A DNA stretch of 64,000 nucleotides from a virus. Positions 1 through 64,000 of this stretch are shown here, one piece after another (the first letter of the stretch is position 1; the number at the start of each line of letters is the position of its first letter). The stretch spans positions 1 to 64,000 of the IMG/VR virus record IMGVR_UViG_3300009514_000016; one strand, written 5' to 3'. The notes under the pieces were generated by a model. It did no database searches and had not been told where the DNA came from. It saw nothing but the letters and a program-made list of their open reading frames with translations. The position numbers and the translations under genes are program-made.

Positions 1-920
1 AACTCCTTGAACTCCAGTAGTACCTTGAACTCCAGTGTTTCCTTGGACCCCAGTAGCACCTTGAACTCCAGTAGTACCTTGAACTCCAGTGTTTCCTTGG
101 ACCCCAGTAGCGCCTTGAACTCCTGTAGTACCTTGGACTCCAGTAGTACCTTGGACTCCAGTAGTACCTTGGACCCCAGTAGCACCTTGAACTCCTGTAG
201 TACCTTGGACCCCAGTAGCACCTTGGACCCCAGTAGCACCTTGAACTCCTGTATTACCTTGGACCCCAGTAGCACCTTGAACTCCAGTGTTTCCTTGGAC
301 CCCAGTATTACCTTGAACTCCAGTGTTTCCTTGAACTCCAGTGTTTCCTTGGACTCCAGTAGTACCTTGGACCCCAGTAGCACCTTGGACCCCAGTAGCA
401 CCTTGGACCCCAGTATTACCTTGAACTCCAGTATTACCTTGAACTCCAGTATTACCTTGAACTCCAGTATTACCTTGAACTCCAGTATTACCTTGAACTC
501 CAGTATTACCTTGAACTCCAGTGGCTCCTTGGACCCCTGTAGCTCCCTGAATTCCCTGAACTCCAGTGGCTCCTTGGACGCCTGTTTGTCCTTGGACACC
601 AGTTGTCCCTTGGACTCCGGTTGCGCCTTGAACGCCTGTTGCGCCTTGAACTCCAGTTTGTCCCTGAACACCAGTATTGCCCTGAACTCCAGTATTGCCT
701 TGAATTCCTTGAACACCAGTTTGACCGCGAACTCCAGTTGATCCCTGAACTCCGGTTTCCCCTTGTGGAGCGCCTGCTGGTCCAGTTGGCCCTCTATTTC
801 CAGTGTCTCCTTGAACCCCGGTATTTCCCTGTACGCCAGTATCGCCCTGAACTCCAGTGTGTCCCTGAACTCCAGTGTGTCCTTGGACTCCAGTATCTCC
901 CTGTATTCCGGTATTGCCTT
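1..920. repeat. Degenerate 18-bp (9-bp unit) tandem repeat encoding the collagen triplets
   Basis: Units such as aactccagtattaccttg and gaccccagtagcaccttg repeat in tandem, with a perfect run at about 420-520. Confidence 0.9.
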
Positions 921-951
921 GAGAAAATCTTCCACCACGAACGTTTGTCAT
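1..951 (-). CDS. Collagen-like (Gly-X-Thr/Gly-Val-Gln) repeat protein, 3'-partial; probable virion fibre
   Basis: ATG at 951. Frame reads [30 protein letters not shown]... and stays open as Gly-X-Y triplets to the window edge, so it is absent from the ORF track. Confidence 0.9.
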
Positions 952-1031
952 TGTCTGTTTTTTGCTTTAAAAGAGGACTTCCCTATATGTTTCTATTTCT
1001 AAAAGACAGTTCCTGTTACTAATTGGCCTAT

Positions 1032-4000
1032 TTAGGCATATAGTTTTGAACTGTCTATTCTGTCTTTGAGTTCAATGTTTTCTTCAGAAATCAAATCGTT
1101 TTCCCAGAAAGTTTTTCTCTGTTCAAATAGCATGTTGTCCGAATGGGCATTGTACTGATTATAGAATCCGTCTGATCTAATTCCTCCACTTGGCGCAAAG
1201 AAATGCCACCCCATTGCCTCTGGATTGACTACCATTCTGAATCCAGCTAAATGTAGGCGATAAGAAAAGTCTGTTTCTTCTCTGTGCCCTATTTTGCTAA
1301 ACATTTTATAATATCCACCAACTGATCGAGCAATATCTGTTCGATACATAAACGAGCTATAAAGATGTTCCACCGATTTCAGCAAATTGTCTCCATGTTG
1401 AAATATCTGTAAATTCATAGTGCATGGATCAATTTTACCCTGAAATTCTGGAATGTCCATATAGGTTTCTGGAGCAAATTGCTCATTTGCAGGCTTGCTC
1501 GGATCCAAATAAACTCCTCCCACTGCTGCGATATTATCCCCGTCTTTGCGCAAGAATATGTTAAACAACTTTTCCAAAAAGTTAGGCTCTAAAATCAAAT
1601 CATCATCCACTCTGCATATTAAATCATTATTTGTGTTCTCCAACACTTGTTGATGAGAAATGTGTGGGCCTTTCTGCTTCCCTCTGCTCAATAACGATCC
1701 ATGTCCGCTATTACTGATAATATTCATCAATCTAGTGATTAGATGATTTTGCAAAATAGATTCATCTTTATCATCTATTGTTAAGACCAAATCCCAATTC
1801 TTGAATGTCTGATTTCTTAAAGATTCTAATAAAGCTGCCAAATAATCATGTCGATCTCTGGTGGAAATATCTATTGTTACTCTTGAACTGCTGTCAATGG
1901 TTTTTATTTTTGGACTTTTATAAATATCTGGATGGAAATCAATAATCCATTTCTTATTTTTGCGCTCTTCTTCCATTCCGAATAGCACTGGCCACAATTC
2001 CAATGCGCTTTCTTTCCATGTCAAATGTTTGTGAACAAATTCACTGCTCTCTCTTCCGACTTCTAGGCTCTTTTGCCTATCATTGTAGGCATCAAGCATT
2101 ATTGCTTTTAGATGATCAATGTCCGCCATGGCCCAGTCCCCGCTGTCGCCTTCAACGTAGTCTGGGGCTTCAGTATAAGCTTGCGACATTCCAGAAACTT
2201 TTATCGGATACCCAATTGTTTCTGACGGATCAGCAAAGAATTCAGCAGGAGTGCTCCATTTAGTATAAGCAACTGGCAAACCTGTTGCCATTCCCTCTAA
2301 AATAGCATACCCTATGCCCTCGCCGCTGCTTGTGTGAATTAACATATCGGCATCATGGTACATTTTGACCATATCATCTGTTGAGAGCATTTTGTTTTCT
2401 TCAGTATAAACTGGAATAATATTTGCCCTGTGAGTATAAGGTTCAATCCAATCTAGAATTCCAAAGGCACTGGATCTTATGATTAGCTTGACATTTGGAT
2501 ACTCTGATTTAGGAAAAGTTTCTACAAACGCCCTAACCGCATCTATGGTTCTTTTCCTATTCTGGCAAACCCCAACATTTAATATGGTGAATTCTTCTTT
2601 CACTTCTCTTTCTTTGAAAGAGAATTTAGGGTTGATTCCCGGCCTAATAACATGGATCGGTTTTTCAATCTTAGAATTCTGCTGCACTAATTTATTGAAT
2701 TCAGAGAAAGTAATGATCCTATCCATTCCGTTGCAAGCATCAACGTAAGATGGTCGCATTTTGGTGCTCTCTGCCAAAGAAATGCCGACTTTATACCTCG
2801 CCTTGATATGTTCGAAGCTCTCCATCAAATGACAAACAATGTTAATGCTTTGGTCTATTAATAACCTAATTGACTTTGTTCTGGTTTTCTCATACAGTTG
2901 CGATATAAGTGGATCTTCAATGTTTCTTCCATTATCCCAATCATGGACATAGACATCAAATCCTAACTCATGGAGCTCTGGGATTAATCCTTCAGCGATT
3001 GTGCTAAATCCTGTTCCTTTGCCAATAAAAGTATGGAATAGAACTTTGATTTTGGATCTTGCTCCTTTGCCCCATTTTTGGTTGAGATATTCAATATTGT
3101 GTTTAATTTCTTTGGAAAGATCAAGATTCTTATTGGTTTGTCCGCTAAAATGATTCAGAGGGAAAACAGATTTTCCATTTTCATCCTCTCCTAGAGTTAC
3201 TATTTTATACCCCGCTGATTGCACTCGAATGCTCAAATCAGCATCCTCGTAATAGGCCATCTGGAAATTCTCATCAAATCCGCCGATATGATCTAAAACG
3301 CTCTTAGGCAACATGACGCAAAAACCATAATGACAGTTAAAACCAGACATAACATCGTCTCTTCTGGCAATCATTGGCCCAACAATTCCAGCATCAGGCG
3401 ACAATTGCAGAGCATCAACTAACATCGTCAGCCAACATTCTCCATTCTCACTTCTGCCAGTTACTTCGCAATCATTATTGACAAAAGCGACATAATGCCC
3501 TTTAGCTTGATCCAATCCCTGATTAGATGCCTTGCCAAAACCAAGATTCTCTTTATTTGTTATAAATCTAACTCTTGGATTAGATGCGGAAATCTGTTCC
3601 AGCCAATCCGCTGTCCCGTCAGAAGAACCGTTATCTATAAATATTATTTCGTAATTGCAGTCTGTGAAATCAGTTACGCTTTCATAAAACTTTTTTGTCA
3701 TCTCTAATTCATTATGAACTGGAGTGATAATGGAGATAAGATTTGCGTCATAAGCAACTGTTTTAATTAGGTCATCCCACTGATCGTAGACATAGTTGAA
3801 AGAAAATAGCTCCTCAGCCCGCTTCCTGGCCCTAGAACCCATTTCGAGAGCCTTTTTGGACCCATCATACTTCCAGTCTTTATAATAGCTTTCTAGGGCA
3901 TCTAAAATAGCCTGTTTAGAAGGAATTGCGTGGTCAGTTTGCAGAGGCTCATATCTCTCTACGGTTTCAATATCAATGAGATGCCCGCAATCCCCAATGA

Positions 4001-4934
4001 CTTCGGGAGAAGCTGCCACACTGGTTATAATATGAGGAACTCCGCATGCGAGACTCTCTGCCGATAGGAGGCCAAATCCTTCTCCTCCAGTTGTGCTCAG
4101 AGTGACATTGGCGATGTCGTAGGTTTTATCAACCAATTCTGATTCAGAGTAGAAATTTTTATCAAAATGAATTTTGCCGTGAAGTTTTAATTCTGCGGCC
4201 ATTTCGTCTAGCTTATAAGGAGAAACGCCATCTTGCGGATCACATTTGCAGTATAATAAGACATCTTGCTTATCCTTGGCGAATTCAGCGAAATACTCTA
4301 AAGTCTTATCCCATCTCTTTCTGGGCTGATTTCTGTCATTGCGCATAACAATGAATTTATTCTTAAATATCTGCCTGCCGTCAGGAATTTTTCTATTGGC
4401 TTTTTTGGTTTCCTTGGATGTGCACGGCTTGAATATGTCCAAATCGATGCCATGGTGAATAAATCCAACATCAGGATTGTTTATAACTTTACTATTGATA
4501 TCTAAAGCATATTTAGTAACAAATCTTACAGATTTGAATGCATTGATAATTTCTGCGCCTCCATAATCAGGAATCATCCCTTCAAATGGCATCCAGAATA
4601 CCGATCTGTTTCTAATGTCTTGCGAAAGGTCTAAAAGATAACGGTAGCGATAAGAATCATTGAGCCATATAATGACATCAAACTTGTATTTATTGTGCAA
4701 TTCTGAAATTGCTTGTGCGTCTCCATAAATTCCGTCCGGGTCTCTATGGAGTGCGCTATTAGGCAGGACAACCATATTTTCGTAGTCATATAGTTGCCCT
4801 GACTTGTCATAGGCATTGAAATGAGTAAAATATACGTCGTATTTTCTTTTCTTTAGTTCTCTCCCTGTTATTCTTGCAACACTAGCATATCCGGTATTAA
4901 CTAGTGGAGAGTCCGTCGCTATTAGGATTTTCAT
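1032..4934 (-). CDS. Four-domain glycosyltransferase (GT4-GT2-GT4-GT2)
   Basis: Two GT-B/GT4 motifs (GEGFGLLSAESLACGVP, GEGIGYAILEGMATGLP) alternate with two GT-A/GT2 domains (ISIITPVHN...IDNGSSDGT...FVNND; TIDISTRDR...RVDDD). Confidence 0.9.
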   Translation of the reverse strand: MKILIATDSPLVNTGYASVARITGRELKKRKYDVYFTHFNAYDKSGQLYDYENMVVLPNSALHRDPDGIYGDAQAISELHNKYKFDVIIWLNDSYRYRYLLDLSQDIRNRSVFWMPFEGMIPDYGGAEIINAFKSVRFVTKYALDINSKVINNPDVGFIHHGIDLDIFKPCTSKETKKANRKIPDGRQIFKNKFIVMRNDRNQPRKRWDKTLEYFAEFAKDKQDVLLYCKCDPQDGVSPYKLDEMAAELKLHGKIHFDKNFYSESELVDKTYDIANVTLSTTGGEGFGLLSAESLACGVPHIITSVAASPEVIGDCGHLIDIETVERYEPLQTDHAIPSKQAILDALESYYKDWKYDGSKKALEMGSRARKRAEELFSFNYVYDQWDDLIKTVAYDANLISIITPVHNELEMTKKFYESVTDFTDCNYEIIFIDNGSSDGTADWLEQISASNPRVRFITNKENLGFGKASNQGLDQAKGHYVAFVNNDCEVTGRSENGECWLTMLVDALQLSPDAGIVGPMIARRDDVMSGFNCHYGFCVMLPKSVLDHIGGFDENFQMAYYEDADLSIRVQSAGYKIVTLGEDENGKSVFPLNHFSGQTNKNLDLSKEIKHNIEYLNQKWGKGARSKIKVLFHTFIGKGTGFSTIAEGLIPELHELGFDVYVHDWDNGRNIEDPLISQLYEKTRTKSIRLLIDQSINIVCHLMESFEHIKARYKVGISLAESTKMRPSYVDACNGMDRIITFSEFNKLVQQNSKIEKPIHVIRPGINPKFSFKEREVKEEFTILNVGVCQNRKRTIDAVRAFVETFPKSEYPNVKLIIRSSAFGILDWIEPYTHRANIIPVYTEENKMLSTDDMVKMYHDADMLIHTSSGEGIGYAILEGMATGLPVAYTKWSTPAEFFADPSETIGYPIKVSGMSQAYTEAPDYVEGDSGDWAMADIDHLKAIMLDAYNDRQKSLEVGRESSEFVHKHLTWKESALELWPVLFGMEEERKNKKWIIDFHPDIYKSPKIKTIDSSSRVTIDISTRDRHDYLAALLESLRNQTFKNWDLVLTIDDKDESILQNHLITRLMNIISNSGHGSLLSRGKQKGPHISHQQVLENTNNDLICRVDDDLILEPNFLEKLFNIFLRKDGDNIAAVGGVYLDPSKPANEQFAPETYMDIPEFQGKIDPCTMNLQIFQHGDNLLKSVEHLYSSFMYRTDIARSVGGYYKMFSKIGHREETDFSYRLHLAGFRMVVNPEAMGWHFFAPSGGIRSDGFYNQYNAHSDNMLFEQRKTFWENDLISEENIELKDRIDSSKLYA

Positions 4935-5214
4935 GTTTCATTTTTCCGTTTTCAACTGCACATTCGATCGCTTCCGCAATTATCTTCAAGTTGGACAAGC
5001 AAACCTCAATTCCTTGTTCTTCTGCTGTTTTAATGGTTTCTTGCAGCGCATCAATAATCGGGGATAATTCGATTGATATTTCATTATACATTTCATTTCT
5101 GAGTATTTGAGAAATATTGTCAATTCTGTCCTTATACTCTAGGCATAAATTGCGGTATCCATTTCTCTGATTAGCTAGATGCTCCAAAATAATCTTATCT
5201 TTGACTTTACTCAT
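4897..5214 (-). CDS. Hypothetical protein
   Basis: ORF; start moved to MSKVKD, which follows an AGGAG RBS. Confidence 0.6.
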   Translation of the reverse strand: MSKVKDKIILEHLANQRNGYRNLCLEYKDRIDNISQILRNEMYNEISIELSPIIDALQETIKTAEEQGIEVCLSNLKIIAEAIECAVENGKMKHENPNSDGLSTS

Positions 5215-5375
5215 TGTGTATAAACTCCTTAATTTGATTTGACATAAAAATGACAAAATATCCTTTTCATTGCGAATAAATTATTGAACCATATCATCTC
5301 CTATAAACATAATTTGAGTGACTGGCAAAGAGCAATCTCTGCCTTATTGTTTGAATTTGTTTTCATTCTCTTGAC

Positions 5376-5738
5376 TTATATATCTTCGAATTTATTAAGC
5401 ATCTGAGCGATGTTTTCTGAGTTTCGATAACCCGCCCCATTGCAATAGGGGCAATCGTTATAGCCATTGCGGACGTAACTATCGCATTCACATGGAACTA
5501 TAACGCCACTTTCTTCCAAAGCTTGAAAGACATCTAGCATGCCTTCATAAAACTCATTCATAACTTTCTTTTTGAAGTATCTGAACTGTTCGTCCTTGGA
5601 TCCTAGCCTGAATTGCTCTAAGTCTAGAATATTCTTCATTTGGGAAAGCTGCTTTAAAAATATTTCTTTAGCAATCTGGACCATCAGAGTAGTCTCTTTC
5701 CTGGGTTTATCATAATATGCTTGAATCATAATCATCAA
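5376..5738 (-). CDS. Hypothetical protein with C-terminal CxC/CxxCxGxG zinc-binding motif
   Basis: PCECDS...CPYCNGAGY. Confidence 0.65.
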   Translation of the reverse strand: MMIMIQAYYDKPRKETTLMVQIAKEIFLKQLSQMKNILDLEQFRLGSKDEQFRYFKKKVMNEFYEGMLDVFQALEESGVIVPCECDSYVRNGYNDCPYCNGAGYRNSENIAQMLNKFEDI

Positions 5739-5790
5739 GCAATAATTACAATTTTATAATTCTAGGAATTAATCCTGCAATTATTTCCTG

Positions 5791-6483
5791 CTAAAAGTTG
5801 ACTAGATCGTCATCTCCCATTGAATCCATCGACATTTCGTCATATCCTCCAGAATCATCAACATCAAAAGATATAGTGCTGCTAGATTGAGATGCCCGTT
5901 CAAGCAATTCTTGAGACCCGCCAACCGACATAGTTAAACCAGAGTCTCTGGACACTCCTTTTGGATCCCTGGCTGCCCCTGCCCGTCTCTCTTTGTCCTT
6001 GTTGTATTTTGCCCTGATTGCGGCGCATTCCTCAAGAGTCGTTGGAACAAGAATCCCAGCTCTGATTGCTCTTTTGACGCTTTCTGTGTTTATTGTTGAG
6101 ATATCAATGTAATCTCCAGGCTGAATGGTCTTTCCTGGATCTTCTTCCCCTGGAGGAGTGTAGTCTTCAATGCAGAATGATCCAGTTTTAGATCTAAATA
6201 GAGTTGTATCTTCTGGAATATCAAACTGAGATTGCGCAGAAGTAACTGTTTGAGCGACTGCGCGAGGAACCATTGAAGCTTTTTTCTCTAGTGATTCTTT
6301 GAGATTATCTTTCTCAACTTTTTCTCCAGAATGGGCCAGCTTGACAGAATATTCTTCAAATACTTTGTCAACAATTCTGGAATAAGATGATTTTTCCAAA
6401 TCGGATTTATTGAATCTAACAACGCTCTGATCAAAGATCAAAGCAACATTTTCTCCATCAATAACAAAATAAGCATTATTCAT
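5791..6483 (-). CDS. Hypothetical protein, acidic C-terminus
   Basis: 230-aa ORF overlapping the stop of the upstream GT gene. Confidence 0.65.
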   Translation of the reverse strand: MNNAYFVIDGENVALIFDQSVVRFNKSDLEKSSYSRIVDKVFEEYSVKLAHSGEKVEKDNLKESLEKKASMVPRAVAQTVTSAQSQFDIPEDTTLFRSKTGSFCIEDYTPPGEEDPGKTIQPGDYIDISTINTESVKRAIRAGILVPTTLEECAAIRAKYNKDKERRAGAARDPKGVSRDSGLTMSVGGSQELLERASQSSSTISFDVDDSGGYDEMSMDSMGDDDLVNF

Positions 6484-8041
6484 TGGTCAGTTCCTCGTAT
6501 ATCTCTGTTAGTCTTGACTCCACTCTGTCAACGCATTTGTTCCAAGTGTAATTCTTGACTAAATCCTTGCGCAATTTATTCGCTTTCTTTTGCGCTTCTT
6601 TTTTGTTCTCATAAACATAGCGCATATGATGTCTGGTTTGTTCGACAGCCGCATCGCCAAACATTGGAAATTTTTGGCCCTCATAAAAATGTGAAATCCA
6701 AGACAGTCTGCTGTCTGAAACAACATACTTGTCAACATCAACCAAATAAGAATTGCTATCATTCAAAAATTCAGTGTGCCCTGAATAATTGCTTGAAATC
6801 ACAGGGATTTCGCATGCTCCCGCCTCGCACCCTGGGAGTCCCCATCCCTCGCCGCGACTAATCAGAACAAAGCAATCAGCGCTATTATACAATCTCGGAA
6901 GCATCGCATCTGGCATAACGTCTCCAAACAAAACAACCCTTGGCATCTTGGGATTATCAATTGAAGCTTTTATCGCCTCAACATCGCTTCTGATCTTCTT
7001 TTTCTTAACTTCTTCTGTGCTTCCAAAGTAACGAGAAGAAATCAATAACGTAACATCATCATCTCTGGTGAATTCAGATAAGAATGCTTTTAAAAGAACA
7101 TCATATCCTTTGCGATAGCTCCATCCAAACAAAGAGAGGAACACAAAATCCCCTCCCAAATTTTCTGACATTTCTAATGGGTTCAATCCAGGTTTATACT
7201 TGTCAACATCCACTCCCAAAGGCATTTTATAGATCGGAATCTTTATTCCGGCCTTTTTGAAGATATCCACATTCCATTGACTCGGCAACCAAATTTCATC
7301 TGCCATGCTGCACCTGTCAACATAATCAGGGTGCAAAGTATGAGTTTCCATCATAGTGTAGAAAATTTTTGGACCCGACCACCCTGCTCCGCTCGGCGCA
7401 GTCATTCCATATATTTTTGGGCATCCTCTGCCGACTTTCCTCTGGGTTAAAGCGCCAATCTTCTTCCCAATTTCAAAATCGATATCAGGGATGCTTGGCA
7501 ATATTTGCGGGCGGACATTTATTCCTCGCTCATCTAAGCCAAAAATATAGCGCCTATTCATATTGGCAAAACCGCCAGCGTCCAACATAGGGCCAGCATA
7601 TTCGACATCCATCACTCCTGATTCTTTATATTTGTCAAGAGAGGAATAGGATGGCCTATGAATTTCAGAATAAACAGTCATGAAAGAGTCTAGTTCTTTT
7701 TTCTCTTCCTTGACGTTCCTTGGAAGTTTTGCGACATCTGCTCTAGGCTTTTTAGAAACCACATCCAAATCAACATACTTAGACTCAGGTTTTGAAGAAG
7801 ACAAATCCTCTTTAACAGACTTGACTTGTAATTCAGAGGCGATCTGATGCGATTTCTTAAGAGTCTTATTTGAAGACACTTCTTTGAGCATGTTGTTTTT
7901 TATTGCAGTTGTTAGACATCTAGATTTTCGCGCCAGAGAATCATCTATCTCAACGACCTTGGAGCGATCTCTGTCAAATTTAACAATCACTTCGATGTCA
8001 TCTAGCAGAACATTGCCGCTATGAATATTTACAACCTTCAT
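6476..8041 (-). CDS. GT4 glycosyltransferase with N-terminal extension
   Basis: DEIWLPSQWN, RKGYDVLLKAF, SRGEGWGLPGCEAGACEIPVI. Confidence 0.88.
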   Translation of the reverse strand: MKVVNIHSGNVLLDDIEVIVKFDRDRSKVVEIDDSLARKSRCLTTAIKNNMLKEVSSNKTLKKSHQIASELQVKSVKEDLSSSKPESKYVDLDVVSKKPRADVAKLPRNVKEEKKELDSFMTVYSEIHRPSYSSLDKYKESGVMDVEYAGPMLDAGGFANMNRRYIFGLDERGINVRPQILPSIPDIDFEIGKKIGALTQRKVGRGCPKIYGMTAPSGAGWSGPKIFYTMMETHTLHPDYVDRCSMADEIWLPSQWNVDIFKKAGIKIPIYKMPLGVDVDKYKPGLNPLEMSENLGGDFVFLSLFGWSYRKGYDVLLKAFLSEFTRDDDVTLLISSRYFGSTEEVKKKKIRSDVEAIKASIDNPKMPRVVLFGDVMPDAMLPRLYNSADCFVLISRGEGWGLPGCEAGACEIPVISSNYSGHTEFLNDSNSYLVDVDKYVVSDSRLSWISHFYEGQKFPMFGDAAVEQTRHHMRYVYENKKEAQKKANKLRKDLVKNYTWNKCVDRVESRLTEIYEELTNE

Positions 8042-8071
8042 ATAGTTTTCTTTCAGTTCAAAACAAAATCA

Positions 8072-8100
8072 AAAACCCATGGTGTAGAACCATGGGTTTT
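8072..8100. terminator. Intrinsic terminator-like hairpin downstream of def
   Basis: AAAACCCATGGT-loop-ACCATGGGTTTT. Confidence 0.65.
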
Positions 8101-8129
8101 CTGATTCTATAGAATATAGATTCGCTAAA

Positions 8130-8786
8130 CTAGGCGGCACTTTCCTCTTCTTGAGTGGTTTCTTCTGCTTTCTCTTCTTCTTTCACTTCTTTGCGAACAA
8201 ATTCAAGCTTGAAAAGACTCTCAAGCCCCTCAATTTGCTTGCGATTTAAGAACTTATCAGTATTGCTTAATCTAATCAAAAACAGCTTGCCATTCAGATG
8301 ATCTATTTCATGCTGAATGATCCTTGCCTGCATATCCTTGAATGTTTCGGTCTGAGTTTCTCCATCCATGTTCAAATATTCGATGGTAACTTTTTTATGG
8401 CGGCGAACATTTCCAAAAATTCCGGGGAAACTCAAGCATCCTTCGCTTTCAGTAGACCATTCATTTTTTTCGACAATAACAGGATCAATGAAGACTCTGC
8501 TCTGATTTCCAATGTTGGCAACAATAACTCTGGCTTGCCATCCGACCTGAGGAGCCGCAAGCCCCACTCCGTCTTCTTCCATAATCTCAAACATCTTGGT
8601 GACTAGCTTTTCCAACTTCTCTTTATCAGCAAAGTCAGGCACATAGGTGCTTTTTTGTGTCAAACGAGGATTGGGATAGTAAATCAACCTCATGTCTTCT
8701 GCTGTGAAATCAGCAGCATTTTCAGGGAATTTGTGCTTTTTACTAGCAACAATTTCCTCCATTAGTTTTTCAGTTTCATTTTCCAT
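8130..8786 (-). CDS. def: Peptide deformylase
   Basis: All three PDF motifs: GVGLAAPQVG, EGCLS, HEIDHLNG. Confidence 0.95.
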   Translation of the reverse strand: MENETEKLMEEIVASKKHKFPENAADFTAEDMRLIYYPNPRLTQKSTYVPDFADKEKLEKLVTKMFEIMEEDGVGLAAPQVGWQARVIVANIGNQSRVFIDPVIVEKNEWSTESEGCLSFPGIFGNVRRHKKVTIEYLNMDGETQTETFKDMQARIIQHEIDHLNGKLFLIRLSNTDKFLNRKQIEGLESLFKLEFVRKEVKEEEKAEETTQEEESAA

Positions 8787-8805
8787 TTAGCAAGCTTTCT
8801 TATGC

Positions 8806-8952
8806 TTATTCAGATTCTTTTGTTTGCGGATGATTAACTGGGTCAGACCATGCCCAAACAGCAAATGCATACCCAATAGCCATTTTCACGAAAGAAAATG
8901 TCGCTCCAAAAATAACAAGGCCATGTTCGGCCAAAAATGCATCAAAATCCAT
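8806..8952 (-). CDS. Small membrane peptide (48 aa)
   Basis: MDFDAFLAEHGLVIFGATFSFVKMAIGYAFAVWAWSDPVNHPQTKESE; GGAG upstream; fills the gap between flanking genes. Confidence 0.5.
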   Translation of the reverse strand: MDFDAFLAEHGLVIFGATFSFVKMAIGYAFAVWAWSDPVNHPQTKESE

Positions 8953-8979
8953 TGTGTGTAAACTCCATTTTGAGGTTTC

Positions 8980-9303
8980 TTAGGAAAGATTATACAACTT
9001 TGTGTAGTGTTTCCTAAATAAAAATCGCCGCACACGGCGGCGATCCGGTCTAATGACCGCAATTTCTGCAAGGGCGTCAGCAAGATGCTTTAGCAGCGCC
9101 GCATTGGTGACATTGTGACATAGTTTTAACTCCTTAAGCTCGTTCATTAAAATTTTAGGTTCCATCTTGTTCCAGTTATGGGGATTCATTCCTCCCATAA
9201 CTATGATAAAAATTTCCTTCCCCAAAAACCATTTTGTCGGGATTTCATTATACCCGGTTCTTTTTGCAGGTTTTTTCCAGTTTTTAGGCAATTTAATTTT
9301 CAC
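8980..9303 (-). CDS. Hypothetical basic protein
   Basis: 107-aa ORF, co-directional with its neighbours. Confidence 0.5.
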   Translation of the reverse strand: MKIKLPKNWKKPAKRTGYNEIPTKWFLGKEIFIIVMGGMNPHNWNKMEPKILMNELKELKLCHNVTNAALLKHLADALAEIAVIRPDRRRVRRFLFRKHYTKLYNLS

Positions 9304-9414
9304 TAATGAAGCAAATTATATGGAATAAATTTAATATAAAATAGAAAAATATGATCTGAACAAATAAATTGAAAATTTCAATAATCATCACCAAGAGAGA
9401 AACGCTCAGATTAC

Positions 9415-9723
9415 ATGGAAGAATTTTCAACACCACAAGAAATCCCAAGGCCAAAAGCTGAAGAACTTGTGTTCCGTGATCCAGAAACTGGGAGGCACTT
9501 CAAAACTCAAGAAGAAATGGAAATAGCCCAACAACATTGGCGCGAAAGAAAAGAACCAGAATCTTTAATAGATCCTGGCCTATACCCAGTCAGCAAAGAG
9601 CCTTGGTGGAGAAGGAAATCCTCTATAAATAAACTGATCAAAATAGCTAATAGACTAGATAAACTCGGAATGCACAAAGAGGCTGACGAAATAGATTCCT
9701 TGATTAAAAAACTCGTCAAATAG
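9415..9723 (+). CDS. Hypothetical protein with LIKIANRLDKLG-x3-EADEID helical motif
   Basis: 102-aa ORF; contains the K-x-A motif shared with presumed virion proteins. Confidence 0.65.
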   Translation: MEEFSTPQEIPRPKAEELVFRDPETGRHFKTQEEMEIAQQHWRERKEPESLIDPGLYPVSKEPWWRRKSSINKLIKIANRLDKLGMHKEADEIDSLIKKLVK

Positions 9724-9737
9724 TTTAATGGTATAAT

Positions 9738-9965
9738 ATGTCTCATCATTGCGTGAGAAATATTGTGTCAGAAATATATTACAATTTTGATCATAAAGAA
9801 GAATTGAAAATACAGCTGGTTCCATATGATCAAGATGCTTTTTGCAAAAAATATTCTAAAGAATTAGAGCCTACACTAAAAATGATGCGAGAAAACAAAA
9901 TTCGCAAAGAAGAAGAGAGACTTCGCAATATAGAAGAGAACAGATACTCAGGACTGGAAATATAA
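9738..9965 (+). CDS. Hypothetical protein, C-terminal YxxLEI tail
   Basis: Ends NRYSGLEI. Confidence 0.65.
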   Translation: MSHHCVRNIVSEIYYNFDHKEELKIQLVPYDQDAFCKKYSKELEPTLKMMRENKIRKEEERLRNIEENRYSGLEI

Positions 9966-10135
9966 TGGAAAACATTGAAGAATTATTCGCAGCAGCATTT
10001 AGGGATGCTCCTCACGAAAGTAAACATAATTTAGCTAAAGCCATGAACAAATGTCTGAAATGTTTATATCCTAGTGTTATTTTTCCTAAAATAGATGATG
10101 ATAAACAATCTGCAAAAATAGAAGGTAGCGAATAG
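9965..10135 (+). CDS. Small hypothetical protein (56 aa)
   Basis: TAATG overlap with the upstream stop; MENIEELFAAAFRDAPHESKHNLAKAMNK... Confidence 0.5.
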   Translation: MENIEELFAAAFRDAPHESKHNLAKAMNKCLKCLYPSVIFPKIDDDKQSAKIEGSE

Positions 10136-10161
10136 AAAATAAAGAATCTAGAAAAAATCAC

Positions 10162-10189
10162 TTGATGTTTTTGTGATGCGGTGTATAAT
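10162..10189 (+). promoter_or_regulatory. Sigma70-like promoter of the leader-tRNA operon
   Basis: TTGATG-16 nt-TATAAT, about 50 nt upstream of the leader ATG. Confidence 0.7.
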
Positions 10190-10239
10190 AACCCCGAGCC
10201 AAAAGCGGCAAGAAATATAAAACTTTAGAAAGAACAAAA

Positions 10240-10305
10240 ATGAAAACTATTACAATCGTGAAAAAGATGGTCATGATTAAAGGTGGAGTCCCGAGACTGC
10301 GCTAA
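10240..10305 (+). CDS. Attenuator leader peptide MKTITIVKKMVMIKGGVPRLR
   Basis: 21-codon ORF between the promoter and terminator; Lys/Ile/Val/Met codons match the downstream tRNA anticodons. Confidence 0.8.
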   Translation: MKTITIVKKMVMIKGGVPRLR

Positions 10306-10341
10306 TAGTTCTCATTTGCTTGAACTAGAGCCGGTCCTGGG
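10290..10341 (+). promoter_or_regulatory. Antiterminator hairpin (alternative to the terminator)
   Basis: CCCGAGACTGCGCTAATAGTTC (10290-10311) pairs with GAACTAGAGCCGGTCCTGGG (10322-10341), sequestering the terminator 5' arm. Confidence 0.7.
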
Positions 10342-10367
10342 AAACCAAGATCGGCTCTTTTCTTTTT
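10327..10367 (+). terminator. Intrinsic terminator directly upstream of the tRNA array (attenuator)
   Basis: AGAGCCGGTCCTGG-GAAA-CCAAGATCGGCTCT followed by TTTCTTTTT; the first tRNA starts 3 nt later. Confidence 0.85.
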
Positions 10368-10369
10368 AT

Positions 10370-10449
10370 GGGCGTATATCCGCTCTGCTTTACACGCAGT
10401 CGAAACGGTAATTGGTTACATAGGGGTTCGATCCCCTTTACGCCTACCA
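10370..10449 (+). tRNA. Non-canonical tRNA-Val(TAC)-like gene
   Basis: Acceptor GGGCGTA/TACGCCT-A-CCA, T-arm AGGGG-TTCGATC-CCCTT, anticodon arm CTGC-TTTACAC-GCAG. No D-arm at the normal position. Confidence 0.65.
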
Positions 10450-10455
10450 AATAAT

Positions 10456-10531
10456 GATCGGGTAGTTCAGTTGGAAGAACGCAATGCTGACATCATTGAG
10501 GCCGCAGGTTCAAGTCCTGCCTCGATCACCA
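10456..10531 (+). tRNA. tRNA-Val(GAC)
   Basis: Cloverleaf; anticodon arm CAATG-CTGACAT-CATTG; encoded CCA. Confidence 0.92.
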
Positions 10532-10614
10532 ATAATCTGAGACGAACGCGAATTGGTTATCTACGATTAATAGGAAAACCCCAATTTGCAATAAACTTGT
10601 TCAGATTAATTATT

Positions 10615-10692
10615 GGCTGCGTAACTCAATTTGGTCAGAGTAGCACTTTCATACGGTGCAAGTTGTAGGTTCGAATCCTACCGCAGCTACCA
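10615..10692 (+). tRNA. tRNA-CAT (elongator Met favoured; Ile2 not excluded)
   Basis: GCACT-TTCATAC-GGTGC anticodon arm; lacks initiator features; encoded CCA. Confidence 0.88.
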
Positions 10693-10733
10693 AAGGTCAG
10701 ATTTTCTAGAAATAGAAAATTACCAAATATTTT

Positions 10734-10810
10734 GGGTCTGTGGTGTAACGGTTAACACACTATTCTGATAAAATAGAGACAGCTTGGTTCAATTCCAGCC
10801 AGACCTACCA
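10734..10810 (+). tRNA. tRNA-Ile(GAT)
   Basis: CTATT-CTGATAA-AATAG; encoded CCA. Confidence 0.9.
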
Positions 10811-10819
10811 GTAAAATAT

Positions 10820-10897
10820 AGGACGATAGCTAAATTGGCACAGCATTCGGCTCTTAACCGAAAGATTATCTGGGTTCAAATCCCAGTCGTCCTACCA
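10820..10897 (+). tRNA. tRNA-Lys(CTT)
   Basis: TTCGG-CTCTTAA-CCGAA; encoded CCA. Confidence 0.92.
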
Positions 10898-10905
10898 AAC
10901 AATTT

Positions 10906-10993
10906 GGGTCCATTGCCTAGCGGACGAAGGCACCGGGCTTTTAACCCGGAGTGCGTAAGCCCATCGAAGGTTCGAATCCTTCTGGACCCACCA
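10906..10993 (+). tRNA. tRNA-Lys(TTT) with long variable arm
   Basis: CCGGG-CTTTTAA-CCCGG; 16-nt variable region; encoded CCA. Confidence 0.88.
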
Positions 10994-11030
10994 ATAAAAA
11001 GAGACCACAGTAATGTGGTCTCTTTTTATT
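10993..11030. terminator. Bidirectional intrinsic terminator closing the tRNA operon
   Basis: AATAAAAAGAGACCAC-AGTAAT-GTGGTCTCTTTTTATT between convergent units. Confidence 0.85.
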
Positions 11031-11058
11031 TAAGCATTAAAGAAATAATTTAACTATG

Positions 11059-11724
11059 TTATTTATTTTCTCTCTCTTTTGTCGTTTTTATTTTATTTTT
11101 ATTTCTATTAGGTTCGACACTGTTTTTCATGTGACTATTCATTGATGTAGAACCATTTTTATAGTGTACTGAATAACCATTAGAATCTATTCTGGCAGGC
11201 CCGTCAGCTCTGTGTAGTTTCCCATTTCTATGCCATTTTAAATTGCCATTATGCATCCATGATGGTCTGTCGTCCCAACTATGCAGTTCGCCTTTGTGGT
11301 TTACTGTATATTGCGCCCCTGTTTCTTTATCAGTTCTGTATTCTTTGTAATTCGCTATCGGGACAGCTAGAGCGAATATTTCTACCAATTCATTAATTTT
11401 TGAATCAACATTCTTTATCTGCATTTGCAAAGATGTTTTTATTGAATTGCAGTATTGTTTTATTTCCATTATCTTCTCATGAACTGTGTCATAACTTATG
11501 TCTGGAAAGTCAAGTGAGCATTTTTCATTTAAATATGAATCGATTGAATCGATTAATGAATTTTCTTCAGATTCTTCATTGTCGTCAATGTCTATCGAAA
11601 TGGTATCTTTAGTTATATGATTTGGGGCAGATGGATCTATGTAATCTGGCGCATGGCGTTTTATTTTATCATTTTTATTGATCAGTTCATTTGCGATTTT
11701 TAATTTGTTAATATCAATTCCCAT
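11059..11724 (-). CDS. Hypothetical protein with LHRxDGPA-type repeats
   Basis: GELHSWDDRPSW, GKLHRADGPARI; a repeat type common in large viruses. Confidence 0.7.
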   Translation of the reverse strand: MGIDINKLKIANELINKNDKIKRHAPDYIDPSAPNHITKDTISIDIDDNEESEENSLIDSIDSYLNEKCSLDFPDISYDTVHEKIMEIKQYCNSIKTSLQMQIKNVDSKINELVEIFALAVPIANYKEYRTDKETGAQYTVNHKGELHSWDDRPSWMHNGNLKWHRNGKLHRADGPARIDSNGYSVHYKNGSTSMNSHMKNSVEPNRNKNKIKTTKERENK

Positions 11725-11895
11725 GGGAATTCCCTTGCAGTTTGCAATTCATCTTAAATTTATAGAATTCTAAATTCAGTAAATCCAACAAACAACTTAT
11801 TTGTTGCAACTATATTTGCTAAAACTAAACATTAGTTTTGAGACAATAATAGGTGATGAACACAGGCATATTGTTTTGCGCTGGAATTTATTCCT

Positions 11896-12405
11896 TTAAA
11901 TTTCAAGCCATTTATAGTTGTCCATTTTGAAGTCTGGATCAACTATTGATCTTATTTCAAAGTAATGGTCTTCATCGTATGTCGCCCTAACGTTCCCATC
12001 TATGATTGCCATGATGTGTCCCAAGTTGACTCCCATGAAAACTGATGAAGCTTGAAATCTTATGACTCCACCTCTGAAAACTGCATAGGAAACATCTAAT
12101 CCTTTTCCGTCAGGGAGCGCAGCAATATTGTGATAGTAGATATCATCATCTTTTGTTAAAGTGCGATCTTTCTCATTCGAGTTTATGATCTCGATGAAGT
12201 AGATTTGTTTCCATTGGAAGCAGTACACTTCTTTGTTTTTTGTGAAAACAATTTCTTCCGGGCCGCTTCGTTTAATCTTAACATTTCTTAAAGTAAGATT
12301 GGCTTTTAAAAACACATCGCAATCAGCGCCAGTATACATGTATGTTTTTGGATCGCAATAGATTGACGTAACTGGATAGAGCCTATATTTTCGATATAAT
12401 TTCAT
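11896..12405 (-). CDS. Hypothetical protein, YxxLEI tail
   Basis: Ends DNYKWLEI; TGTATAAT upstream. Confidence 0.7.
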   Translation of the reverse strand: MKLYRKYRLYPVTSIYCDPKTYMYTGADCDVFLKANLTLRNVKIKRSGPEEIVFTKNKEVYCFQWKQIYFIEIINSNEKDRTLTKDDDIYYHNIAALPDGKGLDVSYAVFRGGVIRFQASSVFMGVNLGHIMAIIDGNVRATYDEDHYFEIRSIVDPDFKMDNYKWLEI

Positions 12406-12501
12406 TTTGTTTTTCTCTGTTGCACATTATATTATACATCCGAATAAAAGCAGGCAAATACGTTAATTTATTTTATAATATCATTAAAAGGAGATTTTAA
12501 A

Positions 12502-13161
12502 ATGGCGTATCTAATTGCTAACCTTCCACCTGTTCAGTGCTTTATTAAAAAAGAGTATCTGTATGACCTAGAGAAAGGTCATGGAGAATTGACTCCTTGC
12601 ATATGGGTGACAGTGAAATCGATAAAAGGCAGAGCTTTATATATTGAGTCATTGATCCCCGAGTATGGAGCGCTATATGATAAGCTTCCTTTGAGTGCTT
12701 ATGTGTGGAAAGCAGACTTCAATGAAGAAGAGCACTACTTATTAGACTTTTTAGAGATTTGGGATGCATTCTCTTATAATATATCTGTTTTAGAAAAAGC
12801 ATCGCTAAAAGGCTTGAGATGCAAAGTATTTATGAAGAATAAACAATGGGCGCATGGAACTTATATGTTTACCATAGATTCGTGTCATAGTGAACCGAAT
12901 GAATTGAATACTTCATTATCTGAAACTCCTAACGAGCATAAATCATTCAACATAATTAAACTGGATAATGGCCAGTTCGCAGCGCAGCCAAACAATAGGA
13001 TTATATGGTTTGAACAGAGTTTAATTCCTATTGAAGTTAAAACTCCAGATTTTAAAGTATCCACCAAAGAATATTCAGTAGAAATATCGGAGAAATGGTC
13101 TGCTGGAAGTCAGAATAAATATTTCTATGAAATAGAAGAAGGCAATAAATCAGAAGATTAG
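12502..13161 (+). CDS. Conserved phage hypothetical protein
   Basis: AAGGAG RBS. Motifs MAYLIANLPP...EHKSFNIIKLDNGQFAAQPNNR resemble a family I recall from aquatic phages. Confidence 0.75.
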   Translation: MAYLIANLPPVQCFIKKEYLYDLEKGHGELTPCIWVTVKSIKGRALYIESLIPEYGALYDKLPLSAYVWKADFNEEEHYLLDFLEIWDAFSYNISVLEKASLKGLRCKVFMKNKQWAHGTYMFTIDSCHSEPNELNTSLSETPNEHKSFNIIKLDNGQFAAQPNNRIIWFEQSLIPIEVKTPDFKVSTKEYSVEISEKWSAGSQNKYFYEIEEGNKSED

Positions 13162-13565
13162 ATTTCCAAATTTTCATAGAATGATTTATTTTCTCTGATA
13201 ATAGTTTCCCCGTGGAATTCTTTTATCGCGGTCAATAATTCTTTTTTATTCAATTTTTCTGATTTGGGGATATGTCCTCGTTTTAGATCTGGATCAAATC
13301 TCCACAATAGCTCGTTTGGAAGTATATTAAATCCGATTTTTGTTTTGTCAAACAAATTGAGCATAACAAGATATATCACTGCATGTGAAGTATTGTTTTC
13401 AATAATCTTACCTTCAAATTCAACAGATGATGGGTTATTGCCGCCAAGCATAGTTGTTTTTAGAATAATCCAATCTTCGTTGTCCCATCTGATAACGTCA
13501 TTTTTAATCAAAAAGACAGCAGAAACCCCAGTATATCCCTTGTCGTTAAAAAAATGATGTGCCAT
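13158..13565 (-). CDS. Hypothetical SH3/KOW-like protein, YxxLEI tail
   Basis: Ends SFYENLEI. Confidence 0.7.
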   Translation of the reverse strand: MAHHFFNDKGYTGVSAVFLIKNDVIRWDNEDWIILKTTMLGGNNPSSVEFEGKIIENNTSHAVIYLVMLNLFDKTKIGFNILPNELLWRFDPDLKRGHIPKSEKLNKKELLTAIKEFHGETIIRENKSFYENLEI

Positions 13566-14134
13566 TATATTTCAACCATTCTATATCTCGGATCATCTAT
13601 TCCATTGTCAAAATCTGCTTTAAATCTTGGCCGGAAAACAATTATCGGATCATTGAAAGAACACTGCATTTTAATCTCTTTGTCTTTGAAAGACTCAGAA
13701 GCGAACTGAGTCCCTTTAACATGAAGGTAGACATCATTGTATTTTTTGCCAACTAATAGTTTCTGAACTTCAACTATGAATTGGCCTTCATGTTTAACGA
13801 TGATATCTTCGCGCTCTAGTAATCCACATTTAGTTTGGACAATATCGCAGTGCATTAAGCAGTGTCTTAAGTTTTCATCATTAAATGCGCAGATGCTCTC
13901 GTTGGGATAATTAAAGAAACTAGCTCCGTCCTGCGTGGCATCATTAAAAGCTTGAGTTTCTATTTTGTTTTCTCCATTCTCTGATGATTGGAATCCCCTT
14001 ATACTAACAACGGAATAGAATTTACAATCATAGTAAATCTTATCGCTAACAAGCAGATCTTTGAATTTAATGTTTCTGAATCCAATGGCGTATGCTTTAT
14101 CTCTTAGATCTTTGTCTTCTTCTATGTGACTCAT
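13565..14134 (-). CDS. Hypothetical protein with two SH3/KOW-like repeats, YxxVEI tail
   Basis: Start moved to MSHIEEDK to avoid overlap with 14137..14388; ends PRYRMVEI. Confidence 0.7.
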   Translation of the reverse strand: MSHIEEDKDLRDKAYAIGFRNIKFKDLLVSDKIYYDCKFYSVVSIRGFQSSENGENKIETQAFNDATQDGASFFNYPNESICAFNDENLRHCLMHCDIVQTKCGLLEREDIIVKHEGQFIVEVQKLLVGKKYNDVYLHVKGTQFASESFKDKEIKMQCSFNDPIIVFRPRFKADFDNGIDDPRYRMVEI

Positions 14135-14136
14135 TT

Positions 14137-14388
14137 TTATGTTGGCCACAATACTACGGCTGGAATCCCGTCTTCTGCAACATCTTCTTCTGAATAGCCC
14201 TGTTTCTCTAGTTCTGGAGTTAATTTTTCCAACCCGAGGTATCCACTGCATCCATCTTCAATATAAGCGGAATAACTAAACTCATAGAGCGGAGAAAAAT
14301 CATTTCCCTCTGGATCTCCTGACATAACGATAATTCTGTCTTTGTTTTCTACTGCTTGCAGTGCTTCAATCAATTCTTTCACAGTCAT
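14137..14388 (-). CDS. Small phage hypothetical protein (MTVKELIEAL family)
   Basis: GGAG RBS; TATAAT upstream; DPEGNDFSP motif. Confidence 0.75.
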   Translation of the reverse strand: MTVKELIEALQAVENKDRIIVMSGDPEGNDFSPLYEFSYSAYIEDGCSGYLGLEKLTPELEKQGYSEEDVAEDGIPAVVLWPT

Positions 14389-14427
14389 AATAAATCTCCA
14401 AATGGTTTGAATCTATTATACTACAAA

Positions 14428-14781
14428 CTATATTTCAATAAAATCATAAAATGTTTTGTCATTTTGATGTGTTTTGATTTTTTCTGCGCCTTTGCTTAAG
14501 ACTTTATATGAATAATCTTTAACGCAGTTTGTGCTTCTAACTTCTTTATCTAGTGGATCTTCTTTGAAATAAATTTCGTACCATCCCTTTTCATCGGCAA
14601 GTTGATCCCGATTAACCACTTGAGTGACAATTCCCATATAAGATATGCTATTGAATGGAGGTGGAGGAATGTAGAATATATCTCCAGGGCACAGATCTAT
14701 AACCTCAGTTTCTTTCCAGTATTCTCCAGGAAGCAAATCATCTAAATTAACAGGGATTCTTGGTGTGTCTGCAAACATCAT
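14428..14781 (-). CDS. Hypothetical SH3/KOW-like protein, YxxIEI tail
   Basis: Ends DKTFYDFIEI; paralog of the upstream gene's C-terminal half. Confidence 0.7.
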   Translation of the reverse strand: MMFADTPRIPVNLDDLLPGEYWKETEVIDLCPGDIFYIPPPPFNSISYMGIVTQVVNRDQLADEKGWYEIYFKEDPLDKEVRSTNCVKDYSYKVLSKGAEKIKTHQNDKTFYDFIEI

Positions 14782-15485
14782 ATCTCCAAAAAATCATAAA
14801 ATGTTTTGTCACTCTTTTTAGGAAGTGGAACATCTTTTTCCCGCAAAATTTCGACAATATAGTCCATTGCGCAACTCCATGCTCGATGTTTGCCAGTGGA
14901 ATCAATAAAATGAATCTTTTGCCATCCATTATGCTCATCTGATGGTATTGGATGTTTCTCGATTTGGATAATCTGCCCCACATGACCTGTGATTAATCCA
15001 AAATCATCACTCGGATCAGCCGGAATAAATATTATTTCTCCAACATTAATATCATAAGCAGCGGTTATTTGCCAACACTGATGATCCTCAATGCTGCCGT
15101 GGGATTTGGGAATTAAATTAGTCCATACAGTCGCTGATTTCTTTTCATCTTCTTCATCGGAACTCACTTCTGTGCCAAAAATTGCCTGATCAAACGTTGG
15201 AATGTCAAAGAATTTTTTGCCATTTATTCCAAGCCCCGATAAAGCGCCTTCAAAGATGTTTGGAGTGATTTTTGGTTTTCCCGATCCGCTATAAATTTGA
15301 AGTCCTGGCCAGAAATAAGGAATTGTAAATGTGCTGGCGAGATTTGATTCGCTATCAACCTTGAAATGAATTGTGGCTTGCTTTTCAGAGAGATCAATGT
15401 CAATGACTAGACCCATGAAAGTCCCGTTCACCCCAATTAGGTCGCCAATTTTGATTTGCTTAACTTCAACATTGACCCAGTTCAT
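14778..15485 (-). CDS. Hypothetical protein with two SH3/KOW-like domains, YxxLEI tail
   Basis: Ends DKTFYDFLEI. Confidence 0.7.
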   Translation of the reverse strand: MNWVNVEVKQIKIGDLIGVNGTFMGLVIDIDLSEKQATIHFKVDSESNLASTFTIPYFWPGLQIYSGSGKPKITPNIFEGALSGLGINGKKFFDIPTFDQAIFGTEVSSDEEDEKKSATVWTNLIPKSHGSIEDHQCWQITAAYDINVGEIIFIPADPSDDFGLITGHVGQIIQIEKHPIPSDEHNGWQKIHFIDSTGKHRAWSCAMDYIVEILREKDVPLPKKSDKTFYDFLEI

Positions 15486-15489
15486 TTAA

Positions 15490-15969
15490 TTAACACGTCT
15501 CGCTGTAATTGCATTGACTGCAAATCAAAGCGTTTCCTTTTGGACTCATTGACTGCTCTATCGGTTTACATACCGGGCATTTCCAATGCAGTTGTCTCCC
15601 CCTGTCTATGGCTGGCCAATGATCTTCATGAATAACTTCTCTTTGTTCGCTGTGCATATTAGTGTAACTATAAAATTCATCTGAATCTATATGGAACATT
15701 TCACTTCCATTGATTTTACACCTGTCCCACGACCCAAGTTTGCCCTTTAATTTTTTGAAAAGGTCATCTATTTCAGAGTCATTGAATTTATATTCTGGTT
15801 GCGGTCGAAATCTGCCATCTCCATCAGCGTAAAATGCGACAGTTCTAGATGAGCCAGCGCTCCCAAGATATCTCATTTGCTCAAACAACTCATACAGAGC
15901 CATCGTATCAGCGACATCCAAATTCGGAATGGTTACTGTAAAATCTACTTTTTTATTTTTAGTGTCCAT
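15490..15969 (-). CDS. Hypothetical protein with C-terminal zinc ribbon
   Basis: GSSRTVAFYADGDGRFRP motif; CPVC...CSQC. Confidence 0.75.
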   Translation of the reverse strand: MDTKNKKVDFTVTIPNLDVADTMALYELFEQMRYLGSAGSSRTVAFYADGDGRFRPQPEYKFNDSEIDDLFKKLKGKLGSWDRCKINGSEMFHIDSDEFYSYTNMHSEQREVIHEDHWPAIDRGRQLHWKCPVCKPIEQSMSPKGNALICSQCNYSETC

Positions 15970-16008
15970 AATTGTCCTTGCATAGAGTCCGTTACATTAT
16001 ACATGAGA

Positions 16009-16287
16009 CTAGATTTCTAGTGCGCCATAAGGATCAGTTCTGTAATCGGATTCTAACTCGTCCATAAAAACACTCAGGCAATGTCCATAATCTTCTTCCC
16101 AATGATATATTTTGTCGTGATACGACTTATGAGTCAGCCCTTCAATGCTTTCTCTAATAAATATTAGAGACGCCATTTGCTCTGAATTTGGAGTCGTCAT
16201 GAATCGAACAAATCCGCCAGTTAGCATATCGCGAGTGTAACCATGATTGGTCCAGATCAAATATGATAAAGTCATGGTTATAAAAAA
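16009..16287 (-). pseudogene. 3' half of an LEI-tail gene interrupted by the TnpB element
   Basis: Ends DPYGALEI; joins in frame to 17571..17765 when 16288..17570 is removed. Confidence 0.55.
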
Positions 16288-17570
16288 CAGGGACAATCAG
16301 GAACACTGATTATCATTATTTTTCATTTTTCTTTCTTTTGCAGCCCAGGGACCATAACAGGATTATTTAATCCTTCCACCTGAGAAAAACAAGAATTTCC
16401 ATCACTATTCTGTGACTTGAGAATCTCCTCCTGCAACCGCTTCTGCGTTCTTCTTAACAAATTAAGTGATCCCACATAATCTGCGTCAGCTTTATGTCCG
16501 CATTGTTTGCAATGAAAACTCTCCTTACTCCTGTTCTTAATGGACTCCCAACCACAAAGCGGACATATCCTGGAAGTGTTTTTTGGATCAACCTCTAAAA
16601 GATGAACACGGTTCTCTTCTGACTTGTTTCTGATCCTCATTACCACCTGAGAATATGCCCATGGGGCCATCTGTTTTCTTAACTTCTTATAACTCTTCTT
16701 TGAAGTGTTCTTCTTCAAATTTGTCAAATCTTCAATTCCTAAAACCTGGATTTCATCCCAAGGGAGATTCTTAATAACCTTAGCAATATAGTCATCTCTC
16801 CTCTTAATGGCTCTCCTTTTAGCTATGGAACCTTGCTTCTTTCTAGCAACAGCTTGACATAGTTCCTTAATTTTTATTCCATATCTCCTATTCTTATTGT
16901 CAACACAGAGTTTATTATAACCAAGGTCAATTGCTAAAGTGTCTCCCTTAGTCTTTAATGGAGTGTCAGGAACTTCAACAAATAAACTGATATATTTATT
17001 GGATAACTGACAACCTTGAAGCAGTTTAGCCCCTGGTTTCTTTAACCACCTGTTTAGTGCTCTATTTGATTTAATAGGAACTTCAATTGGAGAACCTTTT
17101 TTCATTCCAGAGATTCTAACACAATAATCAAAGTGTTCTTGTCTAAATTTTTCAACTTTGCAAGTGTTTATAGAAAGTCTGATTGCTCCTTCAACTTTTG
17201 GAACAGAAGCTTTAACTTTTAGTGCTTTTGCTGATTTCTTTGTGGAAATAACAGTTTCCAAAGAAAATTTTAATGCTTCAGTCTTTTGCCTATAACCAAG
17301 AGAGCCAGAATTTAATCTTTTCAATGTTTTAGCATCTAGCTTCCCTTTTTCTATCCAAAGAGAGGGAATATAAGAATTCACTGCATGAAGAAGCTCTCTT
17401 CTATAAGCTTGAAGAGCTTTCTTTTTCTCTTGAGTTAGATGGGATATGGATATTTTAAAACTTCTTAACATAGTGTGTTTATTATACAATGGATTATTTT
17501 GCGGAAAGTGAAAACAAGGAACGTTCCTTATTGTGAGATTTTTGTCTTAGATTGTCCTTATTTGTCCCTA
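16288..17570 (-). mobile_element. Non-autonomous TnpB-only element (about 1.28 kb) with short terminal inverted repeats
   Basis: Ends TAGGGACAA / TTGTCCCTG on the minus strand; subterminal GACAA-type repeats; no transposase inside. Confidence 0.6.
16323..17471 (-). CDS. tnpB: TnpB-family RNA-guided nuclease
   Basis: RuvC-I AIDLG, RuvC-II GIEDL, Zn ribbon CPLCG/CKQCG, RuvC-III ADADYVGSLN. The ATG start (MLRSFK) is 9 nt after TGTATAAT. Confidence 0.92.
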   Translation of the reverse strand: MLRSFKISISHLTQEKKKALQAYRRELLHAVNSYIPSLWIEKGKLDAKTLKRLNSGSLGYRQKTEALKFSLETVISTKKSAKALKVKASVPKVEGAIRLSINTCKVEKFRQEHFDYCVRISGMKKGSPIEVPIKSNRALNRWLKKPGAKLLQGCQLSNKYISLFVEVPDTPLKTKGDTLAIDLGYNKLCVDNKNRRYGIKIKELCQAVARKKQGSIAKRRAIKRRDDYIAKVIKNLPWDEIQVLGIEDLTNLKKNTSKKSYKKLRKQMAPWAYSQVVMRIRNKSEENRVHLLEVDPKNTSRICPLCGWESIKNRSKESFHCKQCGHKADADYVGSLNLLRRTQKRLQEEILKSQNSDGNSCFSQVEGLNNPVMVPGLQKKEK

Positions 17571-17765
17571 TTTTGGAAAACTGTAAGTCATGCTGTTATC
17601 TGGATTAGTTTTGTTTTCAAAAACCTTGTCAACAATATGAATGCGAGAAAAGGCTTCTTCAGAAAGAATCAAATCTCCATTATAAATGATGGTGTGATCT
17701 TTAAGGAAACATATCCCATCGCCTGTTTTAAGATAGAATGGATATATCAGCGCTATTGTCTGCAT
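17571..17765 (-). pseudogene. 5' half of the gene interrupted by the TnpB element
   Basis: Carries the LKTGDGI SH3-like signature of the LEI family; its TAG stop is the first 3 nt of the element's inverted repeat. Confidence 0.55.
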
Positions 17766-17894
17766 TATATGTCCTAATTGAAGTCTATTAATTTAAGCGA
17801 TTTTCTGTTCATTTTTCCTTCATTTTAGAAGATGATTTTTGAAAAACATAAAGAATATATGAGAATATAGACATATTGCGGAAAATCCTCAAAA

Positions 17895-18839
17895 ATGAAC
17901 AACTGGCCAAATAACTGGTATAGTCAATTCAATAAAATAGCTCAATCTCGTGGTGCTTTGCAAGACATAATCGATGTGCAGAATATATTTATTGATTCAT
18001 TTGCTGAAACCGGGAAAATTGATCAAAAACTGCAGCAATCTATCGTTGATCCTGTTGTTGAAAATTCTGTGCGCGAATTGAGCGCATCAGTGTCTCAATG
18101 GATAGATGATGTTCTGTCTCAAACAAATCAGTGGACGCGCGGAGATCAGAGAGATTTGTCTGTATCAGACTTGAATGTCACTTTAGAGCATAGTTGGGCG
18201 AATGCTATGAGAGAATCAAATACTTTTTATATAAATTTTTCATCTCCAATAACTAATAAAAATAGAGATTCATTATTGCGGATTAGCGAGATGACTCCCC
18301 CAGGAATGGTGGAAGGATATTCCAGCAGAGAATCGATTAGGACATATGATTTTGTAGAATTCAATATCAGAATACTTATAAAAAGCATATTGACAAGCAT
18401 GATGTCTGAATCAATTAACGTATCTGGCAAGGGCGTCTATAGCGCATACGAAAAGTTTCTTGAGAAATGGATCATTCCGAATGTGAGCACAGAATATTAT
18501 CCGCCAAATCCAAATAAACCCGGAGAAAAGATGCGCCCACATGGTCAACAAACTCATTTGTGGCATTTGGTTCATAAGCAGTTTCTTCCATCAAAAATAT
18601 GGGATCTGATAGAAAAATACGGATTCAACATGACAGTCAGAGGAGATCATTCTTCCCTGTCATATAAAAGCCAGAGAACTAAAGCGCCATACAGATACGA
18701 TCCAAGAAAAGGCACAACTGATTTCATTAAATTTCCAAGCATGGCAAATAAATGGGCGGAAAATAAAATGATAACAGACAATGATAAAGTGAAGCTCATT
18801 AGTTTTATTCAGGAGGCAATGGATATCAAAGATGAGTAA
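17895..18839 (+). CDS. Hypothetical protein, N-terminal NWY...KIAQ motif (possible internal head protein)
   Basis: Starts MNNWPNNWYSQFNKIAQ. Confidence 0.7.
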   Translation: MNNWPNNWYSQFNKIAQSRGALQDIIDVQNIFIDSFAETGKIDQKLQQSIVDPVVENSVRELSASVSQWIDDVLSQTNQWTRGDQRDLSVSDLNVTLEHSWANAMRESNTFYINFSSPITNKNRDSLLRISEMTPPGMVEGYSSRESIRTYDFVEFNIRILIKSILTSMMSESINVSGKGVYSAYEKFLEKWIIPNVSTEYYPPNPNKPGEKMRPHGQQTHLWHLVHKQFLPSKIWDLIEKYGFNMTVRGDHSSLSYKSQRTKAPYRYDPRKGTTDFIKFPSMANKWAENKMITDNDKVKLISFIQEAMDIKDE

Positions 18840-19563
18840 CTGGTACAACATATTTAATCACAAAATGGCTCAAAACACTTCTTCATACCCATATGAGAAA
18901 AATCCATTTAGCCTATCCAAAAGAGAAGTGGAACAACTCATGCATGACGCCAACAGAGATGTCGCTGATAAAGTCGCTGTCAACTCTGTGGGATCTCTAT
19001 CTGAAAGAGATCTGGGATCCATAATGCAAGGAGGCGAGGATACTGTCAATGATATGTTTGATGAATTTATAAAAATTAAAGCTTCATGGAGCGGCGGAAT
19101 CATCCAAATATATATAAAAACTCCAGATCCCGCAAAAGAAGATCATATCACCCTTTACCTTAATGATATGGGAGTCGATGACGAAACAGAGTTAGCTAAT
19201 TATCTCCATGGCGCTGTATATGGGATGATTGTTCAATTTGTGTCCGATATGCACATTCAATACTCAACCGATGATATTCAAGGGGCAATTGACGATTTCT
19301 ATAGCGGTGTAAGGCCATCTGATCTATCTTCTAAGGAAACACCCGAATATGAAGCGGAAATGCCACAGGAGGCCCCACAAGAGCCTGCAAAGGCTAAAAA
19401 ACCATGGTATCACGAATATCTCAAGCAAGAACTAGAACACCAAAGAATTCAAGACAAAACATTTGAAGAAAAACTCATAGAAGAGACTAAAGGAGACAAA
19501 TTAGAGCAACAATTGCGGGAGTGGGAAGCTAAGGGATATATTTCAAGAAGACCTAGACGATAA
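18832..19563 (+). CDS. Hypothetical protein, N-terminal NWY...KMAQ motif
   Basis: Starts MSNWYNIFNHKMAQ. Confidence 0.7.
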   Translation: MSNWYNIFNHKMAQNTSSYPYEKNPFSLSKREVEQLMHDANRDVADKVAVNSVGSLSERDLGSIMQGGEDTVNDMFDEFIKIKASWSGGIIQIYIKTPDPAKEDHITLYLNDMGVDDETELANYLHGAVYGMIVQFVSDMHIQYSTDDIQGAIDDFYSGVRPSDLSSKETPEYEAEMPQEAPQEPAKAKKPWYHEYLKQELEHQRIQDKTFEEKLIEETKGDKLEQQLREWEAKGYISRRPRR

Positions 19564-19564
19564 A

Positions 19565-20542
19565 ATGAATAACTGGTATCTCAAATTCATCAAACTGGCG
19601 CAAGAAGAAAAGTCTCCAACATGGCAAGATGAATTCGCTGATATTAAAGATCGTTTCAGCGTCGCTCACGATATGATGGCAGAAAAAGGCCACCAAACCT
19701 TTCAAGACCCCATGGTCACTGATCTTACAAATATTGATTATATATCAGAACAATTCTTAAATCAACACACTAGCGAAATTTTAGACAAAATAGAAACACT
19801 AAAAAGAAGTTACCAAAACCAAACAAATATCAATGATGAACCACAAGAAATGCCAGATGCTTGGATTGGACCCTATCACGAAGAAGAAATAACATATCCA
19901 GAAGCCAGAGGAAGATTAATGTTTAATTTGCCGCTAATGAATTACAACATAAGCATCAATATGGATATGTATATTGACGAACACCCATCAACATTTGCTT
20001 GGAATCCTAATAATTCATATTTTTCACTTGCAGCAGATTTCACTTCAGAACCAGTTTTATCTAAGAAAGCATTCGAAGGAGAACGCGGAGGAAGCTCAAT
20101 AGTTCATATCCCATACACCTTAGCTAATGAAAAATATATAAAGCCATACCTGAAAAATCTAATAAATGGATCAGTTCATAGCTACATCAATCGAAATAGC
20201 AACGCACTTCAAGATATGCTCCAATCAAAAGCACCTGATCAACATATCGGAAACCTAAATAAAAACAACCAAATGCTAATGAATATAGCATGGAAATTCA
20301 ATGAAGCAAATACTAATAATTGCACTCCAGAAATTCTAGATGGACAATTAGATGGATTGCAACTGGCCGCAGAAATATGCGAACACCCATATATCAGAAA
20401 AATCTACAATGACCACATCAATCCTGACGATAGGCGAGAATCTATCTATGTTAGCAGCCTGTGGTCTCTCCCATATTCTGTTTTTGTGCATTTAGTTCAC
20501 TGGATGGAAGAATTTATCAATAAGAATTCTGGGCCATCCTAA
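19565..20542 (+). CDS. Hypothetical protein, N-terminal NWY...KLAQ motif
   Basis: Starts MNNWYLKFIKLAQ. Confidence 0.7.
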   Translation: MNNWYLKFIKLAQEEKSPTWQDEFADIKDRFSVAHDMMAEKGHQTFQDPMVTDLTNIDYISEQFLNQHTSEILDKIETLKRSYQNQTNINDEPQEMPDAWIGPYHEEEITYPEARGRLMFNLPLMNYNISINMDMYIDEHPSTFAWNPNNSYFSLAADFTSEPVLSKKAFEGERGGSSIVHIPYTLANEKYIKPYLKNLINGSVHSYINRNSNALQDMLQSKAPDQHIGNLNKNNQMLMNIAWKFNEANTNNCTPEILDGQLDGLQLAAEICEHPYIRKIYNDHINPDDRRESIYVSSLWSLPYSVFVHLVHWMEEFINKNSGPS

Positions 20543-21087
20543 ATCTCTAATTGTTCATACCTGTCAACATCTTCAATAAAAGACTCAATTAACTCAACCT
20601 CAATTAGATTTGTACTACACATGTCTTCTGCGACGCTTGCGTCCATTGATGCTAGTTTTTCTTCTTTGCTTTTTGATTTATGTTTTACACAAGTTCCATA
20701 TTTATCGTGAGGCAAAGTAGTGTTATTTGGTAAGAAACACACATTTTTGCAAAACCAAAAATATTCGACAATTGGCCAAGGTCGGTATTCTTCTTTTTGT
20801 TCTGATTTAGAAAGTATATATGTGAATCTCACAAAACTAATAAAACCAATCAAGCATATTATTGCGCCGCTAATGGAAATTATAGAATAATTTCCCGATG
20901 TTAACATGCAAGATATGATACCTATAGTAAAAAAGGTTAATACTACATAAAAACCCTCGAATTCCCCCTGAGGTGTTGTTTTATCAACAGAGTTTTTGAT
21001 TCTATAATATATTATTATAGGAATTGTCACCGGAAGTAACATTATTCTCACCCAAAAACATAGAAAATCCAATATTATTCTCATCAT
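20539..21087 (-). CDS. Membrane protein (about 3 TM), YxxLEI tail
   Basis: Hydrophobic N-half; ends DRYEQLEI. Confidence 0.7.
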   Translation of the reverse strand: MMRIILDFLCFWVRIMLLPVTIPIIIYYRIKNSVDKTTPQGEFEGFYVVLTFFTIGIISCMLTSGNYSIISISGAIICLIGFISFVRFTYILSKSEQKEEYRPWPIVEYFWFCKNVCFLPNNTTLPHDKYGTCVKHKSKSKEEKLASMDASVAEDMCSTNLIEVELIESFIEDVDRYEQLEI

Positions 21088-21563
21088 ATCTCTAAATTCC
21101 CATAAGTTGTTGGTTTGAATTCTTTGATTTCTATTTCTTTGCTTTTAATGTCATTGTTTATTTGCTCATCAATTGTTGCATCTTGACAAAAATTGAAATT
21201 GTTTTTCTCAAGAATTTTAAAAACATCGTCATATTTAGCTCTAATAATTACATTTTTATCAGTCAAAATAGCCAAATATTTGAAACCCAAAACATTTGAG
21301 GAATAAATTTTATTTATAGTTGCTTTATATTTACAGTTTATAGCGCCATCATCATTGCTAATATACCTATCAAAAATATTGCTTATTTCGCTGGCTTCAA
21401 TTTTAGCAAGCTTCATGTTTTCATCGTAAAAATAATATCTTAAAATGTCAATATGAATAACGTCGGATGGACCCAATTCATGAGCATAAAACGCTTCTGA
21501 AATAATCTGGACAGTCTTATGTGGAAGACTCCTATACGCACAGCGATACACTTGATTTGTCAT
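21084..21563 (-). CDS. Hypothetical protein, YxxLEI tail
   Basis: GAGGA RBS; ends TTYGNLEI. Confidence 0.7.
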   Translation of the reverse strand: MTNQVYRCAYRSLPHKTVQIISEAFYAHELGPSDVIHIDILRYYFYDENMKLAKIEASEISNIFDRYISNDDGAINCKYKATINKIYSSNVLGFKYLAILTDKNVIIRAKYDDVFKILEKNNFNFCQDATIDEQINNDIKSKEIEIKEFKPTTYGNLEI

Positions 21564-21580
21564 CTGTTCCTCATTATTCG

Positions 21581-21865
21581 CTAATTTTCTTTTCTCATTG
21601 CATAAACTTCCTCACCAGTTTGCAATGCGTCGCACAATTCTCTAGCCATGCCAACAGCGTAATCTATGTCATGTGGAAAACTATCAATATCATCCAGGTG
21701 GTCTTTATTTACAAATTTACTCTTAAGGGCATTGTTAATATATGATATTAGATCTTTGGCGTTTTGTTTTGCTTGTTTCAGCCAATCTTTCACTTCGCTG
21801 TCAAGAATTTTGTAGTTTCTTTTGTCTTCTTCAGTTTCTAATTTATAGAATAATTCTTCGCTCAT
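21581..21865 (-). CDS. Hypothetical protein
   Basis: GGAG RBS and GGTATAAT upstream. Confidence 0.7.
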   Translation of the reverse strand: MSEELFYKLETEEDKRNYKILDSEVKDWLKQAKQNAKDLISYINNALKSKFVNKDHLDDIDSFPHDIDYAVGMARELCDALQTGEEVYAMRKEN

Positions 21866-21965
21866 GATAGTCTCCGCATATAGTCTACAAATTTATTATA
21901 CCGGATATGGATTGAGGATAAAATTTTATTGCTATTACTGTTGGTTTTCTATTGAATGGTTGTTA

Positions 21966-22634
21966 CTATATTTCTAAAACTCCATACATGCCATTTGCAA
22001 GTTTTCTACTTATTATGGTCAAAAATCCTTTTTTATGATCTATAAAATTATCTTTATTATAATAAGGAATGCACAGGCGTCGCTCGCTATCGTCTAAGTC
22101 ATTTTTTATGCTAAGTCTTTTACCAATGTCATAGCCAGACAGCGAATTCTGCAACTCAAGCCACATACGTTTACATTTAAAATAAAGACCTATATACTCT
22201 TTCATTAGTTTGGTCCCATTAAAATTAAATACATATATTAGATCCCCTCCCAAGATATTGTCATGTATATATGTTATTTTATTGTGTGGTTTGATCTCTT
22301 TTAGCGAATTTTTATTGTCCTCATGGCTTAGTGCTATATGGCATTTAGCTATTATTTTGCTTACATCGGTAGACGAATAAGTAAAGTTGCAATGTTGTTC
22401 TTTCATGCAGTATTCAGTAAAATAACTTTTTATCACATATGGAACAGCGTACGTCAGAATGTCCTTTTTTATCGCCTTATAGGGAATTGCGTTTTCTAAT
22501 TTTATTTGACCGCTCTGATCGAATTTGATGTCATCATATTGGTTTTCGTTGAAAAATTCTTGTATCATAGAATGAGTATTGCGTGGCAGTAATTCGTTAA
22601 ATTTGCTAGTATATTGTTGCACAATGCCGCTCAT
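21966..22634 (-). CDS. Hypothetical protein, YxxLEI tail
   Basis: AGGAG RBS; ends GMYGVLEI. Confidence 0.7.
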   Translation of the reverse strand: MSGIVQQYTSKFNELLPRNTHSMIQEFFNENQYDDIKFDQSGQIKLENAIPYKAIKKDILTYAVPYVIKSYFTEYCMKEQHCNFTYSSTDVSKIIAKCHIALSHEDNKNSLKEIKPHNKITYIHDNILGGDLIYVFNFNGTKLMKEYIGLYFKCKRMWLELQNSLSGYDIGKRLSIKNDLDDSERRLCIPYYNKDNFIDHKKGFLTIISRKLANGMYGVLEI

Positions 22635-22717
22635 AGTATCTCCTATAAAAAAATATTAGTGAATCTCAAAATTCTCAGATTAGTGAATCTTGGAATTAAC
22701 AATTAGATTATCTATAT

Positions 22718-24163
22718 CTAGTTTCTAATAGAATATTCCTTTTTCCAAATTAATATATCGATATTCCTGTCCTCGCGTGTTTTGCGAAGATATTCTCTCC
22801 TTTGCGTCGCAAAGGGAATTGTCTCATGAAAAACAATCCCGCACTTCTCTGCTATTTTCTTGCAATCATCAACTAAATTATACTTTCTTCTGATATCCTC
22901 AACATATAGCCCAAAATATCCGCCATCCCGAACATGCTCAACACTTTTAGAGATGAACGGTTCCACAAAATTGGAAAGCCACTCTGAATAATCGCTGGAT
23001 GGCGTCACTCCCTTATACTTTTCCACATCCAAAAATGGCGGGGAAGTAAAAACTAAATCAAAACAATCTGAAACCCTATCCAACTCCTCCAAACAATCGC
23101 CATGAATCACTGACAAATCCATATCAATCTGCTTTCTAATGAACTCTGCAGTTTTATTCAAGCCACTCACAGTGTCTGGAGACAAGTCTATGCCAACATA
23201 CTTAGAAATCCCAGAAGCGGAAAATCCCAACATCCGACCACTAAACCCCGCACAAGGATCTAAAACCGATATGTGCTCATCACCAAATAAATGATGCTTA
23301 ATCATCTTGGCAACTCTCGGAGGAAAATTGTTGACAGTTCCAGCCTTATTCTCTGTTCTGCAAATTTCTCTAATTCTACTGATATTCACTTTTGGATAAC
23401 GAGCCAAAACCTTTCTAATGCCCCTCTTGAAATCTTTGTCAGAATTAAAAAACTCTAACGGAGACATTTTCCCTTTCCGATAACACTCCATCATATGCGG
23501 ATGAAAAGAACTGGCCAATCCGCTCCCAACTCCATCCCACCTATAGTTGTCTGCTTTAGGAATGTAGTCATAGATCGTTTTCCACTTGGCTAACATTTGG
23601 TCGCCGCTAAAACGATAGTGGGGGAATCCGTGCTTGCGATACTCTTGAAATATTTCCTCAACCTGAGCATCCATCTTATTCTGAGTCTCCTCAGAATTTA
23701 TTTTGCTCTTCAATTTTTCAATCTGATTGACAGCAATCTTATTGCCTTTGGAAATATCCACTTCATTGTTATTGCCCAGCCACATGGCTATCTGCTTCTG
23801 ATCCTTGGAAATAACATCAGCAATGTCAACTTCAACAACGTCTTCTTTCATAACATTGCCACATGTCAAGGGAAAACCTGGAAACCGAGATTGATATTCC
23901 GCCGCAGAGATATTGTGAACCTTCAAATGCCCAGTGTCATTCAACATCTTAAAAGGATGTTGGCATATCTGACACAAAATATAATCCTGACCCAACACTC
24001 CATATTTTGACAAATAAGAGTTTTTATCTAACACTTTCTCTCTGACTTTGAGACGCTGATAGCATTTCTTGCAGCGCCCCTTAGAGAAATGAGGATATTC
24101 AATCAATCCGCATTCAACACATTTGTCGTGTTTGCGACTCCATTTATTCATATGCGCATCCAT
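22718..24163 (-). CDS. DNA amino-methyltransferase (N6A/N4C-type) with N-terminal zinc-finger modules
   Basis: SAM-binding VLDPCAGFSGR, YVGID, catalytic FTSPPF; N-terminal CxxC/C2H2 (MucR/ROS-like) modules. Confidence 0.8.
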   Translation of the reverse strand: MDAHMNKWSRKHDKCVECGLIEYPHFSKGRCKKCYQRLKVREKVLDKNSYLSKYGVLGQDYILCQICQHPFKMLNDTGHLKVHNISAAEYQSRFPGFPLTCGNVMKEDVVEVDIADVISKDQKQIAMWLGNNNEVDISKGNKIAVNQIEKLKSKINSEETQNKMDAQVEEIFQEYRKHGFPHYRFSGDQMLAKWKTIYDYIPKADNYRWDGVGSGLASSFHPHMMECYRKGKMSPLEFFNSDKDFKRGIRKVLARYPKVNISRIREICRTENKAGTVNNFPPRVAKMIKHHLFGDEHISVLDPCAGFSGRMLGFSASGISKYVGIDLSPDTVSGLNKTAEFIRKQIDMDLSVIHGDCLEELDRVSDCFDLVFTSPPFLDVEKYKGVTPSSDYSEWLSNFVEPFISKSVEHVRDGGYFGLYVEDIRRKYNLVDDCKKIAEKCGIVFHETIPFATQRREYLRKTREDRNIDILIWKKEYSIRN

Positions 24164-24166
24164 AAA

Positions 24167-25330
24167 TTACTGTGATTCAGAAGTTAATTGCAAAGAATCT
24201 CTAAATTGTTTTAGTGCATCTTCTGCTGAATAGTCTTTAATTGGCAGTCCTAAATCTGGAAATAATTCGCATATTTCTTCCAAATAAAAATCATTTCTTA
24301 TATCATGGCCCCAAAATTTTATAGCATTCCATTCATGTTGGGCAAATTTTTTAAATCTCTTTTTGTCTAAAACAAAATTGCGCGCAACCCACCCATCTAG
24401 TTCATCGAATTCTTTTTTCCCAGAGAGGTATTCCCATCCATGCCAATAATCCCCCATAATTTCTATTATAATTTTCCTTTCTGGGTCGGCAAAATCAGTT
24501 GTGGCAAAATCCATAAAATTATACTGCCATACAATTTTAGGCGATTTTTCAGCATTTATATCTCCAATTTGAATGTGATATCCACGATTCAGCATCCAAT
24601 TGGCAAATTTTCTTTCAATTCCAGAGACTTTTTCAAAACCGCCTTCTCTATTTTTTTTGATCATTCTGGCTCTTTGAGCTTCGCACTGCTCAGGGGAATT
24701 GATATATCCCCTAGTTTCTTTGAGTAATATTCTTCCAGCAGAAGTGGCTTCGCTTCTATAATCAAGAATTTTTTGAGCCATCATGGGATAATTAGGAAAT
24801 TCATCTTTATATTCAGATGTCTTTATATTATGAATTTTTAGGTGCCCATAATCAGCGAGCCACAAAAATGGTTCATGACATATTCGGCAAATAACATAAT
24901 CTTCATTTTCTACACCATCTTCCATTATTTCTGCATTTTTAGCTCTAGTTTTTTCTTTGCCTCTCTCGTTTTCAATTTCATTTCTATGATCTTTATAGCA
25001 TATTTCACACATTCCTAAAGACTTATGCGCATATTCTGTGCTTTTACATTGCACGCATTTCTTATGTTTTTTAGACCATTTTCCGTTTAAAGAATTCATA
25101 CTGGGTTTTCCTGTTGTGATTTTTCGTAGATTCTCAGCCCCTTTGGAATAGAATTTTTTCATTTCCTCAGGCTTGTCCTTCATCCATGATTCTCTTGTCG
25201 GCGCATTATGTTTTGCTTTATACTCTTTGGCGCTCATTCCATGAACTTGTCTAACATGACTCAAAATCGTTTTCTCTTGTTCGAATCCACATTCTTCACA
25301 TTTTAACATCTCATTATTCCTTTGTTTCAA
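24167..25330 (-). CDS. Vsr/DUF559-like endonuclease with N-terminal zinc-finger modules
   Basis: C-terminal TDFADPERKIIIEIMGDYWHG...D...KFW; three Zn modules upstream. Confidence 0.78.
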   Translation of the reverse strand: MKQRNNEMLKCEECGFEQEKTILSHVRQVHGMSAKEYKAKHNAPTRESWMKDKPEEMKKFYSKGAENLRKITTGKPSMNSLNGKWSKKHKKCVQCKSTEYAHKSLGMCEICYKDHRNEIENERGKEKTRAKNAEIMEDGVENEDYVICRICHEPFLWLADYGHLKIHNIKTSEYKDEFPNYPMMAQKILDYRSEATSAGRILLKETRGYINSPEQCEAQRARMIKKNREGGFEKVSGIERKFANWMLNRGYHIQIGDINAEKSPKIVWQYNFMDFATTDFADPERKIIIEIMGDYWHGWEYLSGKKEFDELDGWVARNFVLDKKRFKKFAQHEWNAIKFWGHDIRNDFYLEEICELFPDLGLPIKDYSAEDALKQFRDSLQLTSESQ

Positions 25331-25531
25331 AATTTGCGTCTTGGCGACTGATCATTAATTGCGTCAATTGCCTTGTGATTTCATTATACTATTGATTTTT
25401 GGCATCCGTGAAAGAAAAATGATTTTCTCAAAGAAAAATATCGATCCGTCTACAAAAAAATATCTAGCCACTAGGCGTATCGATATATGCGAATAAGACG
25501 TGTCGATATTTTTATTAAACAGTTAAAAAGA

Positions 25532-25558
25532 AAAGGGAGAGAACGAGTCTCTCCCTTT
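25532..25558 (-). terminator. Intrinsic terminator after the major capsid gene
   Basis: AAAGGGAGAGA-ACGAG-TCTCTCCCTTT; T-run follows on the minus strand. Confidence 0.8.
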
Positions 25559-25595
25559 CTAACTCCTTGATTTATAAGGACTTACCTAGATCGGA

Positions 25596-26459
25596 TTAGG
25601 AACCAGATGTCACGCTGACTTTTGCCAGAGCATAGTCATTGATGATTACTATGCCCACTTCTTCATAAATTATCCAGCCAAGGCGAAGCTCTTTAGGGTT
25701 ATCTGCTGGTAGAACGGTGATGTCCTGGCGAACCGGGAAGGCACCGACGTATTCGGCTGGAGCGAGCAGGAATACTTCGTCGGTTCTCATACGAGAAGAG
25801 ACGTGAATATCTGCTGTCCAGAGGTGTCCGAATAAACCAGAGGTTAGAACCTCTCTCTGGGTTGCTTCATCGTAAACGGTTTTTCCGAAGTTACGAACGT
25901 CAGCATAGCGTGAAGCATGCATAACGATCTTAGCAACGGTTAGGTCGTGTTGCTCGATGAAAGCGAAAGCGCTGTTTAGGGCGGCTAGGGTTAGAGCGCC
26001 ACCAGTTGTGGTGACAGTGTGATCAGCAAGAATGGAGCTTCTGATTGCGGCGAAGATGTTTGTATCTTCTTCCTTTTGAATAGCTTCTTTTGCTTTGATC
26101 TGAGCGCGGTCTACAATGTAGAATCTACGAGCTTTGATCTCGGAAATTCTGATTTGTGGGTTGACAGCGATCTCGAAAGTTGGGACAAGGATTTCCTCGC
26201 CCTCGGTGATTTCGTCTGGCACAGCGCCTCTACGGGAGATGACGTGAGCGACTGAACGAACGTCTTTTTCGTAGCGAGCTAGGGCTCCTTGTGGTAGTTC
26301 GTCAACCATGAGAAGTTTACGACCTACAGCCTGATACTCAAGTGCTCTACGAATTGGTTCAACCATTGCCTGGGCAAGGGCTACACGTCCTTCGTCTGTT
26401 TCAAGAGCTTGAGCGATAAGAGCTTCGCGTTCTGCTACTGCTGATTTATCTAAAGCCAT
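25596..26459 (-). CDS. Major capsid protein (HK97 fold, encapsulin-like)
   Basis: LAQAMVEPIRRALEYQAVGRKLLMVDELPQGA...PTFEIAVNP...AIQKEED; strongly biased codons; last gene after protease and decoration genes, followed by a terminator. Confidence 0.88.
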   Translation of the reverse strand: MALDKSAVAEREALIAQALETDEGRVALAQAMVEPIRRALEYQAVGRKLLMVDELPQGALARYEKDVRSVAHVISRRGAVPDEITEGEEILVPTFEIAVNPQIRISEIKARRFYIVDRAQIKAKEAIQKEEDTNIFAAIRSSILADHTVTTTGGALTLAALNSAFAFIEQHDLTVAKIVMHASRYADVRNFGKTVYDEATQREVLTSGLFGHLWTADIHVSSRMRTDEVFLLAPAEYVGAFPVRQDITVLPADNPKELRLGWIIYEEVGIVIINDYALAKVSVTSGS

Positions 26460-26561
26460 TTTTGTTATTCCTTTTTCTGAGTTATACTTAGAAATTTCTT
26501 ATTTGTTCTATATTAGAAACTTTTCTAATTAGACGCGATCTAATAAGAGTTATACTCTAAA

Positions 26562-27089
26562 TTAGATTACTAGTTTGAAGACTAGGTAGGTGCCGAGTGA
26601 CAGATCGCCATTCAGACCGGAGCTTGTTCCTGGAACTCCTGATGGATATGGACCTGGAACTTCAACAACTGTTGCTACAACTTGTGAGTTTGCAGAAGAG
26701 GTTGTTGTTAGTTTACCATCTGAACCGACGAATAGGTCAGCGCCTACAGTGTAGGAAACGCCGTCGTCATATTGGTCAGTGGCGAACTTTCCGCCTGAGT
26801 GATAGACGGTCATCTTGCCAGAGGCAGATGTTTCGTCTACGAATGGGTCTGATACTCTGTTCACAAAGCTATCTGAACCACCGCTGATTCCAGCGCCTAC
26901 TTTTGGAAGACCAGGAGCGGATGATTTAGTATCACCAGCGATTCCTAGTGTCTTTGTAGAAGCGCCTCCGGTTGCTAGAGCAGCTTCTCCAGAGGAGTTT
27001 AGCTGAACGAACATTCCTTCAACGATATCTGCTGCGCTGTTTACAGGGTAAAAATCAGCGACAACGTGATAAATTTCGACTAATGCCAT
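26562..27089 (-). CDS. Capsid decoration/cement protein
   Basis: Gly/Ser/Thr-rich beta protein (SGKMTVYHSGGKFATDQY...GKLTT) immediately upstream of the MCP. Confidence 0.7.
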   Translation of the reverse strand: MALVEIYHVVADFYPVNSAADIVEGMFVQLNSSGEAALATGGASTKTLGIAGDTKSSAPGLPKVGAGISGGSDSFVNRVSDPFVDETSASGKMTVYHSGGKFATDQYDDGVSYTVGADLFVGSDGKLTTTSSANSQVVATVVEVPGPYPSGVPGTSSGLNGDLSLGTYLVFKLVI

Positions 27090-27135
27090 TGTTATATTCC
27101 TTTTTGGACTTTTTTCAAATTATTTGTTTCGACTA

Positions 27136-30100
27136 CTACTTTTCGTCAGATTCAAACATTTTGTTCTTTTTGTTTAGGCTCATGAGATTCATGAGTTTCT
27201 GAGCTAGATCTTCTGTTTCAGACTCTTTCGAGGCTGTTCTAGTAATTAGAGGAATTTCTAGTCCAGGGTTTTCCTTGCTTGCTGTCTTGGTGAGTCTATT
27301 GGAAGCAGCTTTTCTAACGGTTGCCTCATATTTTTGAATTAGAGGAACGGCTTGCTCTGATAGATCTGCAACAAGTGTTTCGTATTCGTCTGCTTCGACT
27401 AGTCCATCTCTTAGAAGTGAGGCTGCAGTTTTGCAGGCTTCTTTATATCTTGCTGTTGCAACCTTAGTCTCATTGACTTCTTTTTCGGCTTTAGCAGCTT
27501 TAGCAGAGAGTGATTTTACCTTGTCAGACTCTTTATTGTCTTTGCTGGAAGAAACCTTTACAACTGTACGTTTCTTGCAGGACTTGCAGGTAATAGCATT
27601 GTTTCCAGATGCTACTACTTTATCGTGTCCGCATTGCGGGCAGGATGCGAGAACGGTTCCTTTGATTCTGGTGTCTCCACCTTCAAGTTCTTCGTTCCCC
27701 AGGTTTCCGCTTCCAGCCGGAATATTCGGGCCGTCTTTCGGAACAGAAGTTTCGTTACCTATTCTTGCGCCATCCCCCTTAGAAGGAATTTCTGGGGCTT
27801 TCTTGGTAGCAGGCTCTTCTTTGCCTAAAGTTTTTCCAGTTGATGGAACATCAACTTCTGATTCGTTGATATGATCAACTTTATCGAGTTTCTTTTCTTT
27901 TGGAGTTGATTCCTTTATTTTTTCTGCTTTTGGCAGTTCTTGCTGAGCAAACTTTTCATTAATTGCTTTCTGAGTGCTATCAGCCAGGGTTGTTCCCTTG
28001 ATGTCGTAATCTCCTCCGTCTAGTTCTTCGTTTCCTAGTTGTTGATTTTTGACAGGAACTTCTGGTTTTTCAACTCCGAAGTTTTCTTCTTTGCCCATGG
28101 TTGCTTTTCCGCCTTTGTCTGGAACATCTGGTCCCTTCTTATCGACGTGTTCTTCTTTGCCCATGGTTTTTCCGTCATGTGTTTTGCCTAGATCCTTGAC
28201 TTCTTCAACAGCGATTGGCTCTTTGAGTTGTTTATTCTTTGGAGATTCGCTTTTGACTGGTTTTGGTTCTACGCTATCAACAACATCTGCGTTTTTCTGC
28301 AGGTGTCCGCCTTTGAGTGCTAGAGTTTCCATGGCCTCATCTTCTTCGACCATGTCTTCATCAGCAAGTTCTTCTGTCATATCTTCAACAGCATCTTCTT
28401 CTTTCATATCCTCTAGTTCTTCCTCGGCATCTTCGTGGAATTCTTCGAGTGAGCTTTCTAGTTGGTCTTCGACTTCATCTAGAACGTTCTTTAGGGCTTC
28501 GGCGTCTTCTTCATCAAGAGTGATTGTAACAGAGCCTTCGCCTTTATCTCCCTCTTCGAATTCATAGCCTTCGTTGGCGATGTCGAATTCAGATTCTGTT
28601 TCGGCTGGAACTTCTTTTTCTTCTGGTTCAGTGTTGAAATCATAGTCAAATGCTAGGACCATGTTTTCTGCTTCTAGTTCGTCTTGTTCTGCGTATTCAG
28701 CTTTGATTGCTTCGCATGTTGCGCAAGCAGCTTTTTTGCTTAGACCTTCGGCCATTCTTTCGGCAACGCATTGTTTCATTGGGTCGGCTTCAGCTAGTTT
28801 AGAAGCGACTTTCATGAATAGTCCAGCAGTTACTTGCTTGCTGGCTTTCTTTTCCCATTGTGAAAGCATTTTGCAAACTGATTCAGCGAGTGGCTTGCCT
28901 TCAAATGGACCTGATAGACATACGGCGTTTTCACCATATCTGCGGCTCATTTTTTCGAGGCAAGTTTCAACTGGGAATTTGCGATCAGCCATGTATGAGG
29001 CAACTAGTTGTTTGTGTGATTTTTTTGTTGCGGCGGAAATTATTTTGCCTTTTGGACCTTTTGGATCTGTTTCATCTTTGAATACAACTGGAACCCATGT
29101 TAGGTGGGCAATAAGTTTCTTAGAATCTTTTGGATGTGCAACAATGTCAACTTTGTAGTTTTGCGAGCATGCAGAGCATGATCCGATGTTGTTATCCATT
29201 GCGACTTTAGATGAATTGCAGTTCGGGCAGAAAGATCCGAATGATGCTTTTCCAGCAGTTTTTGTTGCTTTATCTGGAGAAATAACCATTGAAAGTCTGA
29301 TTGGAAGAGCAATTTTCTTAGAAGCGGCTAGTCCAACTGGCTCTTCCAGTTTTAGTCCGCCTTCTTCTTCTTCGCCTTCGCCGCCTTTGCTATCCTCGAT
29401 AGTTCCTGGCCATTTGTGGACATCAATATTGACAGAGATTTTGAATTCTGCTCCGCAGGAGTTACATTCTCCTTCTCCGTTCATGATGTCAACGTCGTCA
29501 GAGGCGCATGCTGGGCATGTTGAGCCTGGTGGTTGAGCTTCGCCTTCAGATTCTGTTTCTGCGGCAAGATCTTCTTCCATTTTTGGCTCTGCTTCTGGTG
29601 GAGTGGCAAGTGTTTCAGCACCAAGTCCGCCCATATCGGTTGGACCAGCAGCCAGATCGCCTCCGGCTGGAGCGGCAGTCATCTGATCTGGAGTTCCGCC
29701 TCCAATTTGAGCAATTAGCTTGCGTCTTTTTTCCGCTCTTGCTTTCAAGAAATCTTCTTTTGATTCAGCTTTCTCTTTTGCGGCAGTTTTCTTTGTGGCC
29801 TTAGAGAATGCGACATGAACTTCTTTTGCTTTTTTGTCGACTTCTACGCCGGTTGCCTCAACAACTTCGAATCCGTTCTCAGCAGCAATTTCAACTGCTC
29901 TTGCGATAACAGATTCTTTATCATCGATTTTGGCATCGCCTAGATCATCGAATTTAATGTGAACATTTGCTGTCTCGTCGCTTGCGACTTTTGTTTCTTC
30001 TTCAGCGGAAGCTTCGGTTGTTTCTTCTTCCTCGGTTGAGTCTTCAGTTTCTTCAACTTCTTCTTCTTTTTCGGCTTCTTTTGTTTCTTCTTTGGCATCC

Positions 30101-32421
30101 ATAGCAAGCAGTGTTGCTTCAAGATCGCTGCCGATTGTTGGGATTGAATCCTCTTCTTCAGCTTGCTTGACAAATTCTTCTGCCATAGTGGTGATTTTGC
30201 CAGTTGAAACATTTGGGTGTTTGGCTAGAACAGCAATTCCTTCCATGATTAGTTCAGAAGGAACATCTTCATCAGTGATGGATGCAGCAATGTTCTTGCC
30301 TAGTTCTTTTTCAGAAGACTTTGCACTAGCGACTTTAACTCTGGTTTCTCCAGACTGGATGCTCTTGACCAAATCTGCAGTTCCTGATTGCCAAGATGGA
30401 GACACGATCTTGCTTGCAATGCTTAGAACTCTCTCTGGTTGAGCGCCAGTGCGGGCGACGACTCTAGCTAGAGCGCTGATGGAGGCTTTGATAACTTCAT
30501 CAGATTTCTTAGCGAATCGTTTGCCAAGTGGTTGATCTTGTGAGTAAAGTTGTTTCTCGGTAATATCGTCTGTTGGAGACCATCTGCTATCTTTGGATTT
30601 CCACTCGTCAAGCTGAGCTTCCATGGTCTTTTCTAGTTGATCTTTTTGATACCATGAACCATTAGACGGAGCAGAGTTGCCTTTCCATGACTCATCTCTT
30701 AGCTGTTCGTCAGTGATGTCGAGACGTGGTTCGTCCTGTCTTGTATGATTTGCGATGTATCCTTCAGCGACAGAGGCATTTTTTCCTGGCTTATCCTTGT
30801 CTAGCTGATCTTCTGTAATTGTTTCAATAGATTTATTCCAACGAGGATGAGAAGTTGTTCCAACTCCTTTGCCGTCCAGCTGAGCTTCTGTTGTCTCTTC
30901 TGGGTATCCTTTTCTGCTATGGATGGCATTACCGTTGTGCTCTTCAAGCTGCTTTTCGGTAATGTCTTGGCGAGGCTCTTTCTCACCTTCCCATTTGGTT
31001 TTTGCTTCTTTTATATCTTTAGCCACTGTTTTGTCTCCTGTGCTAGATGTAAGGATTTCTTTAGAAATTTCCTCAGTATGGGATGCCATAAGATCTTTCA
31101 ACAAACTCTTAAGGACTGCTTCCTTTTCATCTGTCATAGCTTTTCTGATATTATTATCTTCAAAGTCGTCTATATTCAGACTTTTTATAACAGAATCCTT
31201 GTAATATCCGAAATAACTATTTCCATCGGCTACTACTTTATAATCTCCAGAGCTAGCTTCCAATTTTGAGCCAGACTCTTTTTTATTGCCTTTTCCGGCA
31301 AATTGGTTTTTTATTGTTTGCAGTTGTTCTACAACTTGCGATATTTTTTCCATTGCTTTTTCGCGCTCGGCAGCAACCGGCATTCCAGTTATTGATCCAA
31401 CGCCTCCGGCTGGAGCGGCTTCTGGAGAAACTTCTGGTTCTGCTGAGGCTTCTGGGGCTTCTTCTGGAAGACCTGCTGGACCATCTGGCCCTTCTGCTCC
31501 TTCTGGACCTTCGCCGCCAACTTGAGAGTAACCCATTTCAACCAAAGTATCAGTTGTTTCCTGAAGATCACCAAGAACCTTGATAAGATCAGTTAGATAA
31601 TCCATGTCAACGATATGGCGCTGATCCAGCATGGCGCGGCAAACATCTTCAATGTCTTTTAGAGCGGCTTGCAATTTGTCAACTTCAGCTTTTCCGCCAG
31701 TTTTGATAGATCCAGCTGATACTATTTTTTTGATTTTGCCAACAGCAGATGCGGCTTTGGTCATATACTCTTCATTATCAATAATGTCTTGAATTGTGCA
31801 ATCTTCGCAAGCGCCATCGGTTACGCAAGAAAGTTCAATGAATTTAATGCCATAGTTTTCTTCGTAAACTTTCTTGCCGTTTACGGTGCGTCCTTTATGA
31901 TTTTGAACGCACTTGCAATAATCTTCAGCGGTAACAGCTTTATTGCGGCAAACTGAGCAAACGGAATGCTCAACTTGGCATCCCATTGAAACGTCAGTAA
32001 TATAACCTTGCTCGATTCCTCTGCAAAGCTGCGGATAAGCTTGACGATCAATGAACATGACAGTATAAACTGATTTATCATCTTCTGACCATTCAGCAGA
32101 AACGACCTTGCCTTTGGCGGTTTCAATCTTATCGTTTTCATGATTCGTAAAAACTGGAACACCAACAAATGAACGGTAAGACTTTTTCAATTCCTCAGTT
32201 GAGAAATAATCTCCGTTATCGTTTGGCTCATCGGCAACGATTGCCTTGACTTTGATAAACAAGGCGTCAGGGTGCTTTTCGATGGCTTCTCTAATATTCT
32301 TTTCATTTTCTGTTCTATCTTTTTCTGCGTCAATAAGGATAGAGGCAGTTTTCACTGTCTTATCTTTCTTTGCAGTATCTATAATAGAAACAATTTTATG
32401 AGTTGCTGTTTTTATAAGCAT
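27136..32421 (-). CDS. Prohead protease fused to a very long scaffold-like region
   Basis: N-terminal NDNGDYF...FTNHEN...VSMGC...FIELSCV head-maturation protease signature; acidic repeats and three Zn ribbons follow. Confidence 0.78.
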   Translation of the reverse strand: MLIKTATHKIVSIIDTAKKDKTVKTASILIDAEKDRTENEKNIREAIEKHPDALFIKVKAIVADEPNDNGDYFSTEELKKSYRSFVGVPVFTNHENDKIETAKGKVVSAEWSEDDKSVYTVMFIDRQAYPQLCRGIEQGYITDVSMGCQVEHSVCSVCRNKAVTAEDYCKCVQNHKGRTVNGKKVYEENYGIKFIELSCVTDGACEDCTIQDIIDNEEYMTKAASAVGKIKKIVSAGSIKTGGKAEVDKLQAALKDIEDVCRAMLDQRHIVDMDYLTDLIKVLGDLQETTDTLVEMGYSQVGGEGPEGAEGPDGPAGLPEEAPEASAEPEVSPEAAPAGGVGSITGMPVAAEREKAMEKISQVVEQLQTIKNQFAGKGNKKESGSKLEASSGDYKVVADGNSYFGYYKDSVIKSLNIDDFEDNNIRKAMTDEKEAVLKSLLKDLMASHTEEISKEILTSSTGDKTVAKDIKEAKTKWEGEKEPRQDITEKQLEEHNGNAIHSRKGYPEETTEAQLDGKGVGTTSHPRWNKSIETITEDQLDKDKPGKNASVAEGYIANHTRQDEPRLDITDEQLRDESWKGNSAPSNGSWYQKDQLEKTMEAQLDEWKSKDSRWSPTDDITEKQLYSQDQPLGKRFAKKSDEVIKASISALARVVARTGAQPERVLSIASKIVSPSWQSGTADLVKSIQSGETRVKVASAKSSEKELGKNIAASITDEDVPSELIMEGIAVLAKHPNVSTGKITTMAEEFVKQAEEEDSIPTIGSDLEATLLAMDAKEETKEAEKEEEVEETEDSTEEEETTEASAEEETKVASDETANVHIKFDDLGDAKIDDKESVIARAVEIAAENGFEVVEATGVEVDKKAKEVHVAFSKATKKTAAKEKAESKEDFLKARAEKRRKLIAQIGGGTPDQMTAAPAGGDLAAGPTDMGGLGAETLATPPEAEPKMEEDLAAETESEGEAQPPGSTCPACASDDVDIMNGEGECNSCGAEFKISVNIDVHKWPGTIEDSKGGEGEEEEGGLKLEEPVGLAASKKIALPIRLSMVISPDKATKTAGKASFGSFCPNCNSSKVAMDNNIGSCSACSQNYKVDIVAHPKDSKKLIAHLTWVPVVFKDETDPKGPKGKIISAATKKSHKQLVASYMADRKFPVETCLEKMSRRYGENAVCLSGPFEGKPLAESVCKMLSQWEKKASKQVTAGLFMKVASKLAEADPMKQCVAERMAEGLSKKAACATCEAIKAEYAEQDELEAENMVLAFDYDFNTEPEEKEVPAETESEFDIANEGYEFEEGDKGEGSVTITLDEEDAEALKNVLDEVEDQLESSLEEFHEDAEEELEDMKEEDAVEDMTEELADEDMVEEDEAMETLALKGGHLQKNADVVDSVEPKPVKSESPKNKQLKEPIAVEEVKDLGKTHDGKTMGKEEHVDKKGPDVPDKGGKATMGKEENFGVEKPEVPVKNQQLGNEELDGGDYDIKGTTLADSTQKAINEKFAQQELPKAEKIKESTPKEKKLDKVDHINESEVDVPSTGKTLGKEEPATKKAPEIPSKGDGARIGNETSVPKDGPNIPAGSGNLGNEELEGGDTRIKGTVLASCPQCGHDKVVASGNNAITCKSCKKRTVVKVSSSKDNKESDKVKSLSAKAAKAEKEVNETKVATARYKEACKTAASLLRDGLVEADEYETLVADLSEQAVPLIQKYEATVRKAASNRLTKTASKENPGLEIPLITRTASKESETEDLAQKLMNLMSLNKKNKMFESDEK

Positions 32422-32454
32422 TTAGATTGGACCCCAATCGTTAAATTAGTAACC

Positions 32455-33033
32455 TCAGCTGGAGCTTTCTGACTCTAGCTCTTCCATTAGTGCTTCCAGA
32501 TATTCGGCTTCAGCCGCATCTAGAACGTTTTCAGCAACCAATGATTTTTTGCTGTGGCCGCTTGCGATTAGAGATTTGTACATTCTAGCTTCCAACTCGC
32601 CTTTTGGAGCTTTAGAGGCAGAAATAACATCCTTTTTATCGACAATATTGAATTCCTCAAGGGATTCTAGGTTATCATCGATTGAACTGATGATTTTGCT
32701 CATTGCAACTCTTTGATCTCTGTTCGGGAATTCTTTTCTGCCAACGCTAACTCTGTCGATTAGTTTGCTGGCAGCTCTGTAGAATCCTTTTAGAGCGGTT
32801 TTATCTTTGTTGGATAGTTTCGCAGCAGGAATTTCCGGCTCGCTAACTTTGGTCTCTTCTGTGTTTTTAGCTTGGACTGGTTCATCTTGTTCAATTGAGC
32901 TAATCAATTCAGTGATTTCATCAGATAGTTCCAACATTTCTTTCGACTGATCGAATGAAACAGTTTCATCCATGGCTTTTTCATCGATTGTTTCGGCAAT
33001 TTGAGCCAGACGTTCGAGTAATCTTTTTGGCAT
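32455..33033 (-). CDS. Hypothetical head-module protein
   Basis: 192-aa ORF upstream of the protease. Confidence 0.65.
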   Translation of the reverse strand: MPKRLLERLAQIAETIDEKAMDETVSFDQSKEMLELSDEITELISSIEQDEPVQAKNTEETKVSEPEIPAAKLSNKDKTALKGFYRAASKLIDRVSVGRKEFPNRDQRVAMSKIISSIDDNLESLEEFNIVDKKDVISASKAPKGELEARMYKSLIASGHSKKSLVAENVLDAAEAEYLEALMEELESESSS

Positions 33034-33147
33034 AGCTATCTTTCCATTGTTTAAATTTTTGTAAAAACAGGCCGCACTGCTGCTTGCGTGTTTATTTGAC
33101 TGTCTTCGCGATTAAATCCTTCAATTTTCTGAGAAATCAAGACTCTA

Positions 33148-35031
33148 TTAATCTAGTCTTATGATTCTTTTGATTGTTTCGTGGATCTTTTTTGCGGCCT
33201 CTGGGTTTTGCTCTTTAACTTTGCTGGCCATTTTCTTTAAGTCATTAACAATAGATGACTTAGGTTTTCTGGCCTCTGGTGGCAGCGGCGGCGGAACAGA
33301 TCTTGGTTTCTTTGGTAATGGTGGCGGCATTGGAGGCTGAGTTTGTTGCATTTCTTGACGCATTCTGGCTATTTCTTCTGGAGATGGACCTTCCATCTCA
33401 AAAATATCCTCATCTGTTTCTACGTCAAATTCTGGAGTATCAGGAACTTCTGGGAATTCTGGCTCAACTTCTTCTAATTCTTCAACTGGAACAGTTGGAG
33501 CCTCAATCTTTGGCTCTTCCTTGACTTTTTTCTTTTTCGGCGCTTTTGGTTTTTTGGTTTTTTTCTTAGTTTCGATTGGCATGTCAAGATCAGTTTCATT
33601 GATTTCAGCGTAATCAATCTCTGTCATACCTTGTTCTTCTAGTTCTCTGAGTGCGTCAATAACTTCAGGCTTCTTGGTTTTAGTCAATGGTTTACCCTTG
33701 GCGTCCAAGATAACCAACTGGTCATCATCCCAATCAAGTCTCACTTTAGTCATATCTCTGACGTTCCAGTCAGGAATGATCAAAGGCTCTTGAAATGCTG
33801 GCCCAAAACTTCCATCCTCTTGTGGATCTAAGTAGTTAGATCCGCCAACCAAATCTTTTGCAACTTGGAATGCGTGCTTTAGAGTTGGAAATGCGGATAG
33901 TCCTTTGACGTTCTGCGGATCGCCAATTCTATTACCAGTCTTGTCAGTGTTCATTGTTGACATAATGGCAGCAAAACCGATGTGCGGCCTAATAGGCAGG
34001 AAGCCTCCAAATCTTTTAATGTCTTGACGACCAACGGCTTGCGGGAACAATTGCTCTTGATACTCTTTCATTGACTCTGTTGGCTCAAATTGATAAGCAT
34101 AATATGGCCCAACAGCTAATCTGAATGTGTCGCCATACATAACTTCACCTTCAGAAAACATATCGTAATCTCTGACTGGTCTAGTCTGATAGTTTCCGCT
34201 CCACGGATTTAGGATTGATCCCATTCCTTCTTTTTGAGCTGAAATTCTATAACCTGGCTGCGAACTTCCAGTTGCTTGAATTGTTTTTGTCGCGCATGTT
34301 GATAGGTCAACTATATCATAGTTTTTGAAGATTGGATCATCTGCAGTAACATAGCCACGAGCTTTGAATGTTTCAAAATATCCATCGGCAGGATACATTT
34401 GCGGGGAATCAGGGTCTTTTGGTCTAAATCCTAATTTGGTGTTCATGACCATGTATGGTATATTGCCGCCCGCAGACACAATAAATGGCTGACCTTTTTC
34501 TTGGTCTAATCCGCCATTAATTATATCGAGCGCCTGATCCAAATCTAAAACTCTTGGGTTGCTTCTTTGTGGAGCATTTTTGGATTCATCCCACATGACA
34601 TCAGTATTGATGTAGTGAAATATAGATCCTGGGCCAATATATCTTAACCCGCGAAGTGGTCTAGTCCCCTCGCTGTAGTGGCCTTCCGCAGGAGGCATTT
34701 CGAAACTCTCTCTAATTCCTCTAATTCCATATTTAGACGGGAACGGCATCATGCCATAATCAACTTTATGTAGTTCTTCTTCCCAGTCTGGGTAATAAAC
34801 TTTCCATCCTGGAATTCCCTCTGGATGTTCTCTAAGCATTTGGTCGAATCTGGCTCTGGTAGATTCATTGACATTTCTTAGTTTTGCCAAAGTATCTTCG
34901 TCATAATTGAATGAGTCAGCATAAATTGGAAGCCATTTTCCAGCCCATTTTCTTTTATGAAAACGGACTCCACCAGCTTCGCGATAAATTTGCTTGTAAA
35001 TTAGAGAAAGTAAATTATTTCTATCAATCAT
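33148..35031 (-). CDS. Hypothetical virion-associated protein with acidic/Pro-rich tail
   Basis: 627-aa ORF between portal and protease. Confidence 0.7.
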   Translation of the reverse strand: MIDRNNLLSLIYKQIYREAGGVRFHKRKWAGKWLPIYADSFNYDEDTLAKLRNVNESTRARFDQMLREHPEGIPGWKVYYPDWEEELHKVDYGMMPFPSKYGIRGIRESFEMPPAEGHYSEGTRPLRGLRYIGPGSIFHYINTDVMWDESKNAPQRSNPRVLDLDQALDIINGGLDQEKGQPFIVSAGGNIPYMVMNTKLGFRPKDPDSPQMYPADGYFETFKARGYVTADDPIFKNYDIVDLSTCATKTIQATGSSQPGYRISAQKEGMGSILNPWSGNYQTRPVRDYDMFSEGEVMYGDTFRLAVGPYYAYQFEPTESMKEYQEQLFPQAVGRQDIKRFGGFLPIRPHIGFAAIMSTMNTDKTGNRIGDPQNVKGLSAFPTLKHAFQVAKDLVGGSNYLDPQEDGSFGPAFQEPLIIPDWNVRDMTKVRLDWDDDQLVILDAKGKPLTKTKKPEVIDALRELEEQGMTEIDYAEINETDLDMPIETKKKTKKPKAPKKKKVKEEPKIEAPTVPVEELEEVEPEFPEVPDTPEFDVETDEDIFEMEGPSPEEIARMRQEMQQTQPPMPPPLPKKPRSVPPPLPPEARKPKSSIVNDLKKMASKVKEQNPEAAKKIHETIKRIIRLD

Positions 35032-35034
35032 GTC

Positions 35035-35487
35035 CTAGTCTCTCTTCTTGGGATAGAGAACTCGATCCCAAGCCTTTTGATATTTATCTTCCATCTCTTT
35101 TGGTTCTTTTGATTTTCCAGTATCTTCTCCTGGAACATGAACATTAGCCAGATGGGCTTTAGTATAAGATGGTATAACTGGAGCAGGAACACCCCATTTA
35201 TCTCTTGCATACTTTGCTGCTGCCTGCATTGTTGGGAAATAATCGCCGCTAGGCGCATAATCAGCAGGCATTTTTCTAATTCCAGAAAAAAATGATTTGC
35301 CTTCTTTCTTAGAAAAACCTGGACCTAAAACTACATAATAACTGGAATCAGATGTGGCATCGTAACCTTCCCATCTGAAGTATGAATTGGCACCAATTTC
35401 GCGATCATAGCGTTCTTTGAGAGTTTTAGATTTCTCTCTATAGATTTCTCGCCACTGAATTCCACGGTCTCTAATTCTCTTTGGCAC
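35035..35487 (-). CDS. Hypothetical protein
   Basis: 150-aa ORF directly downstream of the portal gene. Confidence 0.65.
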   Translation of the reverse strand: MPKRIRDRGIQWREIYREKSKTLKERYDREIGANSYFRWEGYDATSDSSYYVVLGPGFSKKEGKSFFSGIRKMPADYAPSGDYFPTMQAAAKYARDKWGVPAPVIPSYTKAHLANVHVPGEDTGKSKEPKEMEDKYQKAWDRVLYPKKRD

Positions 35488-35547
35488 TACTAATCCTTAT
35501 TTCTAAATGAGTTATTATTCATTTAGAACAAAATGAAAGAAAACCTT

Positions 35548-37680
35548 CTAATCTTTTTGCTTCGCCTGCCTGATGGTTTCAGCTTTTTTCTGAACATTGG
35601 CGATAATAACTTTTGCGACTTCTGGCATTTTTTCTTCAATTTCGAAATCTTTAAATCTCAAAATAGTCCATCCCATTCCAGCCAGCAACCTGTCTCTTTC
35701 TTGATCAGAGGCAATCTGCTCTGGAAGCCCATGGAATAATCGACCGTCTGCCTCAATTCCAAACTTTATTTCTGGCATAGCGAAATCAAGAGCAAAATCT
35801 TTTCCGCCTTTTGGGTTTTTCACTGGATACTGAGCATATTTGGCATACGGAATATTCATTCCCATTAATGCCTTATACATTTTGCGCTCAATGGAAGTAA
35901 ACTGAATTTGTTGTCTTTGAACTTCTAAATAATCACCTTCTCCACCGCTGCTCTTTTTCTGCTTCTTAGCTTTTTCTGGAGTTAATATCTTGCCGCCAGT
36001 TCCTGCCAATGCTGGACCCGGCATTCCGCCTCCTCCAGATTCTGCTGGAGGCGGCGCTCCTCCCGGTGCTCCTCCTGGTGCTCCACCTAAGCCTCCTCCT
36101 GGTGGTGGTGGCATTGGAAGTCCGCCTCCCATTCCTCCTCCGAAACCGCCGCCCATGCCGCCCATGCCGCCTCCAATCGGAGCGCCCATGCTCGCCATTT
36201 GCTCTGCTTGCTCGAATCTTAGACGTTCAATTTCTTGATCAAAATCTATGCCGCCAAATAGTTCCCATAGAGTTTCTCTGGAAATATCTCCATTGCTTTT
36301 CATTTGCAATAGCATTTGCAATTTGGCTGAATTATCTCTGATCTTGAGATCATTCCATTTGATTTCTGGGACGACGTACACAGTCTCGCCCATCTTCTTG
36401 GATTTTTCTTCATCAATAAATCCGCGCATCTTGGCCAATGGCAAGAATATCTTCTCTTCAATCCACTCAGCAAGCTCTGTTCGCCAAGATTCCAATTTCT
36501 GAATCATAGCTTCAACACCAACCGCCGCAGATTGATAAGCAGCGGCCTCTCCGTTGAGCAGGGCTTGGTTAATCATCATTCCATCAAGAATTTCTTGAGA
36601 GATTAACTCAAATTCATTGCTCAGAGATAGGACGCGACCTGATGTTCCATACCATTCATAATCAAAAGCATGGTGAGTTACCAAAGTCAGGTTTGGATCG
36701 TTTGCCGTCAAAGCCAATTGAGCCTGAACATTCGCCAAGTCTTCTGGACCCGCTGGACGATCATCATTTCCAACCTTGACGACTCTAACTGGGAGAATTA
36801 ATCTTTCCGCGACAATCCATTGAGCGACCATGAGCTTGTCTTTGTATGACAAAATCTTGAATAGTCGGCGGATAAAAGAAGATCCATAAGTTGTATAAGA
36901 ATTTCCCTTATGTTTTAGATGGGAAACAACTCTATTACTTAATTTTATTGGCTGACCAGCAGCAACTTTTTTTCTAACTTCAAGAGGAAGTCTCTCATAA
37001 ATCTCTCTAGGAGATCTGGTCATCACCACTGATTTCAAAGTTTCATCTGGCAACATCTTGATCTGTGGGTCGTCAACAAAAGGAGAGTCTTCAACCTCTA
37101 CATTGTCTGGGTTGAGAATAATAATTGCTGAGAATTCTCCGCCTTCATGATTGCATACCCCACCAGTTTCTGGATCAACAGAGCTTCCAGCACATTTGTC
37201 GCATTTGACTTGGAGCATTGGGAACACATCGCCAATGACAAGTCTATCATGAGAAATTTCTTTGAGGATTCTATTGAGTTTTATTTTCTTGCAGAAACTT
37301 TCGTAATATTGTTTGATATTTCTGTCTTGGCACTGCAGAGTAAATCCATTCATAGGAAATTCAGAATACCAGTCAATCGCAGCGGCAACTTTAGGCTCAT
37401 TCTCATAAAAATATCTAGCCCATTGCATAACCTCTCTGCGCTTTGACGGAATCTGCCAGTTGATAGGCGTGTGAAGCGGAGAGTAATATTGCGGTTGAGT
37501 TGTTATAACATTGCCGCCGATTCCGCCTGTCAACCCTGAGACACTGCCCAATCCAGCAATTCTAGTAAATTTCTTATCGTTGGCCGCTTGAATAGTCAAT
37601 CCCTGTTTAGACATATGGTATGCCTCTTCAGTTCTACTAGTGATTATTTTGTTGGTAACTATTCTAGGAATCTTGTTCAT
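35548..37680 (-). CDS. Portal protein with Gly/Pro linker and C-terminal DUF559-like domain
   Basis: RYFYENEPKVAAAIDWYSEFP, ILNPDNVEV, HLKHKGNSYTTYGSS, PEIKWNDL; C-terminal LDFAMPEIKFGIEADGRLFH...DQERD...GWTILRF. Confidence 0.82.
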   Translation of the reverse strand: MNKIPRIVTNKIITSRTEEAYHMSKQGLTIQAANDKKFTRIAGLGSVSGLTGGIGGNVITTQPQYYSPLHTPINWQIPSKRREVMQWARYFYENEPKVAAAIDWYSEFPMNGFTLQCQDRNIKQYYESFCKKIKLNRILKEISHDRLVIGDVFPMLQVKCDKCAGSSVDPETGGVCNHEGGEFSAIIILNPDNVEVEDSPFVDDPQIKMLPDETLKSVVMTRSPREIYERLPLEVRKKVAAGQPIKLSNRVVSHLKHKGNSYTTYGSSFIRRLFKILSYKDKLMVAQWIVAERLILPVRVVKVGNDDRPAGPEDLANVQAQLALTANDPNLTLVTHHAFDYEWYGTSGRVLSLSNEFELISQEILDGMMINQALLNGEAAAYQSAAVGVEAMIQKLESWRTELAEWIEEKIFLPLAKMRGFIDEEKSKKMGETVYVVPEIKWNDLKIRDNSAKLQMLLQMKSNGDISRETLWELFGGIDFDQEIERLRFEQAEQMASMGAPIGGGMGGMGGGFGGGMGGGLPMPPPPGGGLGGAPGGAPGGAPPPAESGGGGMPGPALAGTGGKILTPEKAKKQKKSSGGEGDYLEVQRQQIQFTSIERKMYKALMGMNIPYAKYAQYPVKNPKGGKDFALDFAMPEIKFGIEADGRLFHGLPEQIASDQERDRLLAGMGWTILRFKDFEIEEKMPEVAKVIIANVQKKAETIRQAKQKD

Positions 37681-37683
37681 TTT

Positions 37684-38850
37684 CTATGCCAACTGTTCAA
37701 TTAATATGTTGTCCACAAACATCAGGGATTCATCAGTGTTCACAAAGGTTTGTAGCATCGCCAGTGTATCTACTTTGTTCTCATAGACGAATTCTCCTCT
37801 ATGAATGTTGTCAATGAACACATTAACTTTCTTCTGAACTCTATCGAATTCTAATGAAATATTATACCATGTTCCCAGAGAATAATTGATGCCCAATCCG
37901 ACATTTTGATGAATTGTGTTCTGGAACGAGATTTGACCCGGACTATCTAGCTCAGTATTGTCAGGCCCGACAAAAGAAACCATCCCTGCGAAGAATTCTC
38001 CAAAGGAAGCAACTCCTCCATCACTTTTGATTTCTCTTTCTACTCTAACGTCAGCAGTTATTCTTACTGCATTAACAAAATCATCGAAATCAAATTGTCT
38101 GCCAAAAACCTGACTTCCAGATCCCAGTCCTGGTTCAACTCTGAGCTTAAGACTCTTTGTCCCATCCTGAGCAGCGTCTGTCGTCACTGTAAAAGTTCCA
38201 ACAGAATCTACTGTAACTTTGCTTACAAAACTGATCCCTCTAAAGAGGAATTTTCCCTTAGTGACCGGCAGGGCAATTGGAATATGGTCGAATACTTCTT
38301 TTAGCCCTAAAGGAAGAGAGCCTGTAAACCCTCTTACTCCACTGAAATCAGTGTCGGCGTCATATGCCTCAAAATTCTCTGAAAACAATGTAAAAGGAAA
38401 TGATCCATCATTAAATGTGTCAAAAGTATATAAATCGCCGTTCGGGTCAACAGCCAAATTTCCAATAGTATCTGATGGATCTTGGCTCAATAGCCTCGTC
38501 ACGGTTGTGACTTTGCCATAATCTCTAACTAATCTTATCGCTGAATTTCCAGTGTCAACAACATAAATGTTGCCAGAAGCATCGCATATCATGTGAGATG
38601 GGCGATTGAATCTGGCGGCATTTCCCAATCCATCCACAAACCCTGAGACCCCTCTAGTTCCAGCAAGAACTATGGGTTCATTGAATCCTGGATTTATTTT
38701 TAGAATGAGATGATTCTCAATGTCAGAAACGTATATGTCGCCAGATGGAGTAACTGCAACTCCAGAGCCATCGCTAAGAATTAAATTGGAAAGGATTCTC
38801 CGTCTGCCATCTGGTGTGATTTTTATCAGTCTGTTTAGTGGTGTTGCCAT
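37684..38850 (-). CDS. NHL-repeat protein with beta-sandwich C-terminus (possible structural/receptor-binding)
   Basis: GVAVTPSGDIYVSD, DGLGNAARFNRP, GNIYVVDTGNSAIR. Confidence 0.75.
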   Translation of the reverse strand: MATPLNRLIKITPDGRRRILSNLILSDGSGVAVTPSGDIYVSDIENHLILKINPGFNEPIVLAGTRGVSGFVDGLGNAARFNRPSHMICDASGNIYVVDTGNSAIRLVRDYGKVTTVTRLLSQDPSDTIGNLAVDPNGDLYTFDTFNDGSFPFTLFSENFEAYDADTDFSGVRGFTGSLPLGLKEVFDHIPIALPVTKGKFLFRGISFVSKVTVDSVGTFTVTTDAAQDGTKSLKLRVEPGLGSGSQVFGRQFDFDDFVNAVRITADVRVEREIKSDGGVASFGEFFAGMVSFVGPDNTELDSPGQISFQNTIHQNVGLGINYSLGTWYNISLEFDRVQKKVNVFIDNIHRGEFVYENKVDTLAMLQTFVNTDESLMFVDNILIEQLA

Positions 38851-38859
38851 CTAACATTT

Positions 38860-40512
38860 CTATTGCTGTTGTTCCTGATCAGGAAATTCATGTTCTACAT
38901 CTTCATCCGCGCCAGTTTCATGAAGAAATTCTTCTTCATCTTCATAGTGTTCTGGAACATACTTGGCGAAATGGGTTATGGCCTCATCCTCTGAATCATG
39001 GAAGTGCATCTTGCCAGCAACGACTGATCTCCATACGCCATCTTTGTAAAATACTCCACCGTCTAGTGAAGCTGATTTTCCTGGATACTCTACAAAATCT
39101 TCGACTCTCTCTTCAACTGAATCGTCTTCATTTTCTTCAAATTCATCTCCAATGCCAATTGGGCCATTGGATTCTGGAAGATCAATGTCTTCTGTTATTG
39201 GCATTTGATCCATTAGCTTTTGAACATCTGCCATATCAACCATGTCCGCTGGAGTGTCCGTCTGAATGGCTTGCAAAGTTTCATGAGTAACATCAAACTC
39301 TGGGGAAGAAGTCATAATCTGCATTGGGTGAACCCCTTGTATCCATGCTTCATCGTGAGTCATAGCGCCTAATTCATCGAGATTGTATCCCTGAGCGGCC
39401 ATGAAATCGCCATAGCTCGCCATGTCTTGACTAATTTGCTCTTGAGCAACTGCTTGTGCTTTCTTGACCAGCCCGTTAGATGCACTAACTTCTGGATTCA
39501 AGAACACTTGTTTCATTGCAGAGATGATTTTTCCGGCTGTTTTAATTTCTTTCTTACCAGAGCCAACAACCTTTTTGTCTGGTTCTGGTGCGCCGCCAAG
39601 ATATTCTCTTTCTTCTGAAAGTTTATCTCTCATGTTGGAAAGGCGTTTCTCGTAGCTCCACTCATCTGGGCTAATTGGTCTGCGTCTCTGTCCTGGCTTT
39701 AGCTGATAAGAGTTTCCTGCGGTGTCATAATGAACTTCAAATCTCTTATTAAAATACCCGCCAACATAGTTCCCATCTTTGTCGCGATATTCTCTTGAGA
39801 ATTTGTCAATAACATTTTGTCTGAAAAGAGTTTCAGCACAAATAATACGGTAATCATCTAGGGCAAGTCCATCTAAGCAGTGCCAGCGGCAAACATAATC
39901 AGAAATGACATTGCGAATCTTGGGACACCAGCGTTTTTCATCTGGTCCATTTAGGATATATGGTTCGCTCATACGAACTGCTGTTTTAGTGAATTTCTTT
40001 AAGTTAAACGCTTTCATTGGTTCTCTTTCGTGAATATCCTCAACAACTTGTTCATATTTAGGAAGTTCTTCGGATCTTTCCTCTTTAACTTCCTCTTCAA
40101 CCGCCTTCTCTGGATCTCTCGCCATATTGTTCTTTTCGAATATATTGAACAATTTTACTGCTATTTCTTTTTGGTCTTCTTTTGCATCTGGATGCTCTGA
40201 CTCCCCCAATGCGATATAGGCGTCAATTAGCTCATCTGTGCTATGTTCCATAGATGGATTGGGAATCCGACTCAAGAAGTCAAATTTGATCTCTTCTCTA
40301 TTCTCGTCTTGCGCCAAGGAATCTAGCCATGTTTGAACAGAAGGGACTTCTTGACCTTGCTCATCCGTCATTGAATAACCGACAGCAGATTGAAAGAGCG
40401 GAGGATTTTGAACCCAGTCCTGAGAACCGAATTCCCCTTGTTGATCCTGCGGACCATCAAGGGGAGATTCAGAAATTTGTGCTAGTTTATAAGCTTTTTT
40501 GTTGAATCCCAT
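38860..40512 (-). CDS. Hypothetical virion-associated protein
   Basis: Start moved to MGFNKKAYKLAQ (GGAG RBS); Cys cluster WCPK...CRWHC...C. Confidence 0.7.
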   Translation of the reverse strand: MGFNKKAYKLAQISESPLDGPQDQQGEFGSQDWVQNPPLFQSAVGYSMTDEQGQEVPSVQTWLDSLAQDENREEIKFDFLSRIPNPSMEHSTDELIDAYIALGESEHPDAKEDQKEIAVKLFNIFEKNNMARDPEKAVEEEVKEERSEELPKYEQVVEDIHEREPMKAFNLKKFTKTAVRMSEPYILNGPDEKRWCPKIRNVISDYVCRWHCLDGLALDDYRIICAETLFRQNVIDKFSREYRDKDGNYVGGYFNKRFEVHYDTAGNSYQLKPGQRRRPISPDEWSYEKRLSNMRDKLSEEREYLGGAPEPDKKVVGSGKKEIKTAGKIISAMKQVFLNPEVSASNGLVKKAQAVAQEQISQDMASYGDFMAAQGYNLDELGAMTHDEAWIQGVHPMQIMTSSPEFDVTHETLQAIQTDTPADMVDMADVQKLMDQMPITEDIDLPESNGPIGIGDEFEENEDDSVEERVEDFVEYPGKSASLDGGVFYKDGVWRSVVAGKMHFHDSEDEAITHFAKYVPEHYEDEEEFLHETGADEDVEHEFPDQEQQQ

Positions 40513-40513
40513 C

Positions 40514-41530
40514 TTACTCCTCTTCGGATTCAGATGGTTCATTTCTTGTTGTATCAGTGAAAAGCTTAGAAAGAGAATCGACTATTTCAGCTTGCTTATC
40601 TGCGGAACGGGTTCCTTTGCCGACTTTTTTCCAGCTATCATCTTTTTCCGCTTTACGGCTAATGTCAGCTTTTCTCTTTTTAGCGGCTTCAACGCTTTGC
40701 TCTTTTGTGGTTTTCTCTGATGCGAAAGCAGAGCCTTCTCCGTCAAACATGCTGATTTGGTCTTTTCCGACTCCAACGTAAGACTGAGAAACTGCTGGCT
40801 CTGATGCTGCGGTCTGAACAGTGTGAGACTGAACTAGATCCAAGCCCTCTCTTAGAGAAGCAAGCATAATTTCCTGACGCTCAGTTTCCATTTCTTTGAT
40901 TGAGTTCTTTCTGGCTTCAACAGACTTTTGAATTCTTTCTTTGTTGTCGTCTAATTCCATTGACTCGACTTGAACATCAAAATCTTCAAACATGCTAAAC
41001 TGGCCCGGAGCAACTCTGTGTGATCCGCCGAAGTTAGTCTCTGTCTGAGAGCCCGAGTAACGAACCTCTCTCTCCAAGCTGGTTGATTCAACCTTGAATC
41101 CACTATCGCCAAGTTTCTTAGCAACTTTGGTTGTGATTTTTTTCACAGAAGCCTCAATGTCGTCGTCATCTTCCATTTCGATGTCTTCTTCTGTTTCTTC
41201 TGATTCTATCTCCTCCAGCTCTTCATCGGTTGGTTCATCGTCTTCCTCCTCTTCGTCGTATCCATATCCAGCAACGATAAGAGTTTTTATTGCTTGAGAG
41301 CTAGATTCTGTGAATTTAATTCCAAGATTAGCCATTGCCTCAACAGCGGCTTCAGGAGATTCAGTGCTCTCTTTGTAATAAGAAAGCATGTCGTCATCTA
41401 GACCTTGAGCGGCCAAATCTGCTGGAATTTCTTTAATTTCTTCAACAGGAGAAAATGATTCTTCTACTGTTTGAGCTTCTTTCCGAGCAAACCATTCTAG
41501 ATTGTTTTGATCTTTAGTTTTGCGCAACAT
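40514..41530 (-). CDS. Acidic hypothetical protein
   Basis: 338-aa ORF with a poly-D/E tract. Confidence 0.7.
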   Translation of the reverse strand: MLRKTKDQNNLEWFARKEAQTVEESFSPVEEIKEIPADLAAQGLDDDMLSYYKESTESPEAAVEAMANLGIKFTESSSQAIKTLIVAGYGYDEEEEDDEPTDEELEEIESEETEEDIEMEDDDDIEASVKKITTKVAKKLGDSGFKVESTSLEREVRYSGSQTETNFGGSHRVAPGQFSMFEDFDVQVESMELDDNKERIQKSVEARKNSIKEMETERQEIMLASLREGLDLVQSHTVQTAASEPAVSQSYVGVGKDQISMFDGEGSAFASEKTTKEQSVEAAKKRKADISRKAEKDDSWKKVGKGTRSADKQAEIVDSLSKLFTDTTRNEPSESEEE

Positions 41531-41991
41531 TATTTTTTATCTCCTGTGCTCTTTTTAGAAATTGCTTTAGAAATGATAATTTTTTCCACTGCAAGAGAGC
41601 TTTTTGATTTCTTTTTATCGCCACTAATACTATGGCTTTTATTTTTCATCCAGTGAGCTAAAGCCCAAGGATTATCGCTGTCTTTTAGCTCTTCACCATT
41701 GTCTTCTTTAGCGGCAGCTTTGGGTTTTCCTGGTTTAACTTCCCAATCTAAGGTGTTTCTGCCTTGCAGGGAGCAATCTTCGCATTGAGTTTCTCCACAA
41801 TCGCATCCTTGGCTTTCTCCAATTCTCAAAAATTCCTCATGGACTTCTTGAGCAATGTTGAAAATACCCTGCTTATCAGCTAGGACAGCCGCTTCTTCCA
41901 TGGAAACACCTTTTTTCTCAGCTAGCCGAGAAATGATGTTATTAATGGATGCGTGGATTAGATTGGAAAATTCTTTTTTAGCTTCGCTCAT
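41530..41991 (-). CDS. Hypothetical protein (DNPWALAHWMK motif)
   Basis: 153-aa ORF. Confidence 0.65.
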   Translation of the reverse strand: MSEAKKEFSNLIHASINNIISRLAEKKGVSMEEAAVLADKQGIFNIAQEVHEEFLRIGESQGCDCGETQCEDCSLQGRNTLDWEVKPGKPKAAAKEDNGEELKDSDNPWALAHWMKNKSHSISGDKKKSKSSLAVEKIIISKAISKKSTGDKK

Positions 41992-42012
41992 TATTGATCC
42001 CTTAATAAACTT

Positions 42013-42037
42013 AGGGGCGGGACAACCGCCCGCCCCT
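42013..42037. other. GC-rich intergenic hairpin
   Basis: AGGGGCGGG-ACAACCG-CCCGCCCCT; no U-run on the coding (minus) strand. Confidence 0.55.
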
Positions 42038-42049
42038 TTTCGTTTTTGC

Positions 42050-42862
42050 TTAGTAGTCTTGGACTAGCGCCTTAGCATATTCTTTTGGATAGTAGAGCCC
42101 GAAATAATTTTGCAACCATTTCTTGTCTTTATCCGTTAGCTTGGCAACAGTTGTGAACTTGCCTTTGAATCCAGCGTAAAGAGGATCGCTAATGACAACA
42201 ACTTCTCCGGTTCCTTCGTCCATTCTCTCTCCTGGAACAGACTTTTCAGACCCTTCTTCGTCAACGCAACCGCAAACGCATTTTTCGTCTTCGCATTTGC
42301 ATTCTATTGACTCATGTGAAGCGCATCCCATTTTGGCACAATCCATGCAAAAATAGCATTCGTCATCTTCATCTTCGGCAGAGAATTCCATTTCGACTGT
42401 CTCTTCTGGCTCTGGGATAGATGCGCATTTGTGTTCTAGAGCTTCTTCCTCGCCGCATGAATCGCAAGTAGATGCTTCTGTAATTTCTTCTTCTGGAGCC
42501 TCTTCGGATTTTTCTTGAGCAACTTTTGGATAAGTTGACTTGACGGCAGCGTAAATTGACGCCTTTAGTTCTTCAAGAGTTCCATCAAACCATTTTGGAA
42601 CTTCCTTGTACTCAGCCATTCTGATGAGAGCATCAGTTGCCTGCTTGGCATTGTTAATTGGATAGTGATGCTTTCCGTCTTTGACTTTTGGATTACTGGA
42701 AGCAAAAACAACTTTTTCTTTTGAAGATTCAGCTTTCTTTTCTTCTTTGCTGGCTTCTTTTGTTAGTTTTTCTGAAGATGCGATCTTCTTTTGCTTGGCC
42801 ACCCAGTCAGTCCAACTGGATTTGCTTGAGTCGCCTTTAATTTTATTGCTGAATAGTTTCAT
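42050..42862 (-). CDS. Hypothetical protein, Cys-rich centre
   Basis: Start moved to MKLFSNK (AGGAG RBS); DGKHHYPIN motif. Confidence 0.7.
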   Translation of the reverse strand: MKLFSNKIKGDSSKSSWTDWVAKQKKIASSEKLTKEASKEEKKAESSKEKVVFASSNPKVKDGKHHYPINNAKQATDALIRMAEYKEVPKWFDGTLEELKASIYAAVKSTYPKVAQEKSEEAPEEEITEASTCDSCGEEEALEHKCASIPEPEETVEMEFSAEDEDDECYFCMDCAKMGCASHESIECKCEDEKCVCGCVDEEGSEKSVPGERMDEGTGEVVVISDPLYAGFKGKFTTVAKLTDKDKKWLQNYFGLYYPKEYAKALVQDY

Positions 42863-42970
42863 GTTGATGTAACTCCTGTTTAGTGGGTAGTATATACGCA
42901 CACAGATAAATTGTTATGGTATTAACGATTGTACCTTTAAAAAAAATCTTTTCCTCTATTTTTCGATAAT

Positions 42971-44920
42971 TTAGAGTGCAGCTTTAGCTTGCCCAATATT
43001 TGCCATGTTTTGCGATAGTTGATCCATCTCTCCAATTTGGCCGCTTAATCCTGAAATGACATCTATGGTTTCCATCAGATTGGCTCTGATGCTCTCTAGT
43101 TGTGCCATAACTCCTTGCATGTCGGCAGCGGCTGTAATTTTTTTAGAAGATTCAGAAATAGCGCGCAAAAATAGATTTCCATATTTTTTGTGATCATTGG
43201 CGCTTGCATATTTGGCAAAACTTGGTGTTTGCGCCAAAGTCATGTAGTCGTTATACTCTGTAATAGCAGTAATCCATGCCTCATATGGGGACATATCAGT
43301 TTTAGCTCTCAGTTCGCGAATTCTCTTTTGCAAAGCCCTGGAGTTGGCAATAAAATATCCCTGGACTCCAACGTACTGAGCTTTCTTATTGAGTTTGTGT
43401 TGTTTGCTATTAAATGAATTTTTCATATTAGTCTCTTTTGCTAAATTGGAAGATGTTTTCCTTTTTGTGGAATTGTTTTTCGCATTAATCGTTGAATATG
43501 AGTTCTGTATTGTTTCAAGATTATTTTTGATTGAATTCCCCATTTGAAGAACGATGTTGTCTTTTGCGTCTGCAGATATTTTCCTATTAGCCAGAACTGT
43601 TCTAGCAAATATTCTAAACATATCATATAATAATATGAATCTTACTAGATCTGCATTTCTCCTGATTGCGGCATCAGCGCTGTCATCTGTAATAACTGCT
43701 TTGATTACATTTTCTTTTACTGGGCCATATAATGCCATAACTGATTTTTGATCTAATTCTGTATCTTTTTGAATTTTTGACGATTCTTGATTTATTTGGT
43801 TGCCAACATTCCTCCATATTTTTTCCATATCTCTGTACGCTTGTTTTCGAGCATTTTGTAAAATAGCTTGTCTGACAAGTGGTAAAATTGTCGTATAAAA
43901 TTGGCTATACCTGCTTATGTAATAATTGTAGTTTTCATTTGAAGACTGTTGCTGAGATAATTGTTCGCCTTCTTCGTCTGGATCGCCATCTAACTCATCA
44001 TCTGACTCTTCATCCGATTTAGCTCTGTTTCTCATAATAGTGTTGATACTACTTATAAAGTTATCGCTTCTTATGGCATCAAAAGTTCCAAGTCCGCGCA
44101 ATTCTGGCACCGGAGCAGTATTGATCCGATAAAATTCATCCGCCCATCTATAGAATGAACTCAGTGATGATAGTAATTGCATTTTCGGATCATTTTGATC
44201 AAAACCAGCCGCACTGCCAATCTGAGAAGCCATATTTTCTATAATTGGTCTGATTGAATTGTAATATTGTAAATATCTATCGTAATGATTTTTGACATTG
44301 CTCCATGTAGACCTTAAGTCCTCGCTAAATTGATTGAGAAATCTAATTTGCATTTCACTAATGTTTTGCCCAACATTTTGCCCGATATGAACGATAAACT
44401 TGTTTTTTGATTTGGCAGATGTTGTATTTTGAATTGCTATATTTTGCGATTGAGTCGATGCGCTCTGAGATGCGCTCTGAGATGTATTCAGCGCTGTGGC
44501 AAAAGCCGCGCTGGCCCTATTCATGCTGGACACTACTTCCGTTGTTTGATCCTTCATGCCCATTACGATATCAGCTAAAGAGGAAACGGCGCTTATCATG
44601 TTTTCTGGGATTAAATCATCAAAGCCTTTATACCGTTGATTCTGAAGGACACTCTGTGTGTTTCTTATTTCTTTCTCATATCGCGACAGTGCTGCATGGT
44701 ACATGCTAATGGATTCAACAACGGCAGGGATGTTCGTCTCAAGTATCGGCATATTATTGCCAAACACAGACATTATCTGATTGAATTTATTGTGAATATA
44801 TCCAGGGGTGTTTTGAGGATTTTGATTTTGCTGGTTGAACTGCGGACTCCCTTGCACTTGAGTTTGCTGAGGTTCGTTTTGCGCTAAAGTGATATGTTTT
44901 CTTTTATTGAACTTTGGCAT
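42971..44920 (-). CDS. Hypothetical helical protein (possible internal virion protein)
   Basis: 649 aa, Q/N-rich; TLAQ and KKAQ motifs. Confidence 0.7.
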   Translation of the reverse strand: MPKFNKRKHITLAQNEPQQTQVQGSPQFNQQNQNPQNTPGYIHNKFNQIMSVFGNNMPILETNIPAVVESISMYHAALSRYEKEIRNTQSVLQNQRYKGFDDLIPENMISAVSSLADIVMGMKDQTTEVVSSMNRASAAFATALNTSQSASQSASTQSQNIAIQNTTSAKSKNKFIVHIGQNVGQNISEMQIRFLNQFSEDLRSTWSNVKNHYDRYLQYYNSIRPIIENMASQIGSAAGFDQNDPKMQLLSSLSSFYRWADEFYRINTAPVPELRGLGTFDAIRSDNFISSINTIMRNRAKSDEESDDELDGDPDEEGEQLSQQQSSNENYNYYISRYSQFYTTILPLVRQAILQNARKQAYRDMEKIWRNVGNQINQESSKIQKDTELDQKSVMALYGPVKENVIKAVITDDSADAAIRRNADLVRFILLYDMFRIFARTVLANRKISADAKDNIVLQMGNSIKNNLETIQNSYSTINAKNNSTKRKTSSNLAKETNMKNSFNSKQHKLNKKAQYVGVQGYFIANSRALQKRIRELRAKTDMSPYEAWITAITEYNDYMTLAQTPSFAKYASANDHKKYGNLFLRAISESSKKITAAADMQGVMAQLESIRANLMETIDVISGLSGQIGEMDQLSQNMANIGQAKAAL

Positions 44921-47900
44921 TTTTCTTTGCTATGGATTTGTTGTAGGCTCTCACGCTAGATGGACTTGATTCATACAGATAGCTTTCCAGCGTCGCCAAC
45001 TGCATGCCGATATTGCCCTCATTCCACTCTTGATCTAAAATGTTATTGATGTTGGTCAATTTTTTGCTTATTTCTTCTTCACTATGTCCTTTTTGAAACA
45101 AGATATCAGACATGCTCCTGCTTATAGAAACGAATTTGTCTTTGGAAATATAATCTGATGCATTCGGCACGCTTCTTATTTTGTTTTTGAATTTATTTGT
45201 CACATTATCATATATTGTGTCTGGATCATTCATCTTGCGAATATGGTGCGACGGATTTGGTCTCGATAGGATATCGAGTATCTCTGCCGCATTCATGCTA
45301 ATATTGCTTTCATCCCATTCTTTGCCAAGAACATTTCTCACCTCTCTTATCTTTCGATTTCTTTCTTCCTCAGTCCCTTCTGCAGGATCATTGATTTGTG
45401 ACAGGATGCTGAGTATTCTTTTGCTTACTTGATTTATTTCATTTTCAGATATATAATTTGATGCATTCGGGATGTTCTTTACTTTGCCTCGCAATTGCGC
45501 ATCCATTTCTTTCCATGTCGTTGACGGAGCATCCAAATAAGATGTTCCATCGTAATCAGCAGCAATTTTTCTATTGCGTTTATTCCAAGCAACTTGTCGC
45601 TGAGATGGTTCTTCAACAGATATTTCCGGTTCACCAACTTGGGAGGGGTCTGTCTTAGGGGTTTGAGGTTGTGATTGATTTTTTGTTTTTCTTCTTTCAG
45701 TTGCTGCAGGATAATTCTCTTGTATGTGGGACAAAGATTTCTTAATTGATCCAACCAATTCGGGTTTAAATATGTTTTTCAACATAGAGCTTAAATAATT
45801 AGAAAAATTTATCTTCTCTTCTGAACCGCCCTCATATTGCTTATACTGCCTGAATAAATCAGGCAAAATTTGTCGTATAGAATTTAATACTCCAAGCATT
45901 ATTGAGGCATTTTTGATTCCCCCAACAAGGTCTTTTGATGTTATTATGTTAGCATTGAATGATTGCGCAGCTTGATTTAGATCTTCAATTGAATAATCTT
46001 GTTTTGCAATGTTGGCAATTTCACTTCGCAACTCAGAAGACATTGTCGATGCCAGTTCGTCCAATGTGTTTTGAACTGCGTCTAGTGGATGCATTTTGAG
46101 CATATCATCATAGGCGAAGTATCCTCTCCACAGAGGATCTTTTTCATTATCTTTCCGCCATGTATGGACTTTTTCTTCTTTAGAGGCCTGTTCTTGAGCA
46201 TCTTTCAATTCTTGATTTTTTGCATTTAGTATTTCTGTATATTTATCTGCATCTATACCTGTAAACGGTTTGATGAATCTTTCACTGAACTCCTGATGTG
46301 AACTTCTAAATAGAACCTTAATATTTTCTAGTGATTTTACTGAATCTTCAATTCTAAGGTTGATTTTTTCATAAGCGGAATTGTCCTTAGATTTTTCATT
46401 GAATATTTTTATTTTGTCTATGACATTTTGCAGCGATCTCTCATATTCTGGATTATAATTGGCGATTTTTATAACCCTATTGCCGCTAGATTTTCTAGAC
46501 ATTTCTGACAAATGCCCGCGAGTAATTGCCATGCTGTTATTTAGTCGTTTAACTTCTTTTTCAATTTGATTGATTGATTCATCTAGGAATGGCAATGCAT
46601 TTTTAGCAAAATCTTTCGCGAATAATGTGGCCTGAGATTTTATGTCATTGTCTTGAATGGACCTCAAATGCTCATTGTGGATTTTATTGAATTCTGAGAG
46701 TATTTCTTTTTTGAACTTGCTTACGTCTATAGACCCAAGAATGTCATAAACTTCTGTTTGAAGTTTTTCAAATTCGTCTCTGGCATGTTGTGGGTTGACA
46801 AATTTTTCAATTGGCGATTCTGCTGGTGTAATTTCAGGCTCCATAGATGTCGATTTGGATTCTGTTCCCTTTTGAGCGCCGGATGGCTCATAAGCCCATG
46901 ACCCGCGATCTTTATTGATCTCTTTTGGATCAAATTTAGTTGCACCAGATAGGCCTTCTGCAATTTTTTTTGCTGCATCAGGGTTTTTTGTTATAAAAGA
47001 CTTAAATTGATCTTTTATAATTTTGAAATTTGTGGACACATTTTCTATTAAAGACGCAATATTTTTGGGAGTCGGAGGAACTGGGCCGCTGCCCAAGTCT
47101 AGCCCTCTCATCATTTGTTTAAATGTTTCATTCGCTGTTACGGTGGCATCGTCTTTGGACTGACCGAATCCTATGTCATTAAATACTTTTGTGGCAGTTT
47201 GTTTTAAGTCATCATCAACTTCGTTACTGTTTATTATGTTTCTAGATAAATTCCACAATAATGCAAGAGCTTGACTTGTCTCTCTTAGTATTGTTGGCTG
47301 TGCCTCTATTATTGATGTTATTTTTGAATAGCTATTTCCGAGCAAATTTTCTATGGTCGCAAAATGTGTGGATTCTATTTTTTGTTCTGCCGCTTCCAGT
47401 ATTTTACTGGCTATATTAAATATCTTGTTATTATTTGTTTTTTTCCCAATAGCAATTATATCTGCGCATGCGCAGGCTGCTCTTCCATAAATGTTTGCTG
47501 GATCATGTTCTTTGAACTTGCCCCATTTTCTTTTTTCCAAAGCTTTCAACGCTTTAGCGCCGGGAGTTCCCTTTCCCTTGTCAATCTCATCGTAAAATTC
47601 TCTTTCAACCTTAGACATACTGTCGCCACCTGAGGCTCCTCCAACAGCGGCTGCATGCTTTCTGTTCCATCTGTCTGATTTTAGGTCTTTGCCCCTAAAC
47701 TCATTAATAACTTCTTTCCAACATTCGTCAGCAGTCTTTACGCTGGATGATTTTTTCATTCTGTATAATTCGAGGAAAGCGGCTTCTTTTTTGACCCAAT
47801 GCTCGCAATTATCTTTGATATCCAACATATTCATGACTTCAATGGCTTCATCCAAAGACTTTGCCTCTTTGAACAATAGGCGAGATTGCAAGTCGCTAAT

Positions 47901-47933
47901 AATATTTTTTAGTTCTTTTATTTCTTTCTTCAT
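44904..47933 (-). CDS. Large hypothetical helical protein with duplicated C-terminal domain
   Basis: 1009 aa; PNAS(N/D)YIS...L..EW(D/N)E.NI.M occurs twice. Confidence 0.7.
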   Translation of the reverse strand: MKKEIKELKNIISDLQSRLLFKEAKSLDEAIEVMNMLDIKDNCEHWVKKEAAFLELYRMKKSSSVKTADECWKEVINEFRGKDLKSDRWNRKHAAAVGGASGGDSMSKVEREFYDEIDKGKGTPGAKALKALEKRKWGKFKEHDPANIYGRAACACADIIAIGKKTNNNKIFNIASKILEAAEQKIESTHFATIENLLGNSYSKITSIIEAQPTILRETSQALALLWNLSRNIINSNEVDDDLKQTATKVFNDIGFGQSKDDATVTANETFKQMMRGLDLGSGPVPPTPKNIASLIENVSTNFKIIKDQFKSFITKNPDAAKKIAEGLSGATKFDPKEINKDRGSWAYEPSGAQKGTESKSTSMEPEITPAESPIEKFVNPQHARDEFEKLQTEVYDILGSIDVSKFKKEILSEFNKIHNEHLRSIQDNDIKSQATLFAKDFAKNALPFLDESINQIEKEVKRLNNSMAITRGHLSEMSRKSSGNRVIKIANYNPEYERSLQNVIDKIKIFNEKSKDNSAYEKINLRIEDSVKSLENIKVLFRSSHQEFSERFIKPFTGIDADKYTEILNAKNQELKDAQEQASKEEKVHTWRKDNEKDPLWRGYFAYDDMLKMHPLDAVQNTLDELASTMSSELRSEIANIAKQDYSIEDLNQAAQSFNANIITSKDLVGGIKNASIMLGVLNSIRQILPDLFRQYKQYEGGSEEKINFSNYLSSMLKNIFKPELVGSIKKSLSHIQENYPAATERRKTKNQSQPQTPKTDPSQVGEPEISVEEPSQRQVAWNKRNRKIAADYDGTSYLDAPSTTWKEMDAQLRGKVKNIPNASNYISENEINQVSKRILSILSQINDPAEGTEEERNRKIREVRNVLGKEWDESNISMNAAEILDILSRPNPSHHIRKMNDPDTIYDNVTNKFKNKIRSVPNASDYISKDKFVSISRSMSDILFQKGHSEEEISKKLTNINNILDQEWNEGNIGMQLATLESYLYESSPSSVRAYNKSIAKKNAKVQ

Positions 47934-47943
47934 AATTTCGCCT

Positions 47944-48462
47944 TTAGGCCATTAGGACATATTCTCTAATATGCTGAATTCTTGGAATCACATATGCTCT
48001 CCATGCGCTCATATTGTGATCCCATGCCACACATAGTTCATTGCCAGTTCCAGCAGTGAACATGTCGTCTGGAGTAATATCTCTTTCGATAAAGTGATTC
48101 CCCATCAAAGTAATATAGGCTATATTCAGTTTGCCTTCCTTTTTTCTTATGTAATTGTCAATCAAGGTTCTTATGTTCAACGACCCCTCGACAGGGGAAT
48201 CAGATAAGACATATCTTCCAGCCGGAACAGTATTAGGATTCAATCCAGTGTATTGAGTCCCTGGCTGTGTTGTTATTAGATTTCCATATTCCGGGCTATA
48301 AATATCGATTTGTGGCCCTCTCCTGTCAACGTATTGAGGAGGAACCATGGCAATTTCTTGGCTTTCATCAATTTGCTCAACAGGAGCAACTTCCTGAACA
48401 GGATATCCTCCCAATTCAGTGTTGTCTTGTTGAGCATAGCGAAAACTAAATATCTCCACCAT
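47944..48462 (-). CDS. WYL-like domain protein
   Basis: IAY...ERDITP...AWDH...AWRAYVIPRI. Confidence 0.6.
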   Translation of the reverse strand: MVEIFSFRYAQQDNTELGGYPVQEVAPVEQIDESQEIAMVPPQYVDRRGPQIDIYSPEYGNLITTQPGTQYTGLNPNTVPAGRYVLSDSPVEGSLNIRTLIDNYIRKKEGKLNIAYITLMGNHFIERDITPDDMFTAGTGNELCVAWDHNMSAWRAYVIPRIQHIREYVLMA

Positions 48463-49168
48463 CGAATTTTACAACCTTATTTTCGTCATCTACAACAATC
48501 TTATGCCCAATTGCGATATTGTGCTTGGAGAAAAATCCTTTAGGAACTTCTAGGGCATAAACGCATTTGTCTTTAGATTTGTGGGCTTGCGTCGAAAGCG
48601 GAGTCATAGAGTCAATTTGTTTAATAGTATAATCTTGATCAATAAATGCAATGTCTAGTGGAATGTAAGTGTTTTCCATCCAGAAAGATAGATTGTGTGG
48701 AGATTGGAACTTGAAAAGCATCCCCTCGTTAGATCCAAGAGTCTTTCTATATTTTAGTCCGACTGACTGATCTATGGAATTAGAAGCTATTGATAACAAC
48801 TTCACTTCTGGTCCAGATTCTTTTTTGTGCGCTTTGGTCATTTTGTTGTTGTTATTTGCAAAAATAAATTTCTCTGCTTTTTTCTGTTGGTCAAAAGTTG
48901 AAACTTCGCTAGAGAGAACGTAGTTGCGAATAAATTTTTTACCCTTAGAGGTGATAACGTGATCGCCATCTCTATAAGAAACCAATCCTTTGGCTTTCAG
49001 AGCGGTTAGCATCATTCTGTCGAAATCCACTGGAACGCTCAGAATGTCGACTTCTCTATTTTTATCCCATAGATCAACTAGGGCTTTTGATTCTTCTCTG
49101 GATGCTGTTACTTCTTTTGATTTCCAGCTATCATCTGAAAAGAAAAATGGCATAATTGGTAGTGGCAT
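48446..49168 (-). CDS. DUF192 domain protein
   Basis: GLKYR...GMLFKF...SFWMENTYIPLDIAFID...YALEVPKGF. Confidence 0.85.
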   Translation of the reverse strand: MPLPIMPFFFSDDSWKSKEVTASREESKALVDLWDKNREVDILSVPVDFDRMMLTALKAKGLVSYRDGDHVITSKGKKFIRNYVLSSEVSTFDQQKKAEKFIFANNNNKMTKAHKKESGPEVKLLSIASNSIDQSVGLKYRKTLGSNEGMLFKFQSPHNLSFWMENTYIPLDIAFIDQDYTIKQIDSMTPLSTQAHKSKDKCVYALEVPKGFFSKHNIAIGHKIVVDDENKVVKFDGGDI

Positions 49169-49177
49169 GGCTTTCTC

Positions 49178-50011
49178 CTAATCTCTCATTAATAGAGATC
49201 TAATTTTGTATGGACTGTCGCCCTTCATTACTTTATCCCATGTTGTGGGTTCCCAAGATAGTTCTCTAATTTCGAAATATATCCCGTTTCTGCTGTGTTC
49301 AGGATTGTATCTTGGTTGGTTCTTGATGGCTTTGTCCCTGTTCTCTAATCCATCCGCGACTCCATATGGCCCATCGAATGGATAAACTCTTTCTAATTCT
49401 GGTAGATCCAGTCTATTATAAGGCCCGTCAACGTTATCTTTTGTTGAACTGTAGTACCCAGGTCCAAATAGTGATCCAGCGGTCCTCATTTGCTTTTTCT
49501 CTTCTATTTCCTCATGAAATGCTAAAAGCAAAATGATTCTGTATTTCACTCGATCTATGGCCATAAAATTGTTTTGCAGTCTTATAATGTATTTTTGCAG
49601 AGCGTCTATATCTGACTGTTTAGCGAATACTCCATTTTTAGAGTCGCTGATTTCATCTATGAAATTCTGAGTTAGTTCTTCAATATCGCTTTGTTGATCT
49701 TTTTGTGAAAAACTGACTAATTCTCTAAGTCTGTAGGATATTTTTTCGCCATTGCTAATAAATTCCGGCTTGACTCTTCCAAGAATATCGGCGAATATAT
49801 GTCTGATTGTTTGCCATGTTTTTTCTTTGATCGAGATATTGGCGCAAAGGAGAGAATTCAAAAAGTTATAGCATTCTTCAATGGATTTGAATTTCTTCCA
49901 TCCCTTTTTAGTCACGTCAAATGCGGAAATTGACCCATCTCTCTGCGGAGCAATTTGGTAATGCCACATTTCGTGAATTAGTCTGTCAAAAAATGGAATG
50001 TGATGAGTCAT
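49178..50011 (-). CDS. Hypothetical protein
   Basis: 277-aa ORF in the operon. Confidence 0.7.
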   Translation of the reverse strand: MTHHIPFFDRLIHEMWHYQIAPQRDGSISAFDVTKKGWKKFKSIEECYNFLNSLLCANISIKEKTWQTIRHIFADILGRVKPEFISNGEKISYRLRELVSFSQKDQQSDIEELTQNFIDEISDSKNGVFAKQSDIDALQKYIIRLQNNFMAIDRVKYRIILLLAFHEEIEEKKQMRTAGSLFGPGYYSSTKDNVDGPYNRLDLPELERVYPFDGPYGVADGLENRDKAIKNQPRYNPEHSRNGIYFEIRELSWEPTTWDKVMKGDSPYKIRSLLMRD

Positions 50012-50476
50012 CTATTGTTTTGCTTTCCATTTTTTGGCTAGAGTTGCCATTCCGATGTCCGAAATTCTTTCTATTTGATGTTCCGGGCCAAGTTCAATCA
50101 TATTTTTGTTATGCAAAGAATTCAAGGCTTGCTGATTGATGTTTTGTATTCCGCGTCTCTTTCCGCTGCTGATATGCTTTGATATTTCGAGAAGCATTCT
50201 AAATTCTTCATCATTTAAAATTGGAGCTTGCTCTTCATCTTCTGCGCCCATTTCTGGAAAACGCCATGCTGTTTTGACAGAGAATCTTCCATACCAGTTG
50301 TTGGCACTGATCTTCTTTTTTATCTTTTGCAGATTTTTGGTTTCCAAAATATAACGTGAGTTAGAATTGCTTTCAATGACAATGGCTTTATCTCCCATAA
50401 GCATCTGGACTTTTCCAGTTCTTTTGGTTCCGCCATCATTCCATTCTACTGTATTAGTTGCGAATATTTTAGCCAT
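50012..50476 (-). CDS. Hypothetical protein
   Basis: 154-aa ORF with internal NNWYGRFSVKTA motif. Confidence 0.65.
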   Translation of the reverse strand: MAKIFATNTVEWNDGGTKRTGKVQMLMGDKAIVIESNSNSRYILETKNLQKIKKKISANNWYGRFSVKTAWRFPEMGAEDEEQAPILNDEEFRMLLEISKHISSGKRRGIQNINQQALNSLHNKNMIELGPEHQIERISDIGMATLAKKWKAKQ

Positions 50477-51776
50477 TAGATTGAAACCTTAGTTCTTCTA
50501 CTCCAGTTATTTTGACAACCTCTGGAGCAAGATAGTCCAGAGTTAATTCTGTTCCTTTACTAATTGGCAATTTAGCATACAATTTACCTTTTGCGTTTAT
50601 TTTTGCATTAGGGCTTTTATCGTAATTGATATACGTTCCCAATTCAGTTCTTATGTCACTGCCATTATGACTCGCACTCTTAAGCATATCGCCAGTGACA
50701 ATCACATTTCCGATATATTCGCCAGGGAATAAGTCTCTGTCGGCAATAACGCCTTTTCCATGAATTGAACTCTTATCAATTCTATATTTCTTGCTGGAAA
50801 TGGATTTGCTTTGGAATTTATACCAAGCAGTCACTTCTGAAAAGTTATCATCGTAAAGACATCTTGTAATGGCCTGCCTCTCAGACTCCCATAGCTTTCT
50901 ATGCTTGAATCCGTTATTCTTTGTCGATGATTTATATAGAATATTATCTTCTCGATCCAAGATCGAAAAGTCAGTTTCTCTAAATTCTGAGATAATATAG
51001 CGACTAGGAATAATTTCTATCCCGTGTTGGTACTCGATCTGGTTTTCATCCAACCACTGCATAATATATTCAGAAGGAACAATAACATTATAGCCATTTC
51101 CTTTTGTTGCCGAAACAACTGGAACAATCATTCCAATCGTATCGCCATTTCTGGGATCGACAACTGCCCCGCCAGAAGCAGAAGAGGTTACTGGGCCATT
51201 TATTATGTGGACTTTCGGTTTATTTTTATCGGCAAATATAATTCTATTCTTGGAGAAAACATGGCCCAAACAAGTTCTGTTCCTGAACTGAGAATCTAGG
51301 CCAGCATAAACAATCTGATTGCCATTTCCAGCCAAAGAAGAATTTCCCAAATTAGCAATGAAAAGATTCCTCTCTTCCACTTCTAGAACAGAAAGATTGT
51401 TTTTTCTGCTGGCACAGACTATCTTTGCTTTTTGAAATCCAGAACTGCTATTGATCCAAACTTGGGAATGTTCTATTTTTTCTCCTAGAATTGTTGCATC
51501 CAGAGATGTGAGAATGTGATTATCAGATATATTAATCCCGCTGGAGAATTTGAATTCTCCATTAGAGAATTTGGCAATAATCATGCTAGAGCTATTAATA
51601 ACTCTCTCTCTTATGTCGGATAATTTGTCATTATCTTTTTCTATTTCATCCAAATAGATCGATTCTTCATCATTGTTGCTGTCAAAAAGGATAGAAGCCC
51701 TGTTGTCCGCAAGGCTTCTAATCATCCCTTTATCTCCGCTAAATTTGTGAATTATGCGATCATTTATTCGAAACAT
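50469..51776 (-). CDS. Degenerate trypsin-like domain fused to a SET domain
   Basis: SSG...ILTSLDA...LGNS...SSASGGAVVD (HtrA-like); SSIHGKGVIA...YINY..SPN...KGTELTLDY (SET). Confidence 0.7.
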   Translation of the reverse strand: MFRINDRIIHKFSGDKGMIRSLADNRASILFDSNNDEESIYLDEIEKDNDKLSDIRERVINSSSMIIAKFSNGEFKFSSGINISDNHILTSLDATILGEKIEHSQVWINSSSGFQKAKIVCASRKNNLSVLEVEERNLFIANLGNSSLAGNGNQIVYAGLDSQFRNRTCLGHVFSKNRIIFADKNKPKVHIINGPVTSSASGGAVVDPRNGDTIGMIVPVVSATKGNGYNVIVPSEYIMQWLDENQIEYQHGIEIIPSRYIISEFRETDFSILDREDNILYKSSTKNNGFKHRKLWESERQAITRCLYDDNFSEVTAWYKFQSKSISSKKYRIDKSSIHGKGVIADRDLFPGEYIGNVIVTGDMLKSASHNGSDIRTELGTYINYDKSPNAKINAKGKLYAKLPISKGTELTLDYLAPEVVKITGVEELRFQSNG

Positions 51777-52520
51777 CTATATTTCTAGAAGCATGTCCTT
51801 GGGACCGTCCTCCTCGACAACCAAGAAATCGTCAAAAGCTTTAATGGCTTCATTTGTTTCCGGTTTCTTTGGAGCTAGATCCATGACGGTAACTTCCTCT
51901 CCTTTTGTGTTAGATGATTTGATTTTCTTTGGCTTTTCTTCAGAAGAGTCTTTTATTTCAAAAGGAACCTCTTCTTTTTTCTCTGCTTTTTTAGATGGTC
52001 TGCCACGTTTCTTCGCAGTTTTCTTTGTTGCAGTCTTTTGTGCAGTCTTCTTCTTCGCAGGCTTTGCGCTTCTCTTTTCAAGAATTTCTAGTTCTTCTGC
52101 TGATAACTCTGGCTCAACAGTCTTAAACTCTTCTTTGTCAACCTTGATAAGAAATTTTGCTTTTTCCGCTCCTAAGAAATCAGGCGCAAAAGAATGTTTC
52201 TTAGGCACTGTCAAGAATTTATCTTCTTTAGAAACTCTATAAGTAGCTCTTTTGTCGCCTTCCAGATATTGCAGGGCCATATGTCCTGATGGAAGATGAA
52301 CTGAATAACGAACTGTTTCATTATCATCATATTCTTCTTCTTCTGGATGAATTTCAACTTTCCCAATTAGTTCAAGAACCTTGTGAGAAATCGCATTCTG
52401 CACTTCTGCGGTCTGGAAGTGAACATCGTCAATGTCCACGATTGAATTGTACGGGACTAACGCTCTGGCGCACTCCAACGAAACTGCGGTTTTTCTTGGG
52501 TTTATGTTTTTCAATTTCAT
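51777..52520 (-). CDS. Hypothetical protein with histone-H1-like Lys/Ala tract and LEI tail
   Basis: KKKTAQKTATKKTAKKRGRPSKK (includes an AT-hook RGRP); ends DMLLEI. Confidence 0.7.
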   Translation of the reverse strand: MKLKNINPRKTAVSLECARALVPYNSIVDIDDVHFQTAEVQNAISHKVLELIGKVEIHPEEEEYDDNETVRYSVHLPSGHMALQYLEGDKRATYRVSKEDKFLTVPKKHSFAPDFLGAEKAKFLIKVDKEEFKTVEPELSAEELEILEKRSAKPAKKKTAQKTATKKTAKKRGRPSKKAEKKEEVPFEIKDSSEEKPKKIKSSNTKGEEVTVMDLAPKKPETNEAIKAFDDFLVVEEDGPKDMLLEI

Positions 52521-52530
52521 TTCATTTCTC

Positions 52531-53199
52531 CTATATGGATTTTATAATAACCCCTGGAGCTATCTTCTCAATAGCCAGGGCTTTCTCAAAACTTGGGCAA
52601 ATCACTTCAACAGTATTATCCTTGTGGATTTTTACTTCAATATCTTTATGCTTCTTAGCAAATTCTTTGGCCTTATCGTGACTATCAAATTTTACGAAAG
52701 CAGCATAACTTTTGCCATCTTTGTCAACATCGGCATTTTCAATATTGTCTTTAATGATGTTTTTCAGATAAAGATCATGATAGTCTTCTGGACGTTGCTG
52801 TCTTAGACTCTTATTCTTTTCGTCCCGATCATCATCTATTTGCTGATCGCCACCCGAGATATCTGGCCTGCCATTTCCTTTGCCATCCTTGCCTCTCCAT
52901 CTCCCTCCGAATTCTGGGACAGAAGTGAATGGATTGAATCTCGGATTATTTCCTGTCGATGGGCTCCATCCGTATTCTTGATTGCCTCCCTGAAAAGAAG
53001 TTGGCAAACCTCCTCCGATACCTCCGTGGTAAGCTGTTTTGTATGCCTTAAGATTGAATCCAGACTTGTTAAATGATTGACTGGCCAGATGTTTTAGCAG
53101 TGAATCATGAGCATCTTGGACGCTTTTGAATTCCTTGCCTACAAAATCTGGATGCCCAATTTCATAAGTGTTTTGTCTGTTCTTAGTAATTTTAACCAC
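52531..53199 (-). CDS. Hypothetical protein
   Basis: 222 aa; GFNLKAYKTA motif. Confidence 0.65.
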   Translation of the reverse strand: MVKITKNRQNTYEIGHPDFVGKEFKSVQDAHDSLLKHLASQSFNKSGFNLKAYKTAYHGGIGGGLPTSFQGGNQEYGWSPSTGNNPRFNPFTSVPEFGGRWRGKDGKGNGRPDISGGDQQIDDDRDEKNKSLRQQRPEDYHDLYLKNIIKDNIENADVDKDGKSYAAFVKFDSHDKAKEFAKKHKDIEVKIHKDNTVEVICPSFEKALAIEKIAPGVIIKSI

Positions 53200-54048
53200 T
53201 TAATTCTTGCCGCTATAGATTCCCAATAGTTTTGATTTTGCAATCTTAATTTGTGCCATGCGAACAAAATCTTCTTCAGTGTATTCGCCCTTGCTTGAGA
53301 GAGAAATAAACTCTTCATCTAGCTTAGACATTGATTTAGAAATATCTTGCTCATCATTGCTGGCTATTTTTTGAAGTTTCTTATTGTATGCAGCCCTATT
53401 CCACCCATTGCTCAATCCTCTTTCGACAAAGTCGCCAAAAGAGAAATACTCTGGGCCTTCTTTTTTGCTGTGACTTGAATTGTCTCCGTCATAATATTTG
53501 GTTGACGGAGATTGAGTTGGATCATAATCTTCTTGCTGAGGCGTATTCTGAGTAATCTTGTGCTTTGGAAGGTCTTTCTGGTCACCGATGTTCTTTTCTT
53601 GGAGAAGTTCTGAACTTTCGGCCCCAAAATACTCTGTGTCTTTTGTTGACTCAACCTCTAAAGCATTGGTTAGCTCTCTAAGCTTAGGAACGTCGCCATC
53701 CCAAGCTGACTCATTTCTATGAGGAACGCCTATAGCTTTCTTGGATTCAAATTTCTTTTCTGGCAAATCATGAACATCTTTAGATCCATGGTGTTTGGTC
53801 TCTAGCAAAGTATTGTAATGATTTTTTGCAATTGCCTCGCCATCATACTCAGAAGCCTCTTCTCTCAATAGAGATTCTTCTGGCTTTGACCAATCTGTTT
53901 TGTGGTCAAACTTTTCTCTCTCTTGCTCAAGAAGCTTGTCTTCTGTTGGAAGATTGGCTTTTTCCTTTTTCTGGGATTCCAAAACTTTCTTTAGGCTCTC
54001 ACCTACTGAGTTCTCATCGCCATTGTTGTAGCTGATAATTTTTGTCAT
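53200..54048 (-). CDS. Hypothetical charged protein
   Basis: 282 aa; GGAG RBS. Confidence 0.7.
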   Translation of the reverse strand: MTKIISYNNGDENSVGESLKKVLESQKKEKANLPTEDKLLEQEREKFDHKTDWSKPEESLLREEASEYDGEAIAKNHYNTLLETKHHGSKDVHDLPEKKFESKKAIGVPHRNESAWDGDVPKLRELTNALEVESTKDTEYFGAESSELLQEKNIGDQKDLPKHKITQNTPQQEDYDPTQSPSTKYYDGDNSSHSKKEGPEYFSFGDFVERGLSNGWNRAAYNKKLQKIASNDEQDISKSMSKLDEEFISLSSKGEYTEEDFVRMAQIKIAKSKLLGIYSGKN

Positions 54049-54112
54049 TTGTTTTCTCCAAGAATATAATAATCCTTAATCCTACCATTTCGATAGGTGG
54101 ATATCATATCCT

Positions 54113-54898
54113 TTATTTTCCAAGCGACTTAGCGGCGACTTTCTTTATAGCGTCTGCCGTCATATCTTGGCCGGTAGAAAATGTTTTCACAACAACATCA
54201 TTTTTCATAATATCAAAAACATCTTTTCCTGATTCTGAGTGGGAAAAACATATTTTGTAAGTCCCAAGATGATATGTCTCATTATTAGACTTCTTTTTCT
54301 TATTCTTTTTATAATTCTTGAAATCGGGGTGGTGACCATGTTCCTCATACCATTTGCGCCACATTTCTGGCTTATTGATCATCATCCAATATTCTTGTTT
54401 TGCCGACTCAAATGGGGCTTGTTTCATCAATTTGGATGTTACAGTTTTATTGCTGGATTCTGCCATCCCTCCCAATCCTCCTCCTGGTTGTTGCGGCTGA
54501 GGAATTAATGGGATACTGTCGAGAATATCTGTTACTTCTTTATGGTATTTTTCGATGTTTTCTAAAATTCTATCAACTATCTGATTAAGAGCCTTATGAT
54601 AATTGTCATCCAAATACTCAAATAGATTCGTCTCATTATCCCATGGGTTAATATGGGACTGAATATAATCTAAAATCATATCTCGATCAATCCCCAAGCC
54701 TTCTTCTTGATCAGAGTGTTTATTGGCTCTTTTATCGCGAATCAGATCAAGCACAATTCTTTTGCCCATAGTGTCAATTTTTGACGGATCTTTAACCAGA
54801 TCTTTGACTATTCTCTCGTATCCGAGAGCAATAGCATCATCAGTATGATCTATCGTTTTTTCTTTTGGTTCTTTTTGCGATATTCTATACCAATTCAT
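54113..54898 (-). CDS. Hypothetical protein (MNWY start)
   Basis: Start moved to MNWYRISQ just after the terminase stop. Confidence 0.65.
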   Translation of the reverse strand: MNWYRISQKEPKEKTIDHTDDAIALGYERIVKDLVKDPSKIDTMGKRIVLDLIRDKRANKHSDQEEGLGIDRDMILDYIQSHINPWDNETNLFEYLDDNYHKALNQIVDRILENIEKYHKEVTDILDSIPLIPQPQQPGGGLGGMAESSNKTVTSKLMKQAPFESAKQEYWMMINKPEMWRKWYEEHGHHPDFKNYKKNKKKKSNNETYHLGTYKICFSHSESGKDVFDIMKNDVVVKTFSTGQDMTADAIKKVAAKSLGK

Positions 54899-54902
54899 CT
54901 TA

Positions 54903-56630
54903 TTACCTAAACCCTGTATAAGCAACAATCGCTCTCGGAAGCCTCTTGTCGTTCCTCTGATTAAAGTTCATTCCGACGTAAAGAGCGCCTGCCAAGCAGT
55001 CAGCTAAGTCGTCTGTTCCGACTTCGCCGTCTTGATCGGGATAAAGAGTATATCCCTTATGAGTGTACTTCATCTTCAACTCTTTCAATTCATTTATCAA
55101 ATAGTAATTATCTGGAATGCTAACGTTTTCCATTCTGACCGCTTCTCGCAAAGCTCCATAAATTAGAGATTTATAGCTCTGACCAAACCTTGTCTCTACG
55201 GCATTTAGACCATATTTAACAAATCTCTGCCTGCTGTGAACAGATTGAAAGTTGTCAAAAGTCAAAGTTGCAAGCTGAAATCTGCGCGAAAGATCAATAA
55301 TTTCATTGTCAATGGATTCCAAGTCTAATTCTTTTCCGCCTTCTGGTTCCCACCTTCTGATGAGATCGACAACAAATTTCTTTCTCTCTTCACCGCCTGT
55401 GTGAGTATAGTGCTCAACATGTCCAATAATGCATCCGTAAATGTGGCTTGAAATAGCCGGGTCGATGTGCATGTGGTATATTTTCCCTTTGACGCCCACA
55501 TGCTGCTCTGAAAGAGTCAAATCGACAATATTTTCTACCTGCTCTCCAGTTAGGAAATTTGAAGCAGCGCTTCCGCTGAATTGCGCTCCATATTCCATCT
55601 CTGCAGAAACCGGATCTCTTTTGAAATCGTTTTTAAAGTCTTCCCTAGTAAGTGTTTCATTCGCAACCCATGTTGGAAGCTGGAAACAAATTGTGTCCTG
55701 GGCTGACAAATCATTCCCCTGCTTGTAGAGTTTGTAGAATATCCCCTCTTTTCCAGCCGGGTTCGATAGACTCATGATCCTTCCATGCTCTTTGAAAGTT
55801 TTAGTTGACGGAATCATGGACTCATAAACTTGAGAGCCACTGCTTTTTCCAGTTGAGGTGACAAAGTGGGCTAACTCATCAAAAATAACGGCGATTGCCA
55901 GTTTTCCACGAAGCGAGGCGCTGTTGGAGTGCCCGCATCTTAGGACAATAGAGCCCTTGATGTCAATTGGATTGCCATCATCTTGCAGTTCTTTTTGTCT
56001 TTCTCTGTCTTTTCTGGTGTAGACGTGGATTGTGTCTTCAGTGCTTGCGCCGATTCTTCCAAAGAAATATGGAGAGTTTCTTAGTCTCGCTTTAATTTCT
56101 TCAAAAAGCGGAGATTTAGCCTGCTCTTTAGAAACAGCGCAGTTGATGATGGATATTTCCTTATCCTTTGGCAGTCCGTAAAACTCATGGGGATCGCCAT
56201 TGTTTATTTCTAGCAGTTTATAGATTTCATAAGCACTAATAACTGAAATGATGAACGTTTTGCTGGAACGACGACCAAGGACTAACACTAGTTCTTTAAC
56301 ATGTGCAGGAAGTCCGGCCTCATTTTTCATGCCGTACTTTTTAAGAGCGGCAGTCTGACCGTTCTCTTCCATGAGCCTGATCTCTTCTTCTGTCAATTCG
56401 AGATCTTCGTTCCCGATGCTTCCTCGATAGAAACATTTGAGAATAATTCGCTGCCAAGGCCACAAAGCGAATCCCTGAGCCTTAACGTTTAGTAGATCTG
56501 ATCTTTCGCAGAATTCGATAACGTTAGCAATGTCTTTGCCGGAAGTTAGGTCTGTAGATATTCGACTTGTTAAGTCATCAACAATATTGTTGAAACTTAT
56601 CACTTGTTTTTTGTTTTGTTTTTTTGCCAT
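54903..56630 (-). CDS. terL: Terminase large subunit
   Basis: Walker A LVLGRRSSKT, Walker B AVIFDE, motif LSNP, nuclease HIDPA and DDLADCLA. Confidence 0.9.
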   Translation of the reverse strand: MAKKQNKKQVISFNNIVDDLTSRISTDLTSGKDIANVIEFCERSDLLNVKAQGFALWPWQRIILKCFYRGSIGNEDLELTEEEIRLMEENGQTAALKKYGMKNEAGLPAHVKELVLVLGRRSSKTFIISVISAYEIYKLLEINNGDPHEFYGLPKDKEISIINCAVSKEQAKSPLFEEIKARLRNSPYFFGRIGASTEDTIHVYTRKDRERQKELQDDGNPIDIKGSIVLRCGHSNSASLRGKLAIAVIFDELAHFVTSTGKSSGSQVYESMIPSTKTFKEHGRIMSLSNPAGKEGIFYKLYKQGNDLSAQDTICFQLPTWVANETLTREDFKNDFKRDPVSAEMEYGAQFSGSAASNFLTGEQVENIVDLTLSEQHVGVKGKIYHMHIDPAISSHIYGCIIGHVEHYTHTGGEERKKFVVDLIRRWEPEGGKELDLESIDNEIIDLSRRFQLATLTFDNFQSVHSRQRFVKYGLNAVETRFGQSYKSLIYGALREAVRMENVSIPDNYYLINELKELKMKYTHKGYTLYPDQDGEVGTDDLADCLAGALYVGMNFNQRNDKRLPRAIVAYTGFR

Positions 56631-56701
56631 GAAAATAACCGCAAATAGAATTAACTACTTACGGTTACAATTATTTATGATTGAAAACCTGCGTTTTATT
56701 C

Positions 56702-57244
56702 TTAGGACATAACTGAAAATACCTTTTGATTAAGTTTTTCTTCAATCATATTAACCAACTCGAAATGTTTGTTGCTATAAGAATTTAGGCTATCTGCGTA
56801 TATGGCATCACATTTCGTTCCGCGGTATATTTCAATTTCATGAATATTCCCAAAATGGACAGAATATAAATAGTCCCCCAAAGGAAACGATATTTCATGA
56901 TTAAATCCACAAGTAAGAAAAACATCATCCATATTTACAACTTCACCAATTTGCAAATTAAAAAACAAATTATTGAGCATAAGCTTGCAATTAAATTTAG
57001 CTCGACTTATGATCAGAATGTTTCTATCTCCGCAGCATTCTGTTTCTTGCATAAATTCTTCCGAATCAAATGCTGGAGCTATCTTTGTTGTCTCGTAATA
57101 TTGGACATAATCTTTCATCGCGCAAAATAAAAGAGCCCATGAATTTCCTGCGCGCCTTGGAGCAACAATATGTCGATGAGCACCTTCTTCAAAAGTGCTC
57201 ATGACATATTGCTGATATCTAGTCGGAGTAAAATGAAGAATCAT
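56702..57244 (-). CDS. Degenerate terminase-ATPase-like small protein
   Basis: PTRYQ...APRRAGNS...RGTKCDAIYADS; Walker A K>N and Walker B E>S. Confidence 0.5.
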   Translation of the reverse strand: MILHFTPTRYQQYVMSTFEEGAHRHIVAPRRAGNSWALLFCAMKDYVQYYETTKIAPAFDSEEFMQETECCGDRNILIISRAKFNCKLMLNNLFFNLQIGEVVNMDDVFLTCGFNHEISFPLGDYLYSVHFGNIHEIEIYRGTKCDAIYADSLNSYSNKHFELVNMIEEKLNQKVFSVMS

Positions 57245-57247
57245 TTT

Positions 57248-58873
57248 TTAGAATGGAATTCCTGGAATGCCGCTCAACATTTCCCCGCCTGCTTTTGGAT
57301 TTTCCTCAACCAACATGACTTGGCTTGTTAGAAGCAATCCGGCAATGCTCGCAGCAGTTTCTAAAGCAGTTGTTGTAACTTTAGCTGGGTCAATGATTCC
57401 GCTCTCAACAACGTCTCCATACTCTCCACTCGCAGCATCATAGCCATATTCATACTTGTTTTCTCTGAGAACATTTTGGACAACAACCTCCCCATTTGCT
57501 CCAGCATTCTCAGCAATTTTCATAATAGGAGCAGCAAGAGCTTCATAGACTATCTGAATTCCTCTTGCGAAATCTCCCTTATGTTCTTTGGCAAAGTCTG
57601 TTAGAACTTCTCTTGATCTTAGCAAAGCGATCCCACCTCCAGGGAGAACTCCAGTTTCAATTGCAGCTCTGGTTGCGTGTAGAGCATCCTCGATTCTGGC
57701 TTTCTTTTCTTTCATCTCTACTTCAGTGGCAGCGCCAACATTAATCTGAGCAATTCCGCCAGCAAGTCTAGCTAGACGCTCTTGCAATTTCTCAGTTTCA
57801 TATTCACTCTTTGAAGCAGCGATATGTGATTTGATTTGCTCAATTGCCTCGTCAATCTTTTCATCCTCGCCATAGCCATTGGTAATAGTTGTTGAATGTT
57901 TGGTTATGACGATTTTCCCGCAACGTCCCATATCTTCAATTTTGAAGTCTCTAGCTTTCTTGCCTGAGTCTTTTAGGAGTGCTTTTCCGCCAGTGGCAAC
58001 AGCAATATCTTCAATAAGGTTTCTCTGGGTGTCACCAACACCGGGGACTTTGACGCAGCAAGCACTCATTCTGCCTTGCAGCTTATTGGTCAAAATGGTT
58101 GTCAAGAATATTTCAGAGAAATCTGGAGCAATGAGAACAACTGATTCGCCTTCATTGGCGCATGCTTGAAGCACTCCAGTTAAATCTCTGATGTTCACAT
58201 TTTTGTCATCTGTCAAAAACAGGCGAGCATTGTGGAAAACACATGTCTGCTTATCTTTTTCTGTTGCGAATGCCTGACTGACCCATCCTTTATCAAATTG
58301 CATACCAGCAATTAGGTCGATATAAGTTTCATTGGTTTTGCCCTCTTCAACTGTGACAACGCCATCTGTCCCAACCTTCTCCATTGCATCAGCGATAATT
58401 TCGCCGATATAGGTATCGTTGTTGGATGCGATTGAGGCAACTTGAGTTACTTCATTTTTGCTGTCAATTTGCTTAACTTTGGCCTTCAAGTCTGCCATAA
58501 CTTTATCGACCGCAGCGTGAATCCCGTTCTTTAGAGTGACTGGGTTAGCGCCAGCAGAAACTGCTTTTCTTCCGCTTTGATAAATTGCTCTTCCAAGAAC
58601 AGTAGAAGTTGTGGTTCCATCTCCAGCGACTTCAGCAGCTTTGACAGCAACTTCTTTTAGCATTCTTGCGCCAAGATTCACAAATTCATCTGATACTTCA
58701 AATTCTTTTGCTACAGTAACGCCGTCTTTGGTGACTATTGGAGAACCGCCTAGTTTTCCAATGATAACATGTCTTCCTTTTGGCCCAAGAGTAGATCCAA
58801 CTGCATCGGCAATTTGATTTACGCCTTGCTCAATAGCATCCTGAGCATACTCAAAGTATATGACTTTTTTCAT
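57248..58873 (-). CDS. groEL: Chaperonin GroEL
   Basis: TLGPKGR, TKDGVTVAKE, GDGTTT, LQERLARLAGG, GIIDPAKV. Confidence 0.97.
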   Translation of the reverse strand: MKKVIYFEYAQDAIEQGVNQIADAVGSTLGPKGRHVIIGKLGGSPIVTKDGVTVAKEFEVSDEFVNLGARMLKEVAVKAAEVAGDGTTTSTVLGRAIYQSGRKAVSAGANPVTLKNGIHAAVDKVMADLKAKVKQIDSKNEVTQVASIASNNDTYIGEIIADAMEKVGTDGVVTVEEGKTNETYIDLIAGMQFDKGWVSQAFATEKDKQTCVFHNARLFLTDDKNVNIRDLTGVLQACANEGESVVLIAPDFSEIFLTTILTNKLQGRMSACCVKVPGVGDTQRNLIEDIAVATGGKALLKDSGKKARDFKIEDMGRCGKIVITKHSTTITNGYGEDEKIDEAIEQIKSHIAASKSEYETEKLQERLARLAGGIAQINVGAATEVEMKEKKARIEDALHATRAAIETGVLPGGGIALLRSREVLTDFAKEHKGDFARGIQIVYEALAAPIMKIAENAGANGEVVVQNVLRENKYEYGYDAASGEYGDVVESGIIDPAKVTTTALETAASIAGLLLTSQVMLVEENPKAGGEMLSGIPGIPF

Positions 58874-58927
58874 ATTTCAATTCTCCGTTTTGTTCGCTTT
58901 GCAATTATACAAGCTTTGTCGGTGTCT

Positions 58928-59254
58928 CTAAGCTGTTTCTACTAGTTCGTCTTCTGTTTCTTCAACTAGAGAGATAACAGCCAGTACATTTTCATCTTTG
59001 ACGACGGTGTACTTTTGTCCGCCGATTTCAATAATAGTTCCTTGAGAGAAAACAATCTGGTCTCCAAGCTGAACATCAAGATTTTCAAATTCTTTGACTT
59101 GAACACCGATTCTAACGACAGTTCCTTTAATGCTGTTACTATTCATTTCTTCTTCTGATTCAGGAATGAATAGAGCATCAGGGTCTTGTTCCACTTTTTT
59201 AACTGGAGTGACCAAGAAGTGTCTAGGGGCTGGACGAATCTCTACTTTGCTCAT
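58928..59254 (-). CDS. groES: Co-chaperonin GroES-like
   Basis: IRP...LFIP...GTVVRIG...GDQIVF...GQKYTVVKDENVLAVI; adjacent to groEL. Confidence 0.85.
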   Translation of the reverse strand: MSKVEIRPAPRHFLVTPVKKVEQDPDALFIPESEEEMNSNSIKGTVVRIGVQVKEFENLDVQLGDQIVFSQGTIIEIGGQKYTVVKDENVLAVISLVEETEDELVETA

Positions 59255-59561
59255 CTAAGTGCCTTTCATTTTCAATTTGTTTTTTCAATTCATTTGCCAA
59301 TTCAAACTCGCCATTCATGATGGCTTGTTCTAATTGGGATTTCCGCTCTGAATCAGATATATCCTCTTCTTTTATGGAATCACGAGAAATGTTCTCGCAA
59401 TTTGAATTTGTTCTGCCTTTATGTTTTATGCTGCGGCTCTGAATTTCAGTCAGAATAACTTCTAACTCTTCTCTAAAAACATCATAGCATTTTGGGCATC
59501 CCAAGTATGGCGATGTTTTTAGGTTTGCAATTTGGAAACCGCATTCACAAGATTCTGGCAT
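59223..59561 (-). CDS. McsA-like Zn-finger/UVR protein
   Basis: CECG...LGCPKCYDVF...HKG, then UVR-like LEQAIMNGEFELANELKKQI. Confidence 0.75.
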   Translation of the reverse strand: MPESCECGFQIANLKTSPYLGCPKCYDVFREELEVILTEIQSRSIKHKGRTNSNCENISRDSIKEEDISDSERKSQLEQAIMNGEFELANELKKQIENERHLDEQSRDSSSP

Positions 59562-59581
59562 TCGTCATTATACAAGAGTTT

Positions 59582-60097
59582 TTAGGAAACTCGCATGCTC
59601 ACTTCATATATTGTTGAGCCAATCACATAATAGTAGCGATTGATTAGTTTGAAAATAGAATTGGGTTTCAAATCAAATATGGCATGAAGCGCTGCATTGT
59701 TTACAGTTGTGAACGGTGTGACGCTCGGGCTTAGTCTTCTGTTCCCGTAAACCAAAGCAATGAATGGTGTATTTTTGGATCTGTGTTTGACTATCGCCAA
59801 ATTGATTGGGGCTGGCTCATTGGTTGGCCCGTCGTCAATATCGTTTTTGGGAGTAAAATCGTTTGGAGGATTTCTTCTCTCAGTGACATCGACTCTAGTT
59901 ATTCTGTAATAAACAAAATCCTGCCCCTCCCTATAAACTTCATTAGCATCGCCATCAGATGTTAGGGCAGCAGAAACAGCACTGACGATTGGCTCAACAT
60001 CGGTGTCTTCATCTCCAATAATGGCCACGAATTCTCCGGCAGTAAATTTATCTGTAGCTTCGTCTATGAATTCGCTGATAGTAAAAGTTTTACCCAT
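59582..60097 (-). CDS. Hypothetical protein
   Basis: 171-aa ORF. Confidence 0.65.
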   Translation of the reverse strand: MGKTFTISEFIDEATDKFTAGEFVAIIGDEDTDVEPIVSAVSAALTSDGDANEVYREGQDFVYYRITRVDVTERRNPPNDFTPKNDIDDGPTNEPAPINLAIVKHRSKNTPFIALVYGNRRLSPSVTPFTTVNNAALHAIFDLKPNSIFKLINRYYYVIGSTIYEVSMRVS

Positions 60098-60433
60098 TTA
60101 TATCTCTATGTTTGTAAATCTGTCTTCTGAACCACCAGTTTTAGGAGTGTTTTTGCCCTTAACAAATGTATCAGCGATTTTTGTAGCCAAAAATTTGTCT
60201 ATGCATCTAGGCCCGTGAAAAGGAACGTCATATATATGTTCTTTTTTCTTATCTGGCTCAGCGGCTGGTCGGTAGATCTTTAATCTGCAATACATAGTTC
60301 CTGTTCGGATCTCTTTATTGCATCCGGGGCATGTGTAGTCTTTGGACGCAGGAAATCTGGAATCTCTTATTAGTAAATACTCTCCTAAAGATTTTCGAAT
60401 TAGGGGATTCCAATCTGTGTCCTTATTAGCCAT
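60098..60433 (-). CDS. Zinc-finger protein, FxxIEI tail
   Basis: CPGCNKEIRTG...FHGPRC; ends DRFTNIEI. Confidence 0.7.
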   Translation of the reverse strand: MANKDTDWNPLIRKSLGEYLLIRDSRFPASKDYTCPGCNKEIRTGTMYCRLKIYRPAAEPDKKKEHIYDVPFHGPRCIDKFLATKIADTFVKGKNTPKTGGSEDRFTNIEI

Positions 60434-60434
60434 G

Positions 60435-60776
60435 TCACTGCCTTTTGATTTTAGATATTTCTAACACTAGATATCTCAAATACATTGGAATTAGGAATAT
60501 CGCAGCAATAGGAAAGAAATAGGCCGACACTCCAAACAACGCTGACATTGAGATGAAAATAGCTGCATTAAAACCAAATTCAAGTTTTGTATGCTCTTTT
60601 CCCTCTTTTGATTTATCAGAAAGTTCTTGAATCTTGTCTAAAATCTTCTCTGAAGCGGCTGTCATAGATTCTGCTAGTTGTTGGCCTTGTTTGTCTTTTG
60701 CGGATTTCGCATTTTTAAGTGTATCAATAAAATCATTATATTCTTGGCCGTAATTGTTTTTATTTTCTTCTGTCAT
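60435..60776 (-). CDS. Membrane protein (C-terminal TM segments)
   Basis: Start moved to MTEENK (ATGA overlap with the upstream stop). Confidence 0.65.
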   Translation of the reverse strand: MTEENKNNYGQEYNDFIDTLKNAKSAKDKQGQQLAESMTAASEKILDKIQELSDKSKEGKEHTKLEFGFNAAIFISMSALFGVSAYFFPIAAIFLIPMYLRYLVLEISKIKRQ

Positions 60777-61213
60777 ATTTCCAACCCAACCCATCTGTCA
60801 GTGTGGTCCCACATTTTTTTGTTCTCTTCATGAAGATATTCGACACTGATATCTTTGTAGACGCAAATCTCTCCAGCGTGAGGCCCCTCAATAAATTCAA
60901 TATTAAATGAAGTGCCAGTGTAGTAGTCTACGTCAATTGAATGTATTATACCAACGGATTGTTCCGGGTCAAATCGTTTCTTAAGTCTTACTTTATCGCC
61001 TATTGTTGGCATCCATTCCATATTGCACGATCCGATGATTTCATATTGTCTAGGATTTAAGACGGCCCGATATCCGGGTTTACCGCTAATGAATGAGACA
61101 AGAACAAATAGGCCAGTCTCGCGCTCTTGCACGCTAAGAATTCTGGCGACACAATTGTGAAGTTGGTGATTTTCGGCCAAACACCGAATCACTTTATCTT
61201 TTTCCGGTTTCAT
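60773..61213 (-). CDS. Hypothetical SH3-like protein, WxxLEI tail
   Basis: Ends DRWVGLEI; TGTATAAT 5 nt before the ATG. Confidence 0.7.
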   Translation of the reverse strand: MKPEKDKVIRCLAENHQLHNCVARILSVQERETGLFVLVSFISGKPGYRAVLNPRQYEIIGSCNMEWMPTIGDKVRLKKRFDPEQSVGIIHSIDVDYYTGTSFNIEFIEGPHAGEICVYKDISVEYLHEENKKMWDHTDRWVGLEI

Positions 61214-61230
61214 GCGCTATTATACAGCGA

Positions 61231-62052
61231 TTAGGAATATATTCTGAGAAGAATATCCTTGATTCTATCGTATCCGAGAGTCTTTTTCAAACCCAGCATG
61301 GCAGTGCTAATGGCAAATGCCCAACGATAATCGTTGTCTTTAATCGAGTCTTTATCAACCTGTTTTGGCTCAACAGTTAATTTGCCAACCAATTTATCAT
61401 AGTAGTCAATATTGTCATAAACCTTATTGAGATTGGCTCTTTCAATATATGATCTCCAAAGATCATTCATATCTTCAGCTATTTTTTTGAACTCTTCGGC
61501 TTTTCCAGTTTCTAAAATATCAGTAACTCTGTGGTGAGTCTCATTATAGCGGTGAGTGTAATTCCTGTCGTGAACTCTGTTCTTGAGAGTCTTTTTCCAT
61601 TGTCCAAATTCTTTCATCATTTTTCTATTGCGAGCATCGAGCATAACTTCTGCTTCTAATTTTTTAAGCATTTCAGGAGAATAGTCTAGCATGACGTTTT
61701 GAGGGTTTTTATAAACGCGATACTCAGCGTCAAAAGCTTCAACAACTCTTTTTTTATTCCATGAGCCAGATTTCGCAATACTGCCATCAAACTTTTTATT
61801 GTTAATGCTGTTTTTGATATCGCGCGGATAAATATGGGTGTCAGCTAACATTGTAATGGTTGATGGAATATCCATGTCTATGTTGGCCATTTTTTTGATG
61901 AGAAATCGGTAATCAACCCCAAATAGGTTCTGGGCGATTTCATCTGAATCTTCAGCGTGCTGCATAATGAATGCAAATTTCTCTGATCCAAGAATGGTGT
62001 GCAGATCGTTTACTAGGTTTCTAATTTCTCTTGAATATGGTTCCATTGACAA
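61231..62052 (-). CDS. Hypothetical protein
   Basis: 273-aa ORF. Confidence 0.65.
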   Translation of the reverse strand: MSMEPYSREIRNLVNDLHTILGSEKFAFIMQHAEDSDEIAQNLFGVDYRFLIKKMANIDMDIPSTITMLADTHIYPRDIKNSINNKKFDGSIAKSGSWNKKRVVEAFDAEYRVYKNPQNVMLDYSPEMLKKLEAEVMLDARNRKMMKEFGQWKKTLKNRVHDRNYTHRYNETHHRVTDILETGKAEEFKKIAEDMNDLWRSYIERANLNKVYDNIDYYDKLVGKLTVEPKQVDKDSIKDNDYRWAFAISTAMLGLKKTLGYDRIKDILLRIYS

Positions 62053-62103
62053 TTTCTCTTTGCAAAAGATATATTGACAATTACAATATCTTGAGGAAGA
62101 TTC

Positions 62104-62475
62104 CTATAGGAAATTTGCCGAAAAGAAAATTATCCCAGCGATAGACATGAGCGCAAGCCCTATCCATAATGCTCCAATGGACAGTTTATTCTCTGCTTCT
62201 GTCTCCGTTTGCGCTTCTGATTTTGTATTCAATTTGTCCAGAACCTCCAAAATCAGTTCATTATTAGCGTAGCATATATTAATAATGTCTCCTGTTTCCT
62301 GATAGATGGTGTTGAATGATTTTTCTACTCCTTTAACAAGCTGCTCAAAATAAGCTGCTGCTTCCATGCTCCGAGCTGTTATTTCTTGATTCTGAGCAGC
62401 CTGAGCACATTCCTGGCACAATTCGCTCTCATTCAGCTCTCCTAGTTCATTGCAGTTATTACATTCTCCGAACAT
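62104..62475 (-). CDS. Zn-finger protein with C-terminal TM anchor
   Basis: Start moved to MFGECNNC (AAGGAG RBS); CxxC...CxxC. Confidence 0.65.
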   Translation of the reverse strand: MFGECNNCNELGELNESELCQECAQAAQNQEITARSMEAAAYFEQLVKGVEKSFNTIYQETGDIINICYANNELILEVLDKLNTKSEAQTETEAENKLSIGALWIGLALMSIAGIIFFSANFL

Positions 62476-62579
62476 ATTCAACTCCTTATGAGATTCAACC
62501 GCTATTATATGAATAAAGTGTTGATGGCCAATGATTTTTAAATTTTCCTCTTTTCCGACACCGAGTATAATACCAAAGA

Positions 62580-63914
62580 TTGAAAGGAATGACAATGAAT
62601 TGGGAAAACATCACAGAATTTATTGTTCCAGCCATGACGACTGGAATAGCCCCGCGCCCAAATATCAAAAACATCAAAACTGAAAATCTTTTTCAGTACA
62701 CAATCAAGTCATATCTCGAATGGACAGATAAAAACAGTCTGACCATTGTTGCTAAAAACGCAATCCCTGGTGATAACATACATCTCTCTGGCTGGAATTT
62801 ATCGGCAAAAACCTTAGATTTAGACGTTAAGTCTATGACTTTCAAAGAAAAATTGTCAACTTTTCTTCTTCCAGTCAAAAGTTACCCGCCAAATACTTAT
62901 GACTCATTTGCCACAACTAAAAATGGCAAAATATTTAATATATCCAATTACCCATATCAAGACCCATACTACAAAACACAAACCAAATCTGATTACCACG
63001 ACTACCGACTGCACATACTGAATAATGATGATAAAACTGGATATGCCGGGGAATATAATATTCTGACTCAAGAACATCCGATGTCAGTAAATATCCCCAT
63101 TAAAGACCAAATATTTGATCACATAAATGAGAGAAATCCATATCCATTCATGAGCACTAGTAATAACAAAGAAAAAACGCTGATAAGCAATGAGAAATTA
63201 GGATTATTCACTGTCTATGATGAAAACCTTAACTACTGTTTATTTGTTGTTCAAGCAAAAGGAGCTAATGCTGCCATCCTGTCCCCGAATGGATGTCAAA
63301 TAATTGTATTCTTGCAACATAAAAACAAGCTAAATTACAAATGCTATGACATAAATTCTGGAACATTGACCAAAACTGGTCAATTTGCCATCGGGAACAA
63401 AAGAAACAAATTTGAACTCAAACCTGAACTAATGGCAATGGACAGCAAAAGAAAGCTGATGTATCTTGGCTATCATAATAATGGAATCCCATATATTGCA
63501 GTTGCTAATTTTGCAGATGATTCAGTTGTGATCAAGCCATTGGGCGACATAAATGAAATCACTTCTATTAAACAAGATGGAGATTATATCTCTGTTGGCG
63601 GGGTTATGGTTAAAGGGATGAATTCTATTAATGCCTATGTCCCAAAGAACACCTTTTCGCTTGCTCTAAAAACAAAACCGACTCACATATGTAACTCTTT
63701 CTTTCAATATGATGATGAAGAAAAAACAATCTCTCACTGCAAGCAATACGATTTCAGCTACAAACTTAATATCGCTAAATCACAGAGCATATCAAGCAAT
63801 ATCGCTAATAATATGTTGGCTGTTATGGTTGACGATCGCATTCAAATCAAGGAATTCATCAATGAGGAGTTGAAAAACACATATGACAAGAAATACCAAG
63901 ACCTTGAAATCTAA
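62580..63914 (+). CDS. Beta-propeller-like hypothetical protein, YxxLEI tail
   Basis: AILSPNG, YDINSG, AMDSKRKLMYLG repeats; ends KKYQDLEI. Confidence 0.7.
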   Translation: MKGMTMNWENITEFIVPAMTTGIAPRPNIKNIKTENLFQYTIKSYLEWTDKNSLTIVAKNAIPGDNIHLSGWNLSAKTLDLDVKSMTFKEKLSTFLLPVKSYPPNTYDSFATTKNGKIFNISNYPYQDPYYKTQTKSDYHDYRLHILNNDDKTGYAGEYNILTQEHPMSVNIPIKDQIFDHINERNPYPFMSTSNNKEKTLISNEKLGLFTVYDENLNYCLFVVQAKGANAAILSPNGCQIIVFLQHKNKLNYKCYDINSGTLTKTGQFAIGNKRNKFELKPELMAMDSKRKLMYLGYHNNGIPYIAVANFADDSVVIKPLGDINEITSIKQDGDYISVGGVMVKGMNSINAYVPKNTFSLALKTKPTHICNSFFQYDDEEKTISHCKQYDFSYKLNIAKSQSISSNIANNMLAVMVDDRIQIKEFINEELKNTYDKKYQDLEI

Positions 63915-64000
63915 TATGCCCGGAAAGACTAAAAAATCTTCTAAAGAATCACATTACGAGAAAATGGGGAAACCATCTGAAAAGTACATCAGAAGTTTTT

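Follow-up and report, generated by a model that had tools for sequence, protein, structure and literature searches.

A C-terminal L-E-I tail on unrelated proteins of a phage-G-like huge phage: a probable handle for a common reader

Why would proteins with little else in common end in the same few residues? The question is raised by a 64,000-nt window of viral DNA (bases 1-64000 of an 80,185-bp viral contig), in which a preliminary description had listed fourteen proteins with the tail [YFW]-x-x-[LIV]-E-I-COOH and had read it as a phage-wide docking, sorting or degradation tag. The contig belongs to a phage-G-like huge phage, of whose genome it represents about 17%; some 390 kb lie outside it.

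Distribution of the tail

All 14 listed tails were found at their places and spelled exactly as listed, 12 on the minus strand and two on the plus strand, so that both strands are used. The plus-strand gene 9738..9965 encodes 75 amino acids ending in NRYSGLEI (tail codons 9945-9962), and its TAA stop overlaps the next ATG. It is followed on the minus strand by ORFs of 169 aa (11896..12405; end DNYKWLEI, tail codons 11899-11916), with a GTATAAT 25 nt upstream of the start, 135 aa (13158..13565; SFYENLEI, 13161-13178) and 228 aa (13565..14251; PRYRMVEI, 13568-13585), the last with the sole Val at -3. The 117-aa product of 14428..14781 (minus strand; TFYDFIEI, 14431-14448) is a paralogue of the C-terminal half of the 235-aa product of 14778..15485 (minus; TFYDFLEI, 14781-14798). 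Further minus-strand members are a 95-aa ORF (16009..16296; DPYGALEI, 16012-16029), a 182-aa membrane protein with a hydrophobic stretch at residues 3-93 (20539..21087; DRYEQLEI, 20542-20559), and ORFs of 159 aa (21084..21563; TTYGNLEI, 21087-21104) and 222 aa (21966..22634; GMYGVLEI, 21969-21986). The virion block contains one tagged gene only, 51777..52520 (minus; tail codons 51780-51797), which encodes a 247-aa Lys/Glu-rich protein with an RGRP (AT-hook-like) stretch; its end, KDMLLEI, is the single exception to the aromatic residue at -6 that the other 13 listed tails possess. The remaining three are a 111-aa Cys-rich ORF (60098..60433, minus; DRFTNIEI, 60101-60118), a 146-aa ORF with a GTATAAT 5 nt upstream of its ATG (60773..61213, minus; DRWVGLEI, 60776-60793), and a 444-aa beta-propeller-like protein (62580..63914, plus; KKYQDLEI, 63894-63911).

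Seven further tailed ORFs are located past the window, at contig positions 68340-76808 within the remaining 16 kb. Of the roughly 93 ORFs of at least 50 aa that were called, 21 end in [LIV]-E-I-COOH, 20 of them with Y, F or W at -6, and the 21 copies give the logo [D/N/T]-[R/P]-[Y16 F3 W1 D1]-x-x-[L18 I2 V1]-E21-I21-COOH. The comparison with shuffled proteomes that the preliminary description had called for bears out the excess: 2000 residue shuffles gave a mean of 0.13 and a maximum of 3 ORFs ending in [LIV]EI, and LEI-COOH is about 438-fold over expectation. The enrichment is also specific to the C-terminus, as the pattern [YFW]xx[LIV]EI has 20 terminal and only 2 internal matches in 25,117 residues. 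One of these two, YLVLEI, lies six residues before the end (…YLVLEISKIKRQ) of a 119-aa membrane ORF (60435..60794, minus) and is probably a displaced or decayed copy of the tail. The full tail is found on none of the ORFs in non-coding frames. The segment preceding the tail is slightly more polar than the comparison, the difference not being significant. A spurious 53-aa ORF within another gene ends in MEI.

Selection on peptide or on nucleotides

The codons of the tail vary as they do elsewhere in the genome. Glu is encoded by GAA and GAG 14 and 7 times (74 and 26% genome-wide), all six Leu codons are in use, Tyr is TAT in 12 and TAC in 4 cases, and the tails are followed by TAA, TAG and TGA 10, 7 and 4 times; the usage of Glu, Leu, Tyr and stop codons is thus at genome-average rates. 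The information content per base tracks the codon structure, with no conservation 3' of the stop. From these three features together, selection on the tail acts at the peptide level, which agrees with what had been proposed from the differing codons and stops. The last Ile is an exception: 14 of the 21 tails spell it ATA, a codon at 30% genome-wide (p = 6e-4), an excess that stems in part from ATATAATG and ATATGATG gene junctions and shows a small nucleotide-level pressure on the last codon.

This over-use of ATA is one of the points for the alternative that the conserved bases serve the downstream gene as a ribosome-binding or coupling signal, a promoter or an RNA-processing site, with the peptide as a by-product. 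In addition, TTG GAG ATA TAA TG holds a GGAG five bases before an overlapping ATG, and 9 of the 21 tagged genes abut the next start. The other 12 tails, convergent gene ends included, have no adjacent downstream start; the membrane-protein gene 20539..21087, for example, is convergent with its neighbour, and its tail therefore has no start to serve. GAG is no commoner relative to GAA than expected (7 of 21, against 26% genome-wide), the base preceding GAR is G in just 8 tails, third codon positions are free to vary with no conservation beyond the stop, and Tyr at -6 is left unexplained. A Shine-Dalgarno or translational-coupling element was accordingly rejected, given the 12 tails lacking an adjacent start, the unenriched GAG and the codon-structured conservation. 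The nucleotide-signal explanation is largely refuted by the codon analysis and is considered extremely improbable.

Tagged genes and their relatives

Tagged bodies include a propeller, MORN-like repeats, membrane proteins and Cys-rich proteins. BLAST among the tagged proteins revealed no similarity except for one paralogue pair and the MORN-like repeat set, of which only part has the tail, and no Pfam domains were matched. The earlier statement that the bodies vary holds for their lack of relationship by BLAST, for the propeller of the 444-aa protein and, by hydropathy, for the membrane bodies; the model of the reputed 'SH3-like' body has a pLDDT of 33.

As had been noted, the tail is absent from the capsid, portal, terminase and recognised enzymes. 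In a tally compiled by hand, none of the 12 annotated non-structural enzymes and chaperones has it, compared with 20 of the 46 non-structural ORFs that lack annotation (Fisher p = 0.005). The term 'phage-wide' must accordingly be narrowed to the one gene in the virion block plus about one in three non-structural genes, most of them orphans. Thirteen intergenic GTATAAT sites were identified, all outside the virion block. They head operons with tagged genes, GroES, GroEL and a run in the order 69866, 69142 (tail YSLLEL), 68340 (tagged) and 67835 (Hsp20). GroES (58928-59254, minus) is untagged and lies in a neighbouring GTATAAT-headed operon, and GroEL (57248-58873, minus), also untagged, ends in GIPGIPF and has a GTATAAT site of its own; both are part of the phage chaperone kit. 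The tagged genes are orphan accessory genes in operons behind GTATAAT (host-type) promoters.

The tail is absent from phage G, from a 476-kb relative (G001) and from three fragments, and none of the 21 tagged proteins matches these relatives or phage G. Three tagged proteins were searched against large databases: those of 21966..22634 and 60773..61213 found only themselves among 5.8 billion proteins, and that of 62580..63914 only itself among 1.8 billion representatives. For the capsid protein, a match to a family of phage major head proteins was obtained, and its counterparts in tagless relatives share 81-84% identity with it. Neither Hsp20 nor the tag occurs in phage G. G001 possesses an Hsp20 (end KKIPVLTE) and shows neither tails nor an excess of I-x-I ends, so the presence of Hsp20 alone does not predict the tag.

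Candidate readers of the tail

Peptide-level selection, C-terminal specificity and unrelated bodies make a docking, sorting or degradation tag the natural reading, and this part of the original proposal stands, its 'phage-wide' extent apart. A tag docking on some common partner of any kind, a protease included, is likely. More narrowly, the tail is viewed as a protein-level-selected short linear motif that works from a free C-terminus only and is probably, by a modest preference, a common handle for one reader protein; we infer both the existence of such a single reader and its identity.

The one concrete candidate for this reader that the contig offers is the phage's own Hsp20, a small heat-shock protein (sHSP) of the alpha-crystallin type encoded at contig 67835-68251 (PF00011, E = 1.5e-13), on the same strand as the tagged gene 88 nt upstream. 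It is considered because L-x-I is the type of peptide that its groove takes; tagged genes stand shortly upstream of its own gene. Natural sHSP anchoring motifs include some with Glu in the middle. The anchoring motif of the phage Hsp20 itself is I-K-I, and the protein aligns with wheat Hsp16.9 through the C-terminal extension (PVLKQIKIS over PEVKAIQIS), both with a hydrophobic residue three positions before I-x-I, where the tails have Y, F or W. In cyanophage and cyanobacterial sHSPs the C-terminal anchoring motif is L-X-I/L/V (PMC5028025); a tripeptide of the [I/L/V]-x-[I/V/L] type ends all 21 tails, as L/I/V-E-I, and an alpha-crystallin-domain protein is present in the same system. The beta4/beta8 groove of this family takes up flexible [I/L/V]-x-[I/V/L] peptides, among them the anchoring motif of the family itself. 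Documented ligands are IXI motifs, BAG3 and some clients (PMC6212398; PMC9237749). The co-chaperone BAG3, a non-sHSP protein that docks through IPV motifs (PMC6212398, PMC9237749), offers a precedent for the tagged proteins, and its motifs and the sHSP IXI/V motif resemble the tails in being hydrophobic-x-hydrophobic tripeptides on a C-terminal segment. Unlike the sHSP motif, the tail forms the very end of the chain, has invariant Glu and Ile and an aromatic -6, and recurs on 21 proteins of a single virus that are unrelated to one another. The sHSP literature examined describes no group of clients equipped with an sHSP handle as part of their own sequence. Known groove binding needs neither a free carboxylate nor an invariant Glu, whereas the tag is strictly terminal with E and I invariant in all 21 copies. 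The tag-bearing contig is moreover a single one, with tagless relatives, and since it covers about 17% of the genome, the true reader may be a host protein or the product of another part of the phage genome. Hsp20 as the reader is hence a tentative and rather doubtful assignment.

Docking on another reader, such as a PDZ-like, TPR-like or new domain encoded in the unseen part of the phage genome or by the host, for localisation or hub assembly, would explain the terminal specificity better than the Hsp20 groove. It would also suit a tag confined to this lineage, as expected of a lineage-specific reader gene, and the small share of the genome in the contig leaves room for one. L-E-I-COOH fits the end of class II PDZ ligands (hydrophobic-x-hydrophobic-COOH), which likewise have a free carboxylate, hydrophobic residues at 0 and -2 and an upstream aromatic contribution. 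Unlike in PDZ systems, no PDZ domain was found on the contig: no PDZ_2, PDZ_6 or MoxR match was obtained in the 80 kb, nor a peptide-binding domain in any protein scanned. In bacteria, most PDZ proteins are located outside the cytoplasm. The 80 kb lend no support to the comparisons offered in the preliminary description: no clamp, SSB, PDZ or MoxR-type reader was encountered, no polymerase B was found, and no clamp among the proteins scanned. The T4 clamp-binding ends, the acidic Phe-ending tails of T7 gp2.5 and gp4, and D-D-D-I-P-F of SSB are likewise extreme C-termini of unlike proteins read by one partner. Those tails are acidic and borne by a handful of DNA-handling enzymes, whereas here a tag of different sequence occurs on about 20% of ORFs, none a recognisable replication protein. 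A sliding-clamp motif (QL[SD]LF-like or T4-type) was rejected, as the tail has no Gln-Leu core and the tagged proteins have no Pfam domains. Such another reader is a serious possibility, if an unlikely one. A further alternative, judged improbable though still worth weighing, is a C-terminal degron by which an AAA+ protease or adaptor (ClpXP, Lon, FtsH or an unseen phage gene) clears the accessory proteins as a class. Tags of the ssrA type require a free C-terminus and hydrophobic last residues, a logic that the tail matches; the tagged genes are accessory and behind host-type promoters, enzymes needed throughout infection are untagged, and the presence of the tag on soluble as well as membrane proteins would suit a cytoplasmic protease such as FtsH. 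The ssrA degrons (…YALAA-COOH; ClpXP, ClpAP, FtsH, Lon) resemble the tail in being terminal, with a hydrophobic end and an aromatic a few positions upstream; they differ in being added by tmRNA, the tail being genome-encoded with Glu at -2 and Tyr at -6 rather than -5. ClpX degrons require non-polar last two or three residues and a free C-terminus, and an acidic -2 is unfavourable for ClpX-type recognition of LAA-like ends. The invariant Glu at -2 led to the rejection of an ssrA-like ClpX degron in particular. The contig yielded no candidate for a protease or an adaptor; its sole protease-like gene has lost the catalytic His and Asp positions and has a SET-like domain and no peptide-binding one, and relatives that perhaps infect similar hosts are without the tag.

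Two other explanations have little probability. Encapsulin cargo peptides are short extended C-terminal peptides that bind an HK97-fold shell, and the tail might similarly load proteins into the head for injection. Like encapsulin cargo peptides or the T4 capsid-targeting sequence, it is a short tag that would sort many unrelated proteins in connection with an HK97-fold particle, and the capsid protein here matches phage major head proteins. However, the tagged genes stand apart from the virion block, and their promoter class and genome position speak against late head-directed expression; a capsid protein 81-84% identical occurs in tagless relatives; and a separate N-terminal leader, MNNWYxKFxKxAQ, on other proteins is a better candidate for head targeting. 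The T4 signal is N-terminal and cleaved off. Virion loading is quite improbable. An effect within the protein itself or on the ribosome (a nascent-peptide termination effect, an intramolecular beta-hairpin cap or a remnant of exploded paralogues) would need no reader and is very improbable. The position of the tail is fixed relative to the stop, D-P-Y-S-G is turn-like and L-E-I strand-like, and in a single-sequence AlphaFold model of the MORN-like protein the tail region has the best confidence (about 78), with a beta-bridge at Glu -2. Against this, all three stop codons follow the tails at normal rates, the downstream contexts are diverse, the bodies are of different fold types, the MORN-like family is mixed, and the structure models are of low overall quality.

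If the tail is indeed a common handle, it would have been added to roughly one in three non-structural genes, for the most part orphans whose bodies are unrelated, and one reader protein would grip all their products as a set. With Hsp20 as the candidate reader, whose beta4/beta8 groove may take a tail of the L-x-I type, the tag would tether fast-evolving accessory proteins to the phage chaperone kit (Hsp20, GroES/GroEL), whose operons have the same kind of promoter as the tagged genes.

Occurrence and selection of the LEI tail

The window covers the first 64 kb of a linear IMG/VR viral contig of 80,185 bp. The preliminary description had listed 14 proteins with a shared C-terminal tail of the general form [Y/F/W]-x-x-[L/I/V]-E-I-COOH (the LEI tail, or tag). 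All 14 were found at their positions, and seven further tails lie past the window at contig positions 68340-76808. Altogether 21 of about 93 ORFs end in [LIV]-E-I, 20 of them with Tyr, Phe or Trp at position -6, and the logo of the tails reaches further upstream, with [D/N/T]-[R/P] at -8 and -7. Within-protein residue shuffles gave a mean of 0.13 such ends and a maximum of 3, compared with the 21 observed, and LEI-COOH is enriched about 438-fold. In 25,117 residues there are 20 copies of the full motif at protein ends and two inside proteins; the signal therefore includes the free C-terminus or, at minimum, a place next to the stop codon. One of the internal copies, in the ORF at 60435-60794, lies six residues before the end, and the ORF at contig 69142-69876 ends in the variant YSLLEL.

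Selection had been proposed to act on the peptide, and codon usage bears this out: in the tails, the choice among Glu, Leu and Tyr codons and among the three stop codons matches the genome average. Per-base information content tracks the codon structure, and there is no conservation 3' of the stop codon. The Shine-Dalgarno sites in use on the contig are of the type GGAG. A reading of the tail as a Shine-Dalgarno or translational coupling element was rejected, as GAG is not enriched, a G precedes GAR in only 8 of the 21 tails, and 12 of the 21 lack an adjacent downstream start, some standing at convergent gene ends. The sole nucleotide-level residue is the last Ile codon, which is ATA in 14 of the 21 tails versus 30% genome-wide (p = 6e-4), a preference partly due to ATATAATG-type gene junctions. 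From the codon usage, the codon-structured information and the failure of the coupling reading, we conclude that selection on the tail acts at the peptide level; a nucleotide-level signal behind it is extremely improbable.

Tagged proteins and their genomic context

The tagged proteins are 75-444 amino acids long and none possesses a Pfam domain. Their bodies, described before as varied and including membrane and propeller types, are indeed unrelated by BLAST, with the exception of a paralogue pair (genes 14428 and 14778) and a set with MORN-like 'HREDGPA' repeats. One tagged protein is a beta-propeller according to its Atlas structure model, two contain transmembrane stretches, and several are Cys-rich; single-sequence AlphaFold models of two of the tagged proteins were poor (pLDDT 33 and 45). 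The MORN-like family (repeat G-x-L-H-R-x-D-G-P-A; window 11059-11724; contig 70716-71114, 73897-74526, 75868-76808 and 76883-78424) has the LEI tail on four members and lacks it on two, thus gain or loss of the tail is not tied to the body.

The tag is carried by none of 12 function-assigned non-structural genes versus 20 of 46 unannotated non-structural ORFs (Fisher p = 0.005; tallied by hand). The 12 genes, for GroES, GroEL, Hsp20, NifU-like, TnpB, methyltransferase, ROS/MucR zinc-finger, HNH-like, SLOG-like and CCA-adding-type nucleotidyltransferase proteins, agree with the earlier statement that recognised enzymes are untagged. The peptide deformylase and glycosyltransferases of the left flank (1-8.9 kb) are also without the tag, and within the virion block it is found on one gene only, there without the aromatic residue.

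The major capsid protein matches phrog_2522, shows 81-84% identity to proteins of metagenomic contigs, the largest of which is 476 kb, and is 56% identical to gp27 of the 497-kb Bacillus phage G. These capsid similarities indicate that the contig is a piece of a phage-G-like huge phage, with a CheckV completeness of about 17%. The virion block (~25.5-56.7 kb) contains the capsid, a portal-DUF559 endonuclease fusion, the terminase and a protease-like protein, and accessory genes are located on its flanks. In the portal (window 35548-37680, minus strand) the reading frame continues into a DUF559/Vsr-like endonuclease domain (residues ~618-696), an architecture shared by the 476-kb relative and aligned through to the C-terminus. 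Among the tagged genes sits a TnpB/Cas12f-like protein (window 16323-17489, minus strand; TNB domain E = 1.7e-16), whose closest matches found are only distant (28-30% identity, in bacterial MAGs). Two adjacent minus-strand genes at window 22718-25330 contain ROS/MucR-type zinc-finger modules with 40% identity over ~110 amino acids, one of them together with methyltransferase-like domains. The minus strand also encodes a 1300-amino-acid protein with at least 4 glycosyltransferase domains of GT2 and GT4 types (window 1032-4934) and a second GT4 protein, conserved in relatives (window 6476-8041). A proteostasis kit of peptide deformylase, GroES, GroEL, Hsp20 and a NifU-like Fe-S scaffold protein is distributed over window 8130-8786 and 57248-59254 and contig 67835-68251 and 72897-73316. 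The phage GroEL ends in GIPGIPF in place of the usual Gly-Met repeats, and no GroEL was found by BLAST in the 476-kb relative.

Promoters were counted as exact intergenic TATAAT sites, in place of a generic sigma-70 scan that was uninformative (64 sites versus 68 expected). Thirteen intergenic GTATAAT sites were identified, none within the virion block, and the operons they head comprise tagged genes, GroES, GroEL and a run ending in Hsp20. Five tRNA genes (Val-GAC, Met-CAT, Ile-GAT, Lys-CTT and Lys-TTT; window 10456-10993, plus strand) have such a site in front of them at 10184. Some sites (window 59567 and 61219; contig 73319) lie just 2-5 nt 5' of a start codon, for example at genes 60773-61213 and 59223-59561, and imply either leaderless mRNAs or miscalled start codons.

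A second shared tag is N-terminal. The leader M-N-N-W-Y-x-K-F-x-K-x-A-Q, or near variants of it, is found on 7-8 otherwise dissimilar proteins (window 17895-20542, with three genes, and 54113-54928; contig 66041-67339, 74572-75174 and 78752-79899), including, if an internal start is taken, the CCA-adding-type enzyme. The LEI tail is absent from all of the leader-bearing proteins. The trypsin-like 'prohead protease' homologue (window 50469-51776, minus strand) possesses an extra C-terminal domain of ~190 amino acids with SET hallmarks (…IHGKGV…GEYIG…, …NYDKSPNA… and …KGTELTLDY), and where relatives conserve the catalytic His and Asp it has other residues (LTSLDAT versus LTCAHV); a 66%-identical copy occurs on a 4.4-kb JGI contig. 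Protease homologues of the relatives carry R-[IV]-A-Q in an N-terminal part that precedes the protease domain and is missing from the window's protein. The leader may direct proteins to the head and serve as a signal for cleavage.

The tail was also sought in five phage-G-like genomes or fragments, namely the 476-kb relative (G001, 98% complete), three fragments (G003-G005) and phage G. None of the five contains the LEI tail, a comparably enriched C-terminal motif or homologues of the tagged proteins, and 80 capsid-gene and 80 GroEL neighbourhoods yielded neither the LEI tail nor another strong C-terminal motif. Three tagged proteins searched against 5.8 billion proteins or 1.8 billion representatives matched only themselves, and no other protein was found in the GenBank phage collection. 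In viral, metagenome and genome contigs, DNA patterns that spell (DP)YSGLEI-stop in specific codons gave single chance matches, none at an ORF end. From these negatives in relatives, protein sets and pattern scans, the tag is thus known from one contig alone.

Candidate readers of the tail

Where a motif is strictly terminal, is selected as a peptide and recurs on many unrelated proteins, the best explanation is a handle that one partner grips. The tail probably serves for docking to one shared reader, which may be a protease. Several candidates for this reader were set aside. The trypsin-like protein was rejected as a PDZ protease, since the additional C-terminal segment resembles a SET domain and other residues stand at the catalytic His and Asp sites; neither a PDZ domain nor a MoxR ATPase (MoxR/vWA) was found on the 80-kb contig. 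GroEL was not linked to the tag by other GroEL-bearing viral contigs.

The contig's one concrete candidate is the Hsp20/alpha-crystallin protein, whose gene (contig 67835-68251) lies on the same strand as a tagged gene and 88 nt downstream of it. In the assembly of small heat-shock proteins, a C-terminal I/L/V-x-I/V/L motif inserts into the beta4/beta8 groove of the neighbouring subunit. For cyanophage and cyanobacterial small heat-shock proteins the motif is given as L-X-I/L/V (PMC5028025), and the groove also accommodates BAG3, a co-chaperone, through its IPV motifs, as well as segments of some clients (PMC6212398, PMC9237749). L-E-I falls within the I/L/V-x-I/V/L class. When aligned with wheat Hsp16.9, the phage Hsp20 tail PVLKQIKIS lies over PEVKAIQIS, and both have a hydrophobic residue three positions before I-x-I, the position of Tyr, Phe or Trp in the tags. 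The fit to the motif and this matching residue suggest that the tag could tether orphan accessory proteins to the phage chaperone kit, which sits in operons headed by the same kind of promoter as the tagged genes. Hsp20 itself is a tentative choice as reader and rather unlikely to be the right one: the 476-kb relative has an Hsp20 yet no tags, groove binding as known leaves the invariant Glu and the strict chain-end position unexplained, and the proposal draws on ~17% of the genome.

Other accounts must be set beside it. A reader such as a PDZ-like domain encoded outside the sequence seen, which overlaps with the general docking proposal, is possible though doubtful, and a degron recognised by an AAA+ protease is unlikely. 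Loading of the tagged proteins into the head is improbable, weakened by their promoter class and genome position and by the separate N-terminal leader on other proteins. Accounts that need no reader (a nascent-peptide effect, a hairpin cap or a family remnant) are kept alive by the tail region being the highest-confidence part of one low-quality AlphaFold model, and are less probable still.

Comparison with known C-terminal signals

Several proteins are known to be read through a common C-terminal peptide, as in clamp-binding tails, the acidic tails of SSB and T7, ssrA degrons, PTS1 and encapsulin cargo peptides, and tags with a single partner, such as clamp-binding tails, SSB tails and degrons, are known for few proteins at a time. 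We know of no published case of the same tag on a fifth of a virus's genes, and a literature search of limited coverage for C-terminal motifs shared among phage proteins brought up nothing comparable. Against these precedents, the novelty lies in the sequence itself, in the share of ORFs that are tagged (~20%) and in the bearers being orphan accessory proteins.

If the address label is real, it groups orphan genes that otherwise resist annotation into a functional class, provides in an 8-residue peptide a simple bait for finding the reader, and may account for large phages possessing their own chaperones. With Hsp20 as candidate reader, a direct test would need no more than one peptide and one small domain. 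Speculatively, and with rather low probability, a huge phage would give a large group of its fast-evolving accessory proteins a built-in chaperone handle, a terminal IXI-type peptide that enters the groove of the phage Hsp20 and supplies a private client list for Hsp20 and then GroES/GroEL. If true, these would be the first clients genetically addressed to a small heat-shock protein and, should other large phages bear different tags of their own, would speak for C-terminal addressing across whole proteomes as something common to big phages.

Follow-up and report, generated by a model that had tools for sequence, protein, structure and literature searches.

It is an open question why tRNA genes are present in large phages and how they are controlled. 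In most accounts, phage tRNA clusters are co-transcribed with the genes around them or transcribed from simple promoters. The window examined here (i.e. a stretch of 64,000 nt) derives from an 80-kb record of a huge phage, hereafter G000, and contains a short ORF and an intrinsic terminator directly ahead of six tRNA-type genes. This arrangement raises the question of whether the ORF and terminator control transcription of the tRNAs. We consider it likely that the element acts as a trp/ilv-type ribosome-mediated (i.e. leader-peptide) transcription attenuator controlling a phage tRNA operon, a reading that builds on the observed elements of the locus, their competing helices, the codon match between leader and array and the recurrence of the design in other phages.

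Organization of the tRNA locus

The elements of the locus, all on the + strand, occur in the order promoter, 21-codon ORF, strong terminator, six tRNA-type genes and final terminator, each at the coordinates at which a previous sequence-only reading had placed it. A sigma-70-type promoter-like site (10162–10189) comprises a -35 TTGATG, a 16-nt spacer and a -10 TATAAT with a preceding G, equivalent to 10 of 12 consensus matches; in the window, TTGA-N-GTATAAT is found 3 times as compared to an expectation of 0.2. The + strand genes located upstream (9415–10135) are not followed by a terminator until 10327. The leader ORF (10240–10305) contains 21 codons encoding the peptide MKTITIVKKMVMIKGGVPRLR and runs from an ATG at 10240 to a TAA at 10303–10305, which is followed by an in-frame TAG. 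A Shine-Dalgarno-like sequence, AGAAAGAA (10227–10234), is present 5 nt 5' of the ATG and is weak, a point that counts against an attenuator. GGA, AGGA or GGAG is found at the Shine-Dalgarno position of many long ORFs of this phage, and the sites of some others are A/G-rich and just as weak. Leader ORFs of this type are at present unannotated or labelled as hypothetical proteins.

Downstream of the leader, an intrinsic terminator (10327–10367) consists of a stem (10327–10340 with 10345–10358), a GAAA loop and a U tract, TTTTCTTTTT, with 9 U in 10 positions and has an energy of -21.7 to -22.5 kcal/mol. This terminator was missed by a consensus scan because of an internal mismatch. The U tract is separated by 2 nt from the first tRNA-type gene, which starts at 10370, and a promoter scan listed no promoter-like + strand site between the two. 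An independent promoter at this position, which had been raised as a competing arrangement when the locus was first described, was rejected on the basis of these observations. Five of the six genes were called as tRNAs by ARAGORN and Rfam: tRNA-Val (GAC; 10456–10531), a tRNA with anticodon CAT (10615–10692; Met, with an Ile2 identity being possible), tRNA-Ile (GAT; 10734–10810), tRNA-Lys (CTT; 10820–10897) and a tRNA-Lys (TTT; 10906–10993) that has a long variable arm and is conserved in relatives. The array is closed by a further terminator (about 10996–11029; -16.8 kcal/mol).

The remaining gene (10370–10449), originally counted as a sixth tRNA with anticodon TAC (Val), proved to be non-canonical and received no call from ARAGORN or the Rfam tRNA model. 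This tRNA-like gene has a 7-bp acceptor stem, a T arm with a TTCGATC-type T loop, a 7-nt anticodon loop with T33 and R37, and an encoded 3' CCA. The D region is rearranged, there being no canonical D stem to close the D loop; a 3-bp stem (12–14 with 38–40) encloses the anticodon arm instead. The gene belongs to a covarying phage family, in whose alignment 94% of cells are paired and covariation is seen at all 7 pairs of the acceptor stem; the observed score was attained by 0 of 500 shuffles. A tie between this odd tRNA family and leaders was considered and rejected, as a terminator is located upstream in only 1 of 93 members.

Codon match between leader and array

Under strict wobble rules, all nine codons of a control block (codons 6–14, 10255–10281; ATC GTG AAA AAG ATG GTC ATG ATT AAA) can be decoded by the tRNAs of the array, as can 12 of the first 14 codons of the leader. 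Both counts had been given in the sequence-only reading and were reproduced exactly. The background for this match comprised 1015 ATG-ORFs of 10–75 codons from the 80-kb record, in which the codon set of the array makes up 18.5% of codons. A score of 9/9 was reached by the leader ORF only (rank 1), the background mean being 2.6. The Thr codons ACT and ACA are among the first codons of the leader and tRNA-Thr is absent from the array, which argues against an attenuator.

Alternative RNA structures and ribosome position

The leader RNA is unusually structured overall (z -5.7) and holds mutually exclusive 1:2, 2:3 and 3:4 helices. Segment 2 (10289–10311) and segment 3 (10322–10342) form an antiterminator of 19 bp and -24.5 kcal/mol (z = -4.04 versus dinucleotide shuffles), matching almost to the nucleotide the pairing of 10290–10311 with 10322–10341 that had been given in the sequence-only reading. 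Segment 2 contains the final five sense codons of the leader and its stop, segment 3 overlaps the 5' arm of the terminator, and the antiterminator competes with the terminator (10327–10367). Segment 1 (10238–10251) pairs with 10304–10317, burying the AUG, and the fold of 10230–10322 that contains this helix has an energy of -24.2 kcal/mol (z -3.9). Jointly with a local hairpin (10282–10303), the partner of segment 1 is a candidate anti-antiterminator. The presence of all three helices, with the stop codon in segment 2, agrees with the trp/his/thr-type attenuator geometry to which the locus had been assigned.

The consequences of ribosome position were modelled using a co-transcriptional snapshot, in which the RNA was folded with only the 5' arm and loop of the terminator under a simple ribosome footprint mask. 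In this model, the full antiterminator is present with the A site on codons 2–13, partial at codons 14–15 and lost from codon 16 to the stop; the array-read block (codons 6–14) ends at this boundary of antiterminator loss. The 1:2 helix exists, but the minimum-energy fold of the ribosome-free snapshot is the antiterminator, so an untranslated leader may or may not terminate; this counts against an attenuator. Footprint folding had been proposed earlier as a check on the switch. With the full-length leader at equilibrium, the terminator is the fold at every modelled ribosome position, a result that counts in the same direction and does not separate the states; any switch must accordingly be kinetic, as in trp. 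Application of the ribosome mask to the long leaders of relatives gave noisy results.

Recurrence in other phages

Distant relatives of G000, with portal proteins that are 50–57% identical, contain analogous promoter-leader-terminator units before different sets of tRNAs. The leader MTMQSVTLHLGLLLLA stands before five tRNA-Leu genes, the leader MQQIIVHVGIVITT stands before Val, His, Ile, Val and CAT genes, and a leader with the core ...QRKQAWRQFAYAGFAARNA... stands before Ala, Phe, Gln, Arg, Ala, Ala and Tyr genes. This last core, from G005, uses CAG, not CAA, and CGY, not AGR, i.e. the codons read by the CTG and ACG anticodons of its array, indicating specificity at the level of the codon. 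A Gly/Thr leader of G005 matches the downstream tRNA series (i.e. Gly, Thr, Met, Gln, Ser, Cys) in 29 of 35 codons (p 2e-10). An antiterminator was present in 4 of 5 leaders of relatives, the 5' arm of the terminator pairing either with the 3' portion of the ORF or with bases directly after its stop; this structure is less clear for the G001 Leu leader.

Pairs of leaders and arrays were also selected by rule: the array had to have a terminator hairpin that ended ≤35 nt before its first tRNA, and the nearest ATG-ORF was taken as the leader. Seven objectively chosen pairs were obtained from G000, G001, G005 and G010, and the codon-array match over these pairs had a Fisher's combined p of 5.4e-8, with 3 of 5040 array relabellings reaching the observed diagonal. 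One G010 array (Arg/Trp) has an adjoining terminator and an unmatched ORF and was kept in the statistics as a negative.

A comparable unit is found in the cultured Bacillus phage G. The gp86 gene (MMKCSWFEFDTDFTDVFYCEYTFYSLYTF...) has a promoter and a strong Shine-Dalgarno site upstream and a strong terminator downstream, after which a cluster of eight tRNAs follows (i.e. Cys, Asp, Phe, Tyr, Glu, Thr, Ser, Trp). Each of the eight amino acids served by this cluster is represented in gp86, 23 of 28 codons in its control block are decodable by the cluster (binomial p 4e-10) and an antiterminator is present in the leader. Shine-Dalgarno sites are clear in the relatives and phage G (GGAG / GAGAGGTGA). 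In each example, the matching codons lie in one frame, from an ATG to a stop placed at the antiterminator. Codon content tracks array content in no fewer than 8 arrays, whose tRNA sets differ widely, and the co-variation of leader codons with the adjacent anticodon set, suggested beforehand as a check, was observed in two distant relatives and in Bacillus phage G.

Matched leaders were not found for many arrays, among them arrays in G008, G010 and XacN1 and the second cluster of phage G, observations that count against an attenuator, or at most array starts that follow ORFs. The tRNA region of XacN1 has no terminator-abutted arrays. Closer relatives of G000 were not detected via flanking proteins in IMG/VR; a 221-aa neighbour protein matched itself alone among 5.8 billion proteins. 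A degenerate pattern of the leader peptide gave 0 matches, as did an exact pattern from the Val-TAC gene in metagenome contigs, and blastn against cultured phages matched only the tRNA-Lys.

Proposed mechanism

In the proposed mechanism, transcription would begin at the 10162–10189 promoter, or read in from the upstream + strand genes, and a ribosome would translate the 21-codon leader. When Ile, Val, Lys and Met tRNAs are plentiful and charged, the ribosome would reach the stop at 10303 and cover segment 2 (10289–10311); the terminator (10327–10367) would then form and transcription would end 2 nt before the first tRNA gene. Slow decoding of any codon in the control block would stall the ribosome upstream of segment 2, which would pair with the 5' arm of the terminator (10322–10342), and RNA polymerase would read into the six tRNA genes. 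The new tRNAs would relieve the stall, a negative feedback matching tRNA supply to decoding demand. Judged from the arrangement of the locus, the phage probably makes the array tRNAs only when ribosomes decode the leader codons slowly. As parts of this mechanism, we infer translation of the leader, coupling of transcription to translation, the kinetic switch and the physiological trigger.

As proposed, the design would sense slow decoding, whatever the cause. A further proposal, which we regard as unlikely, is that these attenuators form the sensing half of a phage counter-defence circuit directed against a host anticodon nuclease or tRNA-depleting defence. Host cleavage of, for example, tRNA-Lys(UUU) would produce a stall in the leader and turn on replacement tRNAs, while the unusual bodies of the long-arm tRNA-Lys(UUU) and the rearranged Val-TAC tRNA would escape the nuclease. 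Each leader would serve as an OR gate with multiple inputs, tuned to whichever tRNAs its array is able to replace. The link to host anticodon nucleases is speculation.

Alternative explanations

The locus could contain a real attenuator of a more general type, responding to global stress or to a slowdown of translation of any kind, and with a codon list of loose relevance. Any stall at codons 2–13 keeps the antiterminator in the snapshot model, the leader has Thr codons that the array does not serve, and a tRNA array of Anabaena (i.e. trn) is induced by general translational stress (PMC8421152, PMC10272220). A general sensor, however, needs no tracking of the array by the codons, yet such tracking extends across at least 8 very different arrays and reaches the level of individual codons in the G005 core (CAG rather than CAA, CGY rather than AGR), and we view this explanation as improbable. 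If the ORF and terminator were instead just a small gene of the ordinary kind, or marked where the upstream operon ends, the tRNAs would arise from constitutive leak-through, with the codon match being incidental. The lack of a terminator between the upstream + strand genes (9415–10135) and 10327, the weak Shine-Dalgarno site of the leader and the G010 terminator that adjoins an Arg/Trp array without a matched ORF would all fit. Set against these are a dedicated promoter between the upstream gene and the leader, a 9/9 match that is unique among 1015 ORFs, a 19-bp antiterminator that overlaps the stop codon and the recurrence of the same design with different codon lists, rendering this explanation decidedly improbable.

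The high degree of structure in the leader (z -5.7) might also point to a device made of RNA only, either a trans-acting small RNA released at the terminator or a ribosome-independent, T-box-like pairing between tRNA and leader. Terminated attenuator RNAs can act in trans, an example being rnTrpL of Sinorhizobium (PMC6614838), but such a function would add to attenuation rather than replace it. A cmscan of 9500–11500 against Rfam at E ≤ 1 returned only tRNA-related matches, on which basis a T-box or other Rfam family was rejected, and the matching codons share one frame from the ATG to the stop at the antiterminator in every example; an RNA-only device is very improbable. Chance resemblance in an AT-rich intergenic region would be favoured by the abundance of Lys, Ile, Met and Val codons in AT-rich DNA, the array set covering 18.5% of background codons. 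Nevertheless, the ORF ranks first of 1015, sits exactly between a promoter and an array-abutting terminator, and has a design that is replicated in other genomes (p 5e-8) and in phage G (p 4e-10), leaving chance as extremely improbable.

Relationship to known regulatory systems

Leader attenuators that sense several amino acids at once are found in the enterobacteria, with ilvGMEDA (Ile/Leu/Val) and thr (Thr/Ile) as examples; trpL, hisL, leuL and pheL are further enterobacterial leaders. Multivalent leader-peptide attenuators of amino-acid operons have been modelled (PMC1183508). The phage element resembles these systems in having a promoter, a short ORF rich in regulatory codons, an intrinsic terminator, 1:2, 2:3 and 3:4 helices and a stop codon beside segment 2, and the phage Leu leaders (LHLGLLLLA) resemble leuL. 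As in the ilvGMEDA and thr leaders, several amino acids would be sensed at once. The principle of a multi-input OR gate, by which the locus had been described, is already known from these two leaders. In contrast to the enterobacterial attenuators, the element is phage-borne, its leader can list up to 8–10 amino acids and the leader codons correspond to the anticodons of the array that follows. The enterobacterial systems control biosynthetic enzymes; the regulated genes here are tRNAs, and the loop would therefore feed back on the tRNA pool itself.

Leader-peptide attenuators also control aminoacyl-tRNA synthetase genes, as in pheST/pheM of E. coli. Leader peptides of hisS/hisZ are known from bacilli (PMC2965389). 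In these cases, as proposed for the phage, ribosomes that stall at cognate codons determine the expression of a gene for the translation machinery; unlike the phage element, the product is a protein and each leader is devoted to one amino acid. The survey of PMC2965389 has no tRNA gene under leader control, and the terms 'tRNA gene' and 'tRNA operon' do not occur in it. With the T-box riboswitch, the phage element would share a choice between terminator and antiterminator set by the state of a specific tRNA through codon-anticodon complementarity. The T-box binds uncharged tRNA directly and without a ribosome, via a specifier loop and the T-box sequence, whereas the phage codons lie in a translatable ORF and the locus has no T-box match. 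In Anabaena sp. PCC 7120, the trn operon is a long tRNA array induced by translational stress (PMC8421152, PMC10272220) and, like the proposed phage operon, a silent accessory array that is switched on when translation is impaired. It differs in being a bacterial array that is governed by a protein repressor, TrcR, at the promoter and is not codon-specific; 'attenuat', 'leader' and 'terminator' are not mentioned in the paper on this control.

A search of full-text literature, covering few subscription-journal papers, brought up no published description of tRNA genes or phage tRNA arrays controlled by a leader or attenuator. The mechanism is known so far for amino-acid and synthetase genes, and its use on tRNA genes would be new. 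If the proposed attenuation is true, the phage measures the speed of decoding for exactly the codons of an array and makes those tRNAs on demand, placing the tRNA pool under closed-loop control. The leaders would then offer a way of predicting, from sequence only, which of the array tRNAs a phage treats as limiting in its host.

Organization of the leader and tRNA array

The window covers the first 64 kb of an 80,185-nt IMG/VR record, which CheckV places at ~17% completeness. Together with genes for a portal, a large terminase, GroEL and several glycosyltransferases, this indicates a fragment of a very large phage. A sequence-only reading had proposed that a codon-sensing attenuator gates a tRNA array on the plus strand (10162-11030), and the elements were found in the order described. 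A promoter-like site (TTGATG-16-TATAAT; 10162-10189, +) scored 10/12, joint best in the 3.5 kb scanned, and the window has three copies of its extended form, TTGA-N-GTATAAT, as compared to 0.2 expected. This site is followed by a 21-codon leader ORF (10240-10305, +) and a terminator hairpin (10327-10340 with 10345-10358, +; GAAA loop, about -22 kcal/mol) trailed by TTTTCTTTTT. The first tRNA-type gene starts at 10370, 2 nt past TTTTCTTTTT, and a further terminator (~10996-11029, +) closes the array. Of the six tRNAs claimed, five were called by both ARAGORN and Rfam (i.e. Val-GAC, CAT, Ile-GAT, Lys-CTT and Lys-TTT); the 'Val-TAC' gene at 10370-10449 was called by neither. The tRNA-Lys(TTT) (10906-10993) has a 16-nt variable arm, is conserved at 85-87 nt in three other huge-phage genomes (G001, G005 and G010) and matches the annotated tRNA-Lys of the cultured jumbo phages XacN1, Serratia phage BF and Erwinia phages. 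The 83-nt spacer between the tRNA-Val and CAT tRNA genes (10532-10614) forms a long hairpin (-17.8 kcal/mol, z -3.5) that matches no Rfam family and does not resemble a tRNA.

Codon content of the leader

Decoding was assessed under strict wobble rules (G34 reads C/U, U34 reads A/G and C34 reads G). Twelve of the 20 post-start codons were decodable by the array, including all nine of codons 6-14, and all six array anticodons were represented, confirming the reading of an uninterrupted nine-codon block. Among 1015 background ATG-ORFs of 10-75 codons from the 80-kb record, array-readable codons made up 18.5% of codons and the best 9-codon window averaged 2.6 of 9; a score of 9 was reached by the leader only.

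Alternative structures of the leader RNA

The leader RNA was far more structured than its own shuffles (z = -5.7) and can adopt three mutually exclusive pairings. The 1:2 helix (10238-10251 with 10304-10317) buries the AUG and is accompanied by local hairpins at 10254-10278 and 10282-10303, the 10230-10322 fold reaching -24.2 kcal/mol (z -3.9). The proposed antiterminator between the leader 3' end and the terminator 5' arm was recovered as the 2:3 helix (10289-10311 with 10322-10342), with 19 bp and -24.5 kcal/mol (z -4.0); the 3:4 helix is the terminator. Segment 2 contains the stop codon and the last five sense codons.

Ribosome positions were modelled on a co-transcriptional snapshot (RNA 10196-10345) in which the polymerase has made just the terminator 5' arm and loop, with positions -15 to +12 relative to the A-site codon masked as the footprint. 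The full antiterminator formed with the A site on codons 2-13, was partial on codons 14-15 and was absent from codon 16 to the stop. The block of nine array-read codons (6-14) thus stops at the edge of the permissive zone. The antiterminator was likewise preferred in a ribosome-free snapshot. In equilibrium folding of the complete leader the terminator always formed; any switch would therefore be kinetic, as in the trp attenuator.

Leader-array pairs in distant relatives

Searches using flanking proteins, the leader pattern, a Val-TAC pattern and blastn against cultured phages found no close relative of this genome. Portal relatives were 50-57% identical and included four complete genomes of 461-548 kb (i.e. 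G001, G005, G008 and G010), each with 27-77 tRNAs. Pairs were defined, blind to ORF content, by a terminator hairpin ending <=35 nt upstream of the first tRNA of an array, the nearest upstream ATG-ORF being taken as the leader, and were scored against small ORFs of the same genome. In G001, the leader MTMQSVTLHLGLLLLA (CTC CTC TTG CTG TTA CTC) precedes a terminator and Leu-CAA, CAG, GAG, TAG and TAA tRNAs, while a second leader (...RQFTKTITTTAKQHAVDAFMRRWYDANGCGTKGLGG...) precedes Gln, Trp, Gly, Cys, Lys, Gly, Thr, Asp, Arg, Ala, Phe and Ala tRNAs. G005 has three pairs: MQQIIVHVGIVITT with Val-TAC, His, Ile-GAT, Val-GAC and CAT behind the terminator; ...NQRKQAWRQFAYAGFAARNAKGLGP... with Ala, Phe, Gln-CTG, Arg-ACG, Ala, Ala and Tyr behind the terminator; and MKTMTSTTGHMTTTQSGGSCGGTSSCAMAGSGPSGP with Gly, Gly and Thr, followed further downstream by Thr, Met, Gln, Ser, Cys, Gly and Thr genes. 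The core of the NQRKQAWRQFAYAGFAARNAKGLGP leader uses CAG and CGY, as read by the Gln-CTG and Arg-ACG of its array, with AGR and CAA confined to positions outside the core, and 29/35 codons of the MKTMTSTTGHMTTTQSGGSCGGTSSCAMAGSGPSGP leader match the extended downstream tRNA series (p 2e-10). The G010 leader MRPVTRFFNKIC did not match the Arg, Arg and Trp tRNAs behind its terminator. The expected co-variation of leader codons with array anticodons was borne out, with a combined p = 5.4e-8 for seven pairs (the one in the window and those of G001, G005 and G010, this G010 negative included), and 3/5040 array-label permutations reached the observed diagonal.

The two long leaders share an antiterminator-encoding ...KGLG... 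segment, and the residue differences between their control segments (Thr 7 vs 1, Gly 7 vs 4, Asp 2 vs 0 and Cys 1 vs 0) parallel their arrays. In four of five terminator-bearing leaders of the relatives, the 3' part of the ORF or post-stop bases pair with the terminator 5' arm; this pairing was less clear for the G001 Leu leader. A content-based screen additionally found another Leu leader, two Glu leaders and a Gln leader (MQQQQSQSSQ...) that sits ahead of three tRNA-Gln genes; having been chosen on content, all of these were left out of the statistics.

Two motifs accompany these leaders. A near-identical box, GAGGGAGGAAGTGACGCCGYAAGGCGGTATACT, lies upstream of two different G005 tRNA leaders (L039 ~6165-6200 and ~15940-15975) and probably marks a promoter or regulator site peculiar to the phage. 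In G001, G005 and a further genome, G003, the motif (C)AACTGAAGA appears repeatedly past the leader stop codon and ahead of the first tRNA (L048 ~2722-2735, L055 ~3025-3040, the L052 (-) and L044 (-) leaders, and L041 (-)). Some of the associated leaders (i.e. Glu) lack a clear U tract and may therefore use a different termination or processing route.

A leader in cultured Bacillus phage G

The nearest cultured phage by portal was Bacillus phage G (33.6% identity). Its first tRNA cluster opens with a promoter-like site (CTGTTA-N18-TATAAT), after which the annotated hypothetical gene gp86 (MMKCSWFEFDTDFTDVFYCEYTFYSLYTFLDIRKQLQKSRGCLT) is preceded by a strong Shine-Dalgarno site (GAGAGGTGA). A strong terminator (AGCTGATTC-GTATA-GAATCAGCT then T5) follows, and behind it lie Cys, Asp, Phe, Tyr, Glu, Thr, Ser and Trp tRNAs with a few ORFs between them. 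Almost all residues specified by codons 4-31 of gp86 are C, S, W, F, E, D, T or Y, which are the eight amino acids served by the cluster; the strict wobble rules make 23/28 of these codons decodable as compared to a background frequency of 0.25 (p 4e-10), and gp86 ranks top among local small ORFs. The terminator 5' arm can pair with bases right past the control block (ACGAAAACAACTCCAG). Elsewhere in phage G, a hairpin located between a promoter and tRNA-Arg(TCT) contains a six-codon mini-ORF (ATG AGA GAT TTG ATG AAA TAA; L179 ~1395-1420) whose second codon, AGA, is read by that tRNA; this mini-ORF is too short to be judged.

A tRNA-like family with a rearranged D region

In the uncalled gene at 10370-10449, a 7-bp acceptor stem and TA come first. 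A 3-bp stem (CCG / CGG) then encloses a hairpin whose anticodon loop (TT-TAC-AC) is of textbook form, and is followed by a single strand containing GG (TAATTGGTTACAT) and by a normal T arm, discriminator base and CCA. A G010 homologue (L037 5397-5476, -) carries the anticodon TCT; its acceptor stem differs, and its 3-bp stem shows compensatory change (CCC / GGG). A pattern built from these two copies matched >116 IMG/VR contigs (family loci L060-L175 besides the two copies) and gave 93 distinct sequences, with anticodons TAT (68), TCT (13), GAT (5), CCT (5) and TCG (1). Rfam and ARAGORN both overlook the family, ARAGORN missing 87/92 members. Across 61 diverse members 94% of cells pair in the proposed structure, with covariation at all seven acceptor pairs, four in the anticodon stem and four in the T stem; no shuffled or slid control came near this. 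The family is also present, almost always unannotated, in ~77 cultured Streptomyces phages. The 10370-10449 gene is a member of a real, widespread tRNA-like family, and this family is independent of the attenuator, as just 1/93 members has an upstream terminator.

Across this huge-phage group there are suppressor-type tRNAs for each of the three stop codons (L045 and L054, CTA; L048 4827-4897, TCA; phage G L179 9433-9507, TTA; XacN1 L176 25495-25653, 'tRNA-Sup'), which hints at stop-codon read-through or recoding. HNH or homing-endonuclease-like ORFs with a C-terminal ...GRKYxVSDNxIRKW... are scattered among the tRNA genes and directly abut them in G010 (L037 ~5480-6180, -) and in another genome, G015 (L042 ~7133-7231).

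Discussion

At the level of sequence, the window element showed the promoter, cognate leader codons, terminator and competing antiterminator of a leader-peptide attenuator, and is most likely a classical ribosome-mediated attenuator with tRNA as its output. A T-box reading was rejected, an Rfam scan of 9500-11500 (E <= 1) giving no T-box match. Attenuation responding to several amino acids is already known from the ilvGMEDA and thr leaders. Among published accessory tRNA arrays that are regulated, the nearest is the trn operon of Anabaena (PMC8421152, PMC10272220), in which control is exerted by the repressor TrcR at the promoter and not through a leader. A genome-wide survey of premature terminators lists leader peptides for amino-acid and synthetase genes and makes no mention of tRNA genes (PMC2965389). 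No account of tRNA genes or phage tRNA arrays being controlled by a leader peptide was found in the full-text literature, a search that covered few subscription journals and is not proof of absence.

Under the predicted attenuation mechanism, fast decoding of the listed codons would bring the ribosome to the stop codon, masking segment 2 and allowing the terminator to form. Slow decoding of any listed codon would leave segment 2 free to capture the terminator arm, and the array would be transcribed; the newly made tRNAs would then speed decoding and turn the array off again. Such a sensor would report decoding rate and be blind to its cause, responding alike when tRNAs are scarce, cleaved or poorly charged and when an amino acid runs short; the sequence-only reading's connection to PrrC, AriB or VapC is possible but speculative. 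As phage G and the distant relatives share this unit, the hosts reached by the design include marine ones as well as a Gram-positive soil bacterium.

What the first reader, a model, noticed from the sequence alone, without database searches (positions are those of the whole stretch)
10370..10449. tRNA-Val(TAC)-like RNA with the D-arm apparently moved 3' of the anticodon arm
Seen: normal acceptor stem, T-arm and CCA, but only TATCCGCT lies between the acceptor 5' strand and the anticodon stem. After the anticodon arm comes TCGAAACG-GTAA-TTGG-TTAC-AT. CCG (5') can pair with CGG (3') to extend the anticodon helix, and GTAA-TTGG-TTAC forms a GG-containing hairpin where the variable arm should be. 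The leader has a GTG codon that only this array member could read, which argues for function rather than decay. Inference: a rewired L-shaped tRNA, possibly evading host nucleases and likely scored poorly by tRNA finders.
Basis: partly seen in the sequence, partly recalled or inferred. Interest (0 to 1): 0.75.

Follow-up and report, generated by a model that had tools for sequence, protein, structure and literature searches.

The report
Rewired non-cloverleaf phage valine tRNA
This 77-base gene (plus CCA) at the head of a huge phage's tRNA cluster is very probably a working valine tRNA whose D-arm is built from strands on either side of the anticodon arm; it belongs to a large phage-only family that tRNA finders miss and that I found in no paper.

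Summary
Window 10370-10449 has a 7-bp acceptor stem, a canonical anticodon loop (UAC), a canonical T-arm, A73 and CCA, but no D hairpin. ARAGORN is silent and Rfam tRNA scores 26.4 bits, below the cut-off of 29.

It is not a wreck. A covariance model seeded from it recovers about 100 distinct 77-nt relatives: more than 117 viral contigs, Streptomyces phages such as Jay2Jay, a crAss-like phage and Felix O1. Only 21 stretches matched in 185,579 bacterial and archaeal genomes.

The CCG/CGG helix (11-13:37-39) is 99.6% paired with many compensatory changes. The stretch after that helix reads like a D-loop. Moving it back in front of the anticodon arm makes ARAGORN of 90 members, against 0 of 90 in native order.

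Members sit inside tRNA arrays and carry anticodons not duplicated by canonical tRNAs. They follow the local habit for encoded CCA. Arginine members carry an A20-like base. A second Val(UAC) member exists in another phage.

The nuclease-evasion idea is untested. This scan met the same family earlier on other DNA; this copy adds the valine identity.

The parts
10370..10376 (+). acceptor stem, 5' strand (positions 1-7; G1.U72 wobble)
   Evidence: Family acceptor stem is 97.8% paired and all 7 pairs covary.
10377..10379 (+). U8 A9 U10 connector. U8 and A9 are as in canonical tRNA. U10 faces U40 (proposed 22:13-like non-Watson-Crick layer).
   Evidence: U8 and A9 are invariant and U10 is present in 69 of 72 members; none of these was forced by the search pattern.
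10380..10382 (+). CCG, 5' strand of the 3-bp helix (positions 11-13). It corresponds structurally to the 3' strand of a D-stem.
   Evidence: Pairs with 10406-10408. 99.6% paired, four pair types at each pair.
10383..10384 (+). C14 U15: junction (position-26-like C, then U facing U31)
   Evidence: C14 in 72 of 72 and U15 in 71 of 72 members, not forced by the pattern.
10385..10399 (+). anticodon arm: stem CUGC/GCAG, 7-nt loop UUUACAC, anticodon UAC at 10391-10393, U33, A37
   Evidence: Stem 98.7% paired and all 4 pairs covary.
10400..10405 (+). U31 + CGAAA linker that returns the chain from the anticodon stem to the helix
   Evidence: GAAA was forced by the pattern used. It is also present in the BLAST- and CM-found Jay2Jay and G031 members. 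Divergent members carry other linkers.
10406..10408 (+). CGG, 3' strand of the 3-bp helix (positions 37-39). It corresponds structurally to the 5' strand of a D-stem.
10409..10421 (+). UAAUUGGUUACAU: D-loop-like segment (A14, R15, G18 G19, N20, A21 equivalents) followed by CAU (46-48-like)
   Evidence: C50, A51 and U52 are near-invariant though not forced. Position after GG is A in 18 of 18 Arg members and U in 53 of 54 others. Re-ordering test.
10422..10438 (+). T-arm: AGGGG / UUCGAUC / CCCUU
   Evidence: Stem 99.2% paired.
10439..10446 (+). acceptor stem 3' strand and discriminator A73
   Evidence: Discriminator is A in all Ile, Met and Val members.
10447..10449 (+). encoded CCA end
   Evidence: All 5 canonical neighbours also encode CCA; family members follow the local habit, 10 of 11 against 1 of 39.
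10456..10993 (+). five canonical tRNAs of the same array: Val(GAC), Met(CAU), Ile(GAU), Lys(CUU), Lys(UUU)
10327..10367 (+). strong hairpin plus U-tract (terminator-like) that ends 2 nt before the gene

Best explanation
Window 10370-10449 encodes a functional elongator tRNA-Val(UAC) for GUA/GUG codons. It belongs to a widespread, phage-borne family of 77-nt tRNAs with a non-cloverleaf backbone.

All the parts of a class I tRNA are present, but two internal segments are swapped. The '5' strand of the D-stem plus D-loop' (positions 37-49) lies after the '3' strand of the D-stem, position 26 and anticodon arm' (positions 10-31) instead of before it. An NGAAA linker returns the chain.

The 3-bp helix 11-13:37-39 (plus the U10.U40 layer) then plays the D-stem, stacked on the anticodon stem. 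A41 A42 .. G45 G46 .. A49 play A14, R15, G18 G19 and A21. C50 A51 U52 play 46-48.

On this reading the L-shape, the elbow (GG with the T-loop) and the surfaces read by RNase P, the CCA-end machinery, ValRS (A35, C36, A73), EF-Tu and the ribosome are kept.

Shown here: the conserved family, the helices, the part-for-part equivalence, the array context, and the non-redundant anticodons. Inferred: the tertiary fold, charging with valine, and use in translation.
For: 1. Family. A model from this gene plus one relative (R1) scores 84 further viral loci at 60-92 bits, nearly all exactly 77 nt. Canonical tRNAs score 30 bits or less. In 35 whole records the scores split cleanly into 54-95 bits and 30 bits or less.
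2. Covariation. All four helices are 98-99.6% paired. Helix 11-13:37-39 has CG, AU, GC and UA at each pair. Covariation score is 0.896 against 0.208 in shuffles and 0.16 or less when slid.
3. Re-ordering test. ARAGORN of 90 members in native order. After 37-49 is placed between positions 9 and 10 and A34-36 dropped, it of 90, each with the same anticodon. Controls: moved piece reversed 7, shuffled 40, boundaries shifted 25, piece deleted 0.
4. Identity logic. Anticodons are UAU, GAU, CAU, UCU, CCU, ACG, UCG, GCG and UAC only. The base after GG is A in 18 of 18 Arg members and U in 53 of 54 others (Fisher 5e-16). On the tree it switches together with Arg identity in every independent pair that differs in it: 5 pairs on starred branches, about 10 identity changes on the best tree. 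A20 in the D-loop is the established ArgRS determinant.
5. Genomic role. In four complete genomes of about 100 kb the member sits inside the tRNA array, a few nt from its neighbours, with an anticodon that no canonical tRNA of that genome has. In two similarly ordered arrays the Ile(GAU) and Ile(UAU) slots are filled by canonical and rewired genes the other way round.
6. Encoded CCA follows the local array: 10 of 11 against 1 of 39, p 1e-8. Here 5 of 5 neighbours and the candidate all encode CCA.
7. A second Val(UAC) member (L285:10713-10637, minus strand) in another phage is 74% identical, with different stems that still pair. It also has U32, and it also sits beside a canonical Val(GAC).
8. 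This copy keeps every family invariant and scores 85 bits with the family model R2, which was built from an alignment that includes this copy.
Against: - No RNA, charging or structural data exist for any member. No sequencing run could be listed for this locus.
- The tertiary equivalences rest on sequence logic. Most of the positions involved are invariant, some because my search pattern fixed them, so they cannot covary.
- ARAGORN tolerates poor D-arms: 40 of 90 were called with a shuffled insert, so the re-ordering test is supportive rather than decisive.
- The anticodon stem has only 4 Watson-Crick pairs plus U.U.
- Valine identity is rare in the family (2 of about 100 members) and is one base away from the common Ile(UAU).
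- The complete genome of this phage is not available (80 kb, CheckV estimate 17%), so a canonical Val(UAC) elsewhere cannot be excluded.
- Counts over related phages are not independent.
Confidence: 0.75

Rival explanations
1. It is a working tRNA, but simply D-armless, like mitochondrial tRNA-Ser(AGY). The 11-13:37-39 helix only lengthens the anticodon arm. The 13-nt stretch after it is a flexible connector. The molecule is a floppy boomerang rather than a canonical L with a rebuilt core.
For: The secondary structure is formally the same: an extended, bulged anticodon helix between two connectors. No tertiary pair could be tested by covariation. RNAfold alone sees no structure in 40-52.
Against: - The connector is the most conserved part of the molecule and reads as a D-loop consensus.
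- The T-loop is fully canonical, unlike in D-armless mt-tRNAs.
- The base after GG tracks arginine identity like A20.
- Re-ordering gives 89 of 90 calls, deletion of the segment 0 of 90.
- Divergent members change the linker but keep UAA..GG.
Confidence: 0.12
2. It is a tRNA mimic that is not used for decoding, for example a decoy or sponge for a host tRNA-targeting nuclease or toxin, or a primer or regulatory RNA.
For: The shape is unusual and the family is restricted to phages. Anti-phage tRNases are common, and one (RorSlfn5) cleaves tRNA-Val(UAC) among others (PMC13056530).
Against: - Anticodon loops are canonical (U33, A37).
- Anticodons are sense anticodons that fill otherwise empty slots in phage tRNA sets.
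- Discriminator and A20-like base follow synthetase identity rules.
- The CCA habit matches neighbouring tRNAs.
- A decoy would be expected to copy the host target rather than change its core.
Confidence: 0.06
3. This copy is an Ile(UAU)-type family member with a U36C change. It is still charged by IleRS, or by nothing, and so is not a true valine tRNA.
For: Its nearest relatives on the tree are Ile(UAU/GAU) members. UAU to UAC is one substitution. Val members are 2 of about 100.
Against: A second Val(UAC) member with different stems exists in an unrelated contig. It shares U32 and also pairs with a canonical Val(GAC), so the identity is maintained. From established identity rules, A35, C36 and A73 are the main ValRS determinants and U36 is needed by IleRS.
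Confidence: 0.08
4. It is a decayed tRNA pseudogene with a scrambled D region.
For: It falls below the Rfam cut-off and is missed by ARAGORN.
Against: About 100 distinct relatives of identical length have compensatory changes in every helix, and this copy keeps all invariants.
Confidence: 0.02

Closest known systems
Canonical class I elongator tRNA (Rfam RF00005), e.g. bacterial tRNA-Val(UAC) and the Val(GAC) gene next door at 10456-10531
   Same: 7-bp acceptor stem, A73, CCA, 7-nt anticodon loop with U33 and A37, 5-bp T-stem with a GTTCGA T-loop, U8, and a D-loop-like A-A-Y-U-G-G-N-N-A string. Same length class and same place in a tRNA array.
   Different: There is no contiguous D hairpin. 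The two strands of the D-stem flank the anticodon arm, and the D-loop follows the anticodon arm. An NGAAA linker is added. The anticodon stem has 4 pairs plus U.U. Scores 26.4 bits against 60-66 for its neighbours.
D-arm-lacking mitochondrial tRNAs, e.g. mammalian mt-tRNA-Ser(AGY) and nematode mt-tRNA-Ser (review PMC7609411)
   Same: No D hairpin between the acceptor and anticodon stems, and the anticodon helix is extended by extra pairs.
   Different: Those tRNAs have lost the D-loop and have degenerate T-loops and flexible shapes. Some need adapted factors. Here the D-loop motif and a perfect T-loop are kept, the length is normal, and the setting is phages of bacteria.
Circularly permuted tRNA genes of Cyanidioschyzon merolae, and split tRNAs of Nanoarchaeum (my own knowledge; mentioned in PMC3400036 and PMC4090602)
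   Same: tRNA parts are encoded in a non-standard order.
   Different: There the gene is permuted at the ends and processing restores a normal cloverleaf. Here the acceptor ends are in the normal place and an internal segment is transposed, so the mature RNA itself would be non-cloverleaf.
allo-tRNAs and other non-canonical bacterial tRNAs (8/4 and 9/3 acceptor/T; PMC7609411)
   Same: Natural tRNAs found mostly in metagenomes that depart from the standard cloverleaf. Ile and Arg anticodons are frequent.
   Different: allo-tRNAs keep the D-arm in place and alter the acceptor/T stem lengths and the variable arm. The order of their parts is standard.
Phage tRNAs that escape anticodon nucleases through anticodon-loop changes (PMC10264068; PARIS, PMC11464382; retron PtuAB, PMC11555353)
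   Same: Phage-encoded tRNAs whose departures from host tRNAs may be counter-defence.
   Different: Those are ordinary cloverleaves with point changes. No resistance has been shown for the rewired family, and its anticodon loops are ordinary.

Membership tests
tRNA (canonical cloverleaf, Rfam RF00005) | 7-bp acceptor stem, discriminator, (encoded) CCA | tested here: met
   Acceptor pairs covary in the family.
tRNA (canonical cloverleaf, Rfam RF00005) | T-arm: 5-bp stem and 7-nt loop with the T-Psi-C-R-A consensus | tested here: met
   AGGGG-TTCGATC-CCCTT. G56 G57 U58 U59 C60 A62 are invariant (partly forced by the pattern).
tRNA (canonical cloverleaf, Rfam RF00005) | Anticodon arm: 5-bp stem and 7-nt loop with U33 and a purine at 37 | tested here: inconclusive
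   The loop is canonical (UUUACAC). The stem has 4 Watson-Crick pairs, and the fifth layer is a conserved U.U.
tRNA (canonical cloverleaf, Rfam RF00005) | Contiguous D-arm hairpin between positions 9 and 26 | tested here: not met
   Only 8 nt lie between the acceptor and anticodon stems. D-stem-like pairing is between 11-13 and 37-39, across the anticodon arm.
tRNA (canonical cloverleaf, Rfam RF00005) | Score at or above the Rfam gathering threshold (29 bits); called by ARAGORN | tested here: not met
   26.4 bits. ARAGORN is silent. Relatives score 27-34 bits and 75 of 77 are missed by ARAGORN.
tRNA (canonical cloverleaf, Rfam RF00005) | Aminoacylation and use on the ribosome | not testable with these tools
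   No RNA run could be listed. Support is indirect only: identity elements, array slot, CCA habit.
   Every element is present. Models seeded from this gene find the others at 60-92 bits. It scores 85 bits with R2, but R2's training alignment includes it, so that score is partly circular.
   It is the first gene of a 6-gene array, 6 nt before Val(GAC). Same setting in G065-G068 and L285.
D-armless mitochondrial-type tRNA | D-arm replaced by a short connector, D-loop/T-loop contacts lost, degenerate T-loop | tested here: not met
   A short 5' connector is present, but a D-loop-like GG segment and a canonical T-loop are conserved.
Permuted tRNA gene (Cyanidioschyzon type) | 3' half encoded upstream of the 5' half; the mature ends are created by processing of a circular intermediate | tested here: not met
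   The acceptor 5' and 3' strands are at the two ends of the gene, and CCA is at the 3' end.

The most novel reading that the evidence does not exclude
The strand-swapped core is an adaptive counter-defence design. It keeps the L-shape and every surface needed by RNase P, class Ia synthetases, EF-Tu and the ribosome. It removes or alters the contiguous D-arm/anticodon-stem geometry that host tRNA-targeting nucleases or toxins recognise. Phages would then carry these genes as cleavage-proof spares for Ile, Met, Val and Arg decoding.
Probability: 0.2. Interest if true: 0.9.

Novelty: new variant of a known kind. Interest (0 to 1): 0.8.

Why it matters
Textbooks treat the cloverleaf order of tRNA parts as universal outside reduced mitochondrial tRNAs. 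Here a natural family keeps all the parts but wires them in another order.

It occurs in phages that can be grown in the laboratory: Streptomyces phages, a crAss-like Bacteroides phage, Vibrio phages and Felix O1.

If the RNAs are charged and decode, three things follow:
- They show how much of tRNA function depends on three-dimensional shape rather than backbone path.
- They offer a new scaffold for tRNA engineering.
- Phage tRNA complements are being under-counted by standard annotation. 75 of 77 members are missed by ARAGORN, and the GenBank records mostly show nothing at these sites.

This copy extends the family to valine.

Tried and rejected
1. **Exact-pattern scan for near copies of this gene** in viral contigs: 0 hits.

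2. **Neighbouring proteins as handles for related loci.** The 221-aa and 218-aa neighbours gave no relatives. The major capsid protein worked instead.

3. **BLAST of the 900-bp array against cultured phages.** It found only the Lys tRNAs.

Rejected: 75% pairing equals the shuffled value, with no compensatory change.

5. **Watson-Crick pairing of 10:40, 14:32 and 15:31.** Rejected: 4% paired. These are conserved non-standard juxtapositions.

6. **RNAfold's alternative pairs 12-13:32-33 and 35-37:46-48**. Not kept: position 13 covaries with 37.

7. **Leader-peptide attenuation of the array.** The ORF's first 13 sense codons are 11 of 13 Lys, Ile, Val or Met (binomial 7e-6), and together they use every anticodon of the array. 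But with a ribosome footprint placed at each codon (the footprints were set 1 nt off frame, which is immaterial), the terminator hairpin stays in the minimum-energy fold in all 20 cases, and no antiterminator appears. The idea is left open, not adopted.

8. **Sequencing runs for the locus.** None was listed, and no RNA holder was listed.

9. **CyVA-1 RNA** (Rfam RF02965, also 77 positions, in one related tRNA array). It is a different fold, not this family.

10. **Literature.** Five full-text searches and one review found no description of this layout.

11. **Not used:** protein folding and complex tools, because the feature is an RNA.

Full report
**1. Observation**

- The acceptor stem is 7 bp with a G1.U72 wobble, followed by A73 and an encoded CCA.
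- The T-arm is canonical (AGGGG / TTCGATC / CCCTT).
- The anticodon hairpin is CTGC / TTTACAC / GCAG, with U33, anticodon TAC and A37.
- Only eight bases (TATCCGCT) lie between the acceptor strand and the anticodon stem. Twenty-two bases lie between the anticodon stem and the T-stem.

ARAGORN reports the five following tRNAs but not this one. Lowered thresholds, intron mode and mitochondrial mode do not change that. Rfam's tRNA model gives 26.4 bits, below its gathering score of 29. The best alternative, tRNA-Sec, gives 18.5 bits. A single-sequence fold is unremarkable, with z = -1.7.

**2. Setting**

The window is part of an 80-kb IMG/VR virus record that CheckV rates 17% complete. It carries a capsid gene, a portal, a terminase and a GroEL. 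The capsid protein has 158 relatives in viral contigs, many of 300-550 kb, so this is a fragment of a huge phage.

The candidate is the first gene of a six-gene array, followed by Val(GAC), Met, Ile(GAU), Lys(CUU) and Lys(UUU). It ends 6 nt before the next tRNA. All five neighbours encode CCA, as it does.

**3. It has relatives**

BLAST of the 80 nt against 40 related huge-phage records gave one real match. It lies in a complete 548-kb genome and has the same length and layout, but anticodon UCU and a wholly different acceptor stem.

A covariance model of the two (R1) found a third member, with anticodon UCG, in a 488-kb genome. Already among these three, G13-C37 becomes C13-G37 and C11-G39 becomes A11-U39.

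R1 scores 84 places in the 80 listed loci at 60-92 bits, nearly all exactly 77 nt. Ordinary tRNAs in the same loci score 30 bits or less.

Members also turn up without the pattern:
- BLAST finds members in 78 cultured Streptomyces phages, such as Jay2Jay. There the site is unannotated, and in phage EGole it is labelled tRNA-Leu although the anticodon is GAU.
- BLAST with an Arg member also finds a crAss-like Bacteroides phage, Vibrio phages and a Microbacterium phage.
- A family model (R2) finds a divergent member in Felix O1 at 25951-26029, unannotated in RefSeq.

The same pattern matches only 21 stretches in one genome each of 185,579 bacterial and archaeal species. Twenty are MAG contigs and one is in Mesorhizobium sp. 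Root552. The family is therefore essentially phage-borne.

Its distribution among close relatives of this phage is patchy. Of the seven related large huge-phage records searched with R2, five (four of them at least 97% complete) have none and two have one.

**4. Secondary structure**

On 77 distinct sequences all four helices are 98-99.6% paired. The covariation score is 0.896, against 0.208 for shuffled partners and 0.16 or less for slid partners.

Each shows four Watson-Crick types, with changes on both sides in 21, 27 and 10 sequences and one unpaired cell in all.

It pairs in 75% of cells, which is exactly the shuffled expectation. It has no compensatory change, and its closing G39 covaries with position 11 instead.

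Positions 10:40 and 15:31 are conserved U.U juxtapositions, not pairs.

**5. What the 3' segment is**

Several positions are invariant or nearly so although my pattern did not fix them: U8, A9, U10, C14, U15, U31, C50, A51 and U52.

The segment after the helix, UAAUUGGUUACAU, reads as a D-loop consensus followed by three bases:
- A41 corresponds to A14.
- A42 corresponds to R15.
- G45 G46 correspond to G18 G19.
- Position 47 corresponds to N20.
- A49 corresponds to A21.
- The trailing three bases end in a U that would correspond to Y48.

Strand polarity fits. Strand 37-39 runs away from the anticodon stem and straight into this D-loop-like string, as the 5' strand of a D-stem does. Strand 11-13 runs into the anticodon stem, as the 3' strand of a D-stem does through position 26.

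So the RNA is best described as a class I tRNA in which segment [10-21] has been moved behind segment [22-43], with NGAAA as a return linker.

I tested this in silico. In native order ARAGORN of 90 members. With 37-49 placed between positions 9 and 10 and A34-36 removed, it of 90, always with the same anticodon. The controls gave 7 (moved piece reversed), 40 (shuffled), 25 (boundaries shifted by 3) and 0 (piece deleted).

Divergent members, including Felix O1, change the linker but keep UAA..GG.

**6. Signs that it is used as a tRNA**

(a) *Anticodons.* In the sample they are UAU, GAU, CAU, UCU, CCU, ACG, UCG, GCG and UAC. These correspond to Ile, Met/Ile2, Arg and Val, all clients of class Ia synthetases, which rely heavily on the anticodon.

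(b) *The base after GG.* It is A in 18 of 18 Arg members and U in 53 of 54 others (Fisher 5e-16). On a poorly resolved tree that leaves these columns out, Arg identity changes at least 5 times, 10 times on the best tree. The base goes with it in every independent pair that differs in it. A20 in the D-loop is the classical ArgRS determinant, so this supports both charging by ArgRS and the D-loop equivalence.

(c) *The discriminator.* It is A in all Ile, Met and Val members and mostly G in Arg members.

(d) *Array position and non-redundancy.* In four complete genomes of about 100 kb the member lies inside the tRNA array. Its anticodon is not duplicated by any canonical tRNA of that genome. Two similarly ordered arrays fill the Ile(GAU) and Ile(UAU) slots with canonical and rewired genes the other way round.

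(e) *Encoded CCA.* It follows the local habit: 10 of 11 members in CCA-encoding arrays have it, and 1 of 39 in arrays without it (p 1e-8). The loci are related, so these p-values overstate independence.

**7. This copy**

It keeps every family invariant and scores 85 bits with R2, though R2's training alignment includes it. Its nearest relatives are Ile(UAU/GAU) members, one substitution away in the anticodon.

A targeted scan found one more Val(UAC) member in another phage contig, L285:10713-10637 on the minus strand. It is 74% identical, and its acceptor, helix and anticodon stems differ but still pair. It shares U32, which is unusual for the family, and it lies in an array with a canonical Val(GAC) and no canonical Val(UAC) in the 14 kb seen. 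Valine identity is therefore maintained and is not a one-off mutation.

GUA plus GUG make up 23% of valine codons in 21 large ORFs of the window. By wobble rules Val(GAC) cannot read them.

**8. What is not shown**

- No expression or charging data could be obtained.
- The tertiary model is inference.
- The nuclease-evasion idea has no direct support. The only context is that anti-phage tRNases exist and that one, RorSlfn5, cleaves tRNA-Val(UAC), Lys(UUU) and Ile(CAU) among others (PMC13056530). Phage tRNAs are also known to escape such enzymes by point changes (PMC10264068).
- The family lacks Lys and Tyr, which are the best-known targets. Its restriction to one synthetase subclass fits a single origin followed by anticodon shifts at least as well as it fits selection for resistance.

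**9. The 'leader' argument**

A promoter-like site (10162-10189, 10 of 12 matches) precedes a 21-codon ORF (10240-10305, MKTITIVKKMVMIKGGVPRLR). A strong hairpin with a U-tract (10327-10367) follows and ends 2 nt before the gene.

Eleven of the ORF's first 13 sense codons are Lys, Ile, Val or Met (binomial 7e-6). Between them they use all six anticodons of the array, including GUG for Val(UAC).

This is striking. However, with a ribosome footprint at any codon the terminator stays in the minimum-energy fold, and I found no antiterminator. I record it as an open lead, not as evidence for the tRNA.

**10. Novelty**

Five literature searches and a review of non-canonical tRNAs gave no description of this layout.

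Notes of this scan show that other agents met the same family on other DNA (Felix O1 Arg, an Ile(UAU) gene, a giant-phage Arg gene) and also found no paper. I read those notes after my own model was formed. I confirmed the Felix O1 site myself.

Against published knowledge this is a new variant of a known kind: a tRNA with a new backbone topology. This locus adds the valine identity.

Noticed in passing
window 10162-10369: A promoter-like site, a 21-codon ORF (10240-10305, MKTITIVKKMVMIK...) and a strong terminator-like hairpin lie directly before the tRNA array. Eleven of the ORF's first 13 sense codons are Lys, Ile, Val or Met, and they use every anticodon of the six downstream tRNAs (p about 7e-6). 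This looks like a leader-peptide attenuator that would sense exactly the tRNAs it controls. Ribosome-footprint folds gave no antiterminator.
   Followed up: partly
window 10906-10993: tRNA-Lys(UUU) with a 14-nt insertion in the variable region (Rfam alignment, 62.6 bits) and an all-GC anticodon stem. A class II-like variable region is unusual for Lys.
   Followed up: no
window 10994-11033: Strong intrinsic-terminator-like hairpin (GAGACCACA-GUAA-UGUGGUCUC plus U-tract) right after the last tRNA. The array is thus bracketed by two terminators.
   Followed up: no
L215:1960-2571 (Streptomyces phage Jay2Jay KM652554.1 74702-75313); L216 (EGole): In Samistivirus phages the rewired Ile(GAU) gene lies 13 nt downstream of a 'nucleotidyltransferase' gene and is unannotated. 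EGole labels it tRNA-Leu (codon UUA), which does not fit its GAU anticodon.
   Followed up: partly
L113:2864-2942, L128:872-950, L162:3297-3371, L285:2534-2608, L246:1190-1266, L254:4553-4629, L287:1501-1579 (Felix O1): Divergent relatives (37-62 bits) have the same layout but other linkers in place of NGAAA and D-loop-like segments shorter or longer by 1-2 nt. The family is broader than the 77-nt core group.
   Followed up: partly
window 10370/10445; L095:1577/1502; L096:1578/1502: The three huge-phage members all have a G1.U72 wobble at the end of the acceptor stem. Across the family, pair 1:72 is GU in 8 and UG in 3 of 77.
   Followed up: no
L228:1896-1974: A CyVA-1 RNA (Rfam RF02965, 52 bits, above its cut-off) sits inside a phage tRNA array, six bases after a tRNA. 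Its fold is unrelated to the rewired tRNA.
   Followed up: partly
L223:467-695: Group I intron (Rfam RF00028, 96 bits) within a phage tRNA cluster that also holds two rewired tRNAs.
   Followed up: no
L285:6510-6874: A phage-encoded tmRNA with a 31-residue tag lies in the middle of a 25-tRNA cluster that also holds the second Val(UAC) rewired tRNA.
   Followed up: no
L250:2737-2811 (Mesorhizobium sp. Root552, NZ_LMFV01000010.1): This is the only isolate bacterial genome with a pattern hit: a 75-nt Arg(UCU) member lacking two linker bases. It is presumably in a prophage, but the context was not examined.
   Followed up: no
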